Shown here: positions 1 to 64,000 of the stretch, piece after piece
How positions within the stretch are numbered: position 1 is the first letter of the stretch
Layout of the letters: each line of letters begins with the position of its first letter
Assembly (NCBI GenBank): GCA_038065455.1
Contig: JBBTQX010000004.1
Coordinates: forward strand, 1-64,000
DNA length: 64,000 nucleotides
Source: Patescibacteria group bacterium
Lineage (GTDB): Bacteria; Patescibacteriota; Minisyncoccia; UBA6257; GWB1-50-10
Reading direction: 5' to 3'
Notes under the pieces: model-generated
Told to the model about the DNA's origin: nothing
The model's database searches: none
The model's input: only the letters and a program-made list of their open reading frames with translations
Translations under genes and position numbers: made by a program

Positions 1-307
1 CGCATTCCGCACCCCGCCACCATTTCCCCAGACAAAAGAGGCGGGGTGCGGTCAGATTTCCTCGTCGGGATTGGTTTCAAAAAAGGTTCGAATTTTGTTC
101 AATACACACCGCAGAAAAAACAGAATGAAAAATTATTCTGTTTTTTATTTTTGCGAATTTTTTAGGAAATTGCGAGTTATCCACAGTTTTTTTTAAAAAA
201 AAAGTATATAATTAACAAAGAAGCAGGTTGCTAGAGAATTAACGAGATTGCTGGTCGACAACCCAACGTTAATTTTAAAAATAACAAGGGCGTAAACCCA
301 AAAACAA

Positions 308-361
308 ATGGCTAAGAAAAAAGTTACGAAGAAGAAGGCTAAGAAGAGTAAGAGGAAATAG
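308..361 (+). CDS. 17-aa Lys-rich basic micropeptide MAKKKVTKKKAKKSKRK (below ORF-track cutoff)
   Basis: ATG at 308, TAG at 359-361, followed directly by a terminator-like hairpin; AT-rich promoter-like sequence upstream. Confidence 0.5.
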   Translation: MAKKKVTKKKAKKSKRK

Positions 362-368
362 TCCTCTG

Positions 369-394
369 AAACCGCCTCGAAAGGGGCGGTTTTT
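369..394 (+). terminator. Intrinsic terminator
   Basis: aaaccgcctc-gaaa-ggggcggttttt hairpin plus T run. Confidence 0.7.
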
Positions 395-409
395 GCTACA
401 ATAAACCTT

Positions 410-1450
410 ATGTGGAATGAAAATCGAAAAATAATAAAGACAATTAAGCGGGTAATGCCAGCCGTCGTTTCAATTGTCCTCTCTAAGAGCTTCGAAGAAT
501 TGAAAAAGGATATGCCGGCCTCAGCCAAAGGCAAGCCAAGCTCGTTCCAAATTCCGCCCGATAAAATAGACGCTCACGGCATGGTTCAGGTGGGCGGCGG
601 TTCGGGATTCATTGTGGATAAAAAAGGAATAATTCTGACCAACAAGCATGTTATTGCCGAATCCGGCGTGAGCTACACCGTCTTTACCGATGATGATGAG
701 GTTTATGAAGCGGAAGTGCTCGCCCGCGATCCGGTAAACGATGTTGCGATATTAAAAATTAATCCAAAAAAAAATCTGGCCGCAGTGAAACTCGGCGATT
801 CCGAAAAAGCGGAGCTGGGTCAGACGGTACTCGCAATCGGGAACGCGCTCGGACTTTTTAAAAATACGGTTTCTATGGGAATAGTTTCTGGATTGTCGCG
901 CTCGGTGCGGGCCAAATCCGATGAGAATGCCCCGCTTCAGGAACTTCGGGGGCTTATTCAAACGGATGCAGCCATCAATCCGGGTAATTCCGGCGGTCCG
1001 CTCGTGGATATTTGCGGCCGGGCAATCGGCATCAATGCCGCGGTTGTCGTCGGCGCCCAGAATATAAATTTCGCGATTCCCATCAAAGCGGCGGAACGCG
1101 ATTTAGAGGATTTGAAAAAGTACGGCCGTATCCGCCGGCCGCTTCTTGGTCTCCGCTATCTTATCTTAAACCATGATTTGAGCGAAAAGATGGGCTTGCC
1201 TGTGGATTATGGCGCTTACATTATTCGAGAACACTCGGGGGAAACCGCCGTCATTCCGAAAAGCCCGGCCGACAAGGCCGGTATTTTGGAACAAGATATT
1301 GTTCTTGAATGGAACGGCCAGAAGATATCGCCCGAAAGCGCCCTTCAGGACTTTTTGGAAAATTGCGAGGTTGGAGAAGAAATTTCGCTAAAAATCCTCC
1401 GCGCCGGTAAGGAACGGGATATAAAAGTGCTTCTTACCGAAAGAAAATAA
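410..1450 (+). CDS. htrA: HtrA/DegP-family serine protease with one PDZ domain
   Basis: TNKHV, DVAILKI, IQTDAAINPGNSGGPL catalytic motifs; C-terminal PDZ (SPADKAGI). Confidence 0.9.
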   Translation: MWNENRKIIKTIKRVMPAVVSIVLSKSFEELKKDMPASAKGKPSSFQIPPDKIDAHGMVQVGGGSGFIVDKKGIILTNKHVIAESGVSYTVFTDDDEVYEAEVLARDPVNDVAILKINPKKNLAAVKLGDSEKAELGQTVLAIGNALGLFKNTVSMGIVSGLSRSVRAKSDENAPLQELRGLIQTDAAINPGNSGGPLVDICGRAIGINAAVVVGAQNINFAIPIKAAERDLEDLKKYGRIRRPLLGLRYLILNHDLSEKMGLPVDYGAYIIREHSGETAVIPKSPADKAGILEQDIVLEWNGQKISPESALQDFLENCEVGEEISLKILRAGKERDIKVLLTERK

Positions 1451-1451
1451 G

Positions 1452-2390
1452 CTAATAGACGTATTCGTCTACCAAAAACCCGTCTTTATCGAGTAAGAGC
1501 AGCCGGTCGTGGCCAGAATCGAAATTCATCGCGGATTGAATCCAAACCCGCCATTCTTTAGCGAAGAAATTAATGTCATTTCGATGGCGGTTATAACAGC
1601 TTTGGTAATTGGTTCTTCCTGTCAAAATACTCCGACATTGGCTTTCATCGGGCTTGGGAACGGAATTTATCTGGTCCGAAGTCGGAACGCCGCAACTCCG
1701 AACAGAAGTGATGAGGTTTTGACAGGTTCCGGAAAAATTGATTATCTCCGATTTATCGTATATTGCCGGACAATTCTCCGGTAACTCCGGAATGAATTTC
1801 GCGGTATTGTTCAGATATCCCGTACATTCGTTCAATTTTAAACCGACGCCAATAGGACTATAGTTGCTGTAAAAACTAACTGTCTCGCTTTTATTCAAAA
1901 GAAGATTGTTCTCTGACACTAGACCCGACGGAATATAGTCGCCAACAGCTCCGGGAATCAGAATTCTTACATTTCGATTCCCTTCAACACTCCACCCACG
2001 AATATCTATTGATGCGGCTATTGATGCGGCCGATCGCATATCAAGTCTGCTTGGATTTATTGAGTTACCCAAAGAGAATGAGGTCAGTTCCACCTGTCCG
2101 TAATAGAGGGAGAGCTGACCGAGATCGAAACCGACAGGCGGTATAATAACCGGTTTCGGCGGCTGATTCGAAGGAGAAACGGAAATCGGCTTATCCCCGT
2201 TCGCATAATTTTTTCCGCCGACGCCAACCGAAACATTCACGGTCGTCGTCGTTATTCTCAAACCCGAAGGAAGTTTGAATATGGCGGACAAATTTTCGAA
2301 TTTCACTCCGCCTTTCAATCCGGTGAAAGCGCCATGAAGGGCGACTGCCATAATAATGATAACGATAAGCCAGAATATTTTTCCCATCAA
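1452..2390 (-). CDS. Hypothetical membrane-anchored Cys-containing exported protein
   Basis: N-terminal hydrophobic helix; several Cys; 312-aa ORF in operon behind leuS. Confidence 0.7.
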   Translation of the reverse strand: MMGKIFWLIVIIIMAVALHGAFTGLKGGVKFENLSAIFKLPSGLRITTTTVNVSVGVGGKNYANGDKPISVSPSNQPPKPVIIPPVGFDLGQLSLYYGQVELTSFSLGNSINPSRLDMRSAASIAASIDIRGWSVEGNRNVRILIPGAVGDYIPSGLVSENNLLLNKSETVSFYSNYSPIGVGLKLNECTGYLNNTAKFIPELPENCPAIYDKSEIINFSGTCQNLITSVRSCGVPTSDQINSVPKPDESQCRSILTGRTNYQSCYNRHRNDINFFAKEWRVWIQSAMNFDSGHDRLLLLDKDGFLVDEYVY

Positions 2391-2402
2391 TCTAATGGTA
2401 GT

Positions 2403-4793
2403 TTAAATCACGAAATTTATTAAGCGATTAGGTACAAAAATCGTTTTCTTGGGTTTTTGGCCGGCAATGGAATTATTGACATTCTCGTTTCCGAAAGCCG
2501 CTTTTTCGGCGTCTCTTTGAGAAGCGCCTCGGGGCATTTTAATCGTTGCCCGCAATTTTCCATTGACCTGAATCACGAGATCAAAATCTTCTTCTTTTAA
2601 AAATTTGGAATTGGCTATCGGCCAAGATGATTTATGGATCGATGTTTTTTTACCCAACTCGGACCAAAGCTCCTCCGTTATATGGGGCGCGAAAGGAGCA
2701 AGAAGCTTCAAAAATACTTCTTTATTTTCTTTGTCGACGCCTTTCTTTTCAAATTCGTTCAGAAAAATCATTAAAGCGCTAATGGCGGTATTATAATGGA
2801 GCGATTCGATATCATTTGTTATCTTTTTTATCGTGCGGTGCGTAAGGCGAAGAGTCTCCTCGCTCGCCTTGTTCGATTTTTTAATTTCTTTCACACACAA
2901 ATTCCAGACCCGATCCAAAAAACGAACGATGCCGAGAACCGCTTCATCTCGGAAGTCTCCGCCTTGCTCGAAGGGCGCGAGAAACATCAGATACATTCTC
3001 AAAGAATCGGCGCCAAAATTCTTGATATACTCGTCCGGATTTATCACATTCCCTTTGGATTTAGACATCTTCGCCCCTTCTTTTATGAGAAGTCCGTGCG
3101 CGCGAAATTTCGGGAAGGGCTCTTCAAAATGAAGTTTGCCGGCCTCATGGAGAGTCATAGCGACGAAACGCACATAGAGAAGATGGAGAACGGAATGCTC
3201 CGCTCCGCCGGTGTATAAATTAACCGGAAACCATTTTTTCGTTATTTCGGGATTCCAAGCTTTATTTTTTTCTTTCACGCTCGGGTAACGAAGATAGTAC
3301 CAGGCCGAATCCAGAAAAGTATCCGAAACGTCGGTTTCCCGGCGCGCCTTGCCTCCGCAATGCGGGCATTTTGTTTCGTAAAATTTTTTGACCGAAGCGA
3401 GCGGCGATTCTCCCTTGCCCTGCGGACGGAAATCTTTAACGTAGGGAAGTTTTACCGGCAGATCTTTCTCGGGTACGGCGTACCAGCCGGGCATTTCTTT
3501 TTGCTCGCCTTCATTTTTCGAAGCGCAGACTCCGCAATAAATCATCGGTATCGGCGCGCCCCAATAACGCTGGCGGGAAATCAGCCAATCACGGAGACGA
3601 TATTGAATTTTTCTTTCTCCACCCGCGAGCTTCGTAATTTCCCATCCGGCTTTTTCCGAATCCATGCCGTTGAATTTGCCGGAATTGATTAGTCTTCCGC
3701 CGGATATCACTTCAATAATCGGCAAGTTGAATTTTTTAGCGAAAGCAAAATCGCGTTCGTCGTGCGCCGGCACGGCCATAATGGCGCCCGTGCCGTAAGA
3801 AGAGAGTACGTAATCCGCGACAAACACCGGGATTTTTTCATTATTTGCCGGATTTACCGCTTTGATGCCTTTTAGCTCCACGCCGGTCTTTTCTCTACCT
3901 TCTTCTATTCTTTCCATTTCGGACTTATGAGCTGCATTTTTGATGTATTTTTCTACATCGTCATAATTTGAAATTTGAAATTTGAAATTTGAAATTAACG
4001 GGTGCTCCGGCGCCAAAACCATATAAGTCGCGCCGAAAAGCGTATCGGGCCGGGTTGTAAATACTTTGATTGAGAATTGAGAATTGAGAATTGAGAATTT
4101 CAACTCTGCCCCCTCGGATCTTCCGATCCAATTCCTTTGCGCAATTTTTACCTTCTCCGACCAGTCGATTTTTTCCAGATTACCCAGGAGCTTCTCCGCA
4201 TATTTGGTAATCCTGAAAAACCATTGTTCCATGTCCTTTTTAACGACTATCGAAGAGCATCGCTCGCATTTGCCGGCAATCACCTGTTCATCGGCAAGCA
4301 CGGTCTTGCATGACGGGCACCAATTCACAAATTGTTTTTTGCGATAAGCCAAACCGCGCCGCCACATCTCCGTGAAAACCCATTGGGTCCATTTATAATA
4401 ATTGGGATCATAGGTTTCTACCCGTTCATCCCAGGCAAAACCGTTTCCGATTGCCTCCAGTTGCTTATAAAACCGCTTCTCGGATATTTTCGCTTGATCC
4501 ATCGGATGCGCGCCGATCTTCAACGCGTAGTTCTCCGAATGGATTCCGAAGCCGTCCAGCCCGATCGGCTCGAAAACATCATAACCCTCCATCCGCTTCT
4601 TTCGGCCGTAGATATCCGCGCCCGTAAAAGCGTACATATTCCCGACATGCAATCCCTCGGCTGAAGGGTATGGGAACATCATCAGATTATAGAATGGTTT
4701 CTTGGCTTTTTTTAAATTCGGTTCGTAGGTGCCCGATTCCTTCCAGACCCTTTGCCAATATTGCTCTATTTTATTGAAATTATATTTTTTCAT
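2403..4793 (-). CDS. leuS: Leucine--tRNA ligase
   Basis: MFPYPSAEGLHVGN (HIGH), FTTRPDT editing domain, KMSKS. Confidence 0.96.
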   Translation of the reverse strand: MKKYNFNKIEQYWQRVWKESGTYEPNLKKAKKPFYNLMMFPYPSAEGLHVGNMYAFTGADIYGRKKRMEGYDVFEPIGLDGFGIHSENYALKIGAHPMDQAKISEKRFYKQLEAIGNGFAWDERVETYDPNYYKWTQWVFTEMWRRGLAYRKKQFVNWCPSCKTVLADEQVIAGKCERCSSIVVKKDMEQWFFRITKYAEKLLGNLEKIDWSEKVKIAQRNWIGRSEGAELKFSILNSQFSIKVFTTRPDTLFGATYMVLAPEHPLISNFKFQISNYDDVEKYIKNAAHKSEMERIEEGREKTGVELKGIKAVNPANNEKIPVFVADYVLSSYGTGAIMAVPAHDERDFAFAKKFNLPIIEVISGGRLINSGKFNGMDSEKAGWEITKLAGGERKIQYRLRDWLISRQRYWGAPIPMIYCGVCASKNEGEQKEMPGWYAVPEKDLPVKLPYVKDFRPQGKGESPLASVKKFYETKCPHCGGKARRETDVSDTFLDSAWYYLRYPSVKEKNKAWNPEITKKWFPVNLYTGGAEHSVLHLLYVRFVAMTLHEAGKLHFEEPFPKFRAHGLLIKEGAKMSKSKGNVINPDEYIKNFGADSLRMYLMFLAPFEQGGDFRDEAVLGIVRFLDRVWNLCVKEIKKSNKASEETLRLTHRTIKKITNDIESLHYNTAISALMIFLNEFEKKGVDKENKEVFLKLLAPFAPHITEELWSELGKKTSIHKSSWPIANSKFLKEEDFDLVIQVNGKLRATIKMPRGASQRDAEKAAFGNENVNNSIAGQKPKKTIFVPNRLINFVI

Positions 4794-4932
4794 CCCGTCA
4801 GAGACAGGATGCGCTCCTGCCTGCGCAGGCAGGTAATAAGCGCATCCGTTTGTTATGCAAACTTATATTTAATTCTTCGACTTGGTTGTAATTGTTTCTT
4901 TTCATATATTCACCTTGAACGTCTCTAACGGG
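4794..4932. mobile_element. MITE-like element family A, copy 1 (139 bp) with nested 18-bp palindrome
   Basis: Ends cccgtcagagac / gtctctaacggg, AT on both sides; internal GGATGCGC...GCGCATCC hairpin shared with copies at 8390 and 38108. Confidence 0.7.
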
Positions 4933-4934
4933 AT

Positions 4935-5792
4935 TCATCGGGTTAGCTTAAGATTAAAGCACTCCGAGGTATTTTTCAAAATTTGGCTTGCCATTGCTTC
5001 GATTGACAGCAATTTTATCTCCGCAAGTTTTTTAATCGTCTCCACCACATAGGCCGGCTCATTGCGCTTACCGCGATAAGGCACGGGCGCGACATAGGGC
5101 GCATCTGTCTCGCTCAATATCCTGTTTATCGGGATTAATTTGATCACTTCATCATAATCTCGAACGAAAGTGATAACACCGCCGAAAGTGAAATAAAAAC
5201 CCAACTCCAGAAGCTTCTCGGCTTCGTTTTCCGTGCCGGTAAAAAAATGAATAATACCCGGATTAGAACCTAGAAGCCGGAATCTAAAATCTAGAATACT
5301 TATTAAATCCGGAAAAGCGTTGCGACAATGAATCATTAGGGGCTTATTAACTTCATGAGCCAATTTTATTTGTTCTTCAAACGCCCATTTCTGTTTTTCC
5401 TTAATTCCTAATTCATTATCTGCGATTCTAAAGTAGTCCAACCCGCATTCGCCAATCGCAACTACTTTCGAGTCCAGTGCCAATTTCTTGTAGTACCCGT
5501 AATCAAATACCTCGCCTCGGCTCGTGAATTCCTTGGCCGCTTCGCCTCCGCCAAGTTCGTTCACGTCGTGAAAAGATTTGTCCGTATGCACGGGATGCAG
5601 ACCGATAGCGGCGAAGACCGGCTCACTCGCGAATTCCAGGGCGATTTCCACAGCCCGCAAAGAAGTGTCTTTCTGTGTGCCGACATTCACCATTCCCACG
5701 CCGGCGGAAAGCGCGCGGTTCACGACTTCCTTATAATCCTCTTTGAATGCAGAGAGATTGGCATGCGTATGGGCGTCGAAAAACTTGAGCAT
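4935..5792 (-). CDS. tatD: TatD-family hydrolase/DNase
   Basis: DAHTH, GLHP, IGECGLDY, IHCR, ETDAPY motifs. Confidence 0.93.
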   Translation of the reverse strand: MLKFFDAHTHANLSAFKEDYKEVVNRALSAGVGMVNVGTQKDTSLRAVEIALEFASEPVFAAIGLHPVHTDKSFHDVNELGGGEAAKEFTSRGEVFDYGYYKKLALDSKVVAIGECGLDYFRIADNELGIKEKQKWAFEEQIKLAHEVNKPLMIHCRNAFPDLISILDFRFRLLGSNPGIIHFFTGTENEAEKLLELGFYFTFGGVITFVRDYDEVIKLIPINRILSETDAPYVAPVPYRGKRNEPAYVVETIKKLAEIKLLSIEAMASQILKNTSECFNLKLTR

Positions 5793-5814
5793 AATTTTTT
5801 ATTATATGTGGATC

Positions 5815-7260
5815 TTAAGAAAAGCGCGGAAACAAAATCGCGCTTTTTTTATTCGCAAGCACGGCTTTTTTTATCTTCGCGCCCGTATCGGGCATAAAAG
5901 GCTCAAGCAAACGGGCGATGAAATACAGTTCCTCCGCGAGTTCGGCAATAATCTTTTTGCCGGCCTCCGGATCGGTTTTCACCAGCCGGAATGGTTCCTT
6001 CTCATTTATCTTCTGGTCCATGGCCCGCGCACGCGCTAAAATATAGCCCGTCGCCCGGTTGAATTCGAATTTTCCCATCGCTTCTCTGTATTCAGGGGGC
6101 AATTCCGCGGCCTCCGGCCGAACGGCCTTCTCGAGATTATCCTCGGCCAGCTTCATCACGCGGGCGGCCAAGTTTCCGATGCCGTTCGCCAAATTGGCAT
6201 TGTAGGCTTCTTTGAATCTATCCCAAAAAAAATCACTGTCTTCAAACGGGCTCATGTTATGTGCCAGAAAAAATCGGAGCGCATCCGTTCCGTATTTTTC
6301 CACGATTTCAAACGGATTCACCACATTCCCCAAACTCTTGCTCATCTTCTGCCCGTCGCTTGTGATAAAACCATGGATGATTATCTGCCGGGAAGGTGGC
6401 AAGCCGGCGGATAGGAGCATCGCCTGCCACATTGCGGACTGCTGGCGCAGATTGTCCTTGCCGGCAATCTGGAGCGCGTTCGGTTTTTCTTTCGTACCCC
6501 AAAAATCACCGAATTTTTTATCGTCTTCGGGCCAGCCCAAGGTCGAAATATAATTCGTCAAGGCATCGAACCAAACATACATTATTTGCATATCGTCTCC
6601 GGGCACCGGCACGCCCCACGGCATCTTGCTTTTTAGGCGCGAAACGCTGAAATCTTGAAGCCCGCTCGCAACGAAGTTTCTTATTTCAGTCAGTCGATGG
6701 GCCGGTACCACAAAATCCGGATATTTTTCGTAAAGTTCCAAAAGCGGTTTTTGATATTTCGAAAAACGGAAGAAGTAATTTTCCTCGTCGATAAGTTCCA
6801 ATTCAAGATTGGGATGAATCGGACACTTGCCGTCCGCAAGCTCGGAATCGGTTTTTTCGAGTTCGCAGCCGACGCAATATTTCACCCGGTAATTCTTTTT
6901 GTAAATATCGCCGCTGTTCTCGCATCGCCGCCAGAATTCTTGCGCCGCCGCCATATGATGCGGATCGGTCGTACGGATAAAATTTGTGAAGTCCAAATTC
7001 AAAGATTTTTTCAATTTGCCGAATTTGGCGGCATTCTCGTCCGCATATTTTTGAGTTTCTTTGCCCTCTTCCAAGGCTTTCCGATAAATTTTTAACCCGT
7101 GCTCATCGGTACCCGTATTAAAAACAACTTCTTCGCCGAGAAACTTATGATGACGGGCAATAATATCCGCCTGGACGACTTCGAGCGCAAAGCCGATATG
7201 CGGATCCGCATTCACATAAGGCAGGGTGGTAGTAATATAGAATTTGCCAATTTTATTCAT
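5815..7260 (-). CDS. metG: Methionine--tRNA ligase (short form, no C-terminal tRNA-binding domain)
   Basis: YITTTLPYVNADPHIG, TGTDEHG, YVWFDAL, KMSKS; start placed at MNKIG (7260). Confidence 0.95.
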   Translation of the reverse strand: MNKIGKFYITTTLPYVNADPHIGFALEVVQADIIARHHKFLGEEVVFNTGTDEHGLKIYRKALEEGKETQKYADENAAKFGKLKKSLNLDFTNFIRTTDPHHMAAAQEFWRRCENSGDIYKKNYRVKYCVGCELEKTDSELADGKCPIHPNLELELIDEENYFFRFSKYQKPLLELYEKYPDFVVPAHRLTEIRNFVASGLQDFSVSRLKSKMPWGVPVPGDDMQIMYVWFDALTNYISTLGWPEDDKKFGDFWGTKEKPNALQIAGKDNLRQQSAMWQAMLLSAGLPPSRQIIIHGFITSDGQKMSKSLGNVVNPFEIVEKYGTDALRFFLAHNMSPFEDSDFFWDRFKEAYNANLANGIGNLAARVMKLAEDNLEKAVRPEAAELPPEYREAMGKFEFNRATGYILARARAMDQKINEKEPFRLVKTDPEAGKKIIAELAEELYFIARLLEPFMPDTGAKIKKAVLANKKSAILFPRFS

Positions 7261-7263
7261 GAG

Positions 7264-7364
7264 CCCGCCCATAGTTTCAACTCACGACTGAGGAATTGAA
7301 CAGAGCATATTATTATCTTTCCTTTTTCATTACTATCCATATATTTATTGAAACTATAGGCGGG
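7264..7364. mobile_element. 101-bp element with 17-bp terminal inverted repeats (family B)
   Basis: cccgcccatagtttcaa (7264-7280) versus ttgaaactataggcggg (7348-7364): 16/17 inverted match. Confidence 0.55.
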
Positions 7365-7375
7365 GTATCAAGCCC

Positions 7376-8389
7376 TTACATATCGAGCACCGGGCGGCGC
7401 TCTTTCCTTTCGGTCAGATAATTGAAGATTTCTTGGACTAAGACAGCAAGCGGAACACTTAAGATTATCCCCACAAAACCGGCGATTTGGGCCCCAGCCA
7501 AAAGGGAAACAACCACGATTACCGGGTGTACTCTCATACTCTTACCCATTATGATCGGAATGAGTATATGATTCTCAAATTGCTGGACAACAAAAAAGAA
7601 TGCTAAAGCATACATACCCAACGCCGTGGAATCGGCGATAGCGATAACGAAGGCAATAAGCCCAATCATTATAGGACCGATGATCGGCACCACCTCGAAT
7701 ATGGCGGCGAGAATACCCAAAATCAGAGCGTAGCGAACGCCAATAAACCACATTCCCAATCCCACCGCGAAACCGACGAATAGACTCAATACCAGCTGAG
7801 TGCCGAGCCAGCGGCGCATTTTTATCTTGAATCCGTCGAAAATGGATAGAATCGGCCGTTCGTAATCATCCGGGATGATAACCCGTATCATTTTTTCCGC
7901 TCCGTCTTTTTCAATACTCAAATAAAGTGTGACAAAAATCGAGGAGAAGAAAAGAATGGCGTTTCCGAAGAGTTTAGTAATCGCGCCGGGAACGGAATTG
8001 CCCGCGCCCGAAATCAAATTCAATATCTGATCCGCTCCGATATTCAAACTTTCCAAACTCAAGCTGAAATTGCCGAAACGAAAAACCGAAGTAACGAATT
8101 GAGTAAAATGGAAAAGGAAGCCGGCCAGTTCCTCGAAGATAACCGGCGCTATGATGTATATTCCGCCGGCAAAAACGGAAATAATGGCGAGAATCACGAT
8201 GATGGAGGCGAAGACCCGACCGATTCTGGCTTTCTCGGCGAGAAAAGTGACGAATGGGTCTATTCCCATCGAAATCACAACACCCACAAGAAGAACGGTG
8301 AAAGCATCCCAGGCGAAATAAACGAGCGCGATGCCCGCCAGAAAGATAAAAATCCTCCATAAAGTCCCCCAAGCCACTTCCGTTTTCAT
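7376..8389 (-). CDS. AI-2E family (PerM-like) transporter
   Basis: Multi-TM; VPIIGP, QQFENHILIP, VHP, G..G..L..P motifs; real start MKTEV at 8389 (upstream ORF extension comes from the MITE). Confidence 0.88.
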   Translation of the reverse strand: MKTEVAWGTLWRIFIFLAGIALVYFAWDAFTVLLVGVVISMGIDPFVTFLAEKARIGRVFASIIVILAIISVFAGGIYIIAPVIFEELAGFLFHFTQFVTSVFRFGNFSLSLESLNIGADQILNLISGAGNSVPGAITKLFGNAILFFSSIFVTLYLSIEKDGAEKMIRVIIPDDYERPILSIFDGFKIKMRRWLGTQLVLSLFVGFAVGLGMWFIGVRYALILGILAAIFEVVPIIGPIMIGLIAFVIAIADSTALGMYALAFFFVVQQFENHILIPIIMGKSMRVHPVIVVVSLLAGAQIAGFVGIILSVPLAVLVQEIFNYLTERKERRPVLDM

Positions 8390-8512
8390 CCCGTTAGAAA
8401 CAGGATACGCCGCTTTGGCGCATCCGTTGGGAATCAAGCGACCTCCGAGATTTGATTTTTCTCATAATTACCTTCATTTTTATATCTTTAGAATACACCG
8501 GTTTCTAACGGG
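8390..8512. mobile_element. MITE-like element family A, copy 2 (123 bp)
   Basis: Perfect 12-bp TIR cccgttagaaac / gtttctaacggg, AT flanks, internal GGATACGC...GCGCATCC hairpin. Confidence 0.75.
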
Positions 8513-8514
8513 AT

Positions 8515-9783
8515 TCATACTTTCACTATATCAAGAAAACTCCTCTTCTTAAAGGGCCCGATGAGCGCCAGATTCAAGCCGTCGTTTCTTACCACTTCCC
8601 GCATAACTTTTCTTACGTCATTCGCGGTTATTCCGTTTACCTTCCGAGCCAGCTCCTGAGGCGAGGTGAGCTTCAGTCCCAGCATTTCCTGGCCGCCGTA
8701 GAAATAAGCCAATTCATCCGAGGTTTCGAGCGAGAGATAAAGATTGCCTATCAGATGTTCTTTGGCTTTTTTGAGATCTTTTTCGCTCACCAATTCGTTC
8801 CGCAAACGGTTGAATTCTTCCAAACCGGCCCTAATAACCGTTTCGATTTTTGTATGCTCGATTCCCGCCGCCATCGTCAAAAGGCCGTGATCGGAATAAA
8901 GGTCGGCATCGGCCCGCACATAATAGGCGGCGCCGAGCTCTTCCCGAATTCTTTGAAAAAAGCGCGAGCTCATTCCCCCGCCCAGGATTTCGGCCGCGAC
9001 CTGGAGGGCGATTCGCCGCTCGTCGTGGACGCCGAAAGCGCGGAACCCGAGAACCAAGTGGGTCTGGTCCGATTTTTTGAATTGAATGAGTTCCCGCGGC
9101 CTGGCCTGAATCTCTTTAACTTTGAGTTTTTTGCTTTTGGGTCCGGGCTTCAAAACCGAAAAATATTTTTCGATTCTTTTCGCGATGTCTTTCTCGCCGA
9201 AAGCGCCCGCGACCGTCACAATCGTGGCTTGAGGCACGTAGTGTTTCGCCCGATATTTCATGAAGTCGTTCCGGGTGATGCTCCGAATAACTTCTTTACG
9301 GCCGAGAATATCCCAACCCGCCGGCTGATTGCCGTAGACGAGATTCATAAAAAGGCTCTGAACCTTCCGAGAAGGCGTATCCTCGTACATATTGAACTCC
9401 TGGATAATGACGCCTTTTTCTTTTTCGATTTCCCGGGAATCAAATGTCGGATTCAGATACATATCGGCCACCACGTCCAATATCTCGTTCACATTCTCTT
9501 TTTTCGCTTTTGCATAATAGCTCGTGGATTCCTGACTCGTGAAAGCATTGGATTGCGCCCCAAGCCCGTCCATCTCCGCCGCAATATCAATCGGCTTCGG
9601 CCGCTTTGCCGTACCTTTGAAGCACATATGCTCCAGAAAATGCGAGATGCCGCTTATGTCTTTCGTTTCGTATTTCGAGCCGGCCTCCACCGACACCATT
9701 ACGGTCGCCGCCAGACTGCCCGATTGGGGCGCGAGAATAATCCGCAGACCGTTTTTTAATTTAATTCTTCTGATATTTTTCAT
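8515..9783 (-). CDS. M16 family zinc peptidase
   Basis: Inverted zinc motif HFLEH (GISHFLEHMCFKGT), NAFTS, GGGMSSR..IRE. Confidence 0.92.
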   Translation of the reverse strand: MKNIRRIKLKNGLRIILAPQSGSLAATVMVSVEAGSKYETKDISGISHFLEHMCFKGTAKRPKPIDIAAEMDGLGAQSNAFTSQESTSYYAKAKKENVNEILDVVADMYLNPTFDSREIEKEKGVIIQEFNMYEDTPSRKVQSLFMNLVYGNQPAGWDILGRKEVIRSITRNDFMKYRAKHYVPQATIVTVAGAFGEKDIAKRIEKYFSVLKPGPKSKKLKVKEIQARPRELIQFKKSDQTHLVLGFRAFGVHDERRIALQVAAEILGGGMSSRFFQRIREELGAAYYVRADADLYSDHGLLTMAAGIEHTKIETVIRAGLEEFNRLRNELVSEKDLKKAKEHLIGNLYLSLETSDELAYFYGGQEMLGLKLTSPQELARKVNGITANDVRKVMREVVRNDGLNLALIGPFKKRSFLDIVKV

Positions 9784-11146
9784 ATATGTAATTTTTTAGT
9801 TCTTTGATTTTTACGCGTTCCTGTTTCATCGTATCGCGGTCCCGCACCGTCACGTCTTCAGTTTCCAGGCTTTCGAAATCCACCGTGATGCAGTAAGGCG
9901 TGCCGGCTTCGTCCTGCGCCCGATAGCGCTTGCCCACATTTCCCCTGTCGTCCCACGCCACCGTGTACTCTTTCCTCAATTCTTCGTAGATTGTCCGTGC
10001 CAGTTTTACCAGCTCCAGCTTATTAGCCAGAAGCGGAAAAACCGCGGCTTTGTAGGGCGCTAATTTGGGATGTAATTTCAATACAATCCGTTTTTCCATT
10101 TCGTTGTTTTCTTTATTTGAATTTTGGGGCTTGTTTAGGATTTCGGATTTCGGATTTAGGATTTCTTCCGTATACGCATCCATTAGAAAGAAAAGGGTTG
10201 CGCGGTCTACGCCGCCCGAGGTCTCGATGATATAAGGCAGAAAGCGTTCCTTGGATTCCTCGTCGAAATAGGTCAGATCCTGCTTGGAAAATTCCTGATG
10301 GCGCCGCACATCCCAATCGCCCCGATGGTGGATTCCCTCCATCTCCTTCCAGTCGCCTTCCGCGTTATACTCGATATCGAATGCCGCCTGGGCGTAGTGC
10401 GCCAACTGCTCGTGTTCCTTGAAACGGAGATTTTTCTTCGTCATTCCGAGGGACAGATACCACTTCATCCGTTCTTCTTTCCAATATTCCATCCACTTCA
10501 TCGATTCTTTTTTGTCCGGTTTCGTATAGAACTGCAATTCCATCTGCTCGAATTCACGGGAGCGGAAAGTGAGTCCGCCGGGCGTTATCTCGTTCCGGAA
10601 GGCCTTGCCGACCTGGACGACGCCGAACGGGATTTTAACGCGGGTGGAATCCAGAACATTTTTGAAATTCACGTGCACGCCCTGGGTGATTTCGCCGCGG
10701 AGATATGTCTTGAGCTTCTCTCCCTCTATTGAGCCGAGATAGGTCTCGACCATCAGATTGAATTGCTTCGGTTCGGTTATTTCTCCGCCGCAATCGGGAC
10801 ATCCGCCAGCCGGCGGATTTTTCTCCAATTGGTCGGCGCGAAAACGATGGTGGCATTTTTTGCACTCGACGAGCGGGTCGGAAAAAGAATCCAGATGGCC
10901 CGATGCCTCCCAAACCTTCGGATTCATTATTATGGCGGCATCCAGGCCCACGATATTCTCGTGCTCCTGCGTCATGTTCTTCCAAAACTCGTTCTTGATA
11001 TTCCGCTTCAATTCCGCCCCGAGCGGGCCGTAATCCCAAGTACCCGCGAGGCCGCCGTAGATTTCGGAGCCCGGATAAATAAAGCCGCGCCGCTTGGCCA
11101 GAGAAGTAATCTTCTCGAAAATATCCTTCTTTTCTTCCTTCTTCAT
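9761..11146 (-). CDS. glyQS: Glycine--tRNA ligase, alpha2 (homodimeric) type
   Basis: EIYGG..G.WDYGPLG, FRNEITP, FRSREFEQMELQ, anticodon domain GKRYRAQDEAGTP. Confidence 0.95.
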   Translation of the reverse strand: MKKEEKKDIFEKITSLAKRRGFIYPGSEIYGGLAGTWDYGPLGAELKRNIKNEFWKNMTQEHENIVGLDAAIIMNPKVWEASGHLDSFSDPLVECKKCHHRFRADQLEKNPPAGGCPDCGGEITEPKQFNLMVETYLGSIEGEKLKTYLRGEITQGVHVNFKNVLDSTRVKIPFGVVQVGKAFRNEITPGGLTFRSREFEQMELQFYTKPDKKESMKWMEYWKEERMKWYLSLGMTKKNLRFKEHEQLAHYAQAAFDIEYNAEGDWKEMEGIHHRGDWDVRRHQEFSKQDLTYFDEESKERFLPYIIETSGGVDRATLFFLMDAYTEEILNPKSEILNKPQNSNKENNEMEKRIVLKLHPKLAPYKAAVFPLLANKLELVKLARTIYEELRKEYTVAWDDRGNVGKRYRAQDEAGTPYCITVDFESLETEDVTVRDRDTMKQERVKIKELKNYIYEKYQKN

Positions 11147-11197
11147 ATATGAACCTATTGTAAACCGTAAACAACTCTTCACTCAAGTTATCAAAAA

Positions 11198-13006
11198 CTA
11201 TTTAACCACATCGGATTCCCCTGAGATTGCTCCTACTACTGCGCTCGTGACGGAGCCCGCAACGCTTTGCAAATCGAGTCCGGTAAAATTGTCCAAGGCC
11301 TTGAGGCGGGCCGCTCTCAGGAGAAGCTGAGAAGCACCCAACATATCGTCATTCGGCGTTCCTTCGATTTGAAAGACCGCCTCGGCCGGCTCGCTCAAAA
11401 CCCCCTTGGTCGCCGCCACTCGGTCGATTCTCCAAACCACCTCGTTCTCCTTCTCGTCGAAGACGGGCGATTCGCCCAAATTGGCCTTGACCGCGCCACT
11501 CCATTTCACCCCGGCGGCGAGCGCCGCCCTTACCTCGACATTATTCAAATCATTGGAAAAATTCTTTATCACCCAATGGACGGAGTATTGGGTGGATTCG
11601 CCCACTTTGGGCGGCAGATTGCCCGCATCCGTTATTCCGCTTTCTTTGTTATTATGGAAAGTTTGGGCGGTTAGGAGCACCAAGCCGGAAATCTTCGTAT
11701 CCGACGCCACGCTCACCGACGTCTGGCCGGCCGAAAGATAGTAAGGCACCGAAGGCGAAGTCACAATCGCGTTCATCCGAACGGAAAAATTGCGGTCGTT
11801 CAGCCTCGTAAGATTGAACGAGCTTCTTATCTTCGCCTGGAAATTCACCTCGCCGTTCGCGCCCGGATCAAGCATCTTCAAAGCCGGCAAATTCGAGAAA
11901 TTCCAATAAAAAGATTTGGCCGCCGCCGGATCGAGCATTTCTCCGGTCAAAGACGCGTTCAATTTCACGTCGGCTAAAACAATGCCGCTGTCATTCCGAT
12001 AACGGATGGAATAATTGAGGGTTTCGCCGACTTTCGCGGTGTAATCTTCCCGACCGTTCACCGAAACTTCCAGAAAAATCGGCGAAGCGGAAGGCGAGAG
12101 ATTTACCGTTCCTTCCGCGATTGGATATTCGTTCCCACCCAGTTCGGCCGAAATTTTAACGGGAATGACGGCAGTCGCCCCATAGGTCAAATCAAGCCGA
12201 CCAGAAATAACAAGTTTACCCTTCGCCCCGGGAGCCAAAACGCCCAACTTCCAATAATTATTGAGCGAAGCCGGCGGAACGCTCGCCGAATCGAATTTGA
12301 ACGAGTTGGGATACTCCGCCTGCAAGATTAATTCCGAAAAGCTGAAATCGCTCTCATTTTTGTAATTCACTTCCAGCTGAAAGCCCGAACCGCTCAATAT
12401 TTGGCCGGGATTTTTTATTTCCATCGATACGGCCGAGCCTTTTATTTTCACTTCTCCGGCCGATCGAACTTCGAAACGGGTGCCTGTCCCGATCGAGTAG
12501 GATACCGAGGCCGATATTTTCCCGACCGAATTGTCTTCGCCTGTTGCCAAGAGGGAAAAAGTTTTTTTAACCAGGTTTCCCGAAGCGATGTCACCCGCGC
12601 TTTCCGTCGCCAAATTACGGCCTGCGGGAAAACCAGGCACGGCGATGCCCTCGGGAAGATTGAGGGTAATCACGGCTTTATTAATAACCCCGCCTGAATT
12701 ATTCGCCATACTAACTTCAACGGAAAAAGGGGTACCCCGTGAAACGCTCTTGGGAACGGATACCTCTAGTGTCACATCCCGGGAAACGGAAGTATAGGAA
12801 AAGATGAAAAATAAGCCGGCGCCGACTATGAGGAGTGCAATAATACTGCCGATAAGAAGTATTTTTTTGAGCCACCTGTGATGATCTTCGATATCATCCT
12901 CAAATTCGCGGATTTTTTCGGCGAAAGGCTCGATCCCGGCTTTTTTTGCGGTGGGAAACTTTTTTTGGAAAGTTTTGAGCCTTTTCTCGAGGTTATTCAG
13001 GGCCAT
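11198..13006 (-). CDS. Membrane-anchored Ig-like/DUF11-like repeat protein
   Basis: Single N-terminal TM followed by beta-rich repeats (e.g. YSIRYRN, W..G.L.PG..G). Confidence 0.65.
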   Translation of the reverse strand: MALNNLEKRLKTFQKKFPTAKKAGIEPFAEKIREFEDDIEDHHRWLKKILLIGSIIALLIVGAGLFFIFSYTSVSRDVTLEVSVPKSVSRGTPFSVEVSMANNSGGVINKAVITLNLPEGIAVPGFPAGRNLATESAGDIASGNLVKKTFSLLATGEDNSVGKISASVSYSIGTGTRFEVRSAGEVKIKGSAVSMEIKNPGQILSGSGFQLEVNYKNESDFSFSELILQAEYPNSFKFDSASVPPASLNNYWKLGVLAPGAKGKLVISGRLDLTYGATAVIPVKISAELGGNEYPIAEGTVNLSPSASPIFLEVSVNGREDYTAKVGETLNYSIRYRNDSGIVLADVKLNASLTGEMLDPAAAKSFYWNFSNLPALKMLDPGANGEVNFQAKIRSSFNLTRLNDRNFSVRMNAIVTSPSVPYYLSAGQTSVSVASDTKISGLVLLTAQTFHNNKESGITDAGNLPPKVGESTQYSVHWVIKNFSNDLNNVEVRAALAAGVKWSGAVKANLGESPVFDEKENEVVWRIDRVAATKGVLSEPAEAVFQIEGTPNDDMLGASQLLLRAARLKALDNFTGLDLQSVAGSVTSAVVGAISGESDVVK

Positions 13007-13539
13007 TAGAGATATATTAACTCATCACTCTTCGTTTTTAAACCGCAATTCCGGCAAAAAAATGACTGGTCTTTCGCACGGAAAAAAGCGGCAGGTCTTC
13101 CCGCGCAAATATCGCACTCCGCCTCCTGCGGATCGTAGCCGAGCGCCTTGAGAAAAACTTTGACGTCTCCATCCGCCGAAGCCAGACCCTTCACAATCAA
13201 ATGCCATAGGCGCAAATCGGGCACTCCTTTGGGAGTGAGCGCCCGCACCAGGGATATTATCCTGAAAGCCGAGGGATAGAATTTCGGATCTTGCCGATTT
13301 TTCCGAAAACTTTCATCAGTCAAAGCATCCGTGAGAATAATGCGATTTTTTTCCGCCAAACGCACTATTATTACATTGAATAAATTCAAATGCGGGGAGA
13401 GCTTCGAAAGAATCCGCCGCCCGCCCACGACATTCGATTCCAAACGGCCGAAATCTCTGGTATAAAGATCGACTACTCGGTCGCTTTCTTTATGCGGACG
13501 AAGCCCAAGAACCACCGCTTGAGTGAGATATTCCGTCAT
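13006..13539 (-). CDS. recO: DNA repair protein RecO
   Basis: MTEYLTQAVVL...ESDRVVDLYTRDFGR N-terminal OB fold; C-terminal CxxC..CxxC; ATGA overlap with upstream gene. Confidence 0.85.
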   Translation of the reverse strand: MTEYLTQAVVLGLRPHKESDRVVDLYTRDFGRLESNVVGGRRILSKLSPHLNLFNVIIVRLAEKNRIILTDALTDESFRKNRQDPKFYPSAFRIISLVRALTPKGVPDLRLWHLIVKGLASADGDVKVFLKALGYDPQEAECDICAGRPAAFFRAKDQSFFCRNCGLKTKSDELIYL

Positions 13540-15026
13540 CGGGATGCGGGCAGATTGTCTTTCGGGGTCCGCCAATACCCCAAACGGAATCGGCCGCCGA
13601 GCATTAGCCGCGTTTGGGCGTCCAATGCCGGAAACGCCGAGAAAACTATGAAAACCAGCGGAGTGAGCAGCCACTCGAGAAAATACCAGATCAAATACCA
13701 CCGCTTGAAGCCTTTGAGCCGCGGATAAAGAATGATAATGCTCAAAAAAGCCGAGGTAATAATGCCGATGGAGCTCAAATTCAATATCCAGCCGGTCAGG
13801 CGGGGAAGATTGTACGAGATGACTGAGGTCCGAAACGCCTCGTCTCCCAATAAATTCGGGAACCAGCCGAAAAGAAAGATGATAAAAGAGCTTGTGGACC
13901 AGGAATATACGCCGTCAAAAAGCGTCCATTTCCAAAAACGCCCGACTTTGGCCGGAAAAGATTTATCTTTCGAAAAATCATTCGCCGCCCGGGCCAAATT
14001 CTCGGCACCCCAGGCCCAGCGCCTCTGTTGTTTATAAAGATTCTTGAGCGCCGCGAAAAAAGTTTCGCCGGCCACCGCGTCCATGTAAACGGGATAAAGA
14101 AGCGGTTCGGCCCGCCAATCGCCCTTATAATGCGCGAGGCATTGGAAAAATATTCTCGAATCTTCGGAAACGATATCGGTCTCCCAAAACCCGACTTCGA
14201 CCAAGGCCTTGAGCGGCATACTATGGGAAGAGAATGATACCAATTGCTCCGGCCGCGACTCCTGCATTAATTGCCAGAAAGAGCCGGAAAATCCGACCAA
14301 GCGGGCGAAAAACGGGGCTTCATGGACGTTATTGATAAAAAGCGGAATTGGCTGGAAACTCGAGCGATATGGATGGGACGAATTCAGGAATTTATAGGCG
14401 AGTATTCCGAAATAATCCTGATCGGTGCGCGTATCGATATCGAAAACCGAGACCAGAACGTCGTCGTAAGAAATACTTAAAGGGTTAATGAGTTTTGAAA
14501 GCGCTTCTTTGGCCGCCCAAGCCTGATTCGATCCCTTGCCGGCCAGCTCACCCGGCAAATCGGCCGGATGACGGGTTATTAGAAAACCCTTGAAAGCGGC
14601 GCCGAACTCTTCTTCGATTTTCAAAGCGGTTTCCCGGTCGGTTTCTCCTCCCCTTTCTTCGGTCGCAAGAACGACGAAAAATTTTTCTTTCGGATAATTG
14701 GCTTCTATGAGATTTGAAAATGCCTGTTTTATTATCCCATAGCTTTCCCGATAGACCGGCAATATCACCAAGTGGCGGATTTTCTCCCAATTTTCCGGAT
14801 TATCTTTTTTCAACTTCGCGAGCCAATCCATCTTCAGATTGGCATTCATCTTGGTGAACGACGAACGGAGGTGAAAAAAGAGATAGATTAGCTTTAAAAA
14901 CCAATAAAGATCGTAAAGAAGGATGAAAACGACCACGGCGACGGGCGCGCGCCAAGAAAGAAATGCGAGACCGAAAAGAGTAAGCCAGGCCAGGGCGCCA
15001 GGCATTATTTCCCAAAATCGAATCAT
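13536..15026 (-). CDS. GT2 family processive membrane glycosyltransferase
   Basis: DID, SED, QQRRW (D,D,D,QxxRW) motifs with flanking TM helices. Confidence 0.85.
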   Translation of the reverse strand: MIRFWEIMPGALAWLTLFGLAFLSWRAPVAVVVFILLYDLYWFLKLIYLFFHLRSSFTKMNANLKMDWLAKLKKDNPENWEKIRHLVILPVYRESYGIIKQAFSNLIEANYPKEKFFVVLATEERGGETDRETALKIEEEFGAAFKGFLITRHPADLPGELAGKGSNQAWAAKEALSKLINPLSISYDDVLVSVFDIDTRTDQDYFGILAYKFLNSSHPYRSSFQPIPLFINNVHEAPFFARLVGFSGSFWQLMQESRPEQLVSFSSHSMPLKALVEVGFWETDIVSEDSRIFFQCLAHYKGDWRAEPLLYPVYMDAVAGETFFAALKNLYKQQRRWAWGAENLARAANDFSKDKSFPAKVGRFWKWTLFDGVYSWSTSSFIIFLFGWFPNLLGDEAFRTSVISYNLPRLTGWILNLSSIGIITSAFLSIIILYPRLKGFKRWYLIWYFLEWLLTPLVFIVFSAFPALDAQTRLMLGGRFRLGYWRTPKDNLPASR

Positions 15027-15039
15027 AAAAAGAGGCTAT

Positions 15040-15441
15040 TTAGTATATGAGGATACCGAGGAAATTCTCCAAACTGTAAGCTCCGCCGCCGAGAACCGCA
15101 AGCGCGATTGCCGCGGCGAAAATAATGAGGTCGAATTCATAGCCGTCCGCCAATCCTTTCTTCATTTTCATCTTCAAAATTATGACGGCAAATTGAATCG
15201 CGATTAATACCGCGACGAGCTGGACGAGAAATCCGGCCAGCAAAAATATTCCGCCGACGAACTCCAATATTGAAACGACGGCCGCCCAAAAGATTCCCGG
15301 CTTAAATATCTGTCCCATCCACTCCGCCGTTCCTTTGATGTTTTTTATCTTCGGCCAGCCATGGGCGATTAAAATGATGCCCAATATCACCCTTAAAAAA
15401 GCTATCCCGATGCCCCCGAATACAAATAAAGGTTGAATCAT
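15040..15441 (-). CDS. DoxX family membrane protein
   Basis: LRVILG...HGWPK, EFVGG, GYEF, GGGAYSL; start at MIQPL. Confidence 0.85.
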   Translation of the reverse strand: MIQPLFVFGGIGIAFLRVILGIILIAHGWPKIKNIKGTAEWMGQIFKPGIFWAAVVSILEFVGGIFLLAGFLVQLVAVLIAIQFAVIILKMKMKKGLADGYEFDLIIFAAAIALAVLGGGAYSLENFLGILIY

Positions 15442-15486
15442 GCCTGTAAGTATACAACCGCCGGATTTATCCGTAAAATGGTTGGA

Positions 15487-16593
15487 ATGAAGATACTCGC
15501 AATCGAAACGTCCTGCGATGAAACCGCGCTCGCGCTTCTCAAAGCAAGCGGGGGCTTGCGCGCTCCGAAATTTAAAGTCATTAAGAATCTGGTCTCTTCC
15601 CAGATAGAAGTGCATCGGCCCTGGGGTGGCGTCGTGCCGAACCTCGCCAAACGAGAACACATTAAAAATTTGCCGATTGTGTTTGAGCAAATTTTTTCAA
15701 ATCCTAAATACCGATTTCATCGAGTATCCTCGACAAAGTCGGGACAAATTCAAAATTCTAAAATCCAAATTCCAAAAATTGATCTGCTGGCCGTAACAGT
15801 GGGACCGGGACTGGAGCCGGCACTTTGGACCGGCGTCGAATTCGCAAAAGAATTGAAAAAAAATATTTTTCCGAAAGTTCCGCTAATCGGCGCAAACCAT
15901 TTGGAGGGACACCTATACAGTTTTTTGCTATCGCAAAAAACTGCAAATCCTAAATCCAAAATCCTAAATCCTAAAATATTTCCCGCAATTGCGCTTATAG
16001 CAAGCGGGGGTCATACCATTCTTCTCAAGATGGAATCACTCATAAAATGGAAAAAATTGGGTGAAACGCGGGATGACGCGGTGGGCGAGGCTTTCGATAA
16101 AGCGGCAAGAATACTCGGCCTTCCCTACCCTGGCGGACCGGAAATTCAGAAGCTCGCAGCTAACGGCAATCCCGAAGCCGTCGCCTTCCCTCGTCCGATG
16201 ATTTACGACAATTCGCCGACTGGCAAATATGAATTCAGTTTCTCTGGTTTGAAAACTTCCGTCCTTTATTATCTGCGGGATAATCCGAAAGCCGACAAAG
16301 CGAATGTAGCCGCCTCATTCCAGAAAGCTGCGGTGGACGTTCTGATATCGAAAACCGCCCGCGCCGTTCGGGAATTTAAGGCGAAATCGGTAATGCTTTC
16401 GGGCGGCGTCGCGGCCAACGCGTATCTTAGAGACAGACTGCGAGAGGCAAGCGACAAGATGGGTGTAAATTTCCTGGTGCCGCCGATGGATTTCAATACC
16501 GATAACGCCGTGATGATCGCGGCCGCGGCCTATATCCAAAATCTGCGCAAAAAGAAATACGCCATTCGCGCCCAAGGGAATTTGAATTTATAA
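15487..16593 (+). CDS. tsaD: tRNA N6-adenosine threonylcarbamoyltransferase
   Basis: ILAIETSCDET, HLEGH, DDAVGEAFDK, FSFSGLKT, GGVAAN, TDNAVMIA; contains repeat-derived inserts. Confidence 0.95.
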   Translation: MKILAIETSCDETALALLKASGGLRAPKFKVIKNLVSSQIEVHRPWGGVVPNLAKREHIKNLPIVFEQIFSNPKYRFHRVSSTKSGQIQNSKIQIPKIDLLAVTVGPGLEPALWTGVEFAKELKKNIFPKVPLIGANHLEGHLYSFLLSQKTANPKSKILNPKIFPAIALIASGGHTILLKMESLIKWKKLGETRDDAVGEAFDKAARILGLPYPGGPEIQKLAANGNPEAVAFPRPMIYDNSPTGKYEFSFSGLKTSVLYYLRDNPKADKANVAASFQKAAVDVLISKTARAVREFKAKSVMLSGGVAANAYLRDRLREASDKMGVNFLVPPMDFNTDNAVMIAAAAYIQNLRKKKYAIRAQGNLNL

Positions 16594-16600
16594 TTGGAAT

Positions 16601-18865
16601 ATGAACGCTGATTTTTCAAAGCCCTATGACCCGAAGATAACCGAAGAAAAAATATACCAGCTTTGGCTTGATTCCGGCTATTTCAATCCGGACAACCTGC
16701 CTGCGCAGGCAGGCCTGCCTGTCGCAAAAATCAAAAATTCAAAAATTAAAAATTACGTGGTATATATGCCCCTCCCGAACGTGACGGGCACGCTCCATAT
16801 GGGCCACGCCTTGAACAACACCATTCAGGATATTCTCATCCGTTATCATCGGATGAAGGGATATAAAACGCTCTGGCTCCCCGGCACAGACCACGCCGGC
16901 ATCGCCACGCAGTACGTGGTGGAAAAAGACCTGCGAAAACAAAATATTTCCCGTTTCGAACTCGGCCGGGAAAAATTCGTGGAGAAGGTCTGGGAATGGA
17001 AGAAAAAATATGGCGACGCGATCTTAAACCAGCTCAAAAAAATTGGCATCTCGGCCGATTGGTCCCGCACGCGCTTCACGATGGACGAAGCCTATAGCCA
17101 AGATGTTTTAAAAGTCTTCGTTCATTACTACGAGAAGGGCTGGCTTTATCGCGGACTCCGCACCGTGAACTGGTGCCCGAAGGATGGCACAAGCCTCTCC
17201 GAGCTGGAACTGGAATACGAGGATACCGAAACCAAACTCTGGTATATCAACTATCCGCTTACGGATAGTAAATCCGAAATCCGAAATCCGAAATCCGAAT
17301 TCATAACAGTGGCGACAACGAGACCCGAAACGATGCTGGGCGATACCGCGATTGCCGTGAATCCCGCCGACAAGAGATACAAGCATCTTATCGGAAAGAC
17401 CGTCGTCCTTCCGATTCAAAATCGAGAGATACCGATTGTGGGCGATATCGCGATAGACCCTAAGTTCGGCACGGGCGCGGTCAAGGTGACGCCGGCCCAC
17501 GATATTCTCGATTTCGAAATCGGCCAACGGCACAAACTGGAAACGATTCAGGTAATAGACGAACGGGCCAAAATGACGGTGATAGCCGGAAAGTATGCCG
17601 GACTAAAAGCCGTTGAAGCCCGCGAAAAAATCGTGAACGACCTCAAAGAAATGGGGCTTCTGGTAAAAGAAGAAAAATATCAAACCCGCGTCGCGAAGTG
17701 CTACCGTTGCGGCACGATTATTGAGCCTATCCCATCCAATCAATGGTTTTTGAAGATGGATAAATTGGGAGCGATGGCGAAGCAGGCCGTGAAATCCAAA
17801 AAAGTGAGAATTCAGCCGAAAAATTTCGAGAAAACCTACTTGAATTGGCTTGAAAACGTCCGCGACTGGTCGGTCTCCCGCCAAATTTGGTGGGGACACC
17901 GGTTGCCGGTTTGGTTTCACGAGCCGAAGTGCGTTCCCAAAAAGGGCCGCGAAAAGGATTCCGCCAAGTGCGAGGAGATGGTGGTTTCGCTCACCGAACC
18001 GGAGTGTAAATATTGCGAAGGGAAATATATCCAATCGGAAGACGTGCTTGATACCTGGTTTTCCTCCGCTCTTTGGCCATTTGCCGGGCTTTCTAAAGAA
18101 GATGCAGAAAAATATTATCCCGGAAACGTCCTCGTAACCGCCCGCGACATCATTAATTTATGGGTCGCGCGGATGATCTTCTCCGGCTTAGAATTCAAGA
18201 AAAAGGTTCCCTTCACTGATGTCTTCATTAACGGCACCATCCTTGCCAAGGACGGCCGGCGAATGTCCAAAAGCCTCGGCACTGGCATTGACCCGCTGAA
18301 TTACATCGGACTGCATGGAGCGGACGCGACACGTTTCGCTATCATCTGGCAGGCCTCCGGCCAGGATATCCGCTGGGACGAGGCGGCCGTCATGGCCGGC
18401 CGGAAATTCTGCAATAAAATCTGGAACGCATCCCGCTTTGTTATAGAACAAAGCGGAAATCCGAAATCCGAAATCCGAAATCCGAAACCTCGAACGGCAG
18501 CGGATAAAAAGATTCTTAAGAAGCTCGCGGCGGTGAAAAAACAAACCGGAAAAAACATAGAAAAATTCGAGTTCTCGAAAGCGCTCCACGATATTTACGA
18601 TTTCTTCTGGCATGAGTTCTGCGACATTTACATCGAGGAGACAAAAAAAATTCACCCCGTTAGAAATAGCCCGCCCCAAGGCCCGGAGGGCGCGCGCCGC
18701 GCGGGCGAGATTTCTAACGGGGCAGGAGGAAATTCGGCAGAAATATTGATGTATGTATTAAAAGAATCCCTTAAAATGCTCCATCCATTCATGCCATTCA
18801 TCACGGAAGCGATCTATGGAAACATGGCCGAAAAAAATGGGCTTTTAATGGTTGAAAAATGGTAG
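16601..18865 (+). CDS. valS: Valine--tRNA ligase (lacks C-terminal coiled coil)
   Basis: PNVTGTLHMGHA, PGTDHAGIATQ, ATTRPET, DTWFSS, RMSKS. Confidence 0.96.
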   Translation: MNADFSKPYDPKITEEKIYQLWLDSGYFNPDNLPAQAGLPVAKIKNSKIKNYVVYMPLPNVTGTLHMGHALNNTIQDILIRYHRMKGYKTLWLPGTDHAGIATQYVVEKDLRKQNISRFELGREKFVEKVWEWKKKYGDAILNQLKKIGISADWSRTRFTMDEAYSQDVLKVFVHYYEKGWLYRGLRTVNWCPKDGTSLSELELEYEDTETKLWYINYPLTDSKSEIRNPKSEFITVATTRPETMLGDTAIAVNPADKRYKHLIGKTVVLPIQNREIPIVGDIAIDPKFGTGAVKVTPAHDILDFEIGQRHKLETIQVIDERAKMTVIAGKYAGLKAVEAREKIVNDLKEMGLLVKEEKYQTRVAKCYRCGTIIEPIPSNQWFLKMDKLGAMAKQAVKSKKVRIQPKNFEKTYLNWLENVRDWSVSRQIWWGHRLPVWFHEPKCVPKKGREKDSAKCEEMVVSLTEPECKYCEGKYIQSEDVLDTWFSSALWPFAGLSKEDAEKYYPGNVLVTARDIINLWVARMIFSGLEFKKKVPFTDVFINGTILAKDGRRMSKSLGTGIDPLNYIGLHGADATRFAIIWQASGQDIRWDEAAVMAGRKFCNKIWNASRFVIEQSGNPKSEIRNPKPRTAADKKILKKLAAVKKQTGKNIEKFEFSKALHDIYDFFWHEFCDIYIEETKKIHPVRNSPPQGPEGARRAGEISNGAGGNSAEILMYVLKESLKMLHPFMPFITEAIYGNMAEKNGLLMVEKW
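18656..18721. mobile_element. MITE-like element family A, GC-rich subtype, 66 bp in frame in valS
   Basis: cccgttagaaat...atttctaacggg; translated as PVRNSPPQGPEGARRAGEISNG. Confidence 0.75.
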
Positions 18866-19539
18866 CCGCACTCAACTTAGCCGTTATCCTTGCGCTCGCC
18901 TTCCTGCCTTCCATCGTCTGGCTCATTTTCTTTCTCAAGGAAGACCGCCATCCCGAACCGAAGAAATTGATATTTTTGGTCTTCTGCGCGGGCGCGCTCG
19001 CGAGCGTTCCGGCGATTGTTTTTCAATTCGGATTCCAGAGATTTGTGAGCAACCCTCTTCACCTTTTTATCGTTACCATTCTCGGACTGGCGCTCATTGA
19101 GGAAATTTTCAAGTTTTCCGCGGCTTATTTCAGCGTCCGAAAAGAGCCGGCCTTCAACGAGCCGGTGGACGCGATGATTTATTCCATCGTCGCCGCCCTG
19201 GGCTTCGCCACGATAGAAAATTTGTTCATTATGGGGGACAAGATGCAATATTTGACCGTAAACAGCCTAATCGTGAGCGTGAGCACGCTCGGTTTCCGCT
19301 TCGTGGGTGCTACCCTGCTCCATACTCTCGCCTCGGCCTTCGCTGGCTACTATTGGGCCAGGCGGAAAATTTTCCTCGGTCTCGCGGCGGCCACACTCTC
19401 TCATTTCATCTTCAATTATCTCGTTTATCGATTCGAAAGCGTGAGTCTGCTTTACCCCTCCATTTTCCTCGTTTTTCTCGCAATCTTCATCTTCAATGAT
19501 TTTTCAAAATTGGACAGGCAACAAAATTCATCGGACTAA
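18859..19539 (+). CDS. prsW: PrsW family intramembrane metalloprotease
   Basis: EDRHPEP, IEEIFK, GFATIEN, H...H motifs in TM helices. Confidence 0.87.
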   Translation: MVAALNLAVILALAFLPSIVWLIFFLKEDRHPEPKKLIFLVFCAGALASVPAIVFQFGFQRFVSNPLHLFIVTILGLALIEEIFKFSAAYFSVRKEPAFNEPVDAMIYSIVAALGFATIENLFIMGDKMQYLTVNSLIVSVSTLGFRFVGATLLHTLASAFAGYYWARRKIFLGLAAATLSHFIFNYLVYRFESVSLLYPSIFLVFLAIFIFNDFSKLDRQQNSSD

Positions 19540-19566
19540 CCTCTCCGCAATTGGTATAATAAACTT

Positions 19567-20031
19567 ATGTTCCAAGAAAAAAATGGAAATAAAAAAAATG
19601 AGCCCAGGAGGGATATTTTCGCGGAGCTCGCCAAAATAAAAACCGAGCCGGCGCCGCTTATCAAAGTAAGAACCGGGGACGGAAAAGGACCGGAAGAAGA
19701 CGAAGGCACTTTGACCGTGGATGTCTTTGAAGACGGCGACTACTTCATCGTCGAATCCACTATTGCCGGCGCGAAGGACGAGGATTTGGAGATAAATATC
19801 ACGAACGAATCGGTCACTATCAGGGGCCGGCGCGAACGCAAGGAAGAGGTGAAAGAAAAAGATTATTTCTATCAGGAACTCTTCTGGGGCGCTTTTTCCC
19901 GCTCCATTATCCTCCCCCAGGAAGTGGATCCCGAAAATTCCACCGCCGCTTTGAAAAACGGCATTCTCACGATAAGGATGCCGAAAATGAACAGGCAAAG
20001 ATCAAAAAAACTAAGAGTGGGCTTAGATTAA
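19567..20031 (+). CDS. Hsp20/alpha-crystallin small heat-shock protein
   Basis: VDVFE, FSRSIILP, A.LKNGILTI.MPK. Confidence 0.9.
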   Translation: MFQEKNGNKKNEPRRDIFAELAKIKTEPAPLIKVRTGDGKGPEEDEGTLTVDVFEDGDYFIVESTIAGAKDEDLEINITNESVTIRGRRERKEEVKEKDYFYQELFWGAFSRSIILPQEVDPENSTAALKNGILTIRMPKMNRQRSKKLRVGLD

Positions 20032-20037
20032 AAAGAA

Positions 20038-20068
20038 GTCCCGCCAAAAGCAATTGGCGGGATTTTTT
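20038..20068. terminator. Intrinsic terminator between convergent genes
   Basis: tcccgccaa-loop-ttggcggga followed by T run. Confidence 0.7.
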
Positions 20069-20074
20069 ATTGAA

Positions 20075-20380
20075 TTATTCTCTTATGTACGGAGCGGATC
20101 TGAACATGTCGGAAATAACCTCGCAATCGCATCCGGAATCAAGCGAAGCTATTATCTCCTTAAATTCTTCGCGGCGGAATTCTATGTCAAGATCAAGCCC
20201 TAATACATTCGCTATTTTATCACGCAGGGAATCAAAAAAACGAAATGCTTCAGTCGTATCTCTTGGACTATTGGGGGCAAAATTCATTCCCAACTTGCAT
20301 AAACTTTTTAGATACTGCTCGCTTCCTAACTCATGGATGCTTAATTCATCCAGTTTTTCTTGAAAATCTTTTGAGCCCAT
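20075..20380 (-). CDS. Hypothetical protein (ORFan-like, AT-rich)
   Basis: 101-aa ORF preceded by GGAGG and a TTGACT box. Confidence 0.6.
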   Translation of the reverse strand: MGSKDFQEKLDELSIHELGSEQYLKSLCKLGMNFAPNSPRDTTEAFRFFDSLRDKIANVLGLDLDIEFRREEFKEIIASLDSGCDCEVISDMFRSAPYIRE

Positions 20381-20479
20381 ATTTCCTCCAATATTTTTAA
20401 TTGTTAAGCAAAAACGTGAATAATAACTGTCTATAAAATATGCCTCCTTTCTTATAAAGTCAAAGCGGCCCCCGCCCGG

Positions 20480-21859
20480 CTAACGGCGCTTGAAAATTTT
20501 CTTGCAATAGAGATTGAATTTTTCTCCCCTATCGAACTCGTTCTTGAACTTCTCAAAGCTGGCCGCCCCCGGCGAAAAAATAATCATCCATTTCGTCTTT
20601 TTCTCTTTTTTTTCATAAATCACTTGGGTGGTATACTTAAGTATACCACCTAGATCTTCGTAGAAGTTTATTTTTTTGTTTTTAGAATATCCGATTTTCT
20701 CGAGCGCCGCGATCATTTTTTTGGTGGCGCTGCCGTTCAAAAGGAAAAGGTTTTCCGGTTTCACGAAGCGCTTTACTGTTTTCGCCCATCCGCCATATTC
20801 CAAGTTTTTATCCGTTCCACCGGAGATGAGGATAATATTTTCTTTTCCGAACCTCCGAAGAGCGGCTATCGTCCCATCGGGCGAGGTCGCCGTCGTGTCA
20901 TTCACCACCGTAAGCTTCGGCGATTTGAAGACGATCTCCTCCCGGAATTTTATTCGCGGCAAACGCCAGGCCGCTCGTCGGAGAGCCGAAACGGGCACGC
21001 CGGCAAGTTTGGCGGCGAGATATGCGGCTTTGAAATTCTCCAGATTATGCGGACCGGAGATTTTGGAGAATTTCTTTTCATTTATACCGGTTTTTGCGGA
21101 TGAATAGAGCATCTTTGAGCCGACCCTCCAATTGGAGAATTTTTTAAGGAAAAATTTCGTCCATTCGTTCCGGCAATTCAGAATCAAAAAATCTCCCTTC
21201 TTCTGGTTTTTGAATATATTCGCCTTCGCAGAAGCATAGCTGACAAGCGTCCGGTAGCGGTTCATATGGTCACGGTAGATATTGGTGATTACAGCCACTT
21301 CCGGACCCCGGCCGGATTGGCTTAAAAGCTCCAGGTGCCAGGACGAAAGTTCCGCGACGACGGGCGACTTGCCGTCTAAGCCGTCCAGAATGCCGAGCAG
21401 GGGCTGGTCCGAGGAGTTGCCGGTAAGTTTCGCCTTCGGAAACTTTTGCTTCAATAAAAACAATATCCAGTTCACGGTTGTCGTCTTCCCCCGGGTGCCG
21501 GTCACGGCGATAATCGGATTTTTGCAGTATCGGAAGAACAAGCTCGCTTCATTCTCCAAACGCGCACCGTGTTTTTTGGCAATGGCGAGATACTTGCTCT
21601 CGCGCGGCACGGCTGGATTCACCACGATAATTTTATTGGTCTTGAAATCAGCTCTGCGGTGTTTGCCCAAAACGAAAATAATTTTTTTCGCCGCCGCGCC
21701 CAATTTATTTATCGAGTCTTTTAATTCCCCGCGCGAACGCAAATCCGTCACGGTCACATTCGCGCCGTGCAGAATGAGCCACTTCGTGGTCGCAATCCCC
21801 CCGCCGAGCAGACCCAGGCCCATTACCAGTACTTTTTTGTTTTTTAACTCAATGGCCAT
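20480..21859 (-). CDS. murD: UDP-N-acetylmuramoyl-L-alanine--D-glutamate ligase
   Basis: VLVMGLG, AVTGTRGKTTT, ELSSW, DHMNRY, SPGAASF..F.N...RG. Confidence 0.9.
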   Translation of the reverse strand: MAIELKNKKVLVMGLGLLGGGIATTKWLILHGANVTVTDLRSRGELKDSINKLGAAAKKIIFVLGKHRRADFKTNKIIVVNPAVPRESKYLAIAKKHGARLENEASLFFRYCKNPIIAVTGTRGKTTTVNWILFLLKQKFPKAKLTGNSSDQPLLGILDGLDGKSPVVAELSSWHLELLSQSGRGPEVAVITNIYRDHMNRYRTLVSYASAKANIFKNQKKGDFLILNCRNEWTKFFLKKFSNWRVGSKMLYSSAKTGINEKKFSKISGPHNLENFKAAYLAAKLAGVPVSALRRAAWRLPRIKFREEIVFKSPKLTVVNDTTATSPDGTIAALRRFGKENIILISGGTDKNLEYGGWAKTVKRFVKPENLFLLNGSATKKMIAALEKIGYSKNKKINFYEDLGGILKYTTQVIYEKKEKKTKWMIIFSPGAASFEKFKNEFDRGEKFNLYCKKIFKRR

Positions 21860-21936
21860 TTAGAAACATTATTCCCTGTTTACAGATTTTTCACAAACAA
21901 AAAACTCATTTTGTGAGGAATTTTCAATATATTAAG

Positions 21937-23910
21937 TTAAAGAAACGGAACGATGAGGAGCGCCACAATGTTTATCACTTTGATAAGCGGATTGATGGCC
22001 GGACCGGCGGTGTCTTTGTAGGGATCACCCACCGTGTCGCCCGTGACCGCCGCCAAGTGCGCGTCCGAACCCTTGCCGCCGTGATTCCCTTCCTCAATAT
22101 GCTTCTTTGCATTATCCCAGGCCGCGCCGCCCGAAGTCATCGAGATACCGATGAAAAGCCCCGAAATAATCGTGCCTATCAGGAATCCGCCCAGAGATTC
22201 TTTGCCGAGACCAAATCCCACCGCCAAGACCGCCACGATAGGCAGAAGCGCCGGCACAATCATTTCCTGCAAAGCCGCCTTCGTCACAATATCCACCGCC
22301 TTTTGATATTCGGGCCTGGCCGTGCCTTCCATTAATCCCTTGATTTCGCGGAATTGCCGGCGGATTTCGTCCACAATCGCGCCCGCCGCCTTGCCGACGG
22401 ATTTCATCGCGATGGCAGCGAATAAATTCGGAATGGCCGCACCCAACAGGAGCCCAATTAAAACATAAGGATTCTGAAGATCGAACGAAATGGAAGAATA
22501 AGATTTCAAAAGCTCTTCGGTATAGCCGGCGAAAAGCACGAGCGCCGCGAGGCCGGCCGAAGCAATAGCATAGCCTTTTGTGACCGCCTTCGTGGTGTTC
22601 CCCACCGCGTCCAGCGAGTCGGTTATCTGCCGAACGCTTTCGGACGCGCCCGACATTTCGGCAATACCGCCCGCGTTATCGGTAATCGGCCCGAACGAAT
22701 CTATCGCCACGATAATCCCAGCAACCGAAAGCATCGAAACCGCCGCGATTGCCACGCCGTAAATTCCGGAAAGAAGAAAAGCGCCGAGTATCCCCGCCAC
22801 AATCACGATAATCGGCAGGAAGGTCGCCTCCATTCCGACCGAAAGGCCCATAATAATATTCGTGCCGTGGCCGGAATTAGACGCGTCCGAAATGCTTTGC
22901 ACCGGCCGGTAGCCCTTCGCCGTGTAGTAATCGGTAATGACGACCATCAGGGCCGTAACCGCGAGTCCGATAAGACTCGAAGCAAAAATACCGCCGAATT
23001 CCGTCGGGAAAAAATACTTGGCGGCGAAATAAAAGAGGATTGCGGAGACGACAAGCGAAGCGATGAGCCCTTTGTAAAGCGCCTTCATTATTCCTTGATC
23101 ATTGGGGTCTTTTCCGAGTCGAACAAAAAGACTGCCGATGATTGAGGCAATAATAGCGAGCGCTCCCAAAACCAGCGGGAATAAAAGCACGGGACCGGAC
23201 ATTGTGAGCGCCCCAAGAAGCATCGCCGCCGTGAGCGTCACAGCGTAAGTTTCGAAAAGATCGGCGGCCATGCCGGCGCAGTCGCCGACATTATCGCCCA
23301 CATTGTCGGCAATGACGCCGGGATTCCTCGGATCGTCCTCCGGAATGCCCGCCTCAACCTTGCCGACGAGATCGGTGCCCACGTCGGCCGCCTTTGTGAA
23401 GATACCGCCACCCAAACGGGCAAAGACCGAAATCAAGCTCGCACCGAAGCCGAGGCCGATGAGTGCGTTCGCATCATTCGTCAAAAGATAGAAACCGGCG
23501 ACCGACAACAATCCCAGAGCCACCACCAAAAATCCGGTAACCGAACCGGCCCTGAAAGCCAAAGAAAGAGCGGGGCCCAAACCCTTGCCGGCCGCCTCCG
23601 CTGTTTTTGAATTGGAACGGACGGCTACATTCATTCCTAGATAGCCGGCGAGCGCCGAAGCGGCCGCCCCTACCAGAAATCCCAAAGCCATTAAATAACC
23701 CAAGGCAAAATAAATTATCAAAAAAAGAACCGACGCGACGACGGCCACCGTCCGATACTGCCGGCTGAGATATGCCGAAGAACCCTCCTGAATAGCCTTC
23801 GAAATCTCCACCATTTTTTCGTTTCCTGCCGGCTGCTTTTTGAGCCATAAAGCCAGATAGGCTGTGTAGGCGACTGCGACCACTACAGAACCAAAAATTA
23901 AATACAACAT
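21937..23910 (-). CDS. hppA: Membrane-bound H+-translocating pyrophosphatase, K+-independent signature
   Basis: [45 protein letters not shown]. Confidence 0.94.
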
Positions 23911-23942
23911 ATTATTGAATGTTTTAAAAAATTAAATTTTAT

Positions 23943-25166
23943 TTATTTCTCGACTTGTTTTTCTTCCTCTCCGAAATCATTCTGACCTTCCTCTACCGCC
24001 GCCACGGCTACACCGCCTTCCTGCACCTCGTCCGGATTGGATTGCGAGCGCACATCTATCTTCCAACCCGTAAGTTTAGCCGCGAGCCGCACATTCTGTC
24101 CGCCTTTGCCGATTGCGAGGCTCAACTGGTCTTCGGAAACGAGCACCCGCGCTTCGCGCCGTTCCAATATTTCCACGAGCTTCGCCTTGGCGGGCGAAAC
24201 GGAATTGCCGATGAACTTCGCCGGGTCATCGGACCACTCTATAATGTCTATTTTTTCGTTGCCGAGCTCGTTCGTCACCGCCATCACGCGCGTTCCGCGC
24301 TGGCCGACCGCCGAGCCGACGGGGTCCACGCCGTCTTCCTTCGAAGCGACCGCGATTTTGGTGCGGCTGCCCGCTTCCCGCGCGATTTCTTTTACCTCCA
24401 CCGTGCCTTCGGCAATCTCGGGCACCTCAAGTTCGAAAAGCTTTTTCACGAAATTCGGGTGCGAACGCGAAAGCACGATACCCGGCCGGCGCGGATCGTC
24501 CTGAACGGCCAAAACATAAAAGCGCATCCGGTCGCCCACGCGATAGTGCTCACCCGGAATGCTTTCGTTCGGATACATAATGCCCACCGCGCGCCCGAGA
24601 TTCACGAAAACATTGCCCCGGTCGAAACGCTGAACTACTCCGCTCATAATCATTCCCTCTTTGTCCGCAAATTCGTCTTTTATTGACGAGCGCTCCGCCT
24701 CGCGGAGATTCTGCAAAATCACCTGCTTGGCCGTCTGCGCCGCGATGCGGCCGAAATCGGCCTGTACCTCGAGCGGAAATTCCAATTCCTCTTCTATCTG
24801 GACATCCGATTTTATTTTTTTGGCATCCTCGAGGAATATGTGCCGGTCGGGATTATATCGCGGGAACTCTTCTTTTTCCTCCGCTCCCTGAGCCATGGGC
24901 GGCTGATTCTGAATCTGTTCTTCCTCTTCCGATTCGCTCACAATGCGCACTTGAGCGGGATCAACCACTGCCTTTACCTGCGAGAAATCCACATCCCCCG
25001 TTTTCAGGTTAAATTTGGCACGAATTATTTCCGAACGCTTCCGGTATTCTTTTTTATAGGCGGCGGCGATGGCCGCTTCGATAGCGCCCAAAACTTTTTC
25101 CGCCGGTATTCCTTTTTCCGCGGCAATTTGTTCCGCCGCGCTCGCTAATGTTTTTAAATCCATCAT
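23943..25166 (-). CDS. nusA: Transcription elongation factor NusA
   Basis: FGRIAAQTAKQVI, S1 and KH domains, AIGKGGQNVRLAAKLTGW. Confidence 0.96.
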   Translation of the reverse strand: MMDLKTLASAAEQIAAEKGIPAEKVLGAIEAAIAAAYKKEYRKRSEIIRAKFNLKTGDVDFSQVKAVVDPAQVRIVSESEEEEQIQNQPPMAQGAEEKEEFPRYNPDRHIFLEDAKKIKSDVQIEEELEFPLEVQADFGRIAAQTAKQVILQNLREAERSSIKDEFADKEGMIMSGVVQRFDRGNVFVNLGRAVGIMYPNESIPGEHYRVGDRMRFYVLAVQDDPRRPGIVLSRSHPNFVKKLFELEVPEIAEGTVEVKEIAREAGSRTKIAVASKEDGVDPVGSAVGQRGTRVMAVTNELGNEKIDIIEWSDDPAKFIGNSVSPAKAKLVEILERREARVLVSEDQLSLAIGKGGQNVRLAAKLTGWKIDVRSQSNPDEVQEGGVAVAAVEEGQNDFGEEEKQVEK

Positions 25167-25330
25167 GTTTGTTTAAAATTTTACCGCTCTCGAGGAGCGG
25201 ATTACATATCAATAATATCCCAACCGATAAAACAATCAAGTATTGACGTATTTATATTATTATGATATACTACAATTAGCATAGAAAATTAACGATTTAA
25301 TTTTTATTCACAATTTAATAGGAGGTTGTT

Positions 25331-25795
25331 ATGAAAAGAGAATTAAAGGCATTTTGGGTATCTTTATTCATCATTATTGCCATTCTAGTACTGATGATAT
25401 TATTGAAAGTCACGGGTTATCGGGAATTTGATTTCGACCGCTCTGATAATCCTCTGCCGCCGAATCCTGTTATTAATTCTTCCCTTTGCGCCGAACTCGA
25501 AAAGGCTAAGGAGGGTGATTTTGTTGAATTCGATAGTCAGTGGCATGTTATAACCAACATAAATTTCATTAACGATGGCGATGACCGGGATTATTATGTC
25601 ATGCTCCTAAAATATGGCGGTATGATCAATATACCGGTTTACTATAATCGAGTCGATGACAATGCACGGATTAGTCGGGTTATCCGGTGGGAAGAGGGCA
25701 ATGAATCATCATTATCAATGATGAGTGATGTGCCGATCGGCCAAATAAAATGGAAGGCCGCGGCAAGGGAGTTTTTCAAAACAAACAAGCAGTGA
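25331..25795 (+). CDS. Hypothetical membrane-anchored protein (ORFan-like)
   Basis: N-terminal TM; TTGACG/TATACT promoter-like boxes, AGGAGG SD and downstream hairpin. Confidence 0.65.
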   Translation: MKRELKAFWVSLFIIIAILVLMILLKVTGYREFDFDRSDNPLPPNPVINSSLCAELEKAKEGDFVEFDSQWHVITNINFINDGDDRDYYVMLLKYGGMINIPVYYNRVDDNARISRVIRWEEGNESSLSMMSDVPIGQIKWKAAAREFFKTNKQ

Positions 25796-25883
25796 AATCC
25801 GAGTTAGTATGATAATGGCGACCAATTCATCGGCCGCCATTTTTATTTCCTAAAACCGTTTAGATATATAACTAAAAAAACAA

Positions 25884-26072
25884 GGTAGTATAATTGACTA
25901 TACCACCTGGTAATTAATCCTTGAGTAATTCTATTTTAAAGCAGGCCTTTTCTCTTAATTCCTGACTTATATTCTTTTTGTTCACCCGTGTCATATTGAT
26001 TTCTTTTTATTCTAGCATATATAAATAGTTCGACATGCTATACCATCTGGTAGTCTAATTGATTAGACTACC
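25884..26072. repeat. Two copies of a 24-bp palindrome family in direct orientation (also at 20627 and 34480)
   Basis: ggtagtataattgactataccacc (25884-25907) and ggtagtctaattgattagactacc (26049-26072). Confidence 0.6.
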
Positions 26073-26114
26073 CATTATAATATGTGAAATTAGGGACATA
26101 TTCAAACATTTTCT

Positions 26115-26492
26115 TTAAATGTTTTCGTAGTGGCGGATTTCGAAAGCATCGGCTTCGGCAAACCCATTACTCTTCTTAACAAGAGCCACGAGATCCAGAC
26201 GCCAGCCCCTTTTGTCGCTTATGAGCTCTTCGTGGGAACCCGCGTATATTTCCGCCGTCCGGCGGAATTTTTTCATCTTAGCTCCGGACATCTGGTCTTC
26301 CGGTTTCAATATCCCCGGCCTCATAGTCTTAACTTCCACAAAAACCAGGGTCTTATCCGGTGCTATTACCACAATATCCAACTCGCCCCATTTCTCCCGC
26401 TTATTTCGTTCAATTACCCCATAACCCTTTCTTTTCAGATATTCGGCCGCAAAATCCTCCCCCTCCCGCCCCAATTCAGATTTTTGAGTCAT
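26115..26492 (-). CDS. yraN: YraN family (UPF0102) PD-(D/E)xK endonuclease
   Basis: G..GE..A..YL...GY, GELDIV, LVFVEVKT; start MTQKS. Confidence 0.88.
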   Translation of the reverse strand: MTQKSELGREGEDFAAEYLKRKGYGVIERNKREKWGELDIVVIAPDKTLVFVEVKTMRPGILKPEDQMSGAKMKKFRRTAEIYAGSHEELISDKRGWRLDLVALVKKSNGFAEADAFEIRHYENI

Positions 26493-26928
26493 AGTAAGCA
26501 AATTTCCCGAATTTCCCCTGTTTGTGCAAATTGAATATTCTTCTATATGGATATGGGACGTTGGTATTCCCAATCTTCTCTATCCATTCCTGAAATTGAA
26601 CTCCTTTGTAACCACGGAGTTTTCCATAAAAGAACGGAACGACCACATTTATAAGCGACAAATAATCCCTAACTATTAATGTCGCCATTTTACCCCTATT
26701 AACCCCGTCTTTTCTGTATGGACCACTAACATAAATACTATTACTGTTTATTTTTGGCAGCTTCATTGATGTTCTCATGAGCCTCAAAAGCTCTTCATCT
26801 CGTTGATGCATAGAAATAATAAAAGTTGGAACTTTTAGTTTTTCTTCTCTTTTTACTCTTGTATCAAAGGTGAAGCAACCCTCTCCTTCTACTAATCCTC
26901 TGATATATTCATCAGAAAGTAGTTCCAT
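26476..26928 (-). CDS. Free-standing single-motif LAGLIDADG homing-endonuclease-like protein
   Basis: YIRGLVEGEGCF motif, F.I.M..RD..LL, VPFF...L.G.K...F..W. Confidence 0.8.
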   Translation of the reverse strand: MELLSDEYIRGLVEGEGCFTFDTRVKREEKLKVPTFIISMHQRDEELLRLMRTSMKLPKINSNSIYVSGPYRKDGVNRGKMATLIVRDYLSLINVVVPFFYGKLRGYKGVQFQEWIEKIGNTNVPYPYRRIFNLHKQGKFGKFAYYDSKI

Positions 26929-27106
26929 ATATAAATAATTATATCAAAAAATATTTGATAAAGTGTTTATGCACAAACACTTTTGACCCTTATTTTTCTC
27001 AAAATCCTAAAAACGTAATGCCAGTATGACTACCAGGTTTTGGAGTTATCAACAGTGTTTTACAATGTTTTACAAGATTCGTCAAAAGAGTAGCATTCAT
27101 CGCGCT

Positions 27107-27158
27107 ACCCGATAACCGCATGAAACCTACATATGTAGGTTTCATCGCATTATCGGGT
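27107..27158. repeat. Long palindrome with perfect 26-bp core
   Basis: atgaaacctacatatgtaggtttcat (27120-27145) with outer arms acccgataa / ttatcgggt. Confidence 0.7.
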
Positions 27159-27245
27159 TTTTCGGGTTTTACAGGTTTTTCAATTTAATCAAATAAAAGA
27201 CCCTTTACCGAAAAACCGGCAAAAGGTCTAAAACAGATATATCAA

Positions 27246-27617
27246 TTAGACAGTACGGGGAGTGGGGGAATTTCCGGAATATTTTGGTATTCTCTTCACC
27301 TTTTTCACGATATTCGACGCTTTTTTAAAAGCATACTCTGCACAATAACGCTGGGTTTGCAGATAATCATTATCCAAGATGTTTTTTGGATCAGATTCAA
27401 ATATCACACATTCATTTTTTCGCGCGAAATCATCACATTTCTTTTTTGCCTCTCTCCATTTATAGCTCAATTCATTCAATTTATTCCTGATTTCATAATC
27501 AGAAACCTGCGCCGGCCATTTCCCGAAAATCTTCCGAAAACGCCAAGCCGGACTGAACAAAAATGCTACTGGCAAAAATAGGGCGATTAAAGCCAAAAGA
27601 TACAAAAGATTTGACAT
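27246..27617 (-). CDS. Hypothetical membrane-anchored protein (ORFan-like)
   Basis: N-terminal TM; AAGGAGG SD; AT-rich; downstream hairpin at about 27195-27232. Confidence 0.6.
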   Translation of the reverse strand: MSNLLYLLALIALFLPVAFLFSPAWRFRKIFGKWPAQVSDYEIRNKLNELSYKWREAKKKCDDFARKNECVIFESDPKNILDNDYLQTQRYCAEYAFKKASNIVKKVKRIPKYSGNSPTPRTV

Positions 27618-27691
27618 AAGACCTCCTTAAAAATGAAAGTTAGGTTTTGAAATATTGGTTTATAAAGCTATCTGATTCAATTAAACAACTA

Positions 27692-28438
27692 CTATAGAAC
27701 TCTGTCAATAAACCTCTTTGTCTCTTCCGGACCGGATACTTTTACGCATTTTATTCCGGCTTTCTTAGCCGAATAGTCATTCCCGCCGGGAAAGAGGGTG
27801 TCGCCGAAAAAAACAACATCTTTTTTTGAAATCTTAAAGAACTTCATCAGTTTTTTTATAGCATAGCCTTTATCGATGCCTTTCTTGGTGATATCAATCG
27901 AGGTGAGCCCGCCTTGGCGAACTTCGAAATTCGGCAGGATTTTTTTCATAAATTTTACGATCCTGGGCCGAATATCTCGCCGGCGGTTCCATTCTTTTTT
28001 AAACGGCAGGGGAGCGCGGTCGCCCAAAGCCGAGAATGTCACCTGAGTTCCGCGATTCTCAATCGTGACTCCGAATATGCGTTTGGGATATTCAAAATCG
28101 GCTTCAAAAAGCCCTTTATTCAAGGCTTTTTTTATTCTCGCCAAGTCTTTTCGGTTAAGCCTTATCTCATACTCTTTCCGCCAACCTTTCCTATAGGAGA
28201 AGAACGAAGCGCCATTGGTGGGGAAAAGGAACAAATTATGGAGATTTATCGACTCTTTTTCGAGCGGTTTCAAAAGTTGTTCCTTGAAAAGTGCCAATTT
28301 GCCGCCGCCCACAACCGCCACCTTGGTTTTTTGGGTCAGTTTGGCGAGAATTTTGGCCATACCGCGATCGATCGGCATCTTACTTTTCGCAAGCGTTCCA
28401 TCCAAATCGAAAATGAAGACTTTTTTGTCCTTGAGCAT
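27692..28438 (-). CDS. HAD-IIB hydrolase, eukaryote-type phosphomannomutase-like
   Basis: FDLDGTLA, VGGG, IENRGTQVTFS, GGLTSIDI, FFGD...GGNDY. Confidence 0.82.
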   Translation of the reverse strand: MLKDKKVFIFDLDGTLAKSKMPIDRGMAKILAKLTQKTKVAVVGGGKLALFKEQLLKPLEKESINLHNLFLFPTNGASFFSYRKGWRKEYEIRLNRKDLARIKKALNKGLFEADFEYPKRIFGVTIENRGTQVTFSALGDRAPLPFKKEWNRRRDIRPRIVKFMKKILPNFEVRQGGLTSIDITKKGIDKGYAIKKLMKFFKISKKDVVFFGDTLFPGGNDYSAKKAGIKCVKVSGPEETKRFIDRVL

Positions 28439-28445
28439 GGGCTGG

Positions 28446-28520
28446 TTAACCAGGCAGTAGAAACTCGATTAGGGTATGGATTCCGGCCGCGCCGCAATCG
28501 AGTTTTCACTACCTGGTTAA
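28446..28520. repeat. 75-bp element with 25-bp inverted arms (family D); solo arm at rpsA 3' end
   Basis: ttaaccaggcagtagaaactcgatt versus aatcgagttttcactacctggttaa, 22/25 inverted match; related sequence at 38271-38293. Confidence 0.55.
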
Positions 28521-28561
28521 TTGAATTCTAGTCTATTTTCGTCTTTAATAGAATAAGTCTT

Positions 28562-30643
28562 ATGACAAAAATGAAATCAAAACAAAAGAAAGGAGAGATA
28601 ACACCTCTTCATCCCGATACGATGAAAAGTATTTGGTTCGTGATTCTCTTTGGTCTTGCGATAATTTTTATTTTGGCCGGCACCGGCCAGGCGGGTCCCA
28701 TCGGCAACGGCTTTTACGGATTTTTCGGAAAACTTTTCGGCTGGGGCTATTGGCTTCTACCCGCGCTTTCGCTTCTTGTCGGTTTTGTTTCGCTTGCAAG
28801 CGACAGACGGAAATTGCTCGGCTCGGTGCTTATGGGCGGCATCATCTTTATTCTTTCCGCTTTGGGACTGATAGATATTATTTCGCCCGGAAACGGCGGT
28901 TGGGCGGGTATAGCCGTGGGCGCGCTTAAGATTCCTTTCGGCACTCCGGCTTCGGTTGTCATTACCATAACCGCGCTCGTGGTTTCTTTTCTCGTTATCG
29001 TGAACCGGCCGCTTAAACTGAATCTTTTGAACGGCAAAAAAGACAATGAGGAAGATGAGTTGGAAATAAACATACCCGAAGAACCGCCGGCTGCGCCTAA
29101 AAATGAAAAGAATCTGCCGACTGGCGGAAAAAAAGAGAATAGTCCGCCAGCTGGCGGAGAGGAAAATCTGGTAATAGAATCGAAAATGGAAATGCCAAAA
29201 ACGGGGGTTCTCGCTCGGCCGATAAAGAATTATGTCGCGCCGCCGCTCGACCTTTTAACCTCGACTACCGAGAAGCCGACTATCGGTGACCTGCGGGCAA
29301 ACGCGAACGTCATTAAACGGACTTTGGACGGCTTCGGTATCCCGGTCGAGATGGGAGAAATCAACGTCGGACCAACCGTTACCCGCTACACCTTAAAACC
29401 AGCCGAGGGAATCAAACTCTCCAGAATAACGGCTTTAAGCCAGGATTTAGCCATGTCTTTGGCCGCCCATCCTATTAGGATTGAAGCGCCGATTCCCGGC
29501 AAATCGCTCGTAGGCATCGAGGTGCCAAACAAAGCGGCGGCCGTCGTGCGGCTTGGTAGCCTTCTCTTGTATCCCGATTCCAAAAAATCCGGCCAGCTTT
29601 CTTTTGCCCTCGGACGGAATGTGAGTGGCGAGCCGATTTTCAAAGATATCGAAAAAATGCCCCACCTTTTGGTCGCAGGCGCGACCGGCTCCGGCAAATC
29701 CATCATGATTCACTCCATTATAATGTCTCTGCTCTATAAAAACTCGCCGGATATGCTCCGTTTTATAATGATTGACCCGAAACGCGTGGAACTTTCAATT
29801 TATAACGGCATTCCGCATCTTTTATCTCCCGTCATCACCGAGAATAAAAAATCAATCGCCGTCCTCCGCTGGGCCATTCAGGAAATGGATCGGCGCTACA
29901 AGCTCCTTCTGGGCGAGGGCTCGCGCGATATTACAAGTTACAATAAGTCCGGTAAGAATTCGCTACCTTATCTCGTAATCGTGATAGACGAATTGGCGGA
30001 TCTAATGACTTCCTACGGCCACGAAGTGGAGGGTTCAATTATCCGCCTAGCACAGATGGCCCGCGCGACCGGCATCCATCTCATTGTTTCCACCCAGCGG
30101 CCGTCGGTCGAGGTCATCACTGGCCTCATCAAAGCCAATATTACCTCGCGCATCGCGCTCCAAGTGGCGAGCCAGATAGATTCGCGGACGATACTGGATG
30201 CCGCCGGCGCGGAAAAACTTTTGGGGAGCGGCGACGCGCTCTTTACCTCCGCCGAACTTTCAAAACCTCTGCGCGTCCAGGGCGCGTATCTCACGGAGGA
30301 AGAAATAAAGAAGGTAACCGAATTTATCAAAAAGAATAATGAGAGCGCCGATGAGGGCATAAATGTTTCGGGTAATAACGGCACCGGAGAAGAAACCTCG
30401 GTGAATCTCAACTTCGACGACTTCGATACCGATGGCGCCGACGAACTTCTCGAAGAAGCGATTGAAACCGTCCGGGCCGCGAAAAAAGCTTCGGCTTCTC
30501 TCCTTCAGAGACGGCTTAAAGTCGGCTATGCCCGGGCCGCGAGACTCTTGGATATAATGGAGGAAAAAGGCATAATCGGGCCGGGGGACGGAGCGAAACC
30601 CCGGGAAGTGTTTTATAATGACGGGGAAGGAAATGGAGAATGA
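28562..30643 (+). CDS. ftsK: DNA translocase FtsK/SpoIIIE
   Basis: N-terminal TMs, PHLLVAGATGSGKS, IDELADLM, TQRPS, gamma domain LQRRLKVGYARAAR. Confidence 0.95.
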   Translation: MTKMKSKQKKGEITPLHPDTMKSIWFVILFGLAIIFILAGTGQAGPIGNGFYGFFGKLFGWGYWLLPALSLLVGFVSLASDRRKLLGSVLMGGIIFILSALGLIDIISPGNGGWAGIAVGALKIPFGTPASVVITITALVVSFLVIVNRPLKLNLLNGKKDNEEDELEINIPEEPPAAPKNEKNLPTGGKKENSPPAGGEENLVIESKMEMPKTGVLARPIKNYVAPPLDLLTSTTEKPTIGDLRANANVIKRTLDGFGIPVEMGEINVGPTVTRYTLKPAEGIKLSRITALSQDLAMSLAAHPIRIEAPIPGKSLVGIEVPNKAAAVVRLGSLLLYPDSKKSGQLSFALGRNVSGEPIFKDIEKMPHLLVAGATGSGKSIMIHSIIMSLLYKNSPDMLRFIMIDPKRVELSIYNGIPHLLSPVITENKKSIAVLRWAIQEMDRRYKLLLGEGSRDITSYNKSGKNSLPYLVIVIDELADLMTSYGHEVEGSIIRLAQMARATGIHLIVSTQRPSVEVITGLIKANITSRIALQVASQIDSRTILDAAGAEKLLGSGDALFTSAELSKPLRVQGAYLTEEEIKKVTEFIKKNNESADEGINVSGNNGTGEETSVNLNFDDFDTDGADELLEEAIETVRAAKKASASLLQRRLKVGYARAARLLDIMEEKGIIGPGDGAKPREVFYNDGEGNGE

Positions 30644-31292
30644 AAAGAAAAAATTAAACAATCTCATCCTTGAAGCTTTGAAACTCAAAGGGATGAATCT
30701 GGAAAAGCTTTCCCAGCTGACCGGGGTTTCCGAACATTCGCTCGCTCTGCTTCTTGAGGAGCAATTCGACAAATTGCCGCCCGCGCCCTATGTCCGCGGC
30801 TATTTGCTCAAGATCGCCGAGGTTCTGAACCTGGACGGCCGGGAACTTTGGCGGGAATATCTTAAAAATAACGAGGAAATCCGCCGTTCCGGCAAAGAAG
30901 ATATCTTGCCGTTGAACCGGTTCGCCATACCGAAACTCAATAAAAAAATTGTCGCAATTTCCGGAGCGGTTATTTTGTTCGTCGCGCTCGTCATTTTCCG
31001 CCTGCCGGCTTTTTTCGGCCAGCCGGAACTCGAAATTTCGAATATTGACGAGAATCCGACCATTGTCCGCGAGGCCACGTTCGCCGTCCGTGGTATAATG
31101 AATCCGACTGATGAACTTATGATAAACGGCGAGGTCATCTATCCTCAAAAAGACGGAAACTTCGAAAAAAACATATTGCTTCAGCCCGGCTTCAATAATG
31201 TAGTGTTCCAAATAAAAAAATTGCTTGGTCGAGTCTATATGGTAGAAAAACAAATTTTCTATCAAACCAAAGAAAAAAATGAAACCCAATAA
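30633..31292 (+). CDS. RodZ-like HTH protein with TM and Ig-like C-terminus
   Basis: HTH_25-like LP...YVRGYL..IA..L; central TM; position after ftsK. Confidence 0.7.
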
Positions 31293-32322
31293 ACAGGAAA
31301 AGGAAAAAGCCGGCGAGAGCATTGATTCACTCATCGAATCCATCCAGTCGCGCTTCGGCGACGGCTCCATAATGAGGTTAGGAGAAAATCATCATTCCAA
31401 GGTGGCGGTCGTGCCTTCCGGTTCGTTCTCGTTGGATATCGCCCTAGGCGGAGGATTGCCCAAAGGAAGAGTAATCGAAATATTCGGACCGGAATCTTCC
31501 GGCAAGACGACGCTCGCGCTCCACGCGGTCGCCGAAGCACAGAAGCGCGGCGGCAAGGCTGCTTTTATAGATGCCGAACACGCCCTTGATCCGGAATATG
31601 CCGCGCGCATCGGCGTGAAGGTGAAAGACCTCATTATTTCCCAGCCGGACAACGGCGAAGAGGCGCTGAATATCCTGGAAAGCCTCGTGCGCTCCAACAT
31701 TATAGACGTGGTGGTAATAGATTCCGTCGCGGCCCTCACCCCGAAGGCCGAAATCGAGGGCGAGATGGGTCAATCGCATATGGGGCTCCAAGCGCGCCTC
31801 ATGTCCCAAGCCCTCCGCAAACTCACCGCTATCGCGGACAAATCCGGCACGATAGTTATTTTCATAAACCAGACTCGGATGAAGATCGGCCTCGTCTTCG
31901 GCAATCCTGAAACGACGACCGGCGGAATGGCTTTAAAATTCTATGCCTCCGTTCGCATCGATATCCGCCGCATCGCCCAGGTAAAAAAGGGGGAGGATAT
32001 TATCGGCAACCGGGTGAAGGCCAAAATAGTCAAAAATAAAGTGGCACCGCCTTTCCGCATTGCCGAATTCGACATTATGTATGGCGAGGGCATTTCCTAC
32101 GAAGCCGATGTGATGAACACCGCCTTGAAATACGAAGTAATGAAAAAGAACGGCGCGAGTTTTTCTTTCGGCGAAGAGAAGTTGGGAGTCGGATTCGACA
32201 ATGTCCGGCTGAAACTCAAAGAAGACAAAAAACTCCTTGAATCGATAAAGAAAAAGACCCAGGAGGCAGCCGACAAAAAGATTATAATTGGAGCTAGTCC
32301 TTCAACTGTTAGCGAAGAATAA
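31279..32322 (+). CDS. recA: Recombinase RecA
   Basis: [34 protein letters not shown]. Confidence 0.98.
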
Positions 32323-32324
32323 AT

Positions 32325-32351
32325 AAAAATCCGACATAATGTCGGATTTTT
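32325..32351. terminator. Bidirectional terminator between recA and folD
   Basis: aaaaatccgacat-a-atgtcggattttt. Confidence 0.7.
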
Positions 32352-33165
32352 ATTTTAAATTGAGCTTGAAGAAATTTTCAAAAAGCTTGGCGACGAGAAT
32401 CGGGCCGGTGCCGCCGGGAGTCGGCGTATAACAAATAGATTCGGAAACGCTCATCGGATTGAAATCGCCGGAAATTTTATCTCCACTCATCCCATATCCG
32501 AAATCAATTACGAGCGCATCATTTTTCACCATTTCTGATTTTATCAATCCGGCTTGCCCAGTACCCAAAATGATCAGATCGGCCTGTTTTAAAATCTTTA
32601 GATCACTTCCTATATCTAAACAATATAATTCGGCGCACTTGCCTTTGAGCCAAACGGATACCGGCTTACCCACTAAAAATCCCAAACCTACTACCGCTAC
32701 GCGATAATTTTCAATCCGCCAGTCGGCGGACAATATACAATTTTCAACTATTTCTTGAACAACGCCGACGGCGGGAGGTAAAACCGGATTCCGACCGGTG
32801 TAGAAAGCGCCGAGCGCCCGTTCGCCCAAAACATCGATGTCCTTTTCTCGCGAAATGGCGTTCAAAACATATTGGCAGTCGATATGGGCCGGAAGCGGCA
32901 ACTGGACTATCGCTCCGCCGCACGTTTTATGTTTCGCGATTTTCAAAATCTCCTTCCGCAAGCCGTCCTGACCGATGCTTTCGGAAAATTTATAGAGCCG
33001 AAAATCCACACCAATCTCTTTCGCAATTTTTTCCTTTTGTTTTACAAAACTGGCCGACGCCGCGTCATCTCCGATTAAAAAAACCGCCATAAATTTATTC
33101 GGTTTTTCCGATTTTTTCAAATTCTCCAATATCCCTTCCGCGATTTTCTTCCCGTCTATTACCAT
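32350..33165 (-). CDS. folD: Methylenetetrahydrofolate dehydrogenase/cyclohydrolase
   Basis: IDGKKIA, IVQLPLP, KDIDV, LVGKP, TPTPGGTGP. Confidence 0.9.
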   Translation of the reverse strand: MVIDGKKIAEGILENLKKSEKPNKFMAVFLIGDDAASASFVKQKEKIAKEIGVDFRLYKFSESIGQDGLRKEILKIAKHKTCGGAIVQLPLPAHIDCQYVLNAISREKDIDVLGERALGAFYTGRNPVLPPAVGVVQEIVENCILSADWRIENYRVAVVGLGFLVGKPVSVWLKGKCAELYCLDIGSDLKILKQADLIILGTGQAGLIKSEMVKNDALVIDFGYGMSGDKISGDFNPMSVSESICYTPTPGGTGPILVAKLFENFFKLNLK

Positions 33166-33210
33166 TGATTTAGCAAAAGAAACGTGTTGTGGATAAGAGG
33201 AGGATAAGCC

Positions 33211-34431
33211 CTATTTAATAGGGAAATCCTTGCAGATTCGGCCTACTTCTTTTTTGAGGATTTCCGGTTTTTTCTCTTTCAAAAGCGCTTCGGAAATGAG
33301 CCGCCCGATTATTTTCATCTGCCTTTCTTTTAAACCGCGGGTCGTGAGCGCGGCCGTTCCCAGCCGGATGCCCGACGGGCTCATTGGCGTGCGTGTGTCG
33401 TGCGGAATGGTGTTTTTGTTCGCGATAATACCGATATCTTCCAGAAGCTCGCTGGTTTCCTGTCCGCTCAAACCGCGCGCCCAAGTATCCAAAAGTATAA
33501 GATGCGAATCCGTGCCGCCCGAAACTATTTTCCAATGAAGTTTTTTCAGAGTCTCCGCGAGAGCTTTGGCATTTCTGACCGTCTGCTTCGCATACTTCCT
33601 AAAGCCAGGTTCGGCCGCTTCTTTCAGAGCCACGGCTGTCGCGGCGATCTGATTGCCGTGAGGGCCGCCCTGAAGGCCGGGGAAAACGCTTTTATCTATC
33701 GCTTCCGAGAATTTATTGCGCGAGAAGATGAGCGCCGCTCTCGGTCCGCGCAAAGTTTTGTGCATTGTGGTCGTAACCACGTCGGCCGAAGAAAATGGCG
33801 AAGGATAAGCGCCGCCCGCGATCAAGCCCGCGAAATGGGACATATCCACCATAAAAATCGCACCGGAAGATTTGGCGATTCTCTGGAATTTTTTGAAATC
33901 GATTATCCGAGAGTAAGCGGTGTAGCCGGCCACAATTAGTTTCGGCCGTTCTTTTTTCGCGATTCCGGAAACTTCGCCGTAATCGAGTTGGCCACTGCCT
34001 TTTTGGACAACGTAAGGAATAATCTTCCACAACTTTCCCGTCACGCTCACCTTGTGGCCATGGGTAAGGTGGCCGCCCATATCCAAACGCAACCCCATAA
34101 TCTTTTCTCCGACCGGAACGAGCGCGAGATAAACGGCGAGATTGGCGGGGGAGCCGGAATAAGGCTGGATATTCACGGACCATTCTTTGGGTGAAAGCCG
34201 GAAAAGCTTCAAGGCGCGCTCTTTCGTAAGGTCTTCCAGCTTGTCCATCACTTCGTTCCCGCCATAATACCTCATTTTAGAGTAGCCTTCCGCGTATTTA
34301 TTGGTAAAAACGGAGCCTAGGGCAGCCAAAACATCGTCGGAGACGTAATTTTCCGAAGCAATCAGATTCAAAGTGTCGTTTTGCCGCTTAGCCTCGCTGT
34401 TTATGAGATTTTCGACGATTTTATCGTTCAT
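33211..34431 (-). CDS. glyA: Serine hydroxymethyltransferase
   Basis: LIASEN, NKYAEGY, GGHLTHG, TTTMHKTLRGPR, FPGLQGGP. Confidence 0.96.
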   Translation of the reverse strand: MNDKIVENLINSEAKRQNDTLNLIASENYVSDDVLAALGSVFTNKYAEGYSKMRYYGGNEVMDKLEDLTKERALKLFRLSPKEWSVNIQPYSGSPANLAVYLALVPVGEKIMGLRLDMGGHLTHGHKVSVTGKLWKIIPYVVQKGSGQLDYGEVSGIAKKERPKLIVAGYTAYSRIIDFKKFQRIAKSSGAIFMVDMSHFAGLIAGGAYPSPFSSADVVTTTMHKTLRGPRAALIFSRNKFSEAIDKSVFPGLQGGPHGNQIAATAVALKEAAEPGFRKYAKQTVRNAKALAETLKKLHWKIVSGGTDSHLILLDTWARGLSGQETSELLEDIGIIANKNTIPHDTRTPMSPSGIRLGTAALTTRGLKERQMKIIGRLISEALLKEKKPEILKKEVGRICKDFPIK

Positions 34432-34533
34432 TGTTTCTTTAGTATAATCTTAAAAAATCAAAAACACAAAGAAAAAGCGGGTGGTATACTCAAGTATACC
34501 ACCCTGTTTTTTAATCAAAGTAATCAGTCCGAA

Positions 34534-34821
34534 CTATTTATTCAGTAAATCGTTCAGATCATTCAGCGAGTTCTGTTCATCTTGAAGCCCGGAAAAACTG
34601 TCGGGAAGAGAGGTTTTGGCCGGCGTGCTTGTGGGCGTTGTAGTCGCAATATTATTTTCCGCCGGCAATTGGGCGTTGTAGTCATCTTCGGTCAGATTGG
34701 CCGCCGGGAACACTTCGGCCGGAGGAGGAAATATCATCGGAATGTAGGCGGCCATAAGTCCGATTGCCATTAAAATAGCGAAGGTTGCCAACACCACCCG
34801 ATTATTTTTGAAGCTGTTCAT
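34534..34821 (-). CDS. Hypothetical small membrane-anchored protein
   Basis: TM helix then Thr/Pro-rich tail; overlaps upstream gene end. Confidence 0.6.
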   Translation of the reverse strand: MNSFKNNRVVLATFAILMAIGLMAAYIPMIFPPPAEVFPAANLTEDDYNAQLPAENNIATTTPTSTPAKTSLPDSFSGLQDEQNSLNDLNDLLNK

Positions 34822-35384
34822 AAAAGCTGATTTTGAGCCGATAGTTCTTCCTTATATTCTATCGCAAGTTTGGTCATTCGGGAAGAATAGCGCTCCGGTA
34901 TCCAGAGATAGCCTTGTTTTTTGATGAGTTCATACAGCTCTTTCGTCACCTTCACATCCTGCAGGCAATAATCCTTGAGTTCTTGGATCTCCCCTCGCCG
35001 ATACATTTCTATCGCCTCTAGCCCGTGGCTGGATTTGCCGATACCGAGATTCGCCTCGGCCAGAATTCCCAAACCGATGCGCCGGCCGAGATTCTTTTCC
35101 ACTTCTTCGAGAATGTCGAAGTGCTCGATGGAATTGAAATTAAAGCTGAAATATTTTTCGAGGACCGGCAAATCGAAACGCACGCCGGCAAAGGTAACGA
35201 TAAGCTGAGTGCGCTTTAAAAGCTCGCCCAGTTTTTCCATCTCGTGCTCGTCAAAAGCGAAATATTTGTCTTCGTCGTAGGAGTAAACGCCTACTACCGA
35301 CACCGACAAATCTTTCAGGTGGTCGCGGCCGCCCACATCCTCGAAGGAGTTTTTCGTCTCGATGTCCAATATAATACGGTCCAT
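34818..35384 (-). CDS. YprB-like RNase H-fold 3'-5' exonuclease domain protein
   Basis: LDIET, F.G..FDLP, YC.QDV (DEDD-type motifs). Confidence 0.8.
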   Translation of the reverse strand: MDRIILDIETKNSFEDVGGRDHLKDLSVSVVGVYSYDEDKYFAFDEHEMEKLGELLKRTQLIVTFAGVRFDLPVLEKYFSFNFNSIEHFDILEEVEKNLGRRIGLGILAEANLGIGKSSHGLEAIEMYRRGEIQELKDYCLQDVKVTKELYELIKKQGYLWIPERYSSRMTKLAIEYKEELSAQNQLL

Positions 35385-35385
35385 G

Positions 35386-35889
35386 TTAAACGTGTCGGTC
35401 CGCAACTTTGGAGGCGGCATAGCTGTCGGGCTTGGTTTTTGCCTCGAAATTGTTGGCCCGCACCATTCCCACGACTTCCTGAATGAGATTTTTGGTCGGG
35501 CCGTTTTCGCCCACGTCCACGTGGATTTCGAAATCCCAGTTCAATTTCACGCCTTGCGCCGCCTGCTCTTTCGTAACTTTTTCCAAGTCGGTCAGAATGG
35601 CTTTCGCGGTATCGATGGAGAGCATTACTTCCTGGATGATGCGGTCGTGGAGATTGTAGAATTTGCCCATATCAAGCCGGCGCCAGAAATACCGGCCGCC
35701 ATTCCCCACGCGGTGCACCACAATTGCGGTTACGAAGTCTGCATCGTTGTCCTGCAAACGCAAAGAATCGCTTCCGATAATCACTTTGTAATGCGCGTTC
35801 GGCTTTATTTTTATGAAATCTAAAATCTCCCGCACAACCTGGTCGGCATCAATTTTTAATCCGTATGATGTGTTGAAAACCGTATTCAT
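35386..35889 (-). CDS. YkuK/DUF458 RNase H-like protein
   Basis: IIGSDS, TAIVVHR, EIHVDVG..G.T, KP.SYAAS.VADRH. Confidence 0.82.
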   Translation of the reverse strand: MNTVFNTSYGLKIDADQVVREILDFIKIKPNAHYKVIIGSDSLRLQDNDADFVTAIVVHRVGNGGRYFWRRLDMGKFYNLHDRIIQEVMLSIDTAKAILTDLEKVTKEQAAQGVKLNWDFEIHVDVGENGPTKNLIQEVVGMVRANNFEAKTKPDSYAASKVADRHV

Positions 35890-35959
35890 TGTTGATATAA
35901 AAATACGCCCCAGGAAGGGGCGGTGTCAAATGAAACTCTATTTTTTTCTTCAGGACTTC

Positions 35960-36106
35960 TTAACGTCGGCCCAAAAGAAACAATAGCCCCAACAGAACGA
36001 ATATCGCCGCCTCCAGCCAATTTTGTTTTTGAAAAGCTTCAATTAAAGCTAATCCGAAAAATAATACAAATACCGCGAAGTTGGCGCCGAACTTAATCTT
36101 TTTCAT
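35960..36106 (-). CDS. 48-aa two-TM small membrane protein (below ORF-track cutoff)
   Basis: Hand translation: MKKIKFGANFAVFVLFFGLALIEAFQKQNWLEAAIFVLLGLLFLLGRR; starts 3 nt after tRNA-Val. Confidence 0.5.
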   Translation of the reverse strand: MKKIKFGANFAVFVLFFGLALIEAFQKQNWLEAAIFVLLGLLFLLGRR

Positions 36107-36109
36107 TTG

Positions 36110-36181
36110 TGGGCGATGAGGGATTTGAACCCCCGGCCTTCATCGTGTAAAGATGTTGCTCTACCACTGAGCTAATCGCCC
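36110..36181 (-). tRNA. tRNA-Val(TAC)
   Basis: GGGCGATTAGCTCAGTGGTAGAGC...TTTACAC...GGTTCAAATCC...ATCGCCCA cloverleaf; CCA not encoded. Confidence 0.92.
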
Positions 36182-36188
36182 TGGATTG

Positions 36189-36262
36189 TCGGCCCGGAAG
36201 GACTCGAACCTTCGAATAGACGAGGTATAAGCTCGTTGCATTAGCCGCTATGCTACGGGCCG
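36189..36262 (-). tRNA. tRNA-Ile(TAT)
   Basis: CGGCCCG acceptor stem, anticodon stem ACGAG/CTCGT with loop CTTATAC, T-arm GGTTCGAGTCC. Confidence 0.85.
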
Positions 36263-38107
36263 TTAGGCCTTCAATCCTACTTGCTTCAGATTAAAGCTTT
36301 TTATGATTTTGTAAAACTCTTCCTGTTCCAAGGTCTCTTTTTCCATGAGCGCCTTAGCGATGGTATCCAGAACGGTGCGGTGGGCCGTCACGATTTTTTT
36401 GGCGATGTTTAAGGTCTTCTCGATTATCTTATTCACCTCGGCATCTATTTCAGTACCGACGGTTTCGGAATAATCTTTTTCAGTCGTCATCTCGCGGCCC
36501 AAAAAAATCAGTTCTTGGGTCTTGCCAAAGGTGCGCGGCCCGAGTTTTTCACTCATGCCATATCTGGTCACCATCCGATGGGCATCGTCCGTCGCATTCT
36601 TGATATCACTCGAGGAGCCGGTCGTAATGTCTTTGAAAACCAATTGCTCCGCCACATATCCGCCGAAGGATACGGCGAGGTCGGCCAAAAACTGCGTCTT
36701 GGTGCGGAGATGGGTTTCTTCAAGCGGCAATTTTATCGTATAACCGCCGGCCATTCCTCGGCTGATAATGGAAACCTTGTGTATCGGGTCGGCATCTTTC
36801 AAAGCCGCCGCGACAAGCGCGTGGCCGGCCTCGTGATAGGCGGTGATTTTCTTTTCGTTGTCGGAGATGACGCGGCTTCGGCGCGCGGGTCCGAGCATCA
36901 CTTTCTCGATGGAACTCAAAAAATCTTCCTGGTCGACAATTTTCTTATTCTCCCGGGCGGCTTTGATGGCCGCTTCGTTTATGAGATTCGCCAAGTCCGC
37001 TCCGGCGAAGCCCGGCGTGCGCACCGCCACCACTTTCAAATCGACATTTTTCGCGAGCGGCTTTCCGATGGCGTGGATTTTCAAAATCTCTTCCCGGTCT
37101 TTGATGTCGGGACTGTCCAGAACCACGCGCCGATCGAATCGGCCGGGTCTCAAAAGCGCGGCGTCCAAAACATCCGGGCGATTTGTTGCCGCCATCACGA
37201 TAACATTGGAGTTCCGTTCAAAGCCATCCATTTCAACGAGAATTTGATTCAAGGTCTGTTCGCGCTCGTCATGGCCGCCGCCCATCCCGGTGCCGCGCTC
37301 GCGTCCCACCGCATCAATCTCATCTATGAAAATAATGGAAGGCGCGGCTTTCTTGGCTGTCATAAACAAATCCCGCACGCGGCTTGCACCCACGCCCACG
37401 AACATTTCGACGAATTCCGAAGCGGAGATATGAAAAAAAGGAACATTGCTCTCGCCCGCCACCGCCCGGGCCAAAAGGGTTTTGCCCGTGCCCGGCAGAC
37501 CCATCAGAAGCACGCCGCGGGGAATACGCGCGCCGATATCCAGAAATTTCTTGGAATTTTTCAAAAAATCCACTACTTCGCGCAATTCTTCTTTGGCTTC
37601 TTTCAATCCCGCCACATCCTTGAAGGTCACCTTGTCCTTACTTCGGGAAAAGAGCTTGATGTTCATTTTGCCGAATGAAAAGGCCTGATTCGCTCCGGTC
37701 TTCGCTTGGCGGAATATCCACCAAAAAATCAAAACCATAACGATTATGGGCAGGATAATCGGAACAAGAATACCCATCCAATATTTGAAACCACTCTCGT
37801 CTTGGACGCTCAGTTGCAGTTTTATCAAAGCTTCTTTCGTTACGCCGTAACCGGTGAGCGTTTCGATTATTCCCGTCTCGTTCTCCTTGCGCGAATGGGC
37901 GTTCGTCCCATCGTTCAATTTTATTTCCAAATCATTGCCATTCACATTCACGCTCTTCACCTCGCCTGCGATTATTTTTTGGGCCAGAGCGTCAATTGTG
38001 AGCTTCTGCGAATCCGTACCGGCCGGCGCCGAAAAAAGCGAAAAGATAAAAGCGACGAAAAATAAAAGGATTATGGCGCCCGTGAAATTTTTGGTAAACT
38101 TTTTCAT
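36263..38107 (-). CDS. ftsH: ATP-dependent zinc metalloprotease FtsH
   Basis: Two TMs, [11 protein letters not shown] motif, HEAGH. Confidence 0.97.
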
Positions 38108-38216
38108 CCCGTTAGAAACAGGATGCGCTTTTTAAGCGTATCCGTATTATTAAACTTATTTATTTCTTTATTTTTCATGGAATATTCTATATTATACTTA
38201 GCAAATTTCTAACGGG
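38108..38216. mobile_element. MITE-like element family A, copy 3 (109 bp)
   Basis: cccgttagaaa / tttctaacggg TIR, AT flanks, internal GGATGCGC...GCGTATCC hairpin. Confidence 0.75.
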
Positions 38217-38281
38217 ATGAATATTTTATATCATAACAAAAAAACAAACCGCCCTCAAATGAGAGCGGGTTCGAGTTTCTA

Positions 38282-39373
38282 CTACCTGGTTAATTTCAAA
38301 ACAATTCTCTTTTCCTGCGTTTTCACTTCGTGGACTGTGAAATCGTAGGCTTGGCCGATTGTCAGTTCTTTTCTCATTTCCGGCAAGCCGCCGAAATCCG
38401 TCACATGCACCTGACCCTGCAAACCGTGCTCCAGATTCACAACCGCGCCGAAAGGATTGAAGACGTAGACCGTGCCCTTTACCGCATCGCTTTCCTTGAA
38501 AAGCTCTTCGACTTTGGTCCAGGGATCTTCTTTCAGAACCTTGAGCGAAAGCGAGATACGGCCGTCCTTGATATCCACTATCTTGGCCTTAATCACTTCG
38601 TCTATTTTGACAAATTCCTTGGGGTTGTCGATTACGCGATGGTCAATTTCGGAAACATGGATGAATCCTTCAAGGGCCGGATTGTCGGTAAATCGGATAA
38701 AAATGCCGAAGTCCGCCACACCCGAGACCACTCCCTCGATATCCTGGCCAACCGAATAGTTCTTGGCGAGCTCCTTGGCGCTCAATTCTTGGGCCGCCCG
38801 TTCGGAAACGATTAATTTGTTGGTGCGCGAGTTCGCATCGATTATTTTCACTTCGAATTCCTGGCCCACAAAAGCCTGAAGCGCTTCGAGAATCTTGCCC
38901 TTTTCCTCCGCGCCGACTTTCGGATAGTGCTCGTTCGCCAATTGGGAAACTGGCAGGAAAGCTCCCAAGCCCCTGAGCTCGGCCATCAGCCCGCCTTTAT
39001 TGAAACCGGTTATCTTCACTTTAATGGGCTCCTCTTTGCCCATCAATTCCTGAACATCGGTCCAGGCTTTTTGTTTATCGGCTTGCGAAAGCGAGAGTTC
39101 TATTAATCCTTCTTCATTATCTATATTGACTACTTTGGCGTGCACCGGCTCGCCCACATTCAAACTCTTCACAATTTCCTTCGCATTCTGAAGTTCGCCG
39201 CGATAAACGGCGCCCGTGCCGAAGCGGCCCAAATCTACCGTGAGCATTTTGGAACTTTTCTCCATTACTTTCCCTTCCACGAGATCGCCCGTCTTCAGGG
39301 TCGGCAAAAAATTCGGGTCCGTTTTCAAAAACTGGCCGATGAGGGTGTTCGCGCTCGGTTTCACTTTATCCAT
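38282..39373 (-). CDS. rpsA: 30S ribosomal protein S1 (four S1 domains)
   Basis: Repeated S1 motifs (FLPVSQL, DFGIFI, GFIHVSEI, RISLSLK). Confidence 0.88.
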   Translation of the reverse strand: MDKVKPSANTLIGQFLKTDPNFLPTLKTGDLVEGKVMEKSSKMLTVDLGRFGTGAVYRGELQNAKEIVKSLNVGEPVHAKVVNIDNEEGLIELSLSQADKQKAWTDVQELMGKEEPIKVKITGFNKGGLMAELRGLGAFLPVSQLANEHYPKVGAEEKGKILEALQAFVGQEFEVKIIDANSRTNKLIVSERAAQELSAKELAKNYSVGQDIEGVVSGVADFGIFIRFTDNPALEGFIHVSEIDHRVIDNPKEFVKIDEVIKAKIVDIKDGRISLSLKVLKEDPWTKVEELFKESDAVKGTVYVFNPFGAVVNLEHGLQGQVHVTDFGGLPEMRKELTIGQAYDFTVHEVKTQEKRIVLKLTR

Positions 39374-39413
39374 ACTTGACGAAGATTATCATAAAAGCGC
39401 GTTGAAAATCAAT

Positions 39414-39483
39414 CCCGTTAGAAATCACGCCCGCGCGCAAGCGCGCCCCGCAGGGGCCTGCGGGGCGGGCTATTTCTAACGGG
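39414..39483. mobile_element. MITE-like element family A, GC-rich subtype (70 bp), reverse orientation of the valS copy
   Basis: cccgttagaaat...atttctaacggg, AT flanks; its reverse complement aligns along its length with 18656-18721. Confidence 0.75.
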
Positions 39484-39543
39484 ATCAACCCCTAAATTCA
39501 TTGCTGAACATCAGAAACAATGATAAAATAGGATAAATTCAGT

Positions 39544-40116
39544 ATGATCATCAACTACTACGGCGGAGATTACTTCAAAATCCAGGCCGGAGACCTCGCC
39601 ATTCTCATCGACCCGGAAAACCAGCGCTCGTTCAAGGGCGCGACATTGGCGTTGAACACCATAAGGCCGAGTTTGGCAGAAGCGCCTCTTGAAGCTTCTC
39701 CGGCATGGATAGACCACCAAGGGGAGTATGAGGTGAACGGAATAAGGGTAGAGGGCCGGACATTGGGTGAAGAGGAAAAAAAGGAAAAGACGGCTTATCG
39801 AATCGAGTTCGACGAGGTTCGCATCGGCGTTTTGGGCCATCTCGCGAAAGATCCCGATCCGAAGATGCAGGAGTTTTTGATGGATTGCGATGTGCTGATT
39901 ATTCCGGCCGGAGAAAAGCCTTTTATTTCTTCCGCGGCGGCGGCTAAACTCATCCGCCAGCTCGAACCTTCGATTGTCATTCCGTCTTTCGCCGAGAATC
40001 CCAAACCGTTTCTCAAAGAGATGGGGCAGGAAAAAATAACAGCGGAAGAGAAATTCGTCTTTAAAAAGAAAGATCTTGCGCCGAAAGCGATGATCGTAAA
40101 ATGGCTGGCTTCCTGA
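39544..40116 (+). CDS. MBL-fold metallo-hydrolase-like protein (degenerate metal motifs)
   Basis: MII.Y.G...FKI, ILIDP, GEYEV.G, DVLIIP, LEPSIVIP. Confidence 0.75.
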   Translation: MIINYYGGDYFKIQAGDLAILIDPENQRSFKGATLALNTIRPSLAEAPLEASPAWIDHQGEYEVNGIRVEGRTLGEEEKKEKTAYRIEFDEVRIGVLGHLAKDPDPKMQEFLMDCDVLIIPAGEKPFISSAAAAKLIRQLEPSIVIPSFAENPKPFLKEMGQEKITAEEKFVFKKKDLAPKAMIVKWLAS

Positions 40117-40466
40117 AAAAAATCAGCGAATTCCTGCGGCGGGTCCGTCGCTCGGACGACCGCGAGAAAAAACGCTGGATGATTTTTTTCTCCGCTATCG
40201 GGATGATTGCCGTCGTCGCCCTTTGGATGGCTTATCTGAATATCACTCTTCCTAGAAGCTCCGCGGACGAAACGAGCGCGACCCCCGAAGAAATTGGAAC
40301 ATCGCCATCTTTCTTTAAAATTCTCGGAACGGGCTGGGAATCCGTTTGGAAAAGCATCGAGAACAACGCGAATAATATCGGCAGAAATTTGGAAAATCAA
40401 TGGCTGAATCTGATGGAGCAGGCAAAACGCACGAATGACGTGAACCTGGAAAAACCTTCGAATTAG
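40101..40466 (+). CDS. Hypothetical single-TM protein
   Basis: Basic N-terminus, one TM; in operon ahead of gyrA. Confidence 0.6.
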   Translation: MAGFLKKISEFLRRVRRSDDREKKRWMIFFSAIGMIAVVALWMAYLNITLPRSSADETSATPEEIGTSPSFFKILGTGWESVWKSIENNANNIGRNLENQWLNLMEQAKRTNDVNLEKPSN

Positions 40467-40491
40467 GATATATTAATTAAAGGAATAATTT

Positions 40492-43400
40492 ATGAATAAA
40501 GAAAAAGAAATACCGGAAGAAAGAAGGGACAAGATTCAGGCGCAGGAGATTACCTCCGAGCTCCGCGATTCCTATCTGGACTACGCGATGTCCGTCATCG
40601 TCTCGCGGGCTTTGCCCGACGTGCGCGACGGCCTGAAGCCGGTTCAGCGGAGAATTCTCTGGGCGATGTGGGACGACAGCCTGACGCACAGCGCCAAGTT
40701 CCGGAAATCGGCCAATGTCGTGGGTGCGGTCTTAGGGCGCTATCATCCGCACGGCGACATCGCACTTTACGACGCGATGGCCCGAATGGCCCAGGATTTT
40801 TCCCTGCGCTATCCGCTAGTTGACGGGCAAGGCAATTGGGGATCGATCGACGGGGATTCTCCCGCAGCAATGCGTTACTGCGTAACCGGAAACACTTTAA
40901 TCATTACCGAAAAAGGACTGGTTCCGATTGAAAGTTTAGGAGATTCAAAAAATCTGGACGGCGAAGAAAAAAATATTCAAATAAAAATACTTTCTAAAAA
41001 TAGGGGGGTTAACAAAGCCGTGAAATGGTTTGACAGCGGCAGACATCCAACGATTAAAGTGGAAACGAATCACGGATTTTCCTTGACGGGCAGTGAAAAT
41101 CATCCGATTCTCACTTGGATAAAAAATCCCGCCACTGGCGCTCCTTCTTTCTCGTGGAAACTTTTAAACGATGTAAAAGAAGGAGATTTTGCCGTTATTG
41201 AAAGAACTTCCGATTTGTTATGGCCGGAAAAAAATATCAACCTGGCTTCTTATTGGCCAAATGAAAATAGGCGCTGGGATAAAAAAATCCTACCCAGAGA
41301 GTTGGATGAAAATTTAGCGTTCGTGCTTGGGGCGTTAATAGCGGAGGGAACAATCAAAGAAAATGAGATTGAATTCTGTAACAGCGATCCCGAATTCATA
41401 GATGAATTTAAGGCGAAATGGCGGAATGTTTTCCCCGATTGCCGCCTCCATCAGTTTTACCGCAAGCCGAATTCTTTTGGCAAAAAACCTTACCAAACGC
41501 TGGAGATACACTCCCGGCAAGTGGCGGCTCTATTGAGAAATGTCGGTCTTTTACCCGTGAAATCCGCCAAAAAAACGATTCCTAATCTGGTTCTTCAATC
41601 ACCAAAGTCAGTTGTCGCTTCTTTCTTAAGGGCCTATTTCGAAGGAGACGGCAGTATCAGCTGGAGCGGGAGAATGAACGAACTTAGCGCGGTTTCCACA
41701 AGCGAGAAACTTATTAAAGAAATTCAAATAGCACTTTTGAGATTTGGGATAGTATCCGCGAAAAGATTTGATAGATTAAAAAGCAATCACAAGCTCTATA
41801 TTCGCGGCCTGAAAAACTACGCGCTTTTCAAAAAGCAGGTAGATTTTGCTGTTTCGGTCAAAAAAACAAAGTTGAACGGCTTATTGGAAAAAACCGAAAG
41901 AGATTCTTCATTGACGGACTTCGTGCCATTTTTATCAGAATTCATAAGGAAAAATACGGAACGAGATTATAAAAAAGAAAGAATAACCAACCATTACAAT
42001 TTTGACCGTTATTCAAACCTAAAAAACAGAGAAGCGGGCATATTAACTGCGGTTCGCTCCGAAATAAAAACCAAAACCGCCGGAGTCCTGGAATCCCTAC
42101 TTTCAAACAATTACCTTTTTGACCCGATTGTAAAAGTGGAAAAAGGCGGAATTGAAAAAGTTTATTCGGTAAAAGTCGCCAGTGATTGCCACTCTTTCGT
42201 TGCGAACGGTTTTATAAATCACAACACGGAGGCGCGCCTTTCGCGGATAGCGGAGGAACTTCTCACGGATATCGAAAAAGAAACGGTGGATTGGCAGCCG
42301 AACTACGACGCCACCCGCGAAGAACCGAAATTCCTGCCGGCCCGGCTTCCGAATCTGCTTTTGAACGGCACGGTCGGCATCGCGGTCGGTATGGCGACAT
42401 CCATTCCGCCCCATAATCTGGGCGAGATTGCGGACGCGACCGCTCATCTAATAGAGCACCCCGACGCCGATATAAAAGAATTGATGCAATTTATGCCCGG
42501 GCCGGACTTTCCGACCGGCGGAATCATCTACGACAAAAAAGCGCTCGAGGAAGCCTACACGACCGGCAAGGGTTCGGTCACTATCCGCGCCAAAGCTGAG
42601 ATAGAAGAAAGAACCCATTCAAAACACACCGGTCAGGCGTCATCGGGCAGCTTCCAGATAATCATCTCCGAAATTCCGTATCAGGTGAATAAATCCGATC
42701 TCATCACCAAGATGGCCGAACTCGTGACGGACAAGAAAATCGAGGGTATCCGCGACATTCGCGACGAATCCGACCGTGAAGGCCTCCGCATCGTCGTGGA
42801 ATTAAAGAACGACTCCTCGCCCCAGAAAATACTGAATCAGCTCTATGAATATACCGAACTCCAGAAGAATTTTTATTACAACGTTCTCGCGCTCGTAAAC
42901 GGCCTTCAGTCGGAGATACTATCGCTCAAAGACGTGCTCTCGGAATATCTGGAACACCGGAAAATAGTAATTCGCCGCCGAACGGAATTCGACCTCAAAA
43001 AAGCCCAGGACCGCGCCCATATTCTCGAAGGCCTCGTTAAGGCACTCGATAACATAGACAAAATAATCTCGACCATCAAGAAATCGAGAGACCGCGAAAC
43101 GGCGAAACAGAGTCTGGTCAAGAATTTCAAACTCTCACCTCTCCAAGCCGACGCCATTTTGGAAATGAAACTTCAAAGTCTTGCCGCCCTCGAACGGGAA
43201 AGACTGGAGAACGAGCTTAAGGAAAAAAGAAAGCTTATCGCTGAGCTCGAGTTGATATTAAAACAGCCGAAGAGGATATTAGGCATCATTAAAGATGATC
43301 TTCTGGATCTCAAAAAAATCTTCGCTGACCCGCGCCGGACGAAAATCATCGCGACCGGACTTAAAGAATTCAAGGAAGAGGATCTAATTCCTCAAGAAGA

Positions 43401-44328
43401 GGCTATTATCACCTTCACTCAAGACGGCTATGTGAAAAGGATGCCGCCGACGACCTTCCGCGTGCAGAAGCGCGGCGGCAAGGGTCTTATCGGTTCCGAT
43501 CTCAAGGATGAAGACTTGATCAACCAACTCCTTTCGGCCGACACGCACGATAACATTATCTTCTTCACGACCGGCGGAAAAGCCTTTCAAACAAAAGTTT
43601 ACGAAATACCGGTGGCCGCTCGCACCGCGAAAGGCAAATCAATCCATAACTTCTTGGAGATTCCGCCGAACGAAAAAGTGAGTGCGATTGTCACCTATCC
43701 GCAGGCGCACGCCGACGGCAAGCACTTTATGGTAATGGTGACGAAAAGCGGCGTGGTGAAGAAAACCCCATTGGCGGATTTCGAAAATGTCCGCCGGAGC
43801 GGCATCATCGCCATCAAATTGAGCGCGGGCGACATTCTGGGCTGGATAAAGCTTTCCGAAGGCGATGATCAGATAATCCTCGTAAGCGCTCTCGGACAGG
43901 CTATCCGTTTCAAGGAAAAAGACATTCGGGGTATGGGTCGCGCGGCCGCGGGCGTACGCGCCATCCATCTCAAGAAAAGCGACAGCGTGAGCGGGCTTGA
44001 TATAATAAAGAAAGAGAATTCGGACAAATCAAGAATGGTGGCGGTGATGGCGAATGGCTTCGCTAAACAGACGGCGCTCAAAGAGTATAAAATCCAGCGC
44101 CGGGGCGGCTCGGGAACAAAGACGGCCAAGATTACGGATAAGACGGGGCCGGTCATCGGAGCGCATATCGTGGACGATAAAGTAGAGGAGGTGTTGGCTT
44201 TTTCGACTAAGGGCCAAGCCATCCGGACACCGCTCAAAGATATCAGAGTATTGAGCCGCGCCACGCAAGGGGTGAAGATTATGAACCTGGAAAAGGGGGA
44301 TAATCTGGTGGGAATAGTGTGCTTATAG
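40492..44328 (+). CDS. gyrA: DNA gyrase subunit A containing an intein
   Basis: [30 protein letters not shown]|TEARL, GyrA box QKRGGKG, CTD blades. Confidence 0.97.
40879..42225 (+). mobile_element. 449-aa intein with LAGLIDADG (DOD) homing endonuclease
   Basis: Begins CVTGNT after catalytic Tyr; block B TGSENHP; LGALIAEG and [10 protein letters not shown] motifs; ends HN followed by T(+1). Confidence 0.93.
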
Positions 44329-44332
44329 AATT

Positions 44333-45550
44333 ATGAATTTATCAAAAAACCAATTAATAATCACAGTTGCTGTCGGGGTGGTGATATTGATATTTGCGCT
44401 GGTTTTTTCGGGCATTATTCCCGGCCTCCAGAATAAAACAACGGACTCGACAAAAATAAATGCGACTTTGAGTTTCTGGGGAATTGGAGATATGAAAGAC
44501 GCTTATGTAGGCATTTTCGGTTCTTTCAAAACAACCTATCCAAATGTTACGGTGAATTACCGCGCTTTTACGGACGGCGCCGAATACGACACCGCGCTCC
44601 TTGAAGCGCTCGCGGCCGGCCAGGGCCCTGATATTTTTATGGTTCGGAACACGGATCTCCCGAAACAAATAAACAAAATTGCGCCCTTTCCTCAAACACA
44701 GATTGCCGCCGCGCAATTCAAGCAATATTTCCCGCAGGCCGCAGGTCAGGACTTCACGTTGGGTCAAAATGTTTATGCCTTACCGCTCTCAATAGACACG
44801 CTCGCGCTTGTTTATAATCGCGATATCTTCGACCAGGCGGCGATGCCGCTTCCGACGAGCTGGCAAAGCTGGGAGGATTTCACGGCCGCGGCCTCCAAAT
44901 TGGAAGCCAAAACTGAAACCAACGACCTTCTCTATCTCCTTATGATGCAGAACGGAACGAAACTTTCGGACAATAGCGGCAAAGGACTAGTGTCTTTCGC
45001 CTCTCCGAACGGCGTCCAAGCTTTGAACTTTTATTCTCCGCTTTATAAAGCAGGAGCAATCGACGATTTCAGCCAGGGTAAGACAGCGATGACTTTTGCT
45101 TACGCGCGCGACCTTCCGCGAATAGCGTTAAAGAACGGGTTTTTGAACTTTGCCGTCGCGCCCGTACCTCAACCGAAGAACGCCGCGCTCTCAATTTCGT
45201 ATCCGAGTTATTGGGGCTATGCCGTTTCGCGCCAAAGTCCGAACCAAGCACTCGCCTGGAATTTCATAATCGCGATGGCGGTGAACGAGGCGACGGCAAA
45301 AGATTATGTCGAAAAAACAGGCAATCCGCCGACCTTGAACTCGCTTATTTATAAATATCAAAATGACCCCGCCCTCGGCGTTTTCGCGAGACAGGCCCTG
45401 ACCGCCCGCTCTTGGTACCAAGCGGACGCCGAATTCATAAACAAAACCGTTTCGGGTATGATTAATTCATTCGCAAAGGGCGGAATCCAAGCAATAGAAG
45501 CCTTAAATCAGGCTCAAAGCGCCATCAACCAATCTTTGAATAAAAGATAA
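44333..45550 (+). CDS. Extracellular solute-binding protein (sugar SBP family 1-like), membrane anchored
   Basis: N-terminal TM, ALAAGQGPDIF, YALPLSIDTLALVYNRD, AWNFI. Confidence 0.8.
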   Translation: MNLSKNQLIITVAVGVVILIFALVFSGIIPGLQNKTTDSTKINATLSFWGIGDMKDAYVGIFGSFKTTYPNVTVNYRAFTDGAEYDTALLEALAAGQGPDIFMVRNTDLPKQINKIAPFPQTQIAAAQFKQYFPQAAGQDFTLGQNVYALPLSIDTLALVYNRDIFDQAAMPLPTSWQSWEDFTAAASKLEAKTETNDLLYLLMMQNGTKLSDNSGKGLVSFASPNGVQALNFYSPLYKAGAIDDFSQGKTAMTFAYARDLPRIALKNGFLNFAVAPVPQPKNAALSISYPSYWGYAVSRQSPNQALAWNFIIAMAVNEATAKDYVEKTGNPPTLNSLIYKYQNDPALGVFARQALTARSWYQADAEFINKTVSGMINSFAKGGIQAIEALNQAQSAINQSLNKR

Positions 45551-45555
45551 TAATT

Positions 45556-45930
45556 ATGAATAATTTCTCGGCCGCTATTTTCGACATTTGGAAGGGCGCT
45601 AGTTGCGGCGCTTCCGTTCCGATAACGTCCGGCAGTGGGCCAGCCGGCCCGTGCAGTCTCTGCGATGGCCTCCAGGTGGCGATAAATATAGTGAACGGCC
45701 TTACGACGGCCGCCATCGTCATCGCGACGGCGATGATAATCTATGGCGCGGTCCGCCTAATGCTCTCGGGCGGCTCGGAACAAATGTTTAAAGACGCAAA
45801 AGGCACTATCACGAGTGCTGTTATCGGGCTCGCTATCGTCCTCGGCGCCTGGCTTATAATAAACACCGTCATCCATATCATCTCGGGCAATGTTAATTTC
45901 CCTTGGGCGAGCATTAAGTGTTTAATATAA
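45556..45930 (+). CDS. VirB2/TrbC-like pilin
   Basis: IIYGA.RLMLSGG.E...K.AK.TI..AVIGL two-helix pilin signature. Confidence 0.75.
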   Translation: MNNFSAAIFDIWKGASCGASVPITSGSGPAGPCSLCDGLQVAINIVNGLTTAAIVIATAMIIYGAVRLMLSGGSEQMFKDAKGTITSAVIGLAIVLGAWLIINTVIHIISGNVNFPWASIKCLI

Positions 45931-45935
45931 ATAAA

Positions 45936-46319
45936 ATGTTCAAAAAAATTATTTCAATTGTGAGCCTAACAGCCTTCTTGTTGGTTTTATCGGTTGCGAC
46001 GATTGCATCTGCTCAAAATCCTCAACCTCCTCCCCCTAGTGGTTTAATTAATCCACTTTGCCCCGCAGGTAATCCGAATTGCGCCCGCTCCGACGCCGAA
46101 GGCCTCTTAAATTCCATCGTAAGCTGGCTTTTGATAATCGCAACTCCGATTGCAGTCGGAATGATAATTTACGGCGCTTTCCAGATGATTTTCGCCGGCG
46201 GCGACCCGGAAAAATTCAAGAACGGCAAGATGACGATTCTTTACACGGCAATCGGCTATGGTATAATCCTGATAGGTGAGGGTATCACCCTGATAATCAA
46301 GGACGTTCTGAGCAAATAA
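45936..46319 (+). CDS. VirB2/TrbC-like pilin
   Basis: Signal peptide, INPL, IIYGAFQMIFAGGDPEK...GK..I.Y..IG. Confidence 0.78.
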   Translation: MFKKIISIVSLTAFLLVLSVATIASAQNPQPPPPSGLINPLCPAGNPNCARSDAEGLLNSIVSWLLIIATPIAVGMIIYGAFQMIFAGGDPEKFKNGKMTILYTAIGYGIILIGEGITLIIKDVLSK

Positions 46320-46357
46320 GATACCCCATAAAAGGTCGCTTTTAGATATAAATAAAA

Positions 46358-46702
46358 ATGATAAAAAATAAAAAATTGATTAGCGGAGTTGCGTTTCTGG
46401 TTGTTTTATTGCCAGTTCTGGCTTTTGCTCAAATTTCTGGTCTCCCGGTTCAAATCACGTCGGTAACTGAGGCTAGCACCAGATTAGGAGCCATTGTGGG
46501 TTTTTTCGTGATTTTATTTTGGGTTCTCACCGTTGCCATGTTAATCTGGGCTGCCATAATTTATCTCACAGCCGGTGGCGATGAGGAAAAATTAAAGGAG
46601 GCTAAGAGCCGGATAATCTATGCCGTAATAGCGGCCGCTATCGCCTTACTATCTACCAGTCTGAAATCCATTGTTACAAATCTAATCGGTGGTACCAGTT
46701 AA
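46358..46702 (+). CDS. VirB2/TrbC-like pilin
   Basis: Signal ending AFA, IWAAIIYLTAGGDEEK.KEAK..IIYAVI. Confidence 0.78.
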   Translation: MIKNKKLISGVAFLVVLLPVLAFAQISGLPVQITSVTEASTRLGAIVGFFVILFWVLTVAMLIWAAIIYLTAGGDEEKLKEAKSRIIYAVIAAAIALLSTSLKSIVTNLIGGTS

Positions 46703-46720
46703 TCGGGTTTTATAGATACT

Positions 46721-46754
46721 AAAAAACACTCTCACAAAGGAGGGTGTTTTTTTT
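46721..46754 (+). terminator. Hairpin terminator after third pilin
   Basis: aaaaaacactct...agggtgtttttt. Confidence 0.6.
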
Positions 46755-46783
46755 ACAACAGTTAAAGTAATATAATATGTAAT

Positions 46784-47077
46784 ATGTTCAATAAAATCGT
46801 CACTGTGGTTTTTGCCGCAGATCCCCCAATAAAATCTATAACGGATGTGGAAAACACTCTAGTCAAGATTGTAAATTTGATGTTTGGGATATTTTGGATA
46901 ATTGCGGTCGTCGTTATTATTTGGGCCGCTTTTACGTTCCTTACGGCTGGCGATGACAAAGAAAAGGTGGAGAAAGCTAAAAAGATTCTCCTTTACGCTT
47001 TGATCGCTGCCACTGTGGCGCTTTTAGCAAATAGCATTGGTCCGGTTTTGAGCAATCTTCTTGGTGGAATATCCTAA
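46784..47077 (+). CDS. VirB2/TrbC-like pilin
   Basis: IWAAFTFLTAGDDKEKVEKAKK.LLYALI. Confidence 0.78.
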   Translation: MFNKIVTVVFAADPPIKSITDVENTLVKIVNLMFGIFWIIAVVVIIWAAFTFLTAGDDKEKVEKAKKILLYALIAATVALLANSIGPVLSNLLGGIS

Positions 47078-47090
47078 GATAATTGGAGTT

Positions 47091-48410
47091 ATGTTAACGA
47101 ATATTTTTCAAAAACAATTAATTAAAATTGTTTTTTTCTCACTAATTATAATTAGTGCCTTAGCACATATCTATAAAATAAATTTGCCTGCAATTCCAGT
47201 CTTTGACGAGTCTTATTTTTCCACCTTTGCCGCCCAGAACGCCCTCGGCGAACCCTACTTCGATATTCATCCTCCGCTCGGCAGACTAATATTTACCCTT
47301 CCGTTATTTTCAAAAAGCCGGGAAGCGCTTAAAGATGCGGACTTTGTAAGAACATACCGAAGCCCGACGAGCAGCCAAATAATAACTGACTATAGGCCGG
47401 GGAGTTATAAAAGTTTTCCTTATTTGGATTTGAGATTAATAAGTGTTCTTTCGGGTTTGGCATTTCTTTCGGCGCTTTTCTTTTTCATCCGGGAGCTGGC
47501 AGGGGACAAGGTCGCTCTTCTTGCAATGTTTCTTGCAGCTTTGGAAAATGCGCTTCTGCTCCATACCCGCCTCATCTTAATGGATGGAATGTATCTGGCG
47601 CTCGGTTTATTCGGCCTCTACTTCTTCGTTAGAAAATATCCGAAACCTATTCTGGGCGGGTTGTTATTCGGCGCGGCCTTGGCTGTAAAACTCACTGCCA
47701 TTGCCCTTATTGGGCCGGCTCTGGTTCTATGGATGCTTTCGGGCGACAAAAAAACAGCCGGAAAAAACTTTTTGAAATTCTGTCTTATATCTTTTGGAAC
47801 TCTCCTGGTACTCTGGTTTTCCATAAACACCCTGCTTTCCCCCCCCGGAGAAAGGCTCGCCTCATTCAATGAAATTATGGGGACTAGCCTCGCGCCTGCT
47901 TTCTGGACGCCGATAATAATGTTTTTGAAAGATATTTTAGTATCATTCGTCGGTTATACTTTCGGCGGAAATAACCCAATGATGAGCCCGTGGTATTTTT
48001 GGCCCATTCTTTTAGGAACTATCCATTACGATAATTCAGGGATGAACATAAGACTTGTCGGCAATATTTTCGTCTGGTATCTTTCAACACTCGCGGTTCT
48101 CGCGGCAATCGTGAAGTTCGCGAGAGACGGGATAAAAAAAATCAGCTTGAGCGAAGAATACAAACCGGCGCTTATCCTGCTTGGCGGATATATATTCGCC
48201 CTGGTTCCGTTTTTTACGATAATCCGCCGAGCGACTTTCCTGTACCACTACTTCCCCGCGCTTGCTTTTGCCATCGGTCTTGCGGCCTTTTTTATAATAA
48301 AATTCCTTGAGAATAAATCTAAGGGAATAAAAAACACGGCTATTTCCGCGATAATAATTCTCACCGTCATCGGTTTCATCGTTTCCGCTCCCTATACCTA
48401 CGGTTTATAA
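47091..48410 (+). CDS. Protein O-mannosyltransferase-like (PMT/GT39) membrane glycosyltransferase
   Basis: VFDE acidic motif, FDIHPPLGR, R.ILMD, S.W..WP, R..FLYHYFPAL. Confidence 0.82.
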   Translation: MLTNIFQKQLIKIVFFSLIIISALAHIYKINLPAIPVFDESYFSTFAAQNALGEPYFDIHPPLGRLIFTLPLFSKSREALKDADFVRTYRSPTSSQIITDYRPGSYKSFPYLDLRLISVLSGLAFLSALFFFIRELAGDKVALLAMFLAALENALLLHTRLILMDGMYLALGLFGLYFFVRKYPKPILGGLLFGAALAVKLTAIALIGPALVLWMLSGDKKTAGKNFLKFCLISFGTLLVLWFSINTLLSPPGERLASFNEIMGTSLAPAFWTPIIMFLKDILVSFVGYTFGGNNPMMSPWYFWPILLGTIHYDNSGMNIRLVGNIFVWYLSTLAVLAAIVKFARDGIKKISLSEEYKPALILLGGYIFALVPFFTIIRRATFLYHYFPALAFAIGLAAFFIIKFLENKSKGIKNTAISAIIILTVIGFIVSAPYTYGL

Positions 48411-48524
48411 GAATTAAAAAAAACAGAGCCTCAACTCTGAATATTTCGGAGCGAGGCTCTTTGAATCTACAAACTAAAACTTGTAACTTACAACCGGGTC
48501 TTATGACCTCATTCCGAAAACCAG

Positions 48525-49412
48525 CTAATTCCAAGCTATTGAAGTGGCATCTACATCACCGTCAAGCGCCGTCATCCAAAAGATGGCTTGCCGCTCAACT
48601 TTACCGCTTAAGCTTTTTCCAATGTCCACCGTATCAGTGGACCCATTTTGAAATTTAACAAGCGTTCTTCCGGTAACAATCACGTCAACCATACGTCGGT
48701 AATTATAATTGTAAAGATCTATCTTTTCGCTCCGCACGCCTTTTGTAAGGTGTATCGGAAAAGAAATCAGATCTTTTTTCTCCGGCTCTGTAGGGATGTT
48801 CGCAACGGAATTCTGATAAATTACCGTTGCTACAACCGGCGATTGTTTCACCGATGTAGTATCTAACAGCCAACCTGCCGTCTTCCCATCCCATCTGCTT
48901 ACCGCCCCACCAACAGCATTTAAAGTTGATGGAATAACCGCGTACAAGAAGAAAAGAATTGTAATCCCGATTGCCAGAAAAGTTAACACACTTCTGGAAC
49001 TGGTCACGAATTTTTCCATCCCATAGGGATCATACGATGGAAGAAATATTAATGCCAGAATAACAAGTAAAAATACCGGAATCAGTGATACAACACTTGT
49101 TATTGGAACTATTACCAAATAAAGAGCGAATAATAATTCGAATCCCAGCACCAATCCAATCAATGTCAGAAGACGCCTTCCTCCACTTATCAGTGCAACA
49201 GCGCCAATTAGCAGGGGATCAGCCACAACCATAAAGAATAGGAGAATCCCAATTAAAGCGAATGTGACTGTAAGCCATGGATATCCAAATAATGCGACGA
49301 TAACAATTAAAAACGGATACAAAAAAGAGATAATAATTGCTATCTTTAAAATTAACCAAACCATTAGTACCTGTGGGGTACGGAAAATTTCTACTATTGT
49401 TCTCATTGCCAT
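48525..49412 (-). CDS. Hypothetical multi-TM protein (AT-rich)
   Basis: 295-aa ORF, about 6 N-terminal TMs and a soluble C-terminal domain. Confidence 0.65.
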   Translation of the reverse strand: MAMRTIVEIFRTPQVLMVWLILKIAIIISFLYPFLIVIVALFGYPWLTVTFALIGILLFFMVVADPLLIGAVALISGGRRLLTLIGLVLGFELLFALYLVIVPITSVVSLIPVFLLVILALIFLPSYDPYGMEKFVTSSRSVLTFLAIGITILFFLYAVIPSTLNAVGGAVSRWDGKTAGWLLDTTSVKQSPVVATVIYQNSVANIPTEPEKKDLISFPIHLTKGVRSEKIDLYNYNYRRMVDVIVTGRTLVKFQNGSTDTVDIGKSLSGKVERQAIFWMTALDGDVDATSIAWN

Positions 49413-49984
49413 TCTCCTTTCTTTTCACCTCTGAATTTTCTTAACCAATTTGCGGCATTTTTATCCGCCTCATTGAAGCTTTCCCAAAAACCTTTTCCTT
49501 TGGGTTTGTCGTCAGCAATAACCGGTTCTTCTTTCTTACCGAAGAAGATATCATCAAAGAGTTGGAGCTCTTTCTTTATCTTCTCCGCTTCTTTTTCCAT
49601 GTCCATATCACCGGCTTTTTCCAGACGTTCGAATATTTTACCAACAAAAGCTGCTCTAGTGCTTTCTGCGGCTTTAGAGGAAATATCCTTTTTTTGTTTT
49701 TTTCCAGACACGTCTCCTTCTTTTTTGTTATCCAGTCTATCTGAAACATATTCCAAAAAATCGGAGCTTTTTTCCATTATCGCCGAAAGAAATGGATTAG
49801 AAACTTTCTCTGCTCTTCCTTCTATCCAACTGGTAAAAAGATCGAAACCTCTCTTTAAGATAGGGTTATTTCTTAATTTACTATCCTCCGGGATAAATTT
49901 TTCAACGAACAAGTCGGCAAGTTTTTCCAACTCTGTATTGAAGAAACTCAATGCCTCATTTACGTGTTGTTTTTTAACAGCCAT
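49403..49984 (-). CDS. Hypothetical charged helical protein (AT-rich)
   Basis: 193-aa ORF, AAGGAG SD, TTGACA upstream; overlaps next gene. Confidence 0.65.
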   Translation of the reverse strand: MAVKKQHVNEALSFFNTELEKLADLFVEKFIPEDSKLRNNPILKRGFDLFTSWIEGRAEKVSNPFLSAIMEKSSDFLEYVSDRLDNKKEGDVSGKKQKKDISSKAAESTRAAFVGKIFERLEKAGDMDMEKEAEKIKKELQLFDDIFFGKKEEPVIADDKPKGKGFWESFNEADKNAANWLRKFRGEKKGEWQ

Positions 49985-50105
49985 TTTTACATCTCCTTTC
50001 CTTCCTTTCGGAAGAATCTAGTTATAAGTTAGTTATTTATTATGACAATATTCTGCTTATATCTTAGCATAGAACAAATTAGTTGTCAATTACTCGTAAG
50101 GCACA

Positions 50106-50494
50106 TTCAACCCTCAAGTGCAACACTCATCACCTCCTGGGGTGTTCTCCACCCCAGACGTTTTCTTGGTCTTGAATTTAATGCGCGTTCGACATACGCG
50201 ATATCTTCTTCCTGTATCATAGTGAAATCAGTCTTCTTGGGGAAGTAGTCTCGGATGAGGCCATTCGTGTTTTCGTTCGTGAGCCAGACGAGGGGTATAT
50301 ACTCTGCGCTCCCCGGGAAAGTTTCTCTGCAGCTCCCTGGAGACTGACGATGGAGAGCGATTCAAAACAAAAGCAATAGAACGGACCGATTCCCTTTTCC
50401 ACCTCATCACCTGAATGATTTCCCTCTCTTCGATTGAAAAATGTTGATATGACATACACTTCATTTTACCGAAGTGTTGCACTTACTTGTTGAA
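50106..50494 (-). mobile_element. Internally deleted IS30-family element (both ends retained, about 390 bp)
   Basis: IRs ttcaaccctcaagtgcaacact / agtgttgcacttacttgttgaa; N-terminal HTH (LNRSPSSVSRELQRN) joined out of frame to C-terminus (NENTNGLIRDYFPK...LNSRPRKRLGWRTP). Confidence 0.85.
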
Positions 50495-50541
50495 CTAACT
50501 AAATCGCGGTATTATGCGATAAATAAAGGGTATTTTAGCAT

Positions 50542-50625
50542 GGGCAGGTGGCGAAATTGGCAGACGCACCAACTTTAGGAGTTGGCGATCGCAAGGTCTT
50601 GTGGGTTCAAGTCCCACCCTGCCCA
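50542..50625 (+). tRNA. tRNA-Leu(TAG)
   Basis: GGGCAGG acceptor, anticodon stem CCAAC/GTTGG with loop TTTAGGA, long variable arm, GGTTCAAGTCC. Confidence 0.93.
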
Positions 50626-50703
50626 CTAGATAATTATTAATTCTCCGTATTGGGGCCTGAAACCGATTATTTATCGGTTTGTTTTTGTTCCTATGTTTTA
50701 TCA

Positions 50704-50743
50704 TTACTATCCTATTTATCCGACCGGATAAATAGGATAGTAA
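50704..50743. repeat. 40-bp palindrome (perfect 19-bp arms) downstream of PaaX/Cas2-like gene 1
   Basis: ttactatcctatttatccg-ac-cggataaataggatagtaa. Confidence 0.85.
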
Positions 50744-50799
50744 GAAGACAAAATAAAAAACGTGGAAATAACAATATTGGAAATCGGCAAAAACGAATC

Positions 50800-51387
50800 T
50801 TAGTTGATTTGTTTTAAACTTCCCGCCTTGCTGATTTCAAAAATTTCGACAAAATCAACCATATTAAACTTATCCAAATCATCGATGAATTGTTTTGGGA
50901 TTTTTACTTTGCCAACCCATACGCTTTTCTGAATCATTTTCAAGTCCAGGTTTTTTAAAACTTCTCTAATCCAGGCTCGCTTTGATCTTTCTTTTTCCGG
51001 AATATCGAAAACAACAATGGTAAATTGACCCTTTTCTTTCGAATAGCTCATAGGCCGAGGCAATCTTTTTATATTATCCAATTTCAATTTTTCAAGTTTT
51101 TCTTTTCCTTTTCCGGTAATGGAGAAGAAATTTGTCTTGTTTCTCGCTTCAACTTTTATAAGGCCGTCTTCTTTTAGTTTATAAAGAAGGTTGTAATATT
51201 TTTGTTTAATTTCCGCTTCTTTTTTTCTTCCGGCTCTATCGTCTTTTATTTTATATGTCTCGTGTTCCATTCTACCAATGGAGGCACCGTAACCGGCATT
51301 CAAGAAAGCATTGAAAAAATCAAAACTATTAATTGTCATATCTCCTAAAACCTCCAAAACCTTCAATAAAATATCTCCTTTAGCCAT
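50800..51387 (-). CDS. PaaX-like winged-helix plus Cas2-like domain protein (paralog 1)
   Basis: L.KL...GLI...ITGKG wHTH; IVVFDIPE..R.KR.WIR..L..L...MIQKSVW Cas2-like fold. Confidence 0.8.
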   Translation of the reverse strand: MAKGDILLKVLEVLGDMTINSFDFFNAFLNAGYGASIGRMEHETYKIKDDRAGRKKEAEIKQKYYNLLYKLKEDGLIKVEARNKTNFFSITGKGKEKLEKLKLDNIKRLPRPMSYSKEKGQFTIVVFDIPEKERSKRAWIREVLKNLDLKMIQKSVWVGKVKIPKQFIDDLDKFNMVDFVEIFEISKAGSLKQIN

Positions 51388-51396
51388 ATTTTTATT

Positions 51397-51436
51397 ATAC
51401 TATCTTATTAATCCTATCGGAAAGATAGGATAGTGA
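51397..51436. promoter_or_regulatory. Degenerate copy (32/40) of the 50704 palindrome overlapping the putative -10 box of paralog 1
   Basis: atactatcttattaatcctatcggaaagataggatagtga; minus strand reads TATAAT-aaaaat-ATG. Confidence 0.7.
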
Positions 51437-51472
51437 TTCTATTAATAAAATAAATAGAAGAATATCTTCTTA

Positions 51473-52366
51473 CTATTTGCGGCGGCGGGCGTGGAAGGTC
51501 TGATGGATTTCCTTGAGCTCCTTATTGGTCAGGTGGGTATAGACCTGGGTGGTCGAAATATTGGCGTGGCCCAGAAGCGACTGGACCGAACGCAGGTCGG
51601 CGCCGTTTATAAGAAGGTCGGTGGCAAACGAGTGTCGGATTTGATGGGGGTGGACTTTTTTCGGGATGCCGGCTTTTTTGGCGTAGAAAGAAGTTAATCT
51701 CTGAACGGAACGGGGATTTATCCGGCCGATTACCTTGTTCTTTTTGGTCAGGCTCGCGAAAAGGTATTCCTCGGTATCGCTTCTTTTTTCCAAATAGTTT
51801 TTAATGGATTTTTTGGCCCCCTCCGACAGAAAAACCACCCGGAGCTTGTCGCCTTTTCCGCGCACGGATATTTCGCCCCGCTCCAAATCCAGATAGCGGG
51901 GGAGGGCGCAAAGTTCGGAGAGCCGGAGACCGGTCGAGAAAAATGTTTCCAAAATTGCCCGGTCCCGAAGCGAGCGCAAATCCTTCCCGTCGGGAGCCGA
52001 AACCAGGCGCTCCAATTCTTTATAGTCCAGGGTTTCAATGTCGCGTCGGGAAACCCTCGGCAACTCTATTTTTTCCGGAGCGAGCACTTTTATATCGCGC
52101 TTCAGGAGATATTTCAAAAGATTGCGAATGGCGATTACGTAATAACTCTGGGTATTTTTTTTCAAATCTTTGCGGGAAAGATTTACCCGGAAGTCGCGCA
52201 CCGCATCCTCCGTAATATCCTTAATGGAACGGATTTTCTGGTTTTCCAGAAAAAATTTCAGGTAGCGCCCATAGTTCTCGCGCGTCTTCCGCGAGCGGTT
52301 TCTTTCCACCTCCAGATAGTCCAGATAATCCTTGAGATATTTTTCCGCTTCGGTCATTTGTTTCAT
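51473..52366 (-). CDS. xerC: Tyrosine recombinase XerC/XerD-like
   Basis: RDRAILE..FSTGLR.SEL, GKGDKLR, HPHQIRHSFATDLL, LLGHANISTTQVYTH. Confidence 0.85.
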   Translation of the reverse strand: MKQMTEAEKYLKDYLDYLEVERNRSRKTRENYGRYLKFFLENQKIRSIKDITEDAVRDFRVNLSRKDLKKNTQSYYVIAIRNLLKYLLKRDIKVLAPEKIELPRVSRRDIETLDYKELERLVSAPDGKDLRSLRDRAILETFFSTGLRLSELCALPRYLDLERGEISVRGKGDKLRVVFLSEGAKKSIKNYLEKRSDTEEYLFASLTKKNKVIGRINPRSVQRLTSFYAKKAGIPKKVHPHQIRHSFATDLLINGADLRSVQSLLGHANISTTQVYTHLTNKELKEIHQTFHARRRK

Positions 52367-52393
52367 CTTACCACTTCTGTCGCAAAAGGTTTG

Positions 52394-52591
52394 GGGGTAT
52401 CCCTAGTTCCCTCAAAAAACACGCTATCAAATTCCCCAGTGCCGATAACCTCCGGTTATCGAGCATCCACGATTGCTTTCGCAATCGGGACGTGGAATTT
52501 GCGCTCGCTCTCGGCCTCGCTCTTCCGCTTCGCGGAAACCATGCCCACTCGGCCTGCGAGACGGTTTTCTTGAGGAAATTAGGGATACCCC
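52394..52591. mobile_element. 198-bp MITE-like element (family C) with structured interior
   Basis: TIR ggggtatccctagttccctcaa / ttgaggaaattagggatacccc (20/22); internal hairpins cgataacc..ggttatcg, cgattgc..gcaatcg, ttccgc-ttc-gcggaa. Confidence 0.65.
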
Positions 52592-52736
52592 ATTAATAAA
52601 ATAAAAAGGTGAGGTTTTTCTTCCCAAAGAAATATCTCGAAGCTAGGTTACGACTTTACGAGTGGTAATGAAGGGGATGCGGGAGAGGCGATAAAAACTT
52701 TACAAATTCAAAAACCTGAGATAGAATGGAAAAACC

Positions 52737-53003
52737 ATGTTAACCAAGAGACAAAAGCAGAATGTCATCAAAGAGAGTGCCAAGCACGATACCGATACCG
52801 GCTCCGAGGAGGTCCAAATTGGCCTTCTTTCTAAGCGAATTAAGCTTCTGGCCGATCACCTCAAAAAGAACGCCAAAGATAATCACTCTAGGCGGGGTCT
52901 TTTGATAATGGTGGGCAAACGGCGCCGCTTTCTCCAAGCCCTCAAAGTGGATGACGAGAAGCGCTATACGCAAGTTATGAAGAAGCTCGCAATCGAGGCG
53001 TAA
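52737..53003 (+). CDS. rpsO: 30S ribosomal protein S15
   Basis: DTGSEEVQI, HLK...KDNHSRRGLL.MVGKRRR. Confidence 0.96.
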   Translation: MLTKRQKQNVIKESAKHDTDTGSEEVQIGLLSKRIKLLADHLKKNAKDNHSRRGLLIMVGKRRRFLQALKVDDEKRYTQVMKKLAIEA

Positions 53004-53007
53004 ACAG

Positions 53008-53526
53008 ATGGTTAATAACAATCCAAACCAGAGAGTGGGCGTCTTCATAGATGTCCAGAATATTTACCATTCGGCAAAAAATCTCTACCGTTCCCGCGTC
53101 AATTTCAAAGAATTGATGAAGGCGGTCGTAGGCCGGCGCCAGCTGGTCCGCTCGATGGCTTATGTCATCAAAACGGAAAATACCGAAGGAGAGAGTTCTT
53201 TTTTCGAGGCCCTGCGCCAAGCCGGAATGGAATTAAGAGTGAAAGACCTTCAGATATATCCGGATGGAACGAAAAAAGGCGACTGGGATGTGGGTCTGGC
53301 GGTGGACGCCATGCGGATGGCTTCGACCCTGGATGTCATCGTGCTCGTGACGGGCGACGGCGATTTCGTGCCCCTCGTGGAATATCTGAAGCTCGGAATG
53401 GGCAAAGCAGTGGAAGTCGCGGCTTTCAGCCGGACGGCTTCAGGAAAACTCAAAGAAACTACCGACACCTTCGTCGAGGTGGAACACATTCCCCGGGCGC
53501 TCTTGAGAATAAAGAGCCGGGAATAA
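53008..53526 (+). CDS. NYN domain (LabA/DUF88) protein
   Basis: VFIDVQN, KGDWDV..AVD, LVTGDGDFVP. Confidence 0.9.
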   Translation: MVNNNPNQRVGVFIDVQNIYHSAKNLYRSRVNFKELMKAVVGRRQLVRSMAYVIKTENTEGESSFFEALRQAGMELRVKDLQIYPDGTKKGDWDVGLAVDAMRMASTLDVIVLVTGDGDFVPLVEYLKLGMGKAVEVAAFSRTASGKLKETTDTFVEVEHIPRALLRIKSRE

Positions 53527-53547
53527 ATTTTTAATAAAACAACTAAT

Positions 53548-55599
53548 ATGGACTTAGCGAGAAAAATATACAAAACAAGTATGAAAGGCGAGGAGGTTTC
53601 GTTTGAAGTTTCGAAAATAGCCGGCCAGGCGAATGCGGCCGTCATAGGCCGGCATGGCGATACGGCCGTTTTGGCAGCCGTTGTAATGAGTGAGCAGGAC
53701 AAGAGCGGGGATTTCTTTCCGCTCACAGTTGATTATGAAGAAAGATTTTATGCCGCCGGAAAAATCCTCGGTAGCCGTTTCGTGCGTCGCGAAGGCAAAG
53801 CCACAGATGATGCCGTACTCTCCGCCCGCGTCATCGACCGTACCATCCGCCCGCTCTTCGACCCCCGCCTCCGCCGCGAAGTCCAGGTAGTTATCACTAT
53901 TCTTTCTTACGAAGAAAAAAATGATCCGGATTTTATCGCGCTTCTATCGGCTTCGGCCGCGCTCGCCATCTCCGACATTCCCTGGAACGGCCCAGTGGCC
54001 GGAATGAAGATTATTTCTCCGGAAAATGGAGATATTGCGAGTTATCAGGCTTATTTCGCCGGAACGGATAAGAAAATTAATATGATAGAGTTCGAGGGGA
54101 AAGAGATTTCCGAGAGCGTGGCGGAAAAAGTTTTCGCCGAATGTTTCGAAGAAATCAAAAAATTGGTGGCTTTTCAGAGAGATATCGCGAAGGAAATAGG
54201 AAAACCCAAGGCCCAAGTGGCTCTGGCAACCGCCGATCCGAAAACCCAATCCGTCGTGAATGAATTTTTGAAAGAAGATTTGGAGGAAGCTCTTGCGGCT
54301 AAGCACACCGAAGGGTTACGGAAAAAAATATTGGAACATCTCGAAAAAGCCGGCGAGAATGAGAGCGTGCTCAATTCCGCCGAGGTCTTCTTCGAGGAAG
54401 AGGTGGACAAATATGTCCATACTTTGGCAATAGAAAAAGATAAGCGGGTTGACGGAAGAAAAATGGATGAGGTTCGCGATCTTCATGCCGAAGCCGGTCT
54501 TTTTAAAAGAGTTCATGGCTCGGCGCTCTTCTGCCGAGGTGAAACTCAGGTTTTGGCGATGACAACTCTTGCGACGCCCGAAGGCAAACAACTTGTTGAG
54601 AGCATGGAGGGCACAATCAAGAAGCGTTTTATGCTGAACTATAATTTCCCGGGTTTTGCAACCGGAGAAACAGGACGCTCCAATCGGGGACCCGGCCGCC
54701 GAGAAATCGGCCACGGCGCATTGGCTGCGAAAGCCGTCGTTGCGATGCTGCCCTCCGAAGAAGAATTTCCTTATGCAATCCGCGTCGTTGCCGAAACTCT
54801 TTCCTCGAACGGCTCCTCCTCTATGGCTTCAACCTGCGCAACCTCGCTCTCGCTTATGGATGCCGGCATACCGCTCAAAAAACAAGTGGCTGGAATTTCC
54901 ATCGGATTGATGAGTGATGAAAGCGGCCGCTACAAACTCCTAACCGACATTCAAGGACCGGAAGACCATTACGGAGATATGGATTTCAAGGTGGCCGGCA
55001 CGCGCGACGGAATAAATGCCATTCAGATGGATGTGAAAGTAGACGGTATTACGCTTCAAATTTTCAAAGAAGCTTTAATGGCCGCGAAGACCGCACGCTT
55101 CCAAATACTGGATGTTATGGATAAAACGCTTTCCGCACCCCGCGCAGATCTTTCGCCTTTTGCGCCCCGTATCACAACCATCCAAATCCCCATTGAAAAT
55201 ATCGGGCAAATTATCGGTCCGGGCGGAAAAACAATTAACGGCATTCTGGCTCAGACCCAAAATAAGGTAACGATAGATATCGAAGAAGACGGAAGAATAT
55301 TTATCGCCGGCACCGATTCGGCTCTCGTCGCTCAAGCGGTTTCGATAATCAAAGGAATTGCGAAGGATGTGAATATCGGAGAAATGGTTGAAGGAACGAT
55401 AATTAAAATATTGGATTTTGGAGCAATTGTGGATCTCGGCGGCGGCAAAGATGGAATGATCCATGTTTCCGAACTCAAAGAAGGTTTTGTTAAAAAAGTG
55501 GAAGATGTCGTCAAGGTGGGCGATTTTGTAAGAGCGAAAGTAATCCGATCGGAGGACGGAAAAATCGGACTTTCTCTGAAGCAGGTGGCGGCGAAGTAA
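53548..55599 (+). CDS. pnp: Polyribonucleotide nucleotidyltransferase
   Basis: FFPLTVDYEE, RREIGHG, SNGSSSMA, GDMDFKVAGT, KH and S1 domains. Confidence 0.96.
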   Translation: MDLARKIYKTSMKGEEVSFEVSKIAGQANAAVIGRHGDTAVLAAVVMSEQDKSGDFFPLTVDYEERFYAAGKILGSRFVRREGKATDDAVLSARVIDRTIRPLFDPRLRREVQVVITILSYEEKNDPDFIALLSASAALAISDIPWNGPVAGMKIISPENGDIASYQAYFAGTDKKINMIEFEGKEISESVAEKVFAECFEEIKKLVAFQRDIAKEIGKPKAQVALATADPKTQSVVNEFLKEDLEEALAAKHTEGLRKKILEHLEKAGENESVLNSAEVFFEEEVDKYVHTLAIEKDKRVDGRKMDEVRDLHAEAGLFKRVHGSALFCRGETQVLAMTTLATPEGKQLVESMEGTIKKRFMLNYNFPGFATGETGRSNRGPGRREIGHGALAAKAVVAMLPSEEEFPYAIRVVAETLSSNGSSSMASTCATSLSLMDAGIPLKKQVAGISIGLMSDESGRYKLLTDIQGPEDHYGDMDFKVAGTRDGINAIQMDVKVDGITLQIFKEALMAAKTARFQILDVMDKTLSAPRADLSPFAPRITTIQIPIENIGQIIGPGGKTINGILAQTQNKVTIDIEEDGRIFIAGTDSALVAQAVSIIKGIAKDVNIGEMVEGTIIKILDFGAIVDLGGGKDGMIHVSELKEGFVKKVEDVVKVGDFVRAKVIRSEDGKIGLSLKQVAAK

Positions 55600-55664
55600 T
55601 TTACCGGGCCCGGTCTATCTTATCCACAACACAGAAAATTCTCAGGTGGTATAATATAAGGACA

Positions 55665-56741
55665 ATGGCAAATGAAAACTTAATGGGTGCAGGCGAGGGC
55701 GAGTCTCCGTTGATGAAGCCGGCCGCTCCGAACGTCGACGTGCGGACGATGAGTTCCGACATGCAGTCGATTAATACCGGCAGTCCCACTCCGAAACCTT
55801 ATGTTCCGCAAACAGCGCCCGAAAATATGGCTGTAGTTCCTCCGGTTCCGAATACTTCCGTTCCAGATCAATCATTCCAGATACCTCAGGCGGACACAAC
55901 CTTCGGTTCGCCGATGCCAGAAATACCAGTCAAAAAAAGTGGTAAGGGGGTCTTCACGGCTATCATAGTTTTCATTGCGGTCGTCGGCCTCGCGGCTCTC
56001 GGCTACTTCGTCATTTATCCGATTTTCTTCGCCAATCCGAATTCATTTCCGATTGCAATTCCGATTAATATGAATCCCAATCCGGCGCCGGCGCTTCCCG
56101 CAACCGAGCCGACCCCGATATCCGAACCGGCTCCGATTACCGAAGTCGTTTCTTCTACCGCGCCCGTAGCGCCCGCTACGCCGGCACCAACCCACGTTTC
56201 GATTCTTACGATTCCGGCCGATAGTAAACTTGAATTAAGCACGGTACTGAAATACGGACCGGTGCTTTCCAATCTAGCCTTGAATACGACCGCCTCGCCC
56301 AGCCTTACTGAAATAATTTACAAGGACTCAAATGGAAATTTATTAGAAACCGCTGATATTCTCAAAAACGTTTTGAAATTGGAAGCCTTAGCTTTCAATT
56401 ACCAATTCAATGAGGGGGGAGCGGCTGGAATGGTTTATAATGACAGTAAAAATGTCCGCTCACTCGGTTTTGTTTTCCAATTGGCTGATAATACCGATTT
56501 GGAAACAAAAATAAGCGGTCTTCAATCTTTCATCGAAAAATTGGGTTTTAGCGGAATTTTTTCGGGCAACCCGGGAGCGGAAAAAGCCTGGAAATCCAGC
56601 CAGGTTTCCGGCGCATCGAATCATCGCTATCTCACTTTCGAAAATCCTGGTTTTACCATCGATTACGGCTGGGTCGGAAATAAACTGGTAATCGCTACCT
56701 CATTTGACGGCTTCAAAGAGATAATCAAGAGGCTTCAATAA
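55665..56741 (+). CDS. Hypothetical single-TM protein with Pro/Thr-rich linkers
   Basis: VRTM..D N-terminal motif, Pro-rich region, TM, Pro/Thr-rich stalk, C-terminal domain. Confidence 0.7.
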   Translation: MANENLMGAGEGESPLMKPAAPNVDVRTMSSDMQSINTGSPTPKPYVPQTAPENMAVVPPVPNTSVPDQSFQIPQADTTFGSPMPEIPVKKSGKGVFTAIIVFIAVVGLAALGYFVIYPIFFANPNSFPIAIPINMNPNPAPALPATEPTPISEPAPITEVVSSTAPVAPATPAPTHVSILTIPADSKLELSTVLKYGPVLSNLALNTTASPSLTEIIYKDSNGNLLETADILKNVLKLEALAFNYQFNEGGAAGMVYNDSKNVRSLGFVFQLADNTDLETKISGLQSFIEKLGFSGIFSGNPGAEKAWKSSQVSGASNHRYLTFENPGFTIDYGWVGNKLVIATSFDGFKEIIKRLQ

Positions 56742-56746
56742 TAATT

Positions 56747-57079
56747 ATGAACAAGGAAGATTTGAAAAAAATCGAAGAGAAGCTCCTCTCCGAAAAACTT
56801 GAAATTGAAAAAGACTTGGAAAAATTAAAAGAGGGATTGGATTTCGGAAGCGATGTGGATAATTTCGACGAAGAATCGGATGAAGCGGAAGAAATGGGCA
56901 ACTATTTAGGCATTAAAAAAACCCAAGACGCCCGATTGAGCCAAATCGACAAAGCCATCCAAAAAATAAAAGAGGGGACTTATGGTACTTGCGGAAAATG
57001 CGGAAAATTAATAGAAATGGAAATTTTGGAGATAGACCCGGAATCGTTCCTTTGTAAAAACTGCAAGCGCGGAGCCTAA
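56747..57079 (+). CDS. DksA/TraR family C4 zinc-finger protein
   Basis: Coiled coil with DEAEE tip, GTYGTCGKCG...CKNC. Confidence 0.85.
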   Translation: MNKEDLKKIEEKLLSEKLEIEKDLEKLKEGLDFGSDVDNFDEESDEAEEMGNYLGIKKTQDARLSQIDKAIQKIKEGTYGTCGKCGKLIEMEILEIDPESFLCKNCKRGA

Positions 57080-57088
57080 AAATAAACG

Positions 57089-58627
57089 ATGCCGGCGGTT
57101 CCCAAACTTTATTCCGCAGAATTGGATGGTGTAAACGCCGAACTTATCGAAGTGGAGGCCGACTTGAATGTCGGCCTCCATTCTTTCAACATCGTCGGTC
57201 TCGCCGACAAGGCCCTAACGGAAGCGAAGGAGCGGGTTAATTCCGCCCTCAAAAATTCCGGCATTAAGCCGCCCTCAAAAGAGAATCGGCGCATCACCAT
57301 AAATCTCGCGCCGGCCGACGTGAAAAAAGTCGGCTCGAGATTCGACCTGCCTGTCGCGCTCGCTTATCTTTTGGCAAGCGAGCAATTAAAAAGTTTTGAA
57401 ACGAAAGATAAGATGTTTATCGGCGAGCTTTCGCTCGACGGCGCCTTGCGTCCGGTCGCGGGCGCTTTGAACGCGGCGCTTCTCGCCCAAAGAAAAGGTT
57501 TCAAAGAAATATTCGTTCCGGCGGGAAACGCGGTCGAGGCCGCGATTCTCGAAAACATCAAGGTTTTTGGCGTGAAAAATCTGGTCGAAATAATCGGGCA
57601 CCTGGAAGGAACCGCGCCCATCGCTCCGCAAATAAAGACCGAGATGACTCCCGGATATTCGGGGGTTTTCGTGAAACTGAGCGAGGTCAGGGGCCAGGCG
57701 GCGGCCAAACGGGCGCTTATAATCGCCGCGGCGGGCGGCCACAATCTGCTCTTCTCGGGTCCGCCCGGCACAGGAAAAACAATGCTGGCCCAGGCGATGA
57801 ATTCGATTATTCCACCGCCCTCCCTCGAAGAAACAATCGAAATAACGGAGATTTGGAGCGCCGCCGGCCTTTTGAATCGGGCGAGTCCGGTTATCGATTT
57901 CCGCCCTTTTCGGGCGCCGCATCACAACGCCTCGCTTATATCCATTATCGGGGGCGGTTCGATTCCTAAACCGGGCGAGATAAGTCTGGCTCACCGGGGC
58001 GTGCTCTTCTTGGATGAGATGCCGGAATTCCATCGCGACGCGCTCGAGAGCCTGCGCCAACCGCTCGAATCCGGCTCGGTAAGCATCGCCCGTTCCAAAA
58101 AATCGCTGGTTTTTCCGGCCCGATTCATCCTTGTTGCCGCGATGAATCCCTGCCCCTGCGGATATTTCAACGACCCGGAAAAAGAATGCCGGTGCACGGC
58201 GAACGAGGTATTCCGCTACCACAAAAAGATTTCCGGGCCACTAATGGACCGGATTGATATCCAACTTGAAGTGCCAAGGATACCCGTCGAAGAACTGCGA
58301 CGAGAAGAAAACAGCGAAAACGATGAACCAGTCAGAAAAAAAATTAGGGAGGTGAGAGATGTTCAGCGGGAAAGATTTAAAAAAAACGGCTTCAAAATAT
58401 TCACGAATGCCGAAATGTCTTCGCGCCAGACGGAACAAATTGCGAAACTCGAGACTGGAGCGGAAAATTTCCTCAAGGAAACTTTGGAAAAGAATTTCAT
58501 TTCCATCCGCGGCTATTACCGCATCCTCAAAGTTTCCCGAACCATCGCCGATCTCGAAGAAAGTTTGGAAATAAAAACGGACCACTTGGCGGAAGCGTTC
58601 CAGTATAGGCTGAAAATTGGGGAATAA
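57089..58627 (+). CDS. comM: ComM/YifB Mg-chelatase-like AAA+ ATPase
   Basis: IVGL.D..EAKERV, GPPGTGKT, PFRAPHH, PGEISLAHRGVLFLDE, AMNPCPCG. Confidence 0.93.
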   Translation: MPAVPKLYSAELDGVNAELIEVEADLNVGLHSFNIVGLADKALTEAKERVNSALKNSGIKPPSKENRRITINLAPADVKKVGSRFDLPVALAYLLASEQLKSFETKDKMFIGELSLDGALRPVAGALNAALLAQRKGFKEIFVPAGNAVEAAILENIKVFGVKNLVEIIGHLEGTAPIAPQIKTEMTPGYSGVFVKLSEVRGQAAAKRALIIAAAGGHNLLFSGPPGTGKTMLAQAMNSIIPPPSLEETIEITEIWSAAGLLNRASPVIDFRPFRAPHHNASLISIIGGGSIPKPGEISLAHRGVLFLDEMPEFHRDALESLRQPLESGSVSIARSKKSLVFPARFILVAAMNPCPCGYFNDPEKECRCTANEVFRYHKKISGPLMDRIDIQLEVPRIPVEELRREENSENDEPVRKKIREVRDVQRERFKKNGFKIFTNAEMSSRQTEQIAKLETGAENFLKETLEKNFISIRGYYRILKVSRTIADLEESLEIKTDHLAEAFQYRLKIGE

Positions 58628-59491
58628 TTATTTGCTGACTGCAAAGGGATTTTTCGCGCCGAAAACCTCGAAATGAAGATGGCATCCCGTCGGGCCGTGC
58701 GTGTTGCCGGTATTTCCCATTATGCCAACTTCTTCGCCGCGGCTTACGTATTGCCCAATCTTCACGAGAACCTTATCCAAGTGAGCGTAGCGGGTTTTCA
58801 CGCCGTTTGGATGTTCAAGAAGAACAAAGGTTCCGTAGCCGTTGTTCCAGCCGCTCGCGCCATCTCCCAAAACACTGTCCGAAATCACAAGACCTTCCGC
58901 CGCAGCATGCACAGACGTACCGCACTGATTCGCGATATCCACCGCATTAGCATTATGGAGCTGGCCCCAATTCCAGCCGATTGCCGGCAAAGCGAAATAA
59001 TCCTTGAGATCGGGGAGAATACCATCCACGGAAACGGCTTGAATCGCCGACTTGTCCTCCAGAGGCGAAACCACGATTGTATCGCCTTGTTTTATCGTCT
59101 TCACTCCCGGATTAAGCTTCTTGAGAGCGTCCGCCGAAAGGCCGAGGTTCGCGGCAATCTTCTGGAAAGTATCACCCTTTCTCACTTTGTATTTTTTGAG
59201 GCCGTCGCCCAGGAATATCAGATTGGTAAGAGGATCCGAGGCGCCGGAAACAGCCGTACCCTCCGCCAAAAAAACGTTGTTTTCGGCCGTGTCGGCCGGA
59301 GCGCCCGGATAAACGACATCACCCGAAGCAGAGGAGCGTCCGGCCCCCAATTCCTCTACCGGACCGCCCGAACTCCAGGCCGCCGGCCTCTCATAGGCTT
59401 CGGTGTTGCGCCAAAACCAGAAAACGGACGCGTTCAAAACCAGGAAAGCGGGGATAAAAAGGAGCGACCAGAAACTGGTCGTTTTGAACAT
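58628..59491 (-). CDS. LysM plus M23 peptidase
   Basis: YKVRKGDT LysM; H.ANAVDIA, TRYAHL, HLHFEV. Confidence 0.88.
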   Translation of the reverse strand: MFKTTSFWSLLFIPAFLVLNASVFWFWRNTEAYERPAAWSSGGPVEELGAGRSSASGDVVYPGAPADTAENNVFLAEGTAVSGASDPLTNLIFLGDGLKKYKVRKGDTFQKIAANLGLSADALKKLNPGVKTIKQGDTIVVSPLEDKSAIQAVSVDGILPDLKDYFALPAIGWNWGQLHNANAVDIANQCGTSVHAAAEGLVISDSVLGDGASGWNNGYGTFVLLEHPNGVKTRYAHLDKVLVKIGQYVSRGEEVGIMGNTGNTHGPTGCHLHFEVFGAKNPFAVSK

Positions 59492-59554
59492 CCCCTTAAA
59501 AAGGGGCTTAAATTGAAGTAAAATCGTACTAATAGGGGTATTATACCAAAACGA

Positions 59555-60352
59555 ATGGAAAAATCAAAGAAAAGCCTCGGTCAGAATTTCCTGTTAAACA
59601 AGGAGAAAATAAAAGAGATTGTTGGGGCGCTGGACATAAAATCCGGCGATGTGGTGGTTGAAATCGGTCCCGGACACGGGGAGCTGACGAAAGAACTGAT
59701 AACTAATGACAAATTACGAATAATCGCAATTGAGAAAGACGAGGGGTTGGTGGAAAAACTTGGAGATGAAATGAAGAAACATGGAGATAAAATCGAAATT
59801 ATAGCCGGCGATGCGTTAAAAATGCTTCCGGACGTAGTTTCGGGTTATGGGTCAAAAACAAGTTATAAGTTAATTGGAAATATTCCCTATTACATCACCG
59901 GCTTCCTTTTGAGAACGATAAGCGAATTGGAGCACAAGCCGAAAATCACCGTTCTCACGGTCCAAAAAGAGGTGGCCAAGCGTATCTGCGGAGAAATGAA
60001 TTTGCTCTCCGCGAGTGTCCGATACTGGGCGGAACCGGAAATCATCGGTATTATTCCCAAGTCGGATTTTTCTCCCCAACCCAAAGTGGACTCGGCGATT
60101 ATCAGGTTAAAAACCATAAACAAAAAACGAGAAACGGGGGATGAGGCGAAAAGTGCCGAGAATTATCATAAATTCATAAAAATTCTCTTCAAACAACCCC
60201 GAAAAACCATATTGAACAATTTGCTTGGAATGGGGAAAAACAAGGTGGAAATTGAGAAAATCCTAAAAGAAAATAGTATAGACCATAACAGCCGGGCCCA
60301 AAATCTCAATGTGTCTCAAATAAGAGAACTGGCTCGGATTTTTACCGCTTAA
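59555..60352 (+). CDS. rsmA: 16S rRNA dimethyladenosine transferase
   Basis: KKSLGQNFL, VEIGPGHG, GNIPYYIT, F.PQPKVDS. Confidence 0.95.
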   Translation: MEKSKKSLGQNFLLNKEKIKEIVGALDIKSGDVVVEIGPGHGELTKELITNDKLRIIAIEKDEGLVEKLGDEMKKHGDKIEIIAGDALKMLPDVVSGYGSKTSYKLIGNIPYYITGFLLRTISELEHKPKITVLTVQKEVAKRICGEMNLLSASVRYWAEPEIIGIIPKSDFSPQPKVDSAIIRLKTINKKRETGDEAKSAENYHKFIKILFKQPRKTILNNLLGMGKNKVEIEKILKENSIDHNSRAQNLNVSQIRELARIFTA

Positions 60353-60410
60353 AAACAAGCAAAAACCGTAAAAACAGAAAAATATTAGTAATTCATTATA
60401 ATTTAGAATA

Positions 60411-60448
60411 TTGCAAAGTTATACTGTCATGACATAATAACTTAGTAA
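60411..60448. promoter_or_regulatory. Degenerate copy (34/38) of the 61030 palindrome ending 1 nt before the ATG of paralog 2
   Basis: ttgcaaagttatactgtcatgacataataacttagtaa; the mismatches create TATACT. Confidence 0.75.
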
Positions 60449-60449
60449 A

Positions 60450-61019
60450 ATGCGAATTAGGAGAAACTCACAACCCTATCGCCTTCTTAAATACCTTGCT
60501 ATAGGCACCGGTGTTTTGACACTCTCTCTTATAGCGCCGGTAAGCGGCGCGATGCTGGTGAAAAATTTTATCCGCTATTATTTCAGGAATAAAAAGTTTC
60601 AAAAATATCGATTTCTAAATGATTTGAAAAATCTCCAAAGTAGAGAATTGGTATCGTATAAAGAGGAGGGGAGAGGAGTGGTGAAAATCACCCTTACTAA
60701 GAACGGCCGGGAGAAAATACTGCGGTACCAAATTGATGAAATAAAAATAAAAAAGCCCGCCCGCTGGGATGGGCAATGGCGGCTGATAATGTTTGATATA
60801 CCGCATTACAAACGCATTGCCCGCGACGCTTTTCGGACAAAGCTGAAAAATTTGGAATTCTATCCTATTCAGAAAAGCGTATTTATCACTCCTTATCCCT
60901 GCGAGAATGAGATAGATTTTATAGCGTCTATTTTTGATGTAAGAAAAGAGGTTCTTATCCTTTATGTGAGCCGATTTGAAGGGGAGGAGAAATTCAAAAA
61001 TCACTTCAAAATATACTAA
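60450..61019 (+). CDS. PaaX-like winged-helix plus Cas2-like domain protein (paralog 2)
   Basis: L..L....LV...LTKNG wHTH; WDGQWRLIMFDIP...R..FR.KL..L.F..IQKSVF..PYPC. Confidence 0.82.
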   Translation: MRIRRNSQPYRLLKYLAIGTGVLTLSLIAPVSGAMLVKNFIRYYFRNKKFQKYRFLNDLKNLQSRELVSYKEEGRGVVKITLTKNGREKILRYQIDEIKIKKPARWDGQWRLIMFDIPHYKRIARDAFRTKLKNLEFYPIQKSVFITPYPCENEIDFIASIFDVRKEVLILYVSRFEGEEKFKNHFKIY

Positions 61020-61029
61020 ATATTCGCTA

Positions 61030-61067
61030 TTACAAAGTTATTATGTCATGACATAATAACTTTGTAA
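61030..61067. repeat. Perfect 38-bp palindrome 10 nt after the stop of paralog 2
   Basis: ttacaaagttattatgtcatgacataataactttgtaa equals its own reverse complement. Confidence 0.9.
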
Positions 61068-61174
61068 AAATGTAGAAAAAAGGGAGAGGGGGAATGAAGG
61101 AGAAAGATGGTGATAGAGGAGGATGGGGAGTGGGGAGAGAGAAAGAAAAAAGGAAAAAGTGGGGGCTGTTTGAT

Positions 61175-61537
61175 TTAAAATAAACTAACTCCTGCTTTCC
61201 AGATGGTACCTTCCGCCGTAATGGGTACCGGAAGCACGCAAACCCCTCCCGGGATGGCGGTTCCCAAGACTTTCGCGCCGGGTTTAAGAATGAAATTTTC
61301 GTAAATCACGGAAACACCCGGCTGATAAAGAAAAACTCCGGGTCTAGGTTGCCCAACCGTAATAAGAATGCCATTAGTGCAAGGAACGGCGACTAAGATA
61401 TTGCCCCCGAAAGGAATGATCAGTCCTATTGCTGAAGCGAATTGAGGGAAAATAAGCATACCGACAGCAAGAAAAAAGAAAGAAAAAGAAGATATAATAA
61501 AAAACATTTTCACTCCTCTGTAAAACATGTTAGGCAT
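61175..61537 (-). CDS. Hypothetical small exported protein
   Basis: Signal peptide ending ASA; PFGG...PCTNG...VLG.A.P...C pattern. Confidence 0.6.
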   Translation of the reverse strand: MPNMFYRGVKMFFIISSFSFFFLAVGMLIFPQFASAIGLIIPFGGNILVAVPCTNGILITVGQPRPGVFLYQPGVSVIYENFILKPGAKVLGTAIPGGVCVLPVPITAEGTIWKAGVSLF

Positions 61538-61618
61538 TGTTCAAAAAGGCTTATTTAAGCCAAAAACATTATAACATCCGGCGGCAAAATATAGTATACT
61601 GATAACATCTCGAATTAT

Positions 61619-62416
61619 ATGAAAAAAAGGAAAATAATCTCCGCCATTATTTTATTGAGCGGTTTGGCATTTTTTCTGCTAATCGTCAATTCCACCGGAA
61701 AAAATCAAGAATTTCCGGCCATGGTAGCCCTGAATAAGAATAACTCTGAATCCGGTTTTGACTACCGAACCGATAAAAATCGGGACATTATCCCGAGCGC
61801 GATTTCCGGAACAAATATGTCTCCCGCGACCGACAATTTAACCGAATTGCTCGCTAAAAACATTTCCAGTGGAATTCTCACGGTAAACAGTAAACTAGTA
61901 TCCGAACAAGGAACTTCTTCCATTGCCCTTCCTTCATCTAATTCGTTGGGCAACTCCATAGAGCAGTCTATCGAGCAAAATATGAAATTCCCGGTCTTCG
62001 GCTTAAAAGATATCAGAATCGGCTCTGATAATTCGCCGGAGGCCCAACTCGCTTATTTCAACACAATCGGGGAAATATCCAAGAAAAACTTTGGGAATTT
62101 CAAAACCTCCATCGTGACAATGCTCAATAATTTAATTGAAAATAACGATTCCACCGCACTCGCCAAATACGCTAGAATTGCAAATAAACAAGTCGCTGAT
62201 TTTCTTGCGCTTAAAGTCCCGGAACAACTTTCCGCTTGGCATCTACAAAACCTGAATTTATGGCAGAAGAAATTCACGGCCTATTCCGCGATGGCTAATT
62301 TGAGTTCCGATCCGCTCAAAATGATTATCGCCTTCAAAGAGGTTCCGAATATCGTGCAGGAAACATTGAATTTGGATTCAGTGATGAAAGAAAAATATTT
62401 AAAATTGATACCATAA
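61619..62416 (+). CDS. Hypothetical membrane-anchored protein
   Basis: N-terminal TM, NLTE.LA motif, helical C-terminus (VP.....HL...N). Confidence 0.7.
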   Translation: MKKRKIISAIILLSGLAFFLLIVNSTGKNQEFPAMVALNKNNSESGFDYRTDKNRDIIPSAISGTNMSPATDNLTELLAKNISSGILTVNSKLVSEQGTSSIALPSSNSLGNSIEQSIEQNMKFPVFGLKDIRIGSDNSPEAQLAYFNTIGEISKKNFGNFKTSIVTMLNNLIENNDSTALAKYARIANKQVADFLALKVPEQLSAWHLQNLNLWQKKFTAYSAMANLSSDPLKMIIAFKEVPNIVQETLNLDSVMKEKYLKLIP

Positions 62417-62427
62417 TGGATTTATTG

Positions 62428-64000
62428 ATGAAAAAAATTATTTCTTTGGTTCTTTTAACGTCTGTTTTGGCGGGAACCGCATTAATGGTTCCTCAAAAAG
62501 CTCAAGCGGCTGATCCGATAACCTGGGCGGTTTGCGGAGCATATGAAGCAACAATAGGGAAATTGTTCGGGGCTGCTGAAGATACAGTGAGTGGAACCAT
62601 ATCGGGTGCTGCGAATAAAATAGTGAACAAAGTAGTGAGCATTGATGCTGTTCCAGTTTCCGATAGTGCAGTTCAAAGCGGTCAAAAAGCGCAGGTCGCG
62701 AGCGATAAAAAAACGGAATGTGAGCGTTTTGTAGCGGATGTCGCGCTTGCCGCTTTGAAAAAACGACTTTTAAATATTATGACCCAGGATGTCGTAGAGT
62801 GGATAAATAATGGGTATGGGCCAGAAGGACCTAAATTCACCCAAGACTTCGAAAAAGTTTTCACCGACGCCGGGGACCAAGCTATAGGTGATATTCTTCA
62901 AGAATATGCCTTCACTGCTCCGCTTTGTAAACCTTTTTCTTTTGATATCACTTTCCAACTCCAGCAGCCGGCTCCGCTCGCCGAAAGAGCCCAATGTACG
63001 CTCACGAGCGTCATTAAAAGCTTTGAAAGCTACCGGGACGACTTCAAGAACGGCGGCTGGATCGGCTATCAGGAGCTTCTAAAACCTCAAAACAACCAAT
63101 GGGGAGTGGAGCTTCTGACTCAAAGCGAGATAACGAGCCGCACGGCTCTTAAGATAAATTCCAGCGCTCTAAAAGAAACTGTTAATGTTGGATTCGATTC
63201 TTCGGAATGCACCGGCGGATGGGATTTAATGGATAAAATAACTAAACAGCTGGCAAAAGCTGGTTCCGAAATAGACCAAAATACAATAAATTTTTATGGT
63301 CATATAAATAAGGGTGATGTTTATCATGGGAAGACTTGGGACGATCCAAAATTAGCACCTCCTTCTCCGACGAAAAGTAGTAAAAATTTCTTTTATAGTT
63401 GTGCTGGTACCACAATCACGACACCCGGTCGGACGATTGCGGCCGCTTTGGAAAAATCCATTCTTCCAGAATTTGATCTTATAATAAACTCAAAAGACCT
63501 TACCAATTCTCTCGCTATTATCGCCGACGCGGCTATCAATGACATTATAAAAAGAGGGGTAAGAGGAATACAGAATTTCAATAAACCCGTTCCGAAAAAT
63601 CCAGAAAATGAGAAGTTTTCCGATTCCCAAAGAAACAGGGTTAATCAGGCATCCGGGGATTACGATAAAATCCAAGGGCAGATAAGCAACAGTAAAACGA
63701 CAGGTGCTTATCTTGACCAGATTAATCCGGCCGCCAACACCATTCTCGCCGCCTCATCGATTCTCAAAAATGCTTCCGATAAAAACGAAGAAGCGATAAA
63801 AACCGGTCAAGATACTCTTGCCTGTATTGCCCAATCAAATACTCACGCCGATAGACCTGCCATTCAAGCCGCCGTGGACAAAGCGAATTTAAACCCCGTG
63901 CTCATCACCGCAAAATCAACAGAAATTAAAACTAATTCCGCTTCCATACAAACCCTTATTTCCCAAATTAACGCGGGTAATTGTGATACCTATTACCAAC
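62428..64000 (+). CDS. Large exported hypothetical protein, partial (appears to run off window; absent from ORF track)
   Basis: MKKIISLVLL...PQKAQA signal peptide; hand-translated N-terminal part includes MTQDVVEWINNG..P.F; absence from the ORF track fits no stop before the window end. Confidence 0.7.
   Translation, partial: MKKIISLVLLTSVLAGTALMVPQKAQAADPITWAVCGAYEATIGKLFGAAEDTVSGTISGAANKIVNKVVSIDAVPVSDSAVQSGQKAQVASDKKTECERFVADVALAALKKRLLNIMTQDVVEWINNGYGPEGPKFTQDFEKVFTDAGDQAIGDILQEYAFTAPLCKPFSFDITFQLQQPAPLAERAQCTLTSVIKSFESYRDDFKNGGWIGYQELLKPQNNQWGVELLTQSEITSRTALKINSSALKETVNVGFDSSECTGGWDLMDKITKQLAKAGSEIDQNTINFYGHINKGDVYHGKTWDDPKLAPPSPTKSSKNFFYSCAGTTITTPGRTIAAALEKSILPEFDLIINSKDLTNSLAIIADAAINDIIKRGVRGIQNFNKPVPKNPENEKFSDSQRNRVNQASGDYDKIQGQISNSKTTGAYLDQINPAANTILAASSILKNASDKNEEAIKTGQDTLACIAQSNTHADRPAIQAAVDKANLNPVLITAKSTEIKTNSASIQTLISQINAGNCDTYYQ

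What the first reader, a model, noticed from the sequence alone, without database searches (positions are those of the whole stretch)
4794..38216. MITE-like family A inserted exactly at the AT of start codons (leuS, AI-2E transporter, ftsH)
Seen: three elements (4794-4932, 8390-8512, 38108-38216) share the TIR CCCGTTAGAAA/TTTCTAACGGG and a subterminal GGATGCGC-loop-GCGCATCC hairpin. Their AT-rich interiors are unrelated. All are flanked by AT on both sides and, on the minus strand, all end ...ACGGG-ATG at the start codon of a gene. For copies 1 and 2, removing the element and one AT restores TGAATG, a stop directly abutting a start. Each interior holds a short ORF; in copy 3, TATAAT precedes [24 protein letters not shown], whose TGA overlaps the ftsH ATG. 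Inference: a non-autonomous element with a 2-bp AT target duplication that survives at gene starts, may supply a promoter or coupled leader, and may be the collapsed form of cargo-carrying cassettes. No matching transposase is in the window.
Basis: partly seen in the sequence, partly recalled or inferred. Interest (0 to 1): 0.75.

Follow-up and report, generated by a model that had tools for sequence, protein, structure and literature searches.

The report
Start-codon-hijacking nuclease mini-transposon remnants
These are short non-coding members of a family of tiny jumping DNA elements in ultra-small bacteria; the full-length member is about 275 bases, encodes only a small DNA-cutting enzyme, borrows a host gene's start codon and rebuilds it behind itself, which may point to an undescribed way for DNA to move.

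Summary
The three elements are real, and the window holds two more with the same ends (one in frame inside valS). One genome scan gave 25 loci, nearly all Patescibacteria; 21 of 25 hits sit with the hairpin end directly on an ATG that opens a long frame. The 2-bp AT duplication is wrong: the flanks co-vary as a 4-bp repeat (TGAA, TGCG, TGGA, TGAG) that extends to 5 bp in 24 of 24 exact cases, so the empty tatD-leuS and peptidase-transporter junctions are ATGA overlaps. Orthologous empty sites exist for other copies. The only coding member found is a 275-279-bp element whose single ORF is a UPF0213/Slx1-like GIY-YIG nuclease. In one copy it starts at the target ATG (MNPVRD) and stops on the duplicated TGA (FLSLTG); 89 and 110 of the best 120 homologues share these ends. 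It has the same two-stem fold as the short copies, which keep a coupled leader ORF more often than shuffles. Best reading: MITE-like derivatives of a minimal nuclease-encoding element, probably mobilised by that nuclease. That last step is inferred, not shown; an unlinked transposase or recombinase remains possible. Not found in ten literature searches; the nearest analogue is Ssn/NTS.

The parts
4793..4933 (-). Copy 1 (139 bp core 4794-4932 plus the terminal T/A pair); its last base is the A of the leuS ATG
4934..4937 (-). Upstream copy of the 4-bp repeat TGAA; carries the tatD stop codon
4789..4792 (-). Downstream copy of the 4-bp repeat TGAA, inside the leuS start
4807..4847 (.). Inner stem of copy 1
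4816..4833 (.). 18-bp palindrome of another family nested in the loop of copy 1; a second copy lies in valS at 16696
4798..4938 (-). Leader ORF of copy 1 (46 aa from the upstream ATG, 35 aa from an internal ATG), stopping 4 nt before the leuS ATG
8389..8513 (-). Copy 2 (123 bp core 8390-8512 plus terminal pair) at the AI-2E transporter ATG; TGAA repeats at 8385-8388 and 8514-8517, the upstream one carrying the M16 peptidase stop
8403..8425 (.). Inner stem of copy 2
8394..8477 (-). Leader ORF of copy 2 (27 aa), stopping 4 nt before the transporter ATG
38107..38217 (-). Copy 3 (109 bp core 38108-38216 plus terminal pair) at the ftsH ATG; flanks inverted rather than direct
38121..38143 (.). Inner stem of copy 3
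38104..38178 (-). Leader ORF of copy 3 (24 aa, ends FLTG), stop overlapping the ftsH ATG; same reading frame through the right end as the nuclease ORF of the full-length element
18655..18722 (.). Copy 4, GC-rich short class (66 bp core), in frame inside valS; no flanking direct repeat left
39413..39484 (.). Copy 5, GC-rich short class (70 bp core), intergenic between rpsA and an MBL-fold gene; TCAA repeats at 39409-39412 and 39485-39488
2403..4793 (-). leuS, target gene of copy 1
7376..8389 (-). AI-2E family transporter, target gene of copy 2
36263..38107 (-). ftsH, target gene of copy 3

Best explanation
The window copies are non-autonomous, MITE-like members of a family whose coding member is a minimal element of about 275 bp. 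Shown from sequence: that element has 12-bp-class terminal inverted repeats, a 4-bp flanking repeat (5 bp with the terminal base) and one ORF, a single-domain GIY-YIG nuclease. At ATGAA sites the ORF begins at the host's own ATG, reads through the left end, and stops on the TGA of the duplicated target, which overlaps a rebuilt ATG for the host gene; an upstream gene that overlapped the old ATG keeps its stop in the left repeat. Full-length and short copies share one fold: a terminal stem with a second stem stacked at the 3' side. Short copies usually keep an open leader that runs up to the host ATG. Inferred: (a) short copies arose by loss of the nuclease's coding capacity and then moved as units; (b) the nuclease recognises the folded single-stranded element and cuts at the foot of the terminal stem, and host polymerase and ligase finish insertion at a short matching target; (c) start codons are favoured because the coding form needs the host's promoter, ribosome site and ATG, and because a ribosome reading the leader opens the stem that hides the first two bases of the host AUG. 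About 0.9 that these are mobile insertions of this family; about 0.55 that the nuclease is the mobiliser.
For: Flank co-variation: 24 of 42 elements have an exact 4-bp repeat (TGAA 16, TGCG 2, TGGA 2, TCAA 2, TGAG 1, CGGG 1), 4 more differ by one base, 3 have a 3-bp repeat. Position: 21 of 25 scan hits have ATG plus an ORF of 60 aa or more at the hairpin end, although the pattern did not include the flank; in the window 3 of 17 ATGAA gene starts are occupied and 0 of 22 intergenic ATGAA sites (hand-picked list of 56 ORFs). Empty orthologous sites at six positions, two of them reciprocal between L005 and L019; the valS insert is absent from 97 of 99 parsed homologues. One interior subfamily sits at three different genes (window copy 1, L021, L024; z 10-14). 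Coding members L008:6460-6734 and L020:8821-9099. Of the best 120 of 3151 homologues, 89 begin M-x-P-V-R and 110 end LTG; Y13, Y24, G26, R32, H38, Y56 and E70 are kept in 118-120 of 120. Both coding copies fold with the two stems, and the inner stem starts 88 and 92 nt from the left end against 80-88 in the 116-139-bp copies; both stems show compensatory changes. Leaders of 25 aa or more in 14 of 26 short copies against 4.6 +/- 1.9 in dinucleotide shuffles (0 of 1000), 8 of 15 against 2.5 +/- 1.3 after merging subfamilies (1 of 1000). Longer homologues are fusions to many unrelated host proteins, 36 of 82 with a readable C-terminus at the prepilin G|F position. Two more distant small GIY-YIG genes sit at tRNA 5' ends with a duplicated tRNA start, one with its own different terminal repeats. 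A related kind of small GIY-YIG nuclease cuts ssDNA beside hairpins (PMC11893778).
Against: No biochemical or genetic evidence of mobility. Only two coding copies were seen as DNA, and one (L020) has no flanking repeat and starts at an internal ATG. Short interiors do not align with the 5' part of the coding copies (z at most 2.6; the two coding copies score only 2.9 against each other, so the test is weak). 11 of 42 elements show no direct repeat, including window copies 3 and 4. The protein-end counts are ranked by likeness to a query that has those ends; among 146 more distant representatives only 6 showed both end motifs. The window has no nuclease gene of this family. A hydrolytic GIY-YIG nuclease has no known strand-transfer activity (general knowledge), so the joining step is unexplained. 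At a threshold of 8 aa the leader count is not above shuffles (23 of 26 against 20.8; 100 of 1000). The empty sites are in orthologues of 49-86% amino-acid identity, not near-identical alleles. The scan pattern selected short, hairpin-bearing copies, so a long transposase-bearing member would only have been met by chance in the flanks.
Confidence: 0.55

Rival explanations
1. The nuclease is a passenger or retention factor, and an unlinked DDE transposase or tyrosine recombinase moves anything bounded by these ends.
For: Terminal repeats plus a short target repeat are the usual DDE signature (PMC10969869). A joined circle would have 11-12-bp arms around a 4-6-bp spacer, like a tyrosine-recombinase site, and the base before the repeat equals the element's last base in 24 of 24 exact cases, which suggests matching at a crossover. 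The ends contain GTTAGA and TCTAAC, which resemble integron core sites (consensus recalled, not tested); 2 of 120 longer homologues adjoin an integron-integrase-like domain. The window has a tyrosine recombinase gene at 51473-52366.
Against: No transposase or recombinase between these ends in 443 kb; the only enclosed gene is the nuclease; its coding sequence itself forms the ends and the inner stem; related nucleases come with different terminal repeats. No attC-like hairpin follows the right end, which abuts a host ATG.
Confidence: 0.3
2. The short copies are mainly domesticated RNA leaders that regulate translation of the downstream gene, and mobility is ancient or minor.
For: Fixed orientation, narrow length (25 of 42 are 116-123 bp), conserved two-stem fold and excess leader ORFs.
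Against: Patchy presence at orthologous genes, unrelated target genes, target repeats, in-frame insertions, no Rfam match.
Confidence: 0.08
3. One reading: 2-bp AT duplication, survival at gene starts by selection alone, collapsed cassettes with varied cargo.
For: AT flanks both sides in 28 of 42 elements; five elements lie at successive gene starts within 6.6 kb in L008 and could act as composite ends.
Against: Five elements with an exact longer repeat lack AT on the left; flanks co-vary over 4-5 bases; orientation is fixed although either orientation would rebuild the ATG; no other cargo found.
Confidence: 0.05
4. Protein-binding sites or an assembly artefact.
For: Two unpaired left ends in L005.
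Against: Ends are paired in all 5 window copies and all 25 scan hits, across many independent assemblies.
Confidence: 0.02

Closest known systems
Ssn nucleases and NTS/SRM repeats (Chenal et al. 2025, PMC11893778)
   Same: Single-domain GIY-YIG of 94 aa tied to hairpin repeats that also occur without the gene; the authors note that NTS-ssnA-NTS looks like an insertion sequence; the Tyr-Tyr-Glu residues they mutated (Y6, Y17, E64) have the same spacing, within one residue, as Y13, Y24 and E70 here.
   Different: Here the repeats are terminal inverted repeats that lie inside the ORF, there is a target repeat, a stop and often a start are taken from the target, and the SRM pattern matches 0 of 42 elements. 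Mobility was not shown in the parts of that paper I read. cd10448 membership could not be tested.
Prokaryotic type II MITEs (review PMC10969869)
   Same: Under 500 bp, terminal repeats, flanking direct repeats that decay, stable stem-loop, similarity largely confined to the ends.
   Different: The only coding relative found carries a nuclease, not a transposase; strong polarity and start-codon placement; retained leader ORF.
Rickettsia palindromic elements (passage in PMC10969869)
   Same: Palindromic inserts read in frame inside unrelated genes, like copy 4 in valS and the L006 insert.
   Different: Different hosts; sequence relationship not tested; most copies here sit at gene starts rather than inside genes.
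IS200/IS605 and REP/RAYT (as summarised in PMC11893778; details recalled)
   Same: Subterminal hairpin, strand polarity, likely single-stranded substrate.
   Different: No HUH enzyme; terminal inverted repeats and a target repeat are present, which those elements lack (recalled).
Prokaryotic stand-alone Slx1-like / UPF0213 GIY-YIG proteins (PMC1564403; PDB 1zg2, 1ywl, Slx1 7cq2-4, 6seh)
   Same: Best sequence and fold matches of the nuclease; minimal domain with no auxiliary part.
   Different: Treated there as ancient repair-type proteins; that paper asks whether other GIY-YIG members are molecular parasites. Here the gene is bounded by mobile-element ends.

Membership tests
MITE (type II) | Length under 500 bp | tested here: met
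   66-139 bp in the window
MITE (type II) | Terminal inverted repeats of about 4-30 bp | tested here: met
   12-14 paired bases
MITE (type II) | Flanking direct repeats, decaying with age | tested here: met
   exact in 24 of 42, in 3 of 5 window copies
MITE (type II) | Stable stem-loop | tested here: met
   z -3.1 to -8.1
MITE (type II) | Mobilised in trans by the transposase of a related IS | tested here: inconclusive
   no transposase between these ends in 443 kb; the coding relative has a GIY-YIG nuclease; scan biased to short copies
Ssn/NTS system | Small single-domain GIY-YIG protein | tested here: met
   94 aa, PF01541 only
Ssn/NTS system | Member of CDD family cd10448 | not testable with these tools
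   no CDD library; best structural matches are UPF0213 and Slx1
Ssn/NTS system | Gene flanked by SRM hairpins | tested here: not met
   published SRM pattern matches 0 of 42 elements with 40-bp flanks and 0 sites in the window
Ssn/NTS system | Site-specific cleavage of ssDNA only | not testable with these tools
   needs purified protein; catalytic positions conserved
IS200/IS605 or REP/RAYT | HUH (Y1) transposase | tested here: not met
   Pfam gives GIY-YIG only
IS200/IS605 or REP/RAYT | No target duplication and no terminal inverted repeats (recalled) | tested here: not met
   both present
Integron gene cassette | attC site after the ORF | tested here: not met
   by inspection the right end is followed directly by a host start codon; no attC model was run
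Integron gene cassette | Association with an integron integrase | tested here: inconclusive
   2 of 120 longer homologues adjoin PF13495/PF00589 domains
Rickettsia palindromic elements | In-frame insertion in unrelated genes | tested here: met
   valS copy 4 and L006:1947-2012
Rickettsia palindromic elements | Sequence relationship to RPE families | not tested
   no Rfam match at gathering threshold in the window; no direct comparison made

The most novel reading that the evidence does not exclude
A new class of DNA mobile element, far below the 800-2000 bp that the MITE review gives for insertion sequences: an all-coding 275-bp unit whose only protein, an Slx1/UPF0213-like GIY-YIG nuclease, drives its own movement and that of its MITEs without a transposase or recombinase. 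It would land at functional boundaries that it rebuilds (start codons, the prepilin cleavage site, and in related clades tRNA 5' ends), each nuclease clade having its own terminal repeats. At the prepilin site the host peptidase would release the nuclease with the same C-terminus as the start-codon form.
Probability: 0.45. Interest if true: 0.93.

Novelty: new variant of a known kind. Interest (0 to 1): 0.8.

Why it matters
It gives a concrete, testable candidate for what spreads small palindromic repeats in bacteria, a question the Ssn paper raises but leaves open. It offers an explanation for many small proteins annotated 'excinuclease ABC subunit C' or 'GIY-YIG nuclease' in Patescibacteria, and for stray MNPVR/SNG/FLTG peptides and nuclease-pilin fusions in their annotations. 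It shows how a parasite can sit in operons of essential genes in a compact genome without breaking them. If the nuclease alone suffices, a 94-aa protein with 5-bp target matching would be a new insertion chemistry.

Tried and rejected
Likeness of the copy-1 leader to the LeuS N-terminus: rejected, the same interior sits at other genes in L021 and L024. Phage and plasmid records: two chance-level matches and one chance-level match for copy 2, none for the full-length DNA or protein. Rfam: only three tRNAs. Exact-motif literature search: 32 papers, 20 listed, none about this element by title or abstract start; the P. gingivalis hit is an engineered oligonucleotide. NCBIfam: only a weak group I intron endonuclease match far below cutoff. 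ESM Atlas: generic GIY-YIG clusters only. Direct alignment of short interiors to coding copies: not significant. Internal promoter in copy 3: one weak site inside, one outside. Covariance-model hit at window 34399-34519 (E 0.5): no terminal repeats, rejected. Generic scan for other repeat-plus-arm elements: among ATG-starting repeats it returned only this family, a sister end variant and nested pairings in L008; most other rows look like background (30.5 rows in shuffles), and the middle of the output was lost to a run of N in L002. Rows dropped before the count of 42: three alternative nested pairings (L002 70 bp, L012 60 bp, L016 234 bp) and two unpaired L005 ends; the two sister-end copies were found later and are not in the 42. 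No complex prediction was run.


Full report
1. Observation. The three elements are at the stated coordinates and each ends at the ATG of leuS, an AI-2E transporter and ftsH. The 11-mer has 8 exact matches in the window, all in inverted pairs; at two mismatches it is not enriched (26 found, 27.3 expected). Two pairs were missed: 18656-18721, in frame inside valS, and 39414-39483, intergenic. A covariance model found no further credible copy in the window. All five fold far better than shuffles. ValRS homologues that carry a name are mostly Patescibacteria, so the host is probably one.

2. Distribution. One scan of the genome collection, with a pattern covering one end and the hairpin but not the flank, gave 25 loci: 23 titled as Patescibacteria groups, one Omnitrophota, one Desulfuromonadaceae. 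With the window this is 443 kb, in which I tabulated 42 elements; three alternative nested pairings and two unpaired ends were left out. Lengths are 63-139 bp for 40 elements, 25 of them 116-123 bp, and 275 and 279 bp for two. The pattern is strict, so 25 loci is a floor and long members could be met only by chance.

3. The target repeat is 4-5 bp, not AT. Left and right flanks co-vary: TGAA 16 times, TGCG 2, TGGA 2, TCAA 2, TGAG 1, CGGG 1, so 24 of 42 are exact; 4 differ by one base, 3 have a 3-bp repeat, 11 have none, 2 of these being exact inversions. The bases just outside the CCCG/CGGG core pair with each other in 40 of 42 (T-A or C-G), so I count them as part of the element. In all 24 exact cases the base before the left repeat equals the element's last base, giving a 5-bp repeat; the sixth base matches in only 4 of 24. 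Five exact cases lack AT on the left. For copies 1 and 2 the implied empty junction is a 4-nt ATGA overlap; among 21 ATG elements with an exact repeat, 12 had a long upstream frame and 9 of these overlapped the ATG. Copy 3's inverted flank could come from template switching in the stem or from recombination between copies; this is inference.

4. Position and polarity. 22 of 25 scan hits have ATG directly at the hairpin end and 21 open a frame of 60 aa or more; 2 have an outward ATG at the other end. In the window 17 of 56 hand-picked gene starts begin ATGAA, three are occupied, and none of 22 intergenic ATGAA sites is. Either orientation would rebuild the ATG, so purifying selection on the start codon alone does not explain the polarity.

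5. Empty sites. L005 has an element at ssb and none at rpsR; L019 has the reverse. L006/L021, L021/L006 and L023, and L010/L016 give three more filled-empty pairs, and an in-frame insert of 72 bp in an spoU-like gene of L006 is absent from L023 (these gene names are my reading of the sequences). The orthologues are 49-86% identical, so they show patchy presence, not exact alleles. ftsH is occupied in both the window and L004 by elements with unrelated interiors. The valS insert is in 2 of 99 parsed homologues, both 97% identical in that region; 21 of 120 could not be parsed and one further regex hit was a false positive. No locus held the tatD-leuS or peptidase-transporter junction. Interiors fall into subfamilies shared between different genes, including window copy 1 with L021 and L024, so short copies move as units or exchange interiors.

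6. The coding member. L008:6460-6734 translates from the target ATG through both ends to the TGA of the right repeat as a 94-aa GIY-YIG protein. L020:8821-9099 encodes a 63% identical protein from an internal ATG. A search gave 3151 homologues; of the best 120, 89 begin M-x-P-V-R, 96 have PVR in the first 25 residues and 110 end LTG. The ranking favours the query's ends, and among 146 more distant representatives only 6 had both motifs, so this architecture marks a subclade. Seven positions typical of the GIY-YIG active site (roles recalled) are kept in 118-120 of 120. The model (pLDDT 86.7) and the profile match UPF0213 proteins and Slx1 best. Both coding copies fold with the terminal stem and an inner stem made of two stretches of the ORF; the short copies have the same stem with a short loop at nearly the same distance from the left end. 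Their interiors do not align with the nuclease gene, so descent rests on ends, fold and spacing. No gene of this family lies in the window.

7. Other landing sites. Of 120 longer homologues listed, 82 had a readable C-terminus and 36 of these continue into a pilin-like F-T-L/I motif; Pfam confirms the N-methylation motif in the two tested. Four show FT on both sides of the nuclease, as a repeat would give. Prepilin peptidase cuts between G and F (established knowledge), which would free the nuclease; this is inference from protein sequence only. Two more distant small GIY-YIG genes lie at the 5' ends of tRNA-Val (L004) and tRNA-Ser (L008) with the tRNA start duplicated; the L004 gene has its own 20-bp terminal repeats. 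A sister end variant, CCCGTACGAA, has the same ATGAA repeat at two start codons.

8. Leader and promoter. Among 26 copies of 100-200 bp before an ATG, 14 hold an ORF of 25 aa or more that ends within 6 nt of the host ATG, against 4.6 +/- 1.9 in dinucleotide shuffles (0 of 1000); after merging subfamilies 8 of 15 against 2.5 +/- 1.3 (1 of 1000); at 8 aa there is no excess. The RNA fold pairs the AU of the host AUG. A coupled leader is therefore likely; its function is untested. The promoter idea has no support beyond weak consensus sites inside and outside copy 3.

9. Mechanism. Shown: anatomy, repeats, polarity, patchy presence, coding relative. Inferred: the nuclease cuts the folded single strand and host enzymes complete insertion at a short matching target (0.55). 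Main rival: an unlinked transposase or tyrosine recombinase, with the nuclease as passenger (0.3).

10. Literature. Ten searches of open-licence PMC and bioRxiv listed no paper on this element; most subscription papers are outside that library. PMC11893778: I read parts 1-5 of 11 (abstract, introduction, results, discussion, start of methods) and passages, and searched 12 of 14 supplements, with no hit for Patescibacteria, Parcubacteria, Omnitrophota or cd10449; the two unsearched files could bear on host range. PMC10969869: part 1 of 6 and passages. PMC1564403 and PMC3969353: passages. All other papers: listing and abstract start only. A large MITE survey (PMC11602168, listing only) may hold these sequences in its data without comment.

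11. Verdict. Real, more regular than first described, and tied to a nuclease-only coding element. Filed as a new variant of MITE/IS-like elements that resembles Ssn/NTS but fails its SRM test; categorically new if the nuclease proves to be the mobiliser. Interest 0.8.

Noticed in passing
window 18656-18721 and 39414-39483; L002:5207-5275; L006:1947-2012: A GC-rich 66-70-bp class with the same ends, not at start codons; two of four are in frame inside genes.
   Followed up: partly
window 4816-4833 and 16696-16713: An 18-bp palindrome of another family, once nested in copy 1 and once in frame near the valS 5' end.
   Followed up: partly
window 10134-10170, 15932-15975, 17270-17313, 18446-18500, 3964-3993: In-frame heptamer tandem repeats inside glyS-like, tsaD-like, valS and leuS genes; a 13-aa stretch of this kind in valS is absent from two otherwise near-identical ValRS proteins.
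   Followed up: partly
L004:2140-2442 (minus); L008:19060-19392: Small GIY-YIG genes at tRNA 5' ends with a duplicated tRNA start; the L004 one has its own terminal inverted repeats.
   Followed up: partly
L004:10475-10590; L002:1968-2080: Sister family with a different end sequence but the same ATGAA repeat, length and start-codon position.
   Followed up: partly
L008:3535-10121: Five elements, one coding, at gene starts within 6.6 kb of a region with glycosyltransferase-like genes; they could act as composite ends.
   Followed up: no
L005:9268-9320 and L005:1-73: Left ends without a right end; the first still encodes a short leader whose stop overlaps an rpoC-like ATG.
   Followed up: partly
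window 38217-38227; L014:10122-10132: The two elements share 11 identical bases in their inverted left flank although they sit at different genes in different genomes.
   Followed up: no
L004:4347-4465, L012, L013, L011, L023 interiors: A degenerate right-end-like motif about 60 nt inside one subfamily of short copies.
   Followed up: no
window 20626-20650, 25883-25907, 34479-34503: Three copies of a 25-bp palindrome in intergenic regions (family D11).
   Followed up: no
window 50705-50741 and 51398-51434; 60409-60450 and 61028-61069: Pairs of palindromes bracketing two small genes that look like PaaX-type regulators (my reading, not tested).
   Followed up: no
window 40492-44328: The gyrA-like ORF is 1278 aa and appears to hold an intein-like insertion (by eye, not tested).
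   Followed up: no
window 26476-26928 and 51473-52366: A free-standing LAGLIDADG gene and a tyrosine recombinase gene; neither is bounded by the element's ends.
   Followed up: partly
proteins P0245, P0160, P0132, P0137: Short elements of this kind nested inside or directly behind the nuclease ORF, read in frame.
   Followed up: no

What the first reader, a model, noticed from the sequence alone, without database searches (positions are those of the whole stretch)
50704..61067. Two PaaX/Cas2-like genes, each bracketed by its own private 38-40 bp palindrome: candidate undescribed protein-palindrome module
Seen: two divergent paralogs (50800-51387 minus; 60450-61019 plus) share one layout. A degenerate palindrome lies within 10 nt of the start codon and a perfect copy of the same palindrome lies after the stop. 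The two palindromes are unrelated in sequence (TTACTATCCTATTTATCCG.. versus TTACAAAGTTATTATGTCA..) but both have 19-bp arms and TTAC...GTAA ends. Established: the proteins combine a winged helix with a Cas2/VapD-like ferredoxin fold (FDIP...QKSV), as in the PaaX central domain. No cas1, CRISPR array or paa genes are in the window. Inference: each paralog recognises its cognate palindrome. A site at both gene ends exceeds what simple autorepression needs. It suggests either a minimal mobile or excisable cassette, or a DNA-looping or RNA-hairpin-processing switch in which protein and site co-diversify.
Basis: partly seen in the sequence, partly recalled or inferred. Interest (0 to 1): 0.85.

Follow-up and report, generated by a model that had tools for sequence, protein, structure and literature searches.

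The report
Repressor genes bracketed by own palindromes
Small DNA-binding regulator genes of tiny groundwater bacteria carry the same private 38-letter palindrome both in front of and behind the gene, a widespread and apparently undescribed layout that probably lets each regulator clamp its own gene.

Summary
Gene A (50800-51387, -) and gene B (60450-61019, +) are short PaaX-type proteins, 34% identical. They have a winged helix and a Cas2-like PaaX_M domain but no C-terminal ligand domain. Each has its own 38-40-bp palindrome just before the start codon and again just after the stop.

The layout is general. In 140 homologous genes from Patescibacteria genomes and metagenomes, the 200 nt upstream and the 200 nt downstream share the same repeat in 116. 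None of 61 control genes does.

Symmetry and copy-to-copy identity peak in the central 8 bp and in an outer box 9-18 bp from the dyad. This fits a dimer reading double-stranded DNA, not an RNA hairpin. Residues 57 and 61 of the predicted recognition helix co-vary with outer-box bases. The upstream copy overlaps a promoter with leaderless geometry.

Best reading: a self-bracketing autorepressor whose second, usually better, operator lies behind its own gene. It may act by looping or as a roadblock; neither is shown. The cassettes come and go between close relatives, but active mobility is not shown. An unrelated TrpR-like family in the same genomes has the same bracket, so the Cas2-like fold is not the cause. 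Keyword searches found no description in print.

The parts
50704..50743 (.). Downstream copy of palindrome A. Perfect, with 19-bp arms around a 2-nt centre. Lies 56 nt after the stop of gene A, between gene A and the convergent tRNA-Leu(tag) 50542-50626.
50800..51387 (-). Gene A: 195-aa short PaaX-type protein with a winged helix and a Cas2-like PaaX_M domain (residues 119-189).
51394..51399 (-). TATAAT hexamer on the minus strand, ending 6 nt before the ATG of gene A. This is leaderless geometry. It overlaps the gene-proximal end of the upstream palindrome.
   Evidence: read directly; the family-wide peak of this spacing is. The consensus scan did not call a full promoter here because the -35 is weak.
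51397..51436 (.). Upstream, degenerate copy of palindrome A, 9-10 nt before the start codon. Inferred promoter-overlapping operator.
60411..60448 (.). Upstream, degenerate copy of palindrome B, ending 1 nt before the ATG. It carries a promoter-like TTGCAA (60411-60416), 16 nt, then CATAAT (60433-60438) preceded by TG. Inferred promoter plus operator.
60450..61019 (+). Gene B: 189-aa short PaaX-type protein. Predicted recognition helix at residues 52-64, Cas2-like domain at 110-186. No in-frame start exists further upstream; a stop lies at 60438-60440.
61030..61067 (.). Downstream copy of palindrome B. Perfect, 19+19 bp, 10 nt after the stop. Lies between gene B and the convergent ORF 61175-61537.

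Best explanation
Each gene encodes a short PaaX-type repressor: an N-terminal winged helix, a Cas2-like dimerisation domain and no ligand-binding domain. A dimer reads a dyad site of about 38-40 bp on double-stranded DNA. The recognition helix (residues 52-64 in B) contacts an outer box 9-18 bp from the dyad. The Cas2-like dimer sits over the central 8 bp.

The upstream copy overlaps the core promoter of a leaderless or nearly leaderless mRNA, so the protein shuts off its own gene. The copy behind the stop codon is a second operator for the same dimer. It is usually the better palindrome and is kept alike by selection.

Most likely the two occupied sites cooperate. They could form a loop of about 660 bp that encloses the gene, and they could act as roadblocks. 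Either would sharpen autorepression and shield the cassette from its neighbours' transcription.

Shown here: the layout, its generality, the position-specific conservation and the covariation. Inferred: binding, repression, and what the downstream site does.
For: 1. Generality. The upstream 200 nt and downstream 200 nt share a repeat scoring 17 or more in 116 of 140 family genes, against 0 of 61 size-matched genes in the same loci. By cluster, 113 of 136 clusters at 90% identity and 35 of 47 at 50% identity have the pair.

2. DNA-reader footprint. In 93 loci, arm-to-arm symmetry and copy-to-copy identity are 0.90-0.99 at bp 1-4 from the dyad. They are 0.68-0.79 at bp 5-8 and 0.78-0.92 at bp 9-18, and fall to background beyond bp 20. 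Gene conversion would homogenise all positions equally, and an RNA hairpin would leave the centre free.

3. Concerted change. L120 has 87-90% DNA identity, the same synteny and a protein 84% identical. It has centre GCCATGGC in both copies where the window has GTCATGAC in both.

4. Covariation in 75 proteins. Arg57 goes with G at bp 14 in 32 of 35 cases. Gln57 goes with T in 9 of 14. Arg61 goes with G at bp 13 in 19 of 21. Residues 57 and 61 lie on helix 52-64 of the model, which has mean pLDDT 84. In independent pairs on the tree, R57 and G14 go the same way 4.6 times against 0.1.

5. Fold. Foldseek puts E. coli PaaX 8a39 first (E 6.1e-5, 193 columns), then 3l09 and 3kfw. A review gives the E. 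coli PaaX site as TGATTC(N27)GAATCA, a 39-bp dyad, and states that PaaX represses its own promoter (passages read).

6. Homodimer model. Score 0.46 against a best control of 0.00. That mark was reached by 20 of 30 proteins solved as pairs of one chain and by 1 of 23 solved as single chains. The runs agree in at least 92% of contacts, the partner's pLDDT is 81, and the interface is residues 109-116, 140-144 and 169-177 of the Cas2-like sheet. Because Cas2 and PaaX dimers are solved, this pass may reflect likeness to them.

7. Promoter logic. A -10-like hexamer ends 6-7 nt before the start codon in 30 of 116 genes. The arm of the upstream copy that reads toward the gene holds a -10-like hexamer in 31 of 93 loci. 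The other three arms hold one in 8, 14 and 16 of 93. For B, TTGCAA-16-CATAAT lies inside the upstream copy.

8. The module is independent of its neighbours. The downstream neighbour is co-directional in 58 cases, convergent in 44, and absent within 600 nt in 14.
Against: - No binding, repression or loop has been measured.
- The tree-aware covariation test is underpowered: median sign-test p is 0.0625 for R57/G14 and weaker for the other pairs. The pairs tested were picked from a mutual-information scan.
- Promoters are consensus matches only. For gene A the scan called no full promoter.
- Centre-to-centre distances show no helical phasing: p = 0.37 at 10.5 bp, and the best p in 9-12 bp is 0.03 uncorrected. 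This neither supports nor excludes a 660-bp loop.
- 24 of 140 genes lack a pair within 200 nt. Of these, 2 have copies further downstream, 2 have weaker pairs and 6 have only one strong palindrome.
- A repressor without a ligand domain that controls only itself has no obvious use to the cell. Solo sites elsewhere in the genome hint at further targets, or at relics of lost cassettes.
- Simple autorepression does not need the downstream site, so its role is the weakest link.
Confidence: 0.55

Rival explanations
1. The protein binds the same DNA sites, but the downstream copy works alone, without a loop. It could be a protein roadblock that ends the gene's own transcript or stops antisense transcription from convergent neighbours. 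Or it could be a high-affinity decoy that sets a threshold before the weaker promoter copy is filled.
For: - The downstream copy is more often perfect: an arm of 15 bp or more in 47 of 116 genes against 27 of 116 upstream, Wilcoxon p 0.008.
- It sits close behind the stop codon, a median of 26 nt.
- Neither D copy in the window is followed by a T-run, and neither was called a terminator.
- There is no helical phasing.
- Both window genes face convergent neighbours.
Against: Nothing separates this from looping with the data at hand. The downstream neighbour is convergent in only 44 of 116 cases, so shielding convergent genes cannot be the general reason.
Confidence: 0.2
2. The unit palindrome-gene-palindrome is a minimal mobile or excisable cassette. 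The two copies are its ends (recombination sites), and the protein recognises them, as RAYT proteins recognise flanking REPs. Recombination between the copies would excise the gene and leave a solo palindrome.
For: - Presence is patchy: 26 of 41 relatives and 76 of 301 genomes across the phylum carry the family, with 1-12 copies each.
- Gene B is missing after rsmA in 4 of 4 same-genus genomes. Gene A is missing between tRNA-Leu and xerC in G002.
- Proteins 70-83% identical sit in unrelated contexts. One MAG has three paralogues.
- Solo palindromes of the family type lie in toxin-antitoxin and IS-rich islands of the own genome.
- Gene A lies beside a tRNA gene, a tyrosine recombinase and an IS30-like HTH fragment.
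Against: - All 20 pairs of 100% identical proteins have matching flanks wherever both flanks were long enough to compare, and no near-identical copy sits in a new context.
- Empty sites carry no palindrome at all.
- No deletion or circle joints appear in 4 runs of contigs.
- None was found in viral contigs: 0 confirmed of 91 pattern matches.
- The recombinase is the conserved XerC/D-type gene, 83-95% identical across the genus.
- The TrpR-like proteins with the same bracket have no catalytic domain.
- Position-specific conservation fits a repressor site.
Confidence: 0.12
3. The downstream copy is not about the gene itself. It is an operator for a neighbouring gene, or one member of a small regulon, and lies next to the regulator gene only by local duplication.
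For: The downstream neighbour is co-directional in 58 of 116 cases. Extra sites of A-type and B-type exist elsewhere in the own genome, next to toxin-antitoxin genes. C8:63785 matches 22 of 26 weighted positions; C8:82448 and C10:24474 match 23 of 28.
Against: - In 44 of 116 cases, including both window genes, the neighbour is convergent, so no promoter is expected there.
- The downstream copy hugs the regulator's stop codon (median 26 nt). The next co-directional start lies a median of 175 nt from the stop.
- Neighbours differ from locus to locus.
Confidence: 0.08
4. RNA-level switch. Both palindromes are transcribed and form hairpins at the two ends of the mRNA. The Cas2/VapD-like domain binds or cuts them.
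For: - The C-terminal domain has the Cas2/VapD fold, and some Cas2 and VapD proteins are ribonucleases (the fold is; the activity is recalled).
- The aspartate of the FDIP motif is invariant.
- A 19-bp stem would form readily.
Against: - The centre of the palindrome is the most symmetric part, 0.90-0.98, where a hairpin needs an unpaired loop. Positions 5-8 of the would-be stem are the least constrained.
- The mismatches in upstream copy B are not G-U compatible (read).
- The upstream copy overlaps the promoter, and with leaderless geometry it would be mostly untranscribed.
- The TrpR-like family has the same layout without any Cas2-like domain.
- No Rfam family matches.
Confidence: 0.05

Closest known systems
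PaaX, repressor of phenylacetate catabolism (E. coli W, PDB 8a39; Jannaschia 3l09; Rv0674 3kfw)
   Same: - Winged helix followed by a Cas2-like dimerisation domain. The best Foldseek hits span about 180-193 columns, and Pfam PaaX_M is above its cut-off.
- Long dyad operator with outer half-sites. The E. coli site is TGATTC(N27)GAATCA, 39 bp.
- Represses its own promoter by steric hindrance (review PMC9493321, passages read).
   Different: - No C-terminal helical domain, which in PaaX binds phenylacetyl-CoA. The proteins end after PaaX_M, and TIGR02277 scores 20 bits against a cut-off of 264.55.
- No paa genes nearby.
- Confined here to Patescibacteria, with 1-12 divergent paralogues per genome.
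- A second copy of the operator lies behind the gene. I did not find this for PaaX in the passages read.
Auxiliary-operator looping: lambda CI (OL-OR), phage 186 CI (flanking FL/FR sites), LacI (O1 with O2/O3)
   Same: A repressor uses a second, distant operator to strengthen and sharpen repression. In lambda the repressor operon itself lies between OL and OR. (Recalled knowledge; no call.)
   Different: Here the two sites are copies of one sequence placed tightly around a single gene, the repressor's own, about 660 bp apart. No outward-facing promoters are needed. Looping is not shown, and oligomerisation beyond a dimer is unknown.
RAYT/REP and IS200/IS605-type elements
   Same: A gene is flanked by its own cognate palindromes, and different paralogues have different palindromes. 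The own genome holds such a gene, C10:7392-8102, with three copies of its palindrome.
   Different: There is no HUH/Y1 transposase domain. The palindromes are not dispersed in many copies: two per gene plus a few solo sites. The conservation pattern is that of a dimeric repressor site.
Cas2 (CRISPR adaptation)
   Same: Ferredoxin-like fold. Weak hits to Cas2 models and to Cas2 structures. The predicted dimer forms through the same sheet.
   Different: The domain is fused to a winged helix. The genome has no Cas1. Databases nevertheless name some members 'CRISPR-associated endonuclease Cas2', which is a mis-annotation.
Integron gene cassettes (ORF plus attC)
   Same: A single promoter-poor ORF is followed by an imperfect palindrome that differs between cassettes. 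(Recalled.)
   Different: Here a copy lies on both sides. It overlaps a promoter. No integron integrase or array is present, and the encoded protein itself matches the site.

Membership tests
PaaX family (TIGR02277 / Pfam PaaX_M) | Central Cas2-like PaaX_M domain | tested here: met
   PF20803 scores: A 47.1 bits, B 73.1 bits, cut-off 24
PaaX family (TIGR02277 / Pfam PaaX_M) | N-terminal winged helix joined to the Cas2-like domain as in solved PaaX structures | tested here: met
   The AF2 model (pLDDT 84) has helices 8-18, 35-44 and 52-64 plus a wing at 68-82. Foldseek puts 8a39 first at E 6.1e-5 over 193 columns, then 3l09 and 3kfw. By sequence alone nothing in the PDB scores below E 0.09.
PaaX family (TIGR02277 / Pfam PaaX_M) | C-terminal helical domain (effector-binding part of PaaX) and full-length equivalog score | tested here: not met
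   The proteins end with PaaX_M at 189 and 195 aa. TIGR02277 scores 19.7 and 20.6 bits against a cut-off of 264.55. No longer relatives were found (weak evidence).
PaaX family (TIGR02277 / Pfam PaaX_M) | Long dyad operator (about 39 bp) overlapping its own promoter | tested here: inconclusive
   38-40-bp palindromes overlap promoter-like hexamers, matching the E. coli site length. Binding is not measured.
PaaX family (TIGR02277 / Pfam PaaX_M) | Linked to paa (phenylacetate) genes | tested here: not met
   No paa gene appears among the ORFs around either gene. The rest of the genome was not searched for paa genes.
Cas2 | Ferredoxin-like Cas2 fold with the conserved aspartate after strand 1 | tested here: met
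   PF09827 scores 29.9 and 25 bits, cut-off 23.8. Cas2 structures are among the Foldseek hits. D116 is invariant in 74 sequences.
Cas2 | Encoded with cas1 next to a CRISPR array | tested here: not met
   The 100%-complete genome has no Cas1. The only repeats here are the two palindrome copies.
RAYT/REP or IS200/IS605 | HUH/Y1 transposase domain | tested here: not met
   Pfam shows only PaaX_M, Cas2 and weak winged-helix hits.
RAYT/REP or IS200/IS605 | Cognate palindromes dispersed in many copies in the genome | tested here: not met
   Each palindrome has two copies, plus at most 1-3 related solo sites.
Looping repressors (works-like comparison only) | Two operators bridged by one oligomer | not testable with these tools
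   Only a dimer was modelled. No helical phasing was found.

The most novel reading that the evidence does not exclude
Ultra-small Patescibacteria use a general, so far unrecognised 'self-bracketing' design for regulator genes. At least two unrelated folds (short PaaX-type and long TrpR-like) place the same private operator before and behind the gene. The product would then enclose its own gene in a loop or between two roadblocks.

These units are gained and lost as wholes, and solo palindromes in toxin-antitoxin and IS islands are their footprints or extra targets. Within the PaaX-type dimer, the Cas2-like domain itself reads the central 8 bp sequence-specifically. Residues 119, 122, 126 and 142 near the dimer axis co-vary with bp 1-4. 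That would be a DNA-reading role for the Cas2 fold.
Probability: 0.3. Interest if true: 0.85.

Novelty: new variant of a known kind. Interest (0 to 1): 0.78.

Why it matters
- Almost nothing is known about gene regulation in Patescibacteria (CPR). This family has 6,202 clusters at 50% identity in public data. It occurs in about a quarter of the sampled genomes of the phylum.
- Because each gene carries two copies of its own site, the genomes hand over hundreds of natural repressor-operator pairs. These give a ready data set for a winged-helix recognition code (for example Arg57-G14 and Arg61-G13). They are also a source of mutually orthogonal repressors for synthetic circuits.
- An operator directly behind the regulator's own gene, kept over deep divergence and in two unrelated folds, asks for an explanation that textbook autorepression does not give.
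- Many database entries call these proteins Cas2. That name should be corrected.

Tried and rejected
1. Rfam scan of 49000-63000 at E up to 1: only the tRNA, no RNA family on the palindromes.

2. Intrinsic terminators: neither downstream copy was called, and neither is followed by a T-run.

3. Antisense promoter in the downstream copy. B's copy looks promoter-like in both directions. Family-wide there is no enrichment: 14 and 16 of 93 arms, against 31 of 93 for the gene-facing upstream arm.

4. Downstream copy as operator of the next gene: neighbour orientation is mixed.

5. Cargo inside the bracket. In L008 and L053 the extra copies lie 200-590 nt behind the stop, but no ORF above 68 aa lies between them.

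6. Recent transposition: no near-identical copies in different contexts. At 72-77% DNA identity, homology ends within or near the coding region, so element borders cannot be read.

7. Sequencing runs. Four runs of contigs showed no joints across the gene. One RNA-library contig of 267 nt equals 60712-60978, which only shows presence in an RNA library. Parts without cover mean nothing. Unitigs break at 61030-61067, as expected for a palindrome.

8. Viral contigs: 91 pattern matches, none confirmed.

9. Helical phasing of centre-to-centre distance in 91 loci: p = 0.37 at 10.5 bp. The best p in 9-12 bp is 0.03 uncorrected. The minimum over 250 periods is 0.0045, at a period the output does not name. 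No finding.

10. PADLOC: only weak Cas2 models. Longer fused relatives: none (weak).

11. The first AF2 model, from 23 sequences, was poor in residues 1-50. Its Foldseek hits covered the Cas2-like part only. It was replaced by a model from 74 sequences.

12. Shine-Dalgarno absence as an argument for leaderless mRNA was dropped. The whole genome is SD-poor, 34 of 378 long ORFs.

13. H119 against bp 2 gave the top mutual-information pair. All 14 His lie in one clade, so it counts as one event.

14. Literature keyword searches found no paper on this layout. I saw listings and abstract starts only, except for PMC9493321, where I read the PaaX passages. Supplements were not consulted.

Full report
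**What is there**

The window is contig C4:1-64000 of a 654,420-bp genome in 10 contigs that is 100% complete. It has about 47% G+C. Its relatives are Patescibacteria MAGs named Jorgensenbacteria, Harrisonbacteria, Paceibacterota and the like.

Gene A (50800-51387, minus strand, 195 aa) lies between tRNA-Leu(tag) at 50542-50626 and a XerC/D-type recombinase gene at 51473-52366. It is convergent with the tRNA gene. Gene B (60450-61019, plus strand, 189 aa) follows rsmA (59555-60352) and faces a convergent 120-aa ORF.

Both proteins pass the Pfam cut-off for PaaX_M, at 47.1 and 73.1 bits against a cut-off of 24. Both narrowly pass that of Cas2. Both fail the full-length PaaX model by far, scoring about 20 bits against 264.55. 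They are 34% identical over their last 100 residues. They are the only two PaaX_M genes of the genome, and the genome has no Cas1.

**The repeats**

Palindrome A is perfect at 50704-50743, 56 nt after the stop. It recurs in degenerate form at 51397-51436, 9-10 nt before the start.

Palindrome B is perfect at 61030-61067, 10 nt after the stop. It recurs at 60411-60448, ending 1 nt before the ATG.

The two palindromes are unrelated in sequence. In this form, each occurs only at its two places in the genome.

I scored the best ungapped match between the flank upstream of the start and the flank downstream of the stop (+1 per match, -1.5 per mismatch). With 150-nt flanks, gene B scores 32 and gene A 22.5. 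Of 479 ORFs of 150 aa or more in the genome, 10 reach 14, these two included. The others are an ssb-like gene inside a long direct repeat, two RAYT-like genes with their own palindromes, and low-complexity matches.

**Generality**

PaaX_M genes occur in 26 of 41 related genomes, with 1-5 copies each. Across the phylum they occur in 76 of 301 evenly sampled genomes, with up to 12 copies.

In a first set of 30 genes from relatives, about 23 had the same palindrome on both sides. The palindrome differed from gene to gene.

I then added 80 loci from named MAGs. There, 521 of 596 pattern matches were confirmed relatives and the best 80 were kept. I also added 55 metagenome loci. That gave 159 family genes. 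After dropping 10 duplicates and 9 with short flanks, 140 remained. With 200-nt flanks:
- 124 score 14 or more.
- 116 score 17 or more.
- 100 score 20 or more.

Of 61 other ORFs of 140-263 aa in the same loci, 2 reach 14 and none reaches 17.

By cluster, the pair is present in 113 of 136 clusters at 90% identity, 93 of 109 at 70% and 35 of 47 at 50%.

Of the 24 genes without a pair, two have copies further downstream, two have weaker pairs, six have only one strong palindrome and the rest have none.

Typical geometry in the 84 genes where both copies scored as palindromes:
- The upstream copy ends a median of 30 nt before the start.
- The downstream copy begins a median of 26 nt after the stop.
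- The centres lie 576-858 bp apart, median 660.

The downstream copy is more often perfect. An arm of 15 bp or more occurs in 47 of 116 genes downstream and 27 of 116 upstream, with p = 0.008.

**DNA site or RNA hairpin**

I aligned 93 loci on the dyad and measured arm-to-arm symmetry and copy-to-copy identity. Both are 0.90-0.99 at bp 1-4. They dip to 0.68-0.79 at bp 5-8, rise to 0.78-0.92 at bp 9-18, and fall to background beyond bp 20.

A hairpin would need an unpaired centre and an evenly constrained stem. Gene conversion between the copies would homogenise every position. The bipartite profile is what a dyad-symmetric protein with two contact zones per half-site would leave.

A metagenome contig from a close relative (L120) has 87-90% DNA identity, the same gene order and a protein 84% identical. 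It has centre GCCATGGC in both copies where the window has GTCATGAC in both. That is four coordinated substitutions.

**Who reads the site**

Protein subfamilies go with palindrome types:
- A-type proteins have ..CACGATCGTG.. or ..ACGGCCGT.. centres.
- B-type proteins have GC-N4-GC centres with AT-rich spacers.
- The 'MAKTS' type has GCCTCAAAAT outer arms with CATATG or CACGTG centres.

In 75 distinct B-type proteins, the strongest corrected mutual-information pairs fall into two groups. One links residues 57 and 61 with bp 12-14. The other links residues 119, 122, 126 and 142 with bp 1-4. In detail:
- Arg57 goes with G14 in 32 of 35 cases.
- Gln57 goes with T14 in 9 of 14.
- Arg61 goes with G13 in 19 of 21.

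The AlphaFold model from 74 sequences has mean pLDDT 84. It shows a winged helix with helices at 8-18, 35-44 and 52-64 and a wing at 68-82. A linker helix and a beta-alpha-beta-beta-alpha-beta domain at 110-186 follow. Residues 57 and 61 therefore lie one turn apart on the third helix, which in this fold is the recognition helix.

On a tree built without those columns, Arg57 changes 17 times and G14 changes 16 times. In 8 independent pairs on supported branches the two go the same way 4.6 times, the other way 0.1 times, and show no difference 3.3 times. The median sign-test p is 0.0625. This is suggestive but underpowered.

The His119-bp 2 pair rests on one clade and counts for little.

Foldseek ranks E. 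coli PaaX 8a39 first (E 6.1e-5, 193 columns). The Jannaschia homologue 3l09 and Rv0674 (3kfw) follow, and Cas2 and VapD structures match the C-terminal domain alone.

A homodimer model passes: score 0.46 against a best control of 0.00. That mark was reached by 20 of 30 proteins solved as pairs of one chain and 1 of 23 solved as single chains. The runs agree in at least 92% of contacts and the pLDDT is 81. The interface runs through strands 109-116, 140-144 and 169-177. Because Cas2 and PaaX dimers are solved, this may only reflect likeness to them.

A review gives the E. coli PaaX site as TGATTC(N27)GAATCA. That is a 39-bp dyad with outer half-sites. The review also says PaaX represses its own promoter by steric hindrance (PMC9493321, passages read). 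The length and logic of the sites here match that.

**The upstream copy as promoter-operator**

For B, the upstream copy contains TTGCAA, 16 nt, then CATAAT preceded by TG, and ends 1 nt before the ATG. One of its differences from the perfect copy, TTACAA to TTGCAA, improves the -35. No in-frame start lies further upstream, and homologues cover the protein from residue 1-3 onward.

For A, TATAAT ends 6 nt before the ATG and overlaps the end of the palindrome. The consensus scan called no full promoter there.

Family-wide, a -10-like hexamer ends 6-7 nt before the start codon in 30 of 116 genes. This is the spacing expected if transcription starts at the A of the ATG. The upstream arm that reads toward the gene holds a -10-like hexamer in 31 of 93 loci, against 8, 14 and 16 of 93 for the other three arms. 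The degeneracy of upstream copies is thus partly adaptation of the weakly constrained bp 5-8 to promoter function.

Shine-Dalgarno motifs are rare in the family (13 of 116) and in the genome (34 of 378), so their absence says nothing.

**The downstream copy**

It is not terminator-like. Family-wide it is not enriched for promoters. It is not tied to the neighbour's orientation: 58 neighbours are co-directional, 44 convergent and 14 absent within 600 nt. It is under the same position-specific constraint as the upstream copy.

I therefore take it as a second operator for the same dimer. Whether it loops to the promoter copy, blocks polymerases or titrates the protein cannot be told here. Centre-to-centre distances show no helical phasing, which is uninformative at 660 bp.

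**Turnover**

After rsmA, gene B and the 120-aa ORF are present in the window and in L120. In G004 and G001, rsmA directly abuts the next conserved gene (the 'MKKRKIIS' gene) and no palindrome is present. G002 holds a small membrane protein there. G003 holds a TrpR-like gene.

Gene A is kept between xerC and tRNA-Leu in G003. There the outer arms are conserved and the inner arms have drifted. In G002 the tRNA lies 11 nt from xerC, with neither gene nor palindrome.

Proteins 70-83% identical often sit in unrelated contexts. One MAG has three paralogues, 70-75% identical, with different recognition helices and outer boxes. Yet every pair of identical proteins has matching flanks where both flanks were long enough to compare. 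Contig-level runs show no deletion joints. No relative was found in viral contigs. So there is gain and loss on an evolutionary scale, with no sign of an active mobile element.

**Not specific to this fold**

The gene in G003's rsmA slot is a Trp_repressor-family protein (E 2.4e-8), and it is flanked by its own paired palindrome.

Of 30 TrpR-like genes in relatives, 14 score 17 or more. They belong to two longer subfamilies plus two further genes. The canonical 96-107-aa forms score 7.5-10.5.

The own genome has one such gene, C8:25022-25420, with copies centred near 25007 and 25466. The bracket is thus a design used by at least two unrelated DNA-binding folds in these genomes. This argues against any explanation resting on Cas2-like nuclease chemistry.

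**Extra sites**

A weighted scan over bp 1-4 and 9-18 finds an A-type perfect palindrome at C8:63766-63805 (22 of 26 positions). It finds B-type sites at C8:63653-63692 (21 of 28) and, as one 59-nt repeat, at C8:82430-82467 and C10:24456-24493 (23 of 28). All lie next to RelE/ParE-, HicAB- or IS-type genes. They may be further targets, or footprints of lost cassettes.

**Novelty and verdict**

Six keyword searches of the paper library found nothing on this layout.

The proteins are a short form of a known kind, PaaX-type winged-helix repressors with long dyad operators. What is new is the loss of the ligand domain, the expansion into thousands of divergent, apparently orthogonal paralogues in Patescibacteria (6,202 clusters), and above all the second operator behind the gene.

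I rate it a new variant of a known kind, of high interest. The function of the downstream copy is open.

Noticed in passing
G000:C8:25007-25466 (outside the window); L035/L197:2309-2815; L180, L184, L186, L188-L194, L200-L202: TrpR-like (PF01371) genes of two longer subfamilies carry the same private palindrome before and behind the gene. 14 of 30 examined score 17 or more. The canonical 96-107-aa forms do not.
   Followed up: partly
G000:C8:63653-63692 and 63766-63805; C8:82430-82467; C10:24456-24493; C10:4055-4090: Solo palindromes of the B-type and A-type families with no PaaX_M gene nearby. Most lie in toxin-antitoxin or IS-rich stretches (Phd/RelE-like, HicAB, RelE-like, IS-type transposase). 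The C8:82430 and C10:24456 sites are one 59-nt repeat, 95% identical.
   Followed up: partly
window 59555-62416 compared with L032-L035 and L120: The slot between rsmA and the conserved 'MKKRKIIS' gene varies within the genus. It holds gene B plus a 120-aa ORF (window, L120), a small membrane protein (G002) or a bracketed TrpR-like gene (G003), and is empty in G004 and G001.
   Followed up: yes
G000:C10:7367-8127 and C3:12622-13329: Two IS200/RAYT-like genes (HUH motif visible in the translation) are flanked by their own palindromes. The C10 gene has three copies, one of them inside the ORF.
   Followed up: no
G000:C2:182, C2:1219, C2:53921, C2:69615, C8:35921, C10:20803, C10:21040, C10:27561: A dispersed 26-30-bp palindrome of the form GGGTGGTGTCTTTAAAGACACCACCC occurs at 8 or more places. 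It could be REP-like or the site of a global regulator.
   Followed up: no
window 50228-50482 (-): An 84-aa ORF consisting only of an HTH_38 domain (E 9.8e-15) lies directly upstream of tRNA-Leu. It may be the N-terminal remnant of an IS30-type transposase (the IS30 link is recalled).
   Followed up: partly
G000:C8:92482-92531: The longest perfect palindrome of the genome (23-bp arms, 4-nt loop) lies between a GIY-YIG-like gene and a NYN-domain-like gene.
   Followed up: no
L064:2501-3067 (+) and 4683-5249 (-): Two family genes, 71% identical, lie in one locus. Their outer boxes are nearly the same (TAACTGGTTA) and differ only in the spacer, so they may cross-talk.
   Followed up: no
L114:2462-3010: A family gene with one in-frame stop codon. 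It may be a pseudogene, a sequencing error or another genetic code.
   Followed up: no
G000:C6:6917-7387: An ssb-like gene has a 104-nt direct repeat in its upstream and downstream flanks (score 61.5).
   Followed up: no
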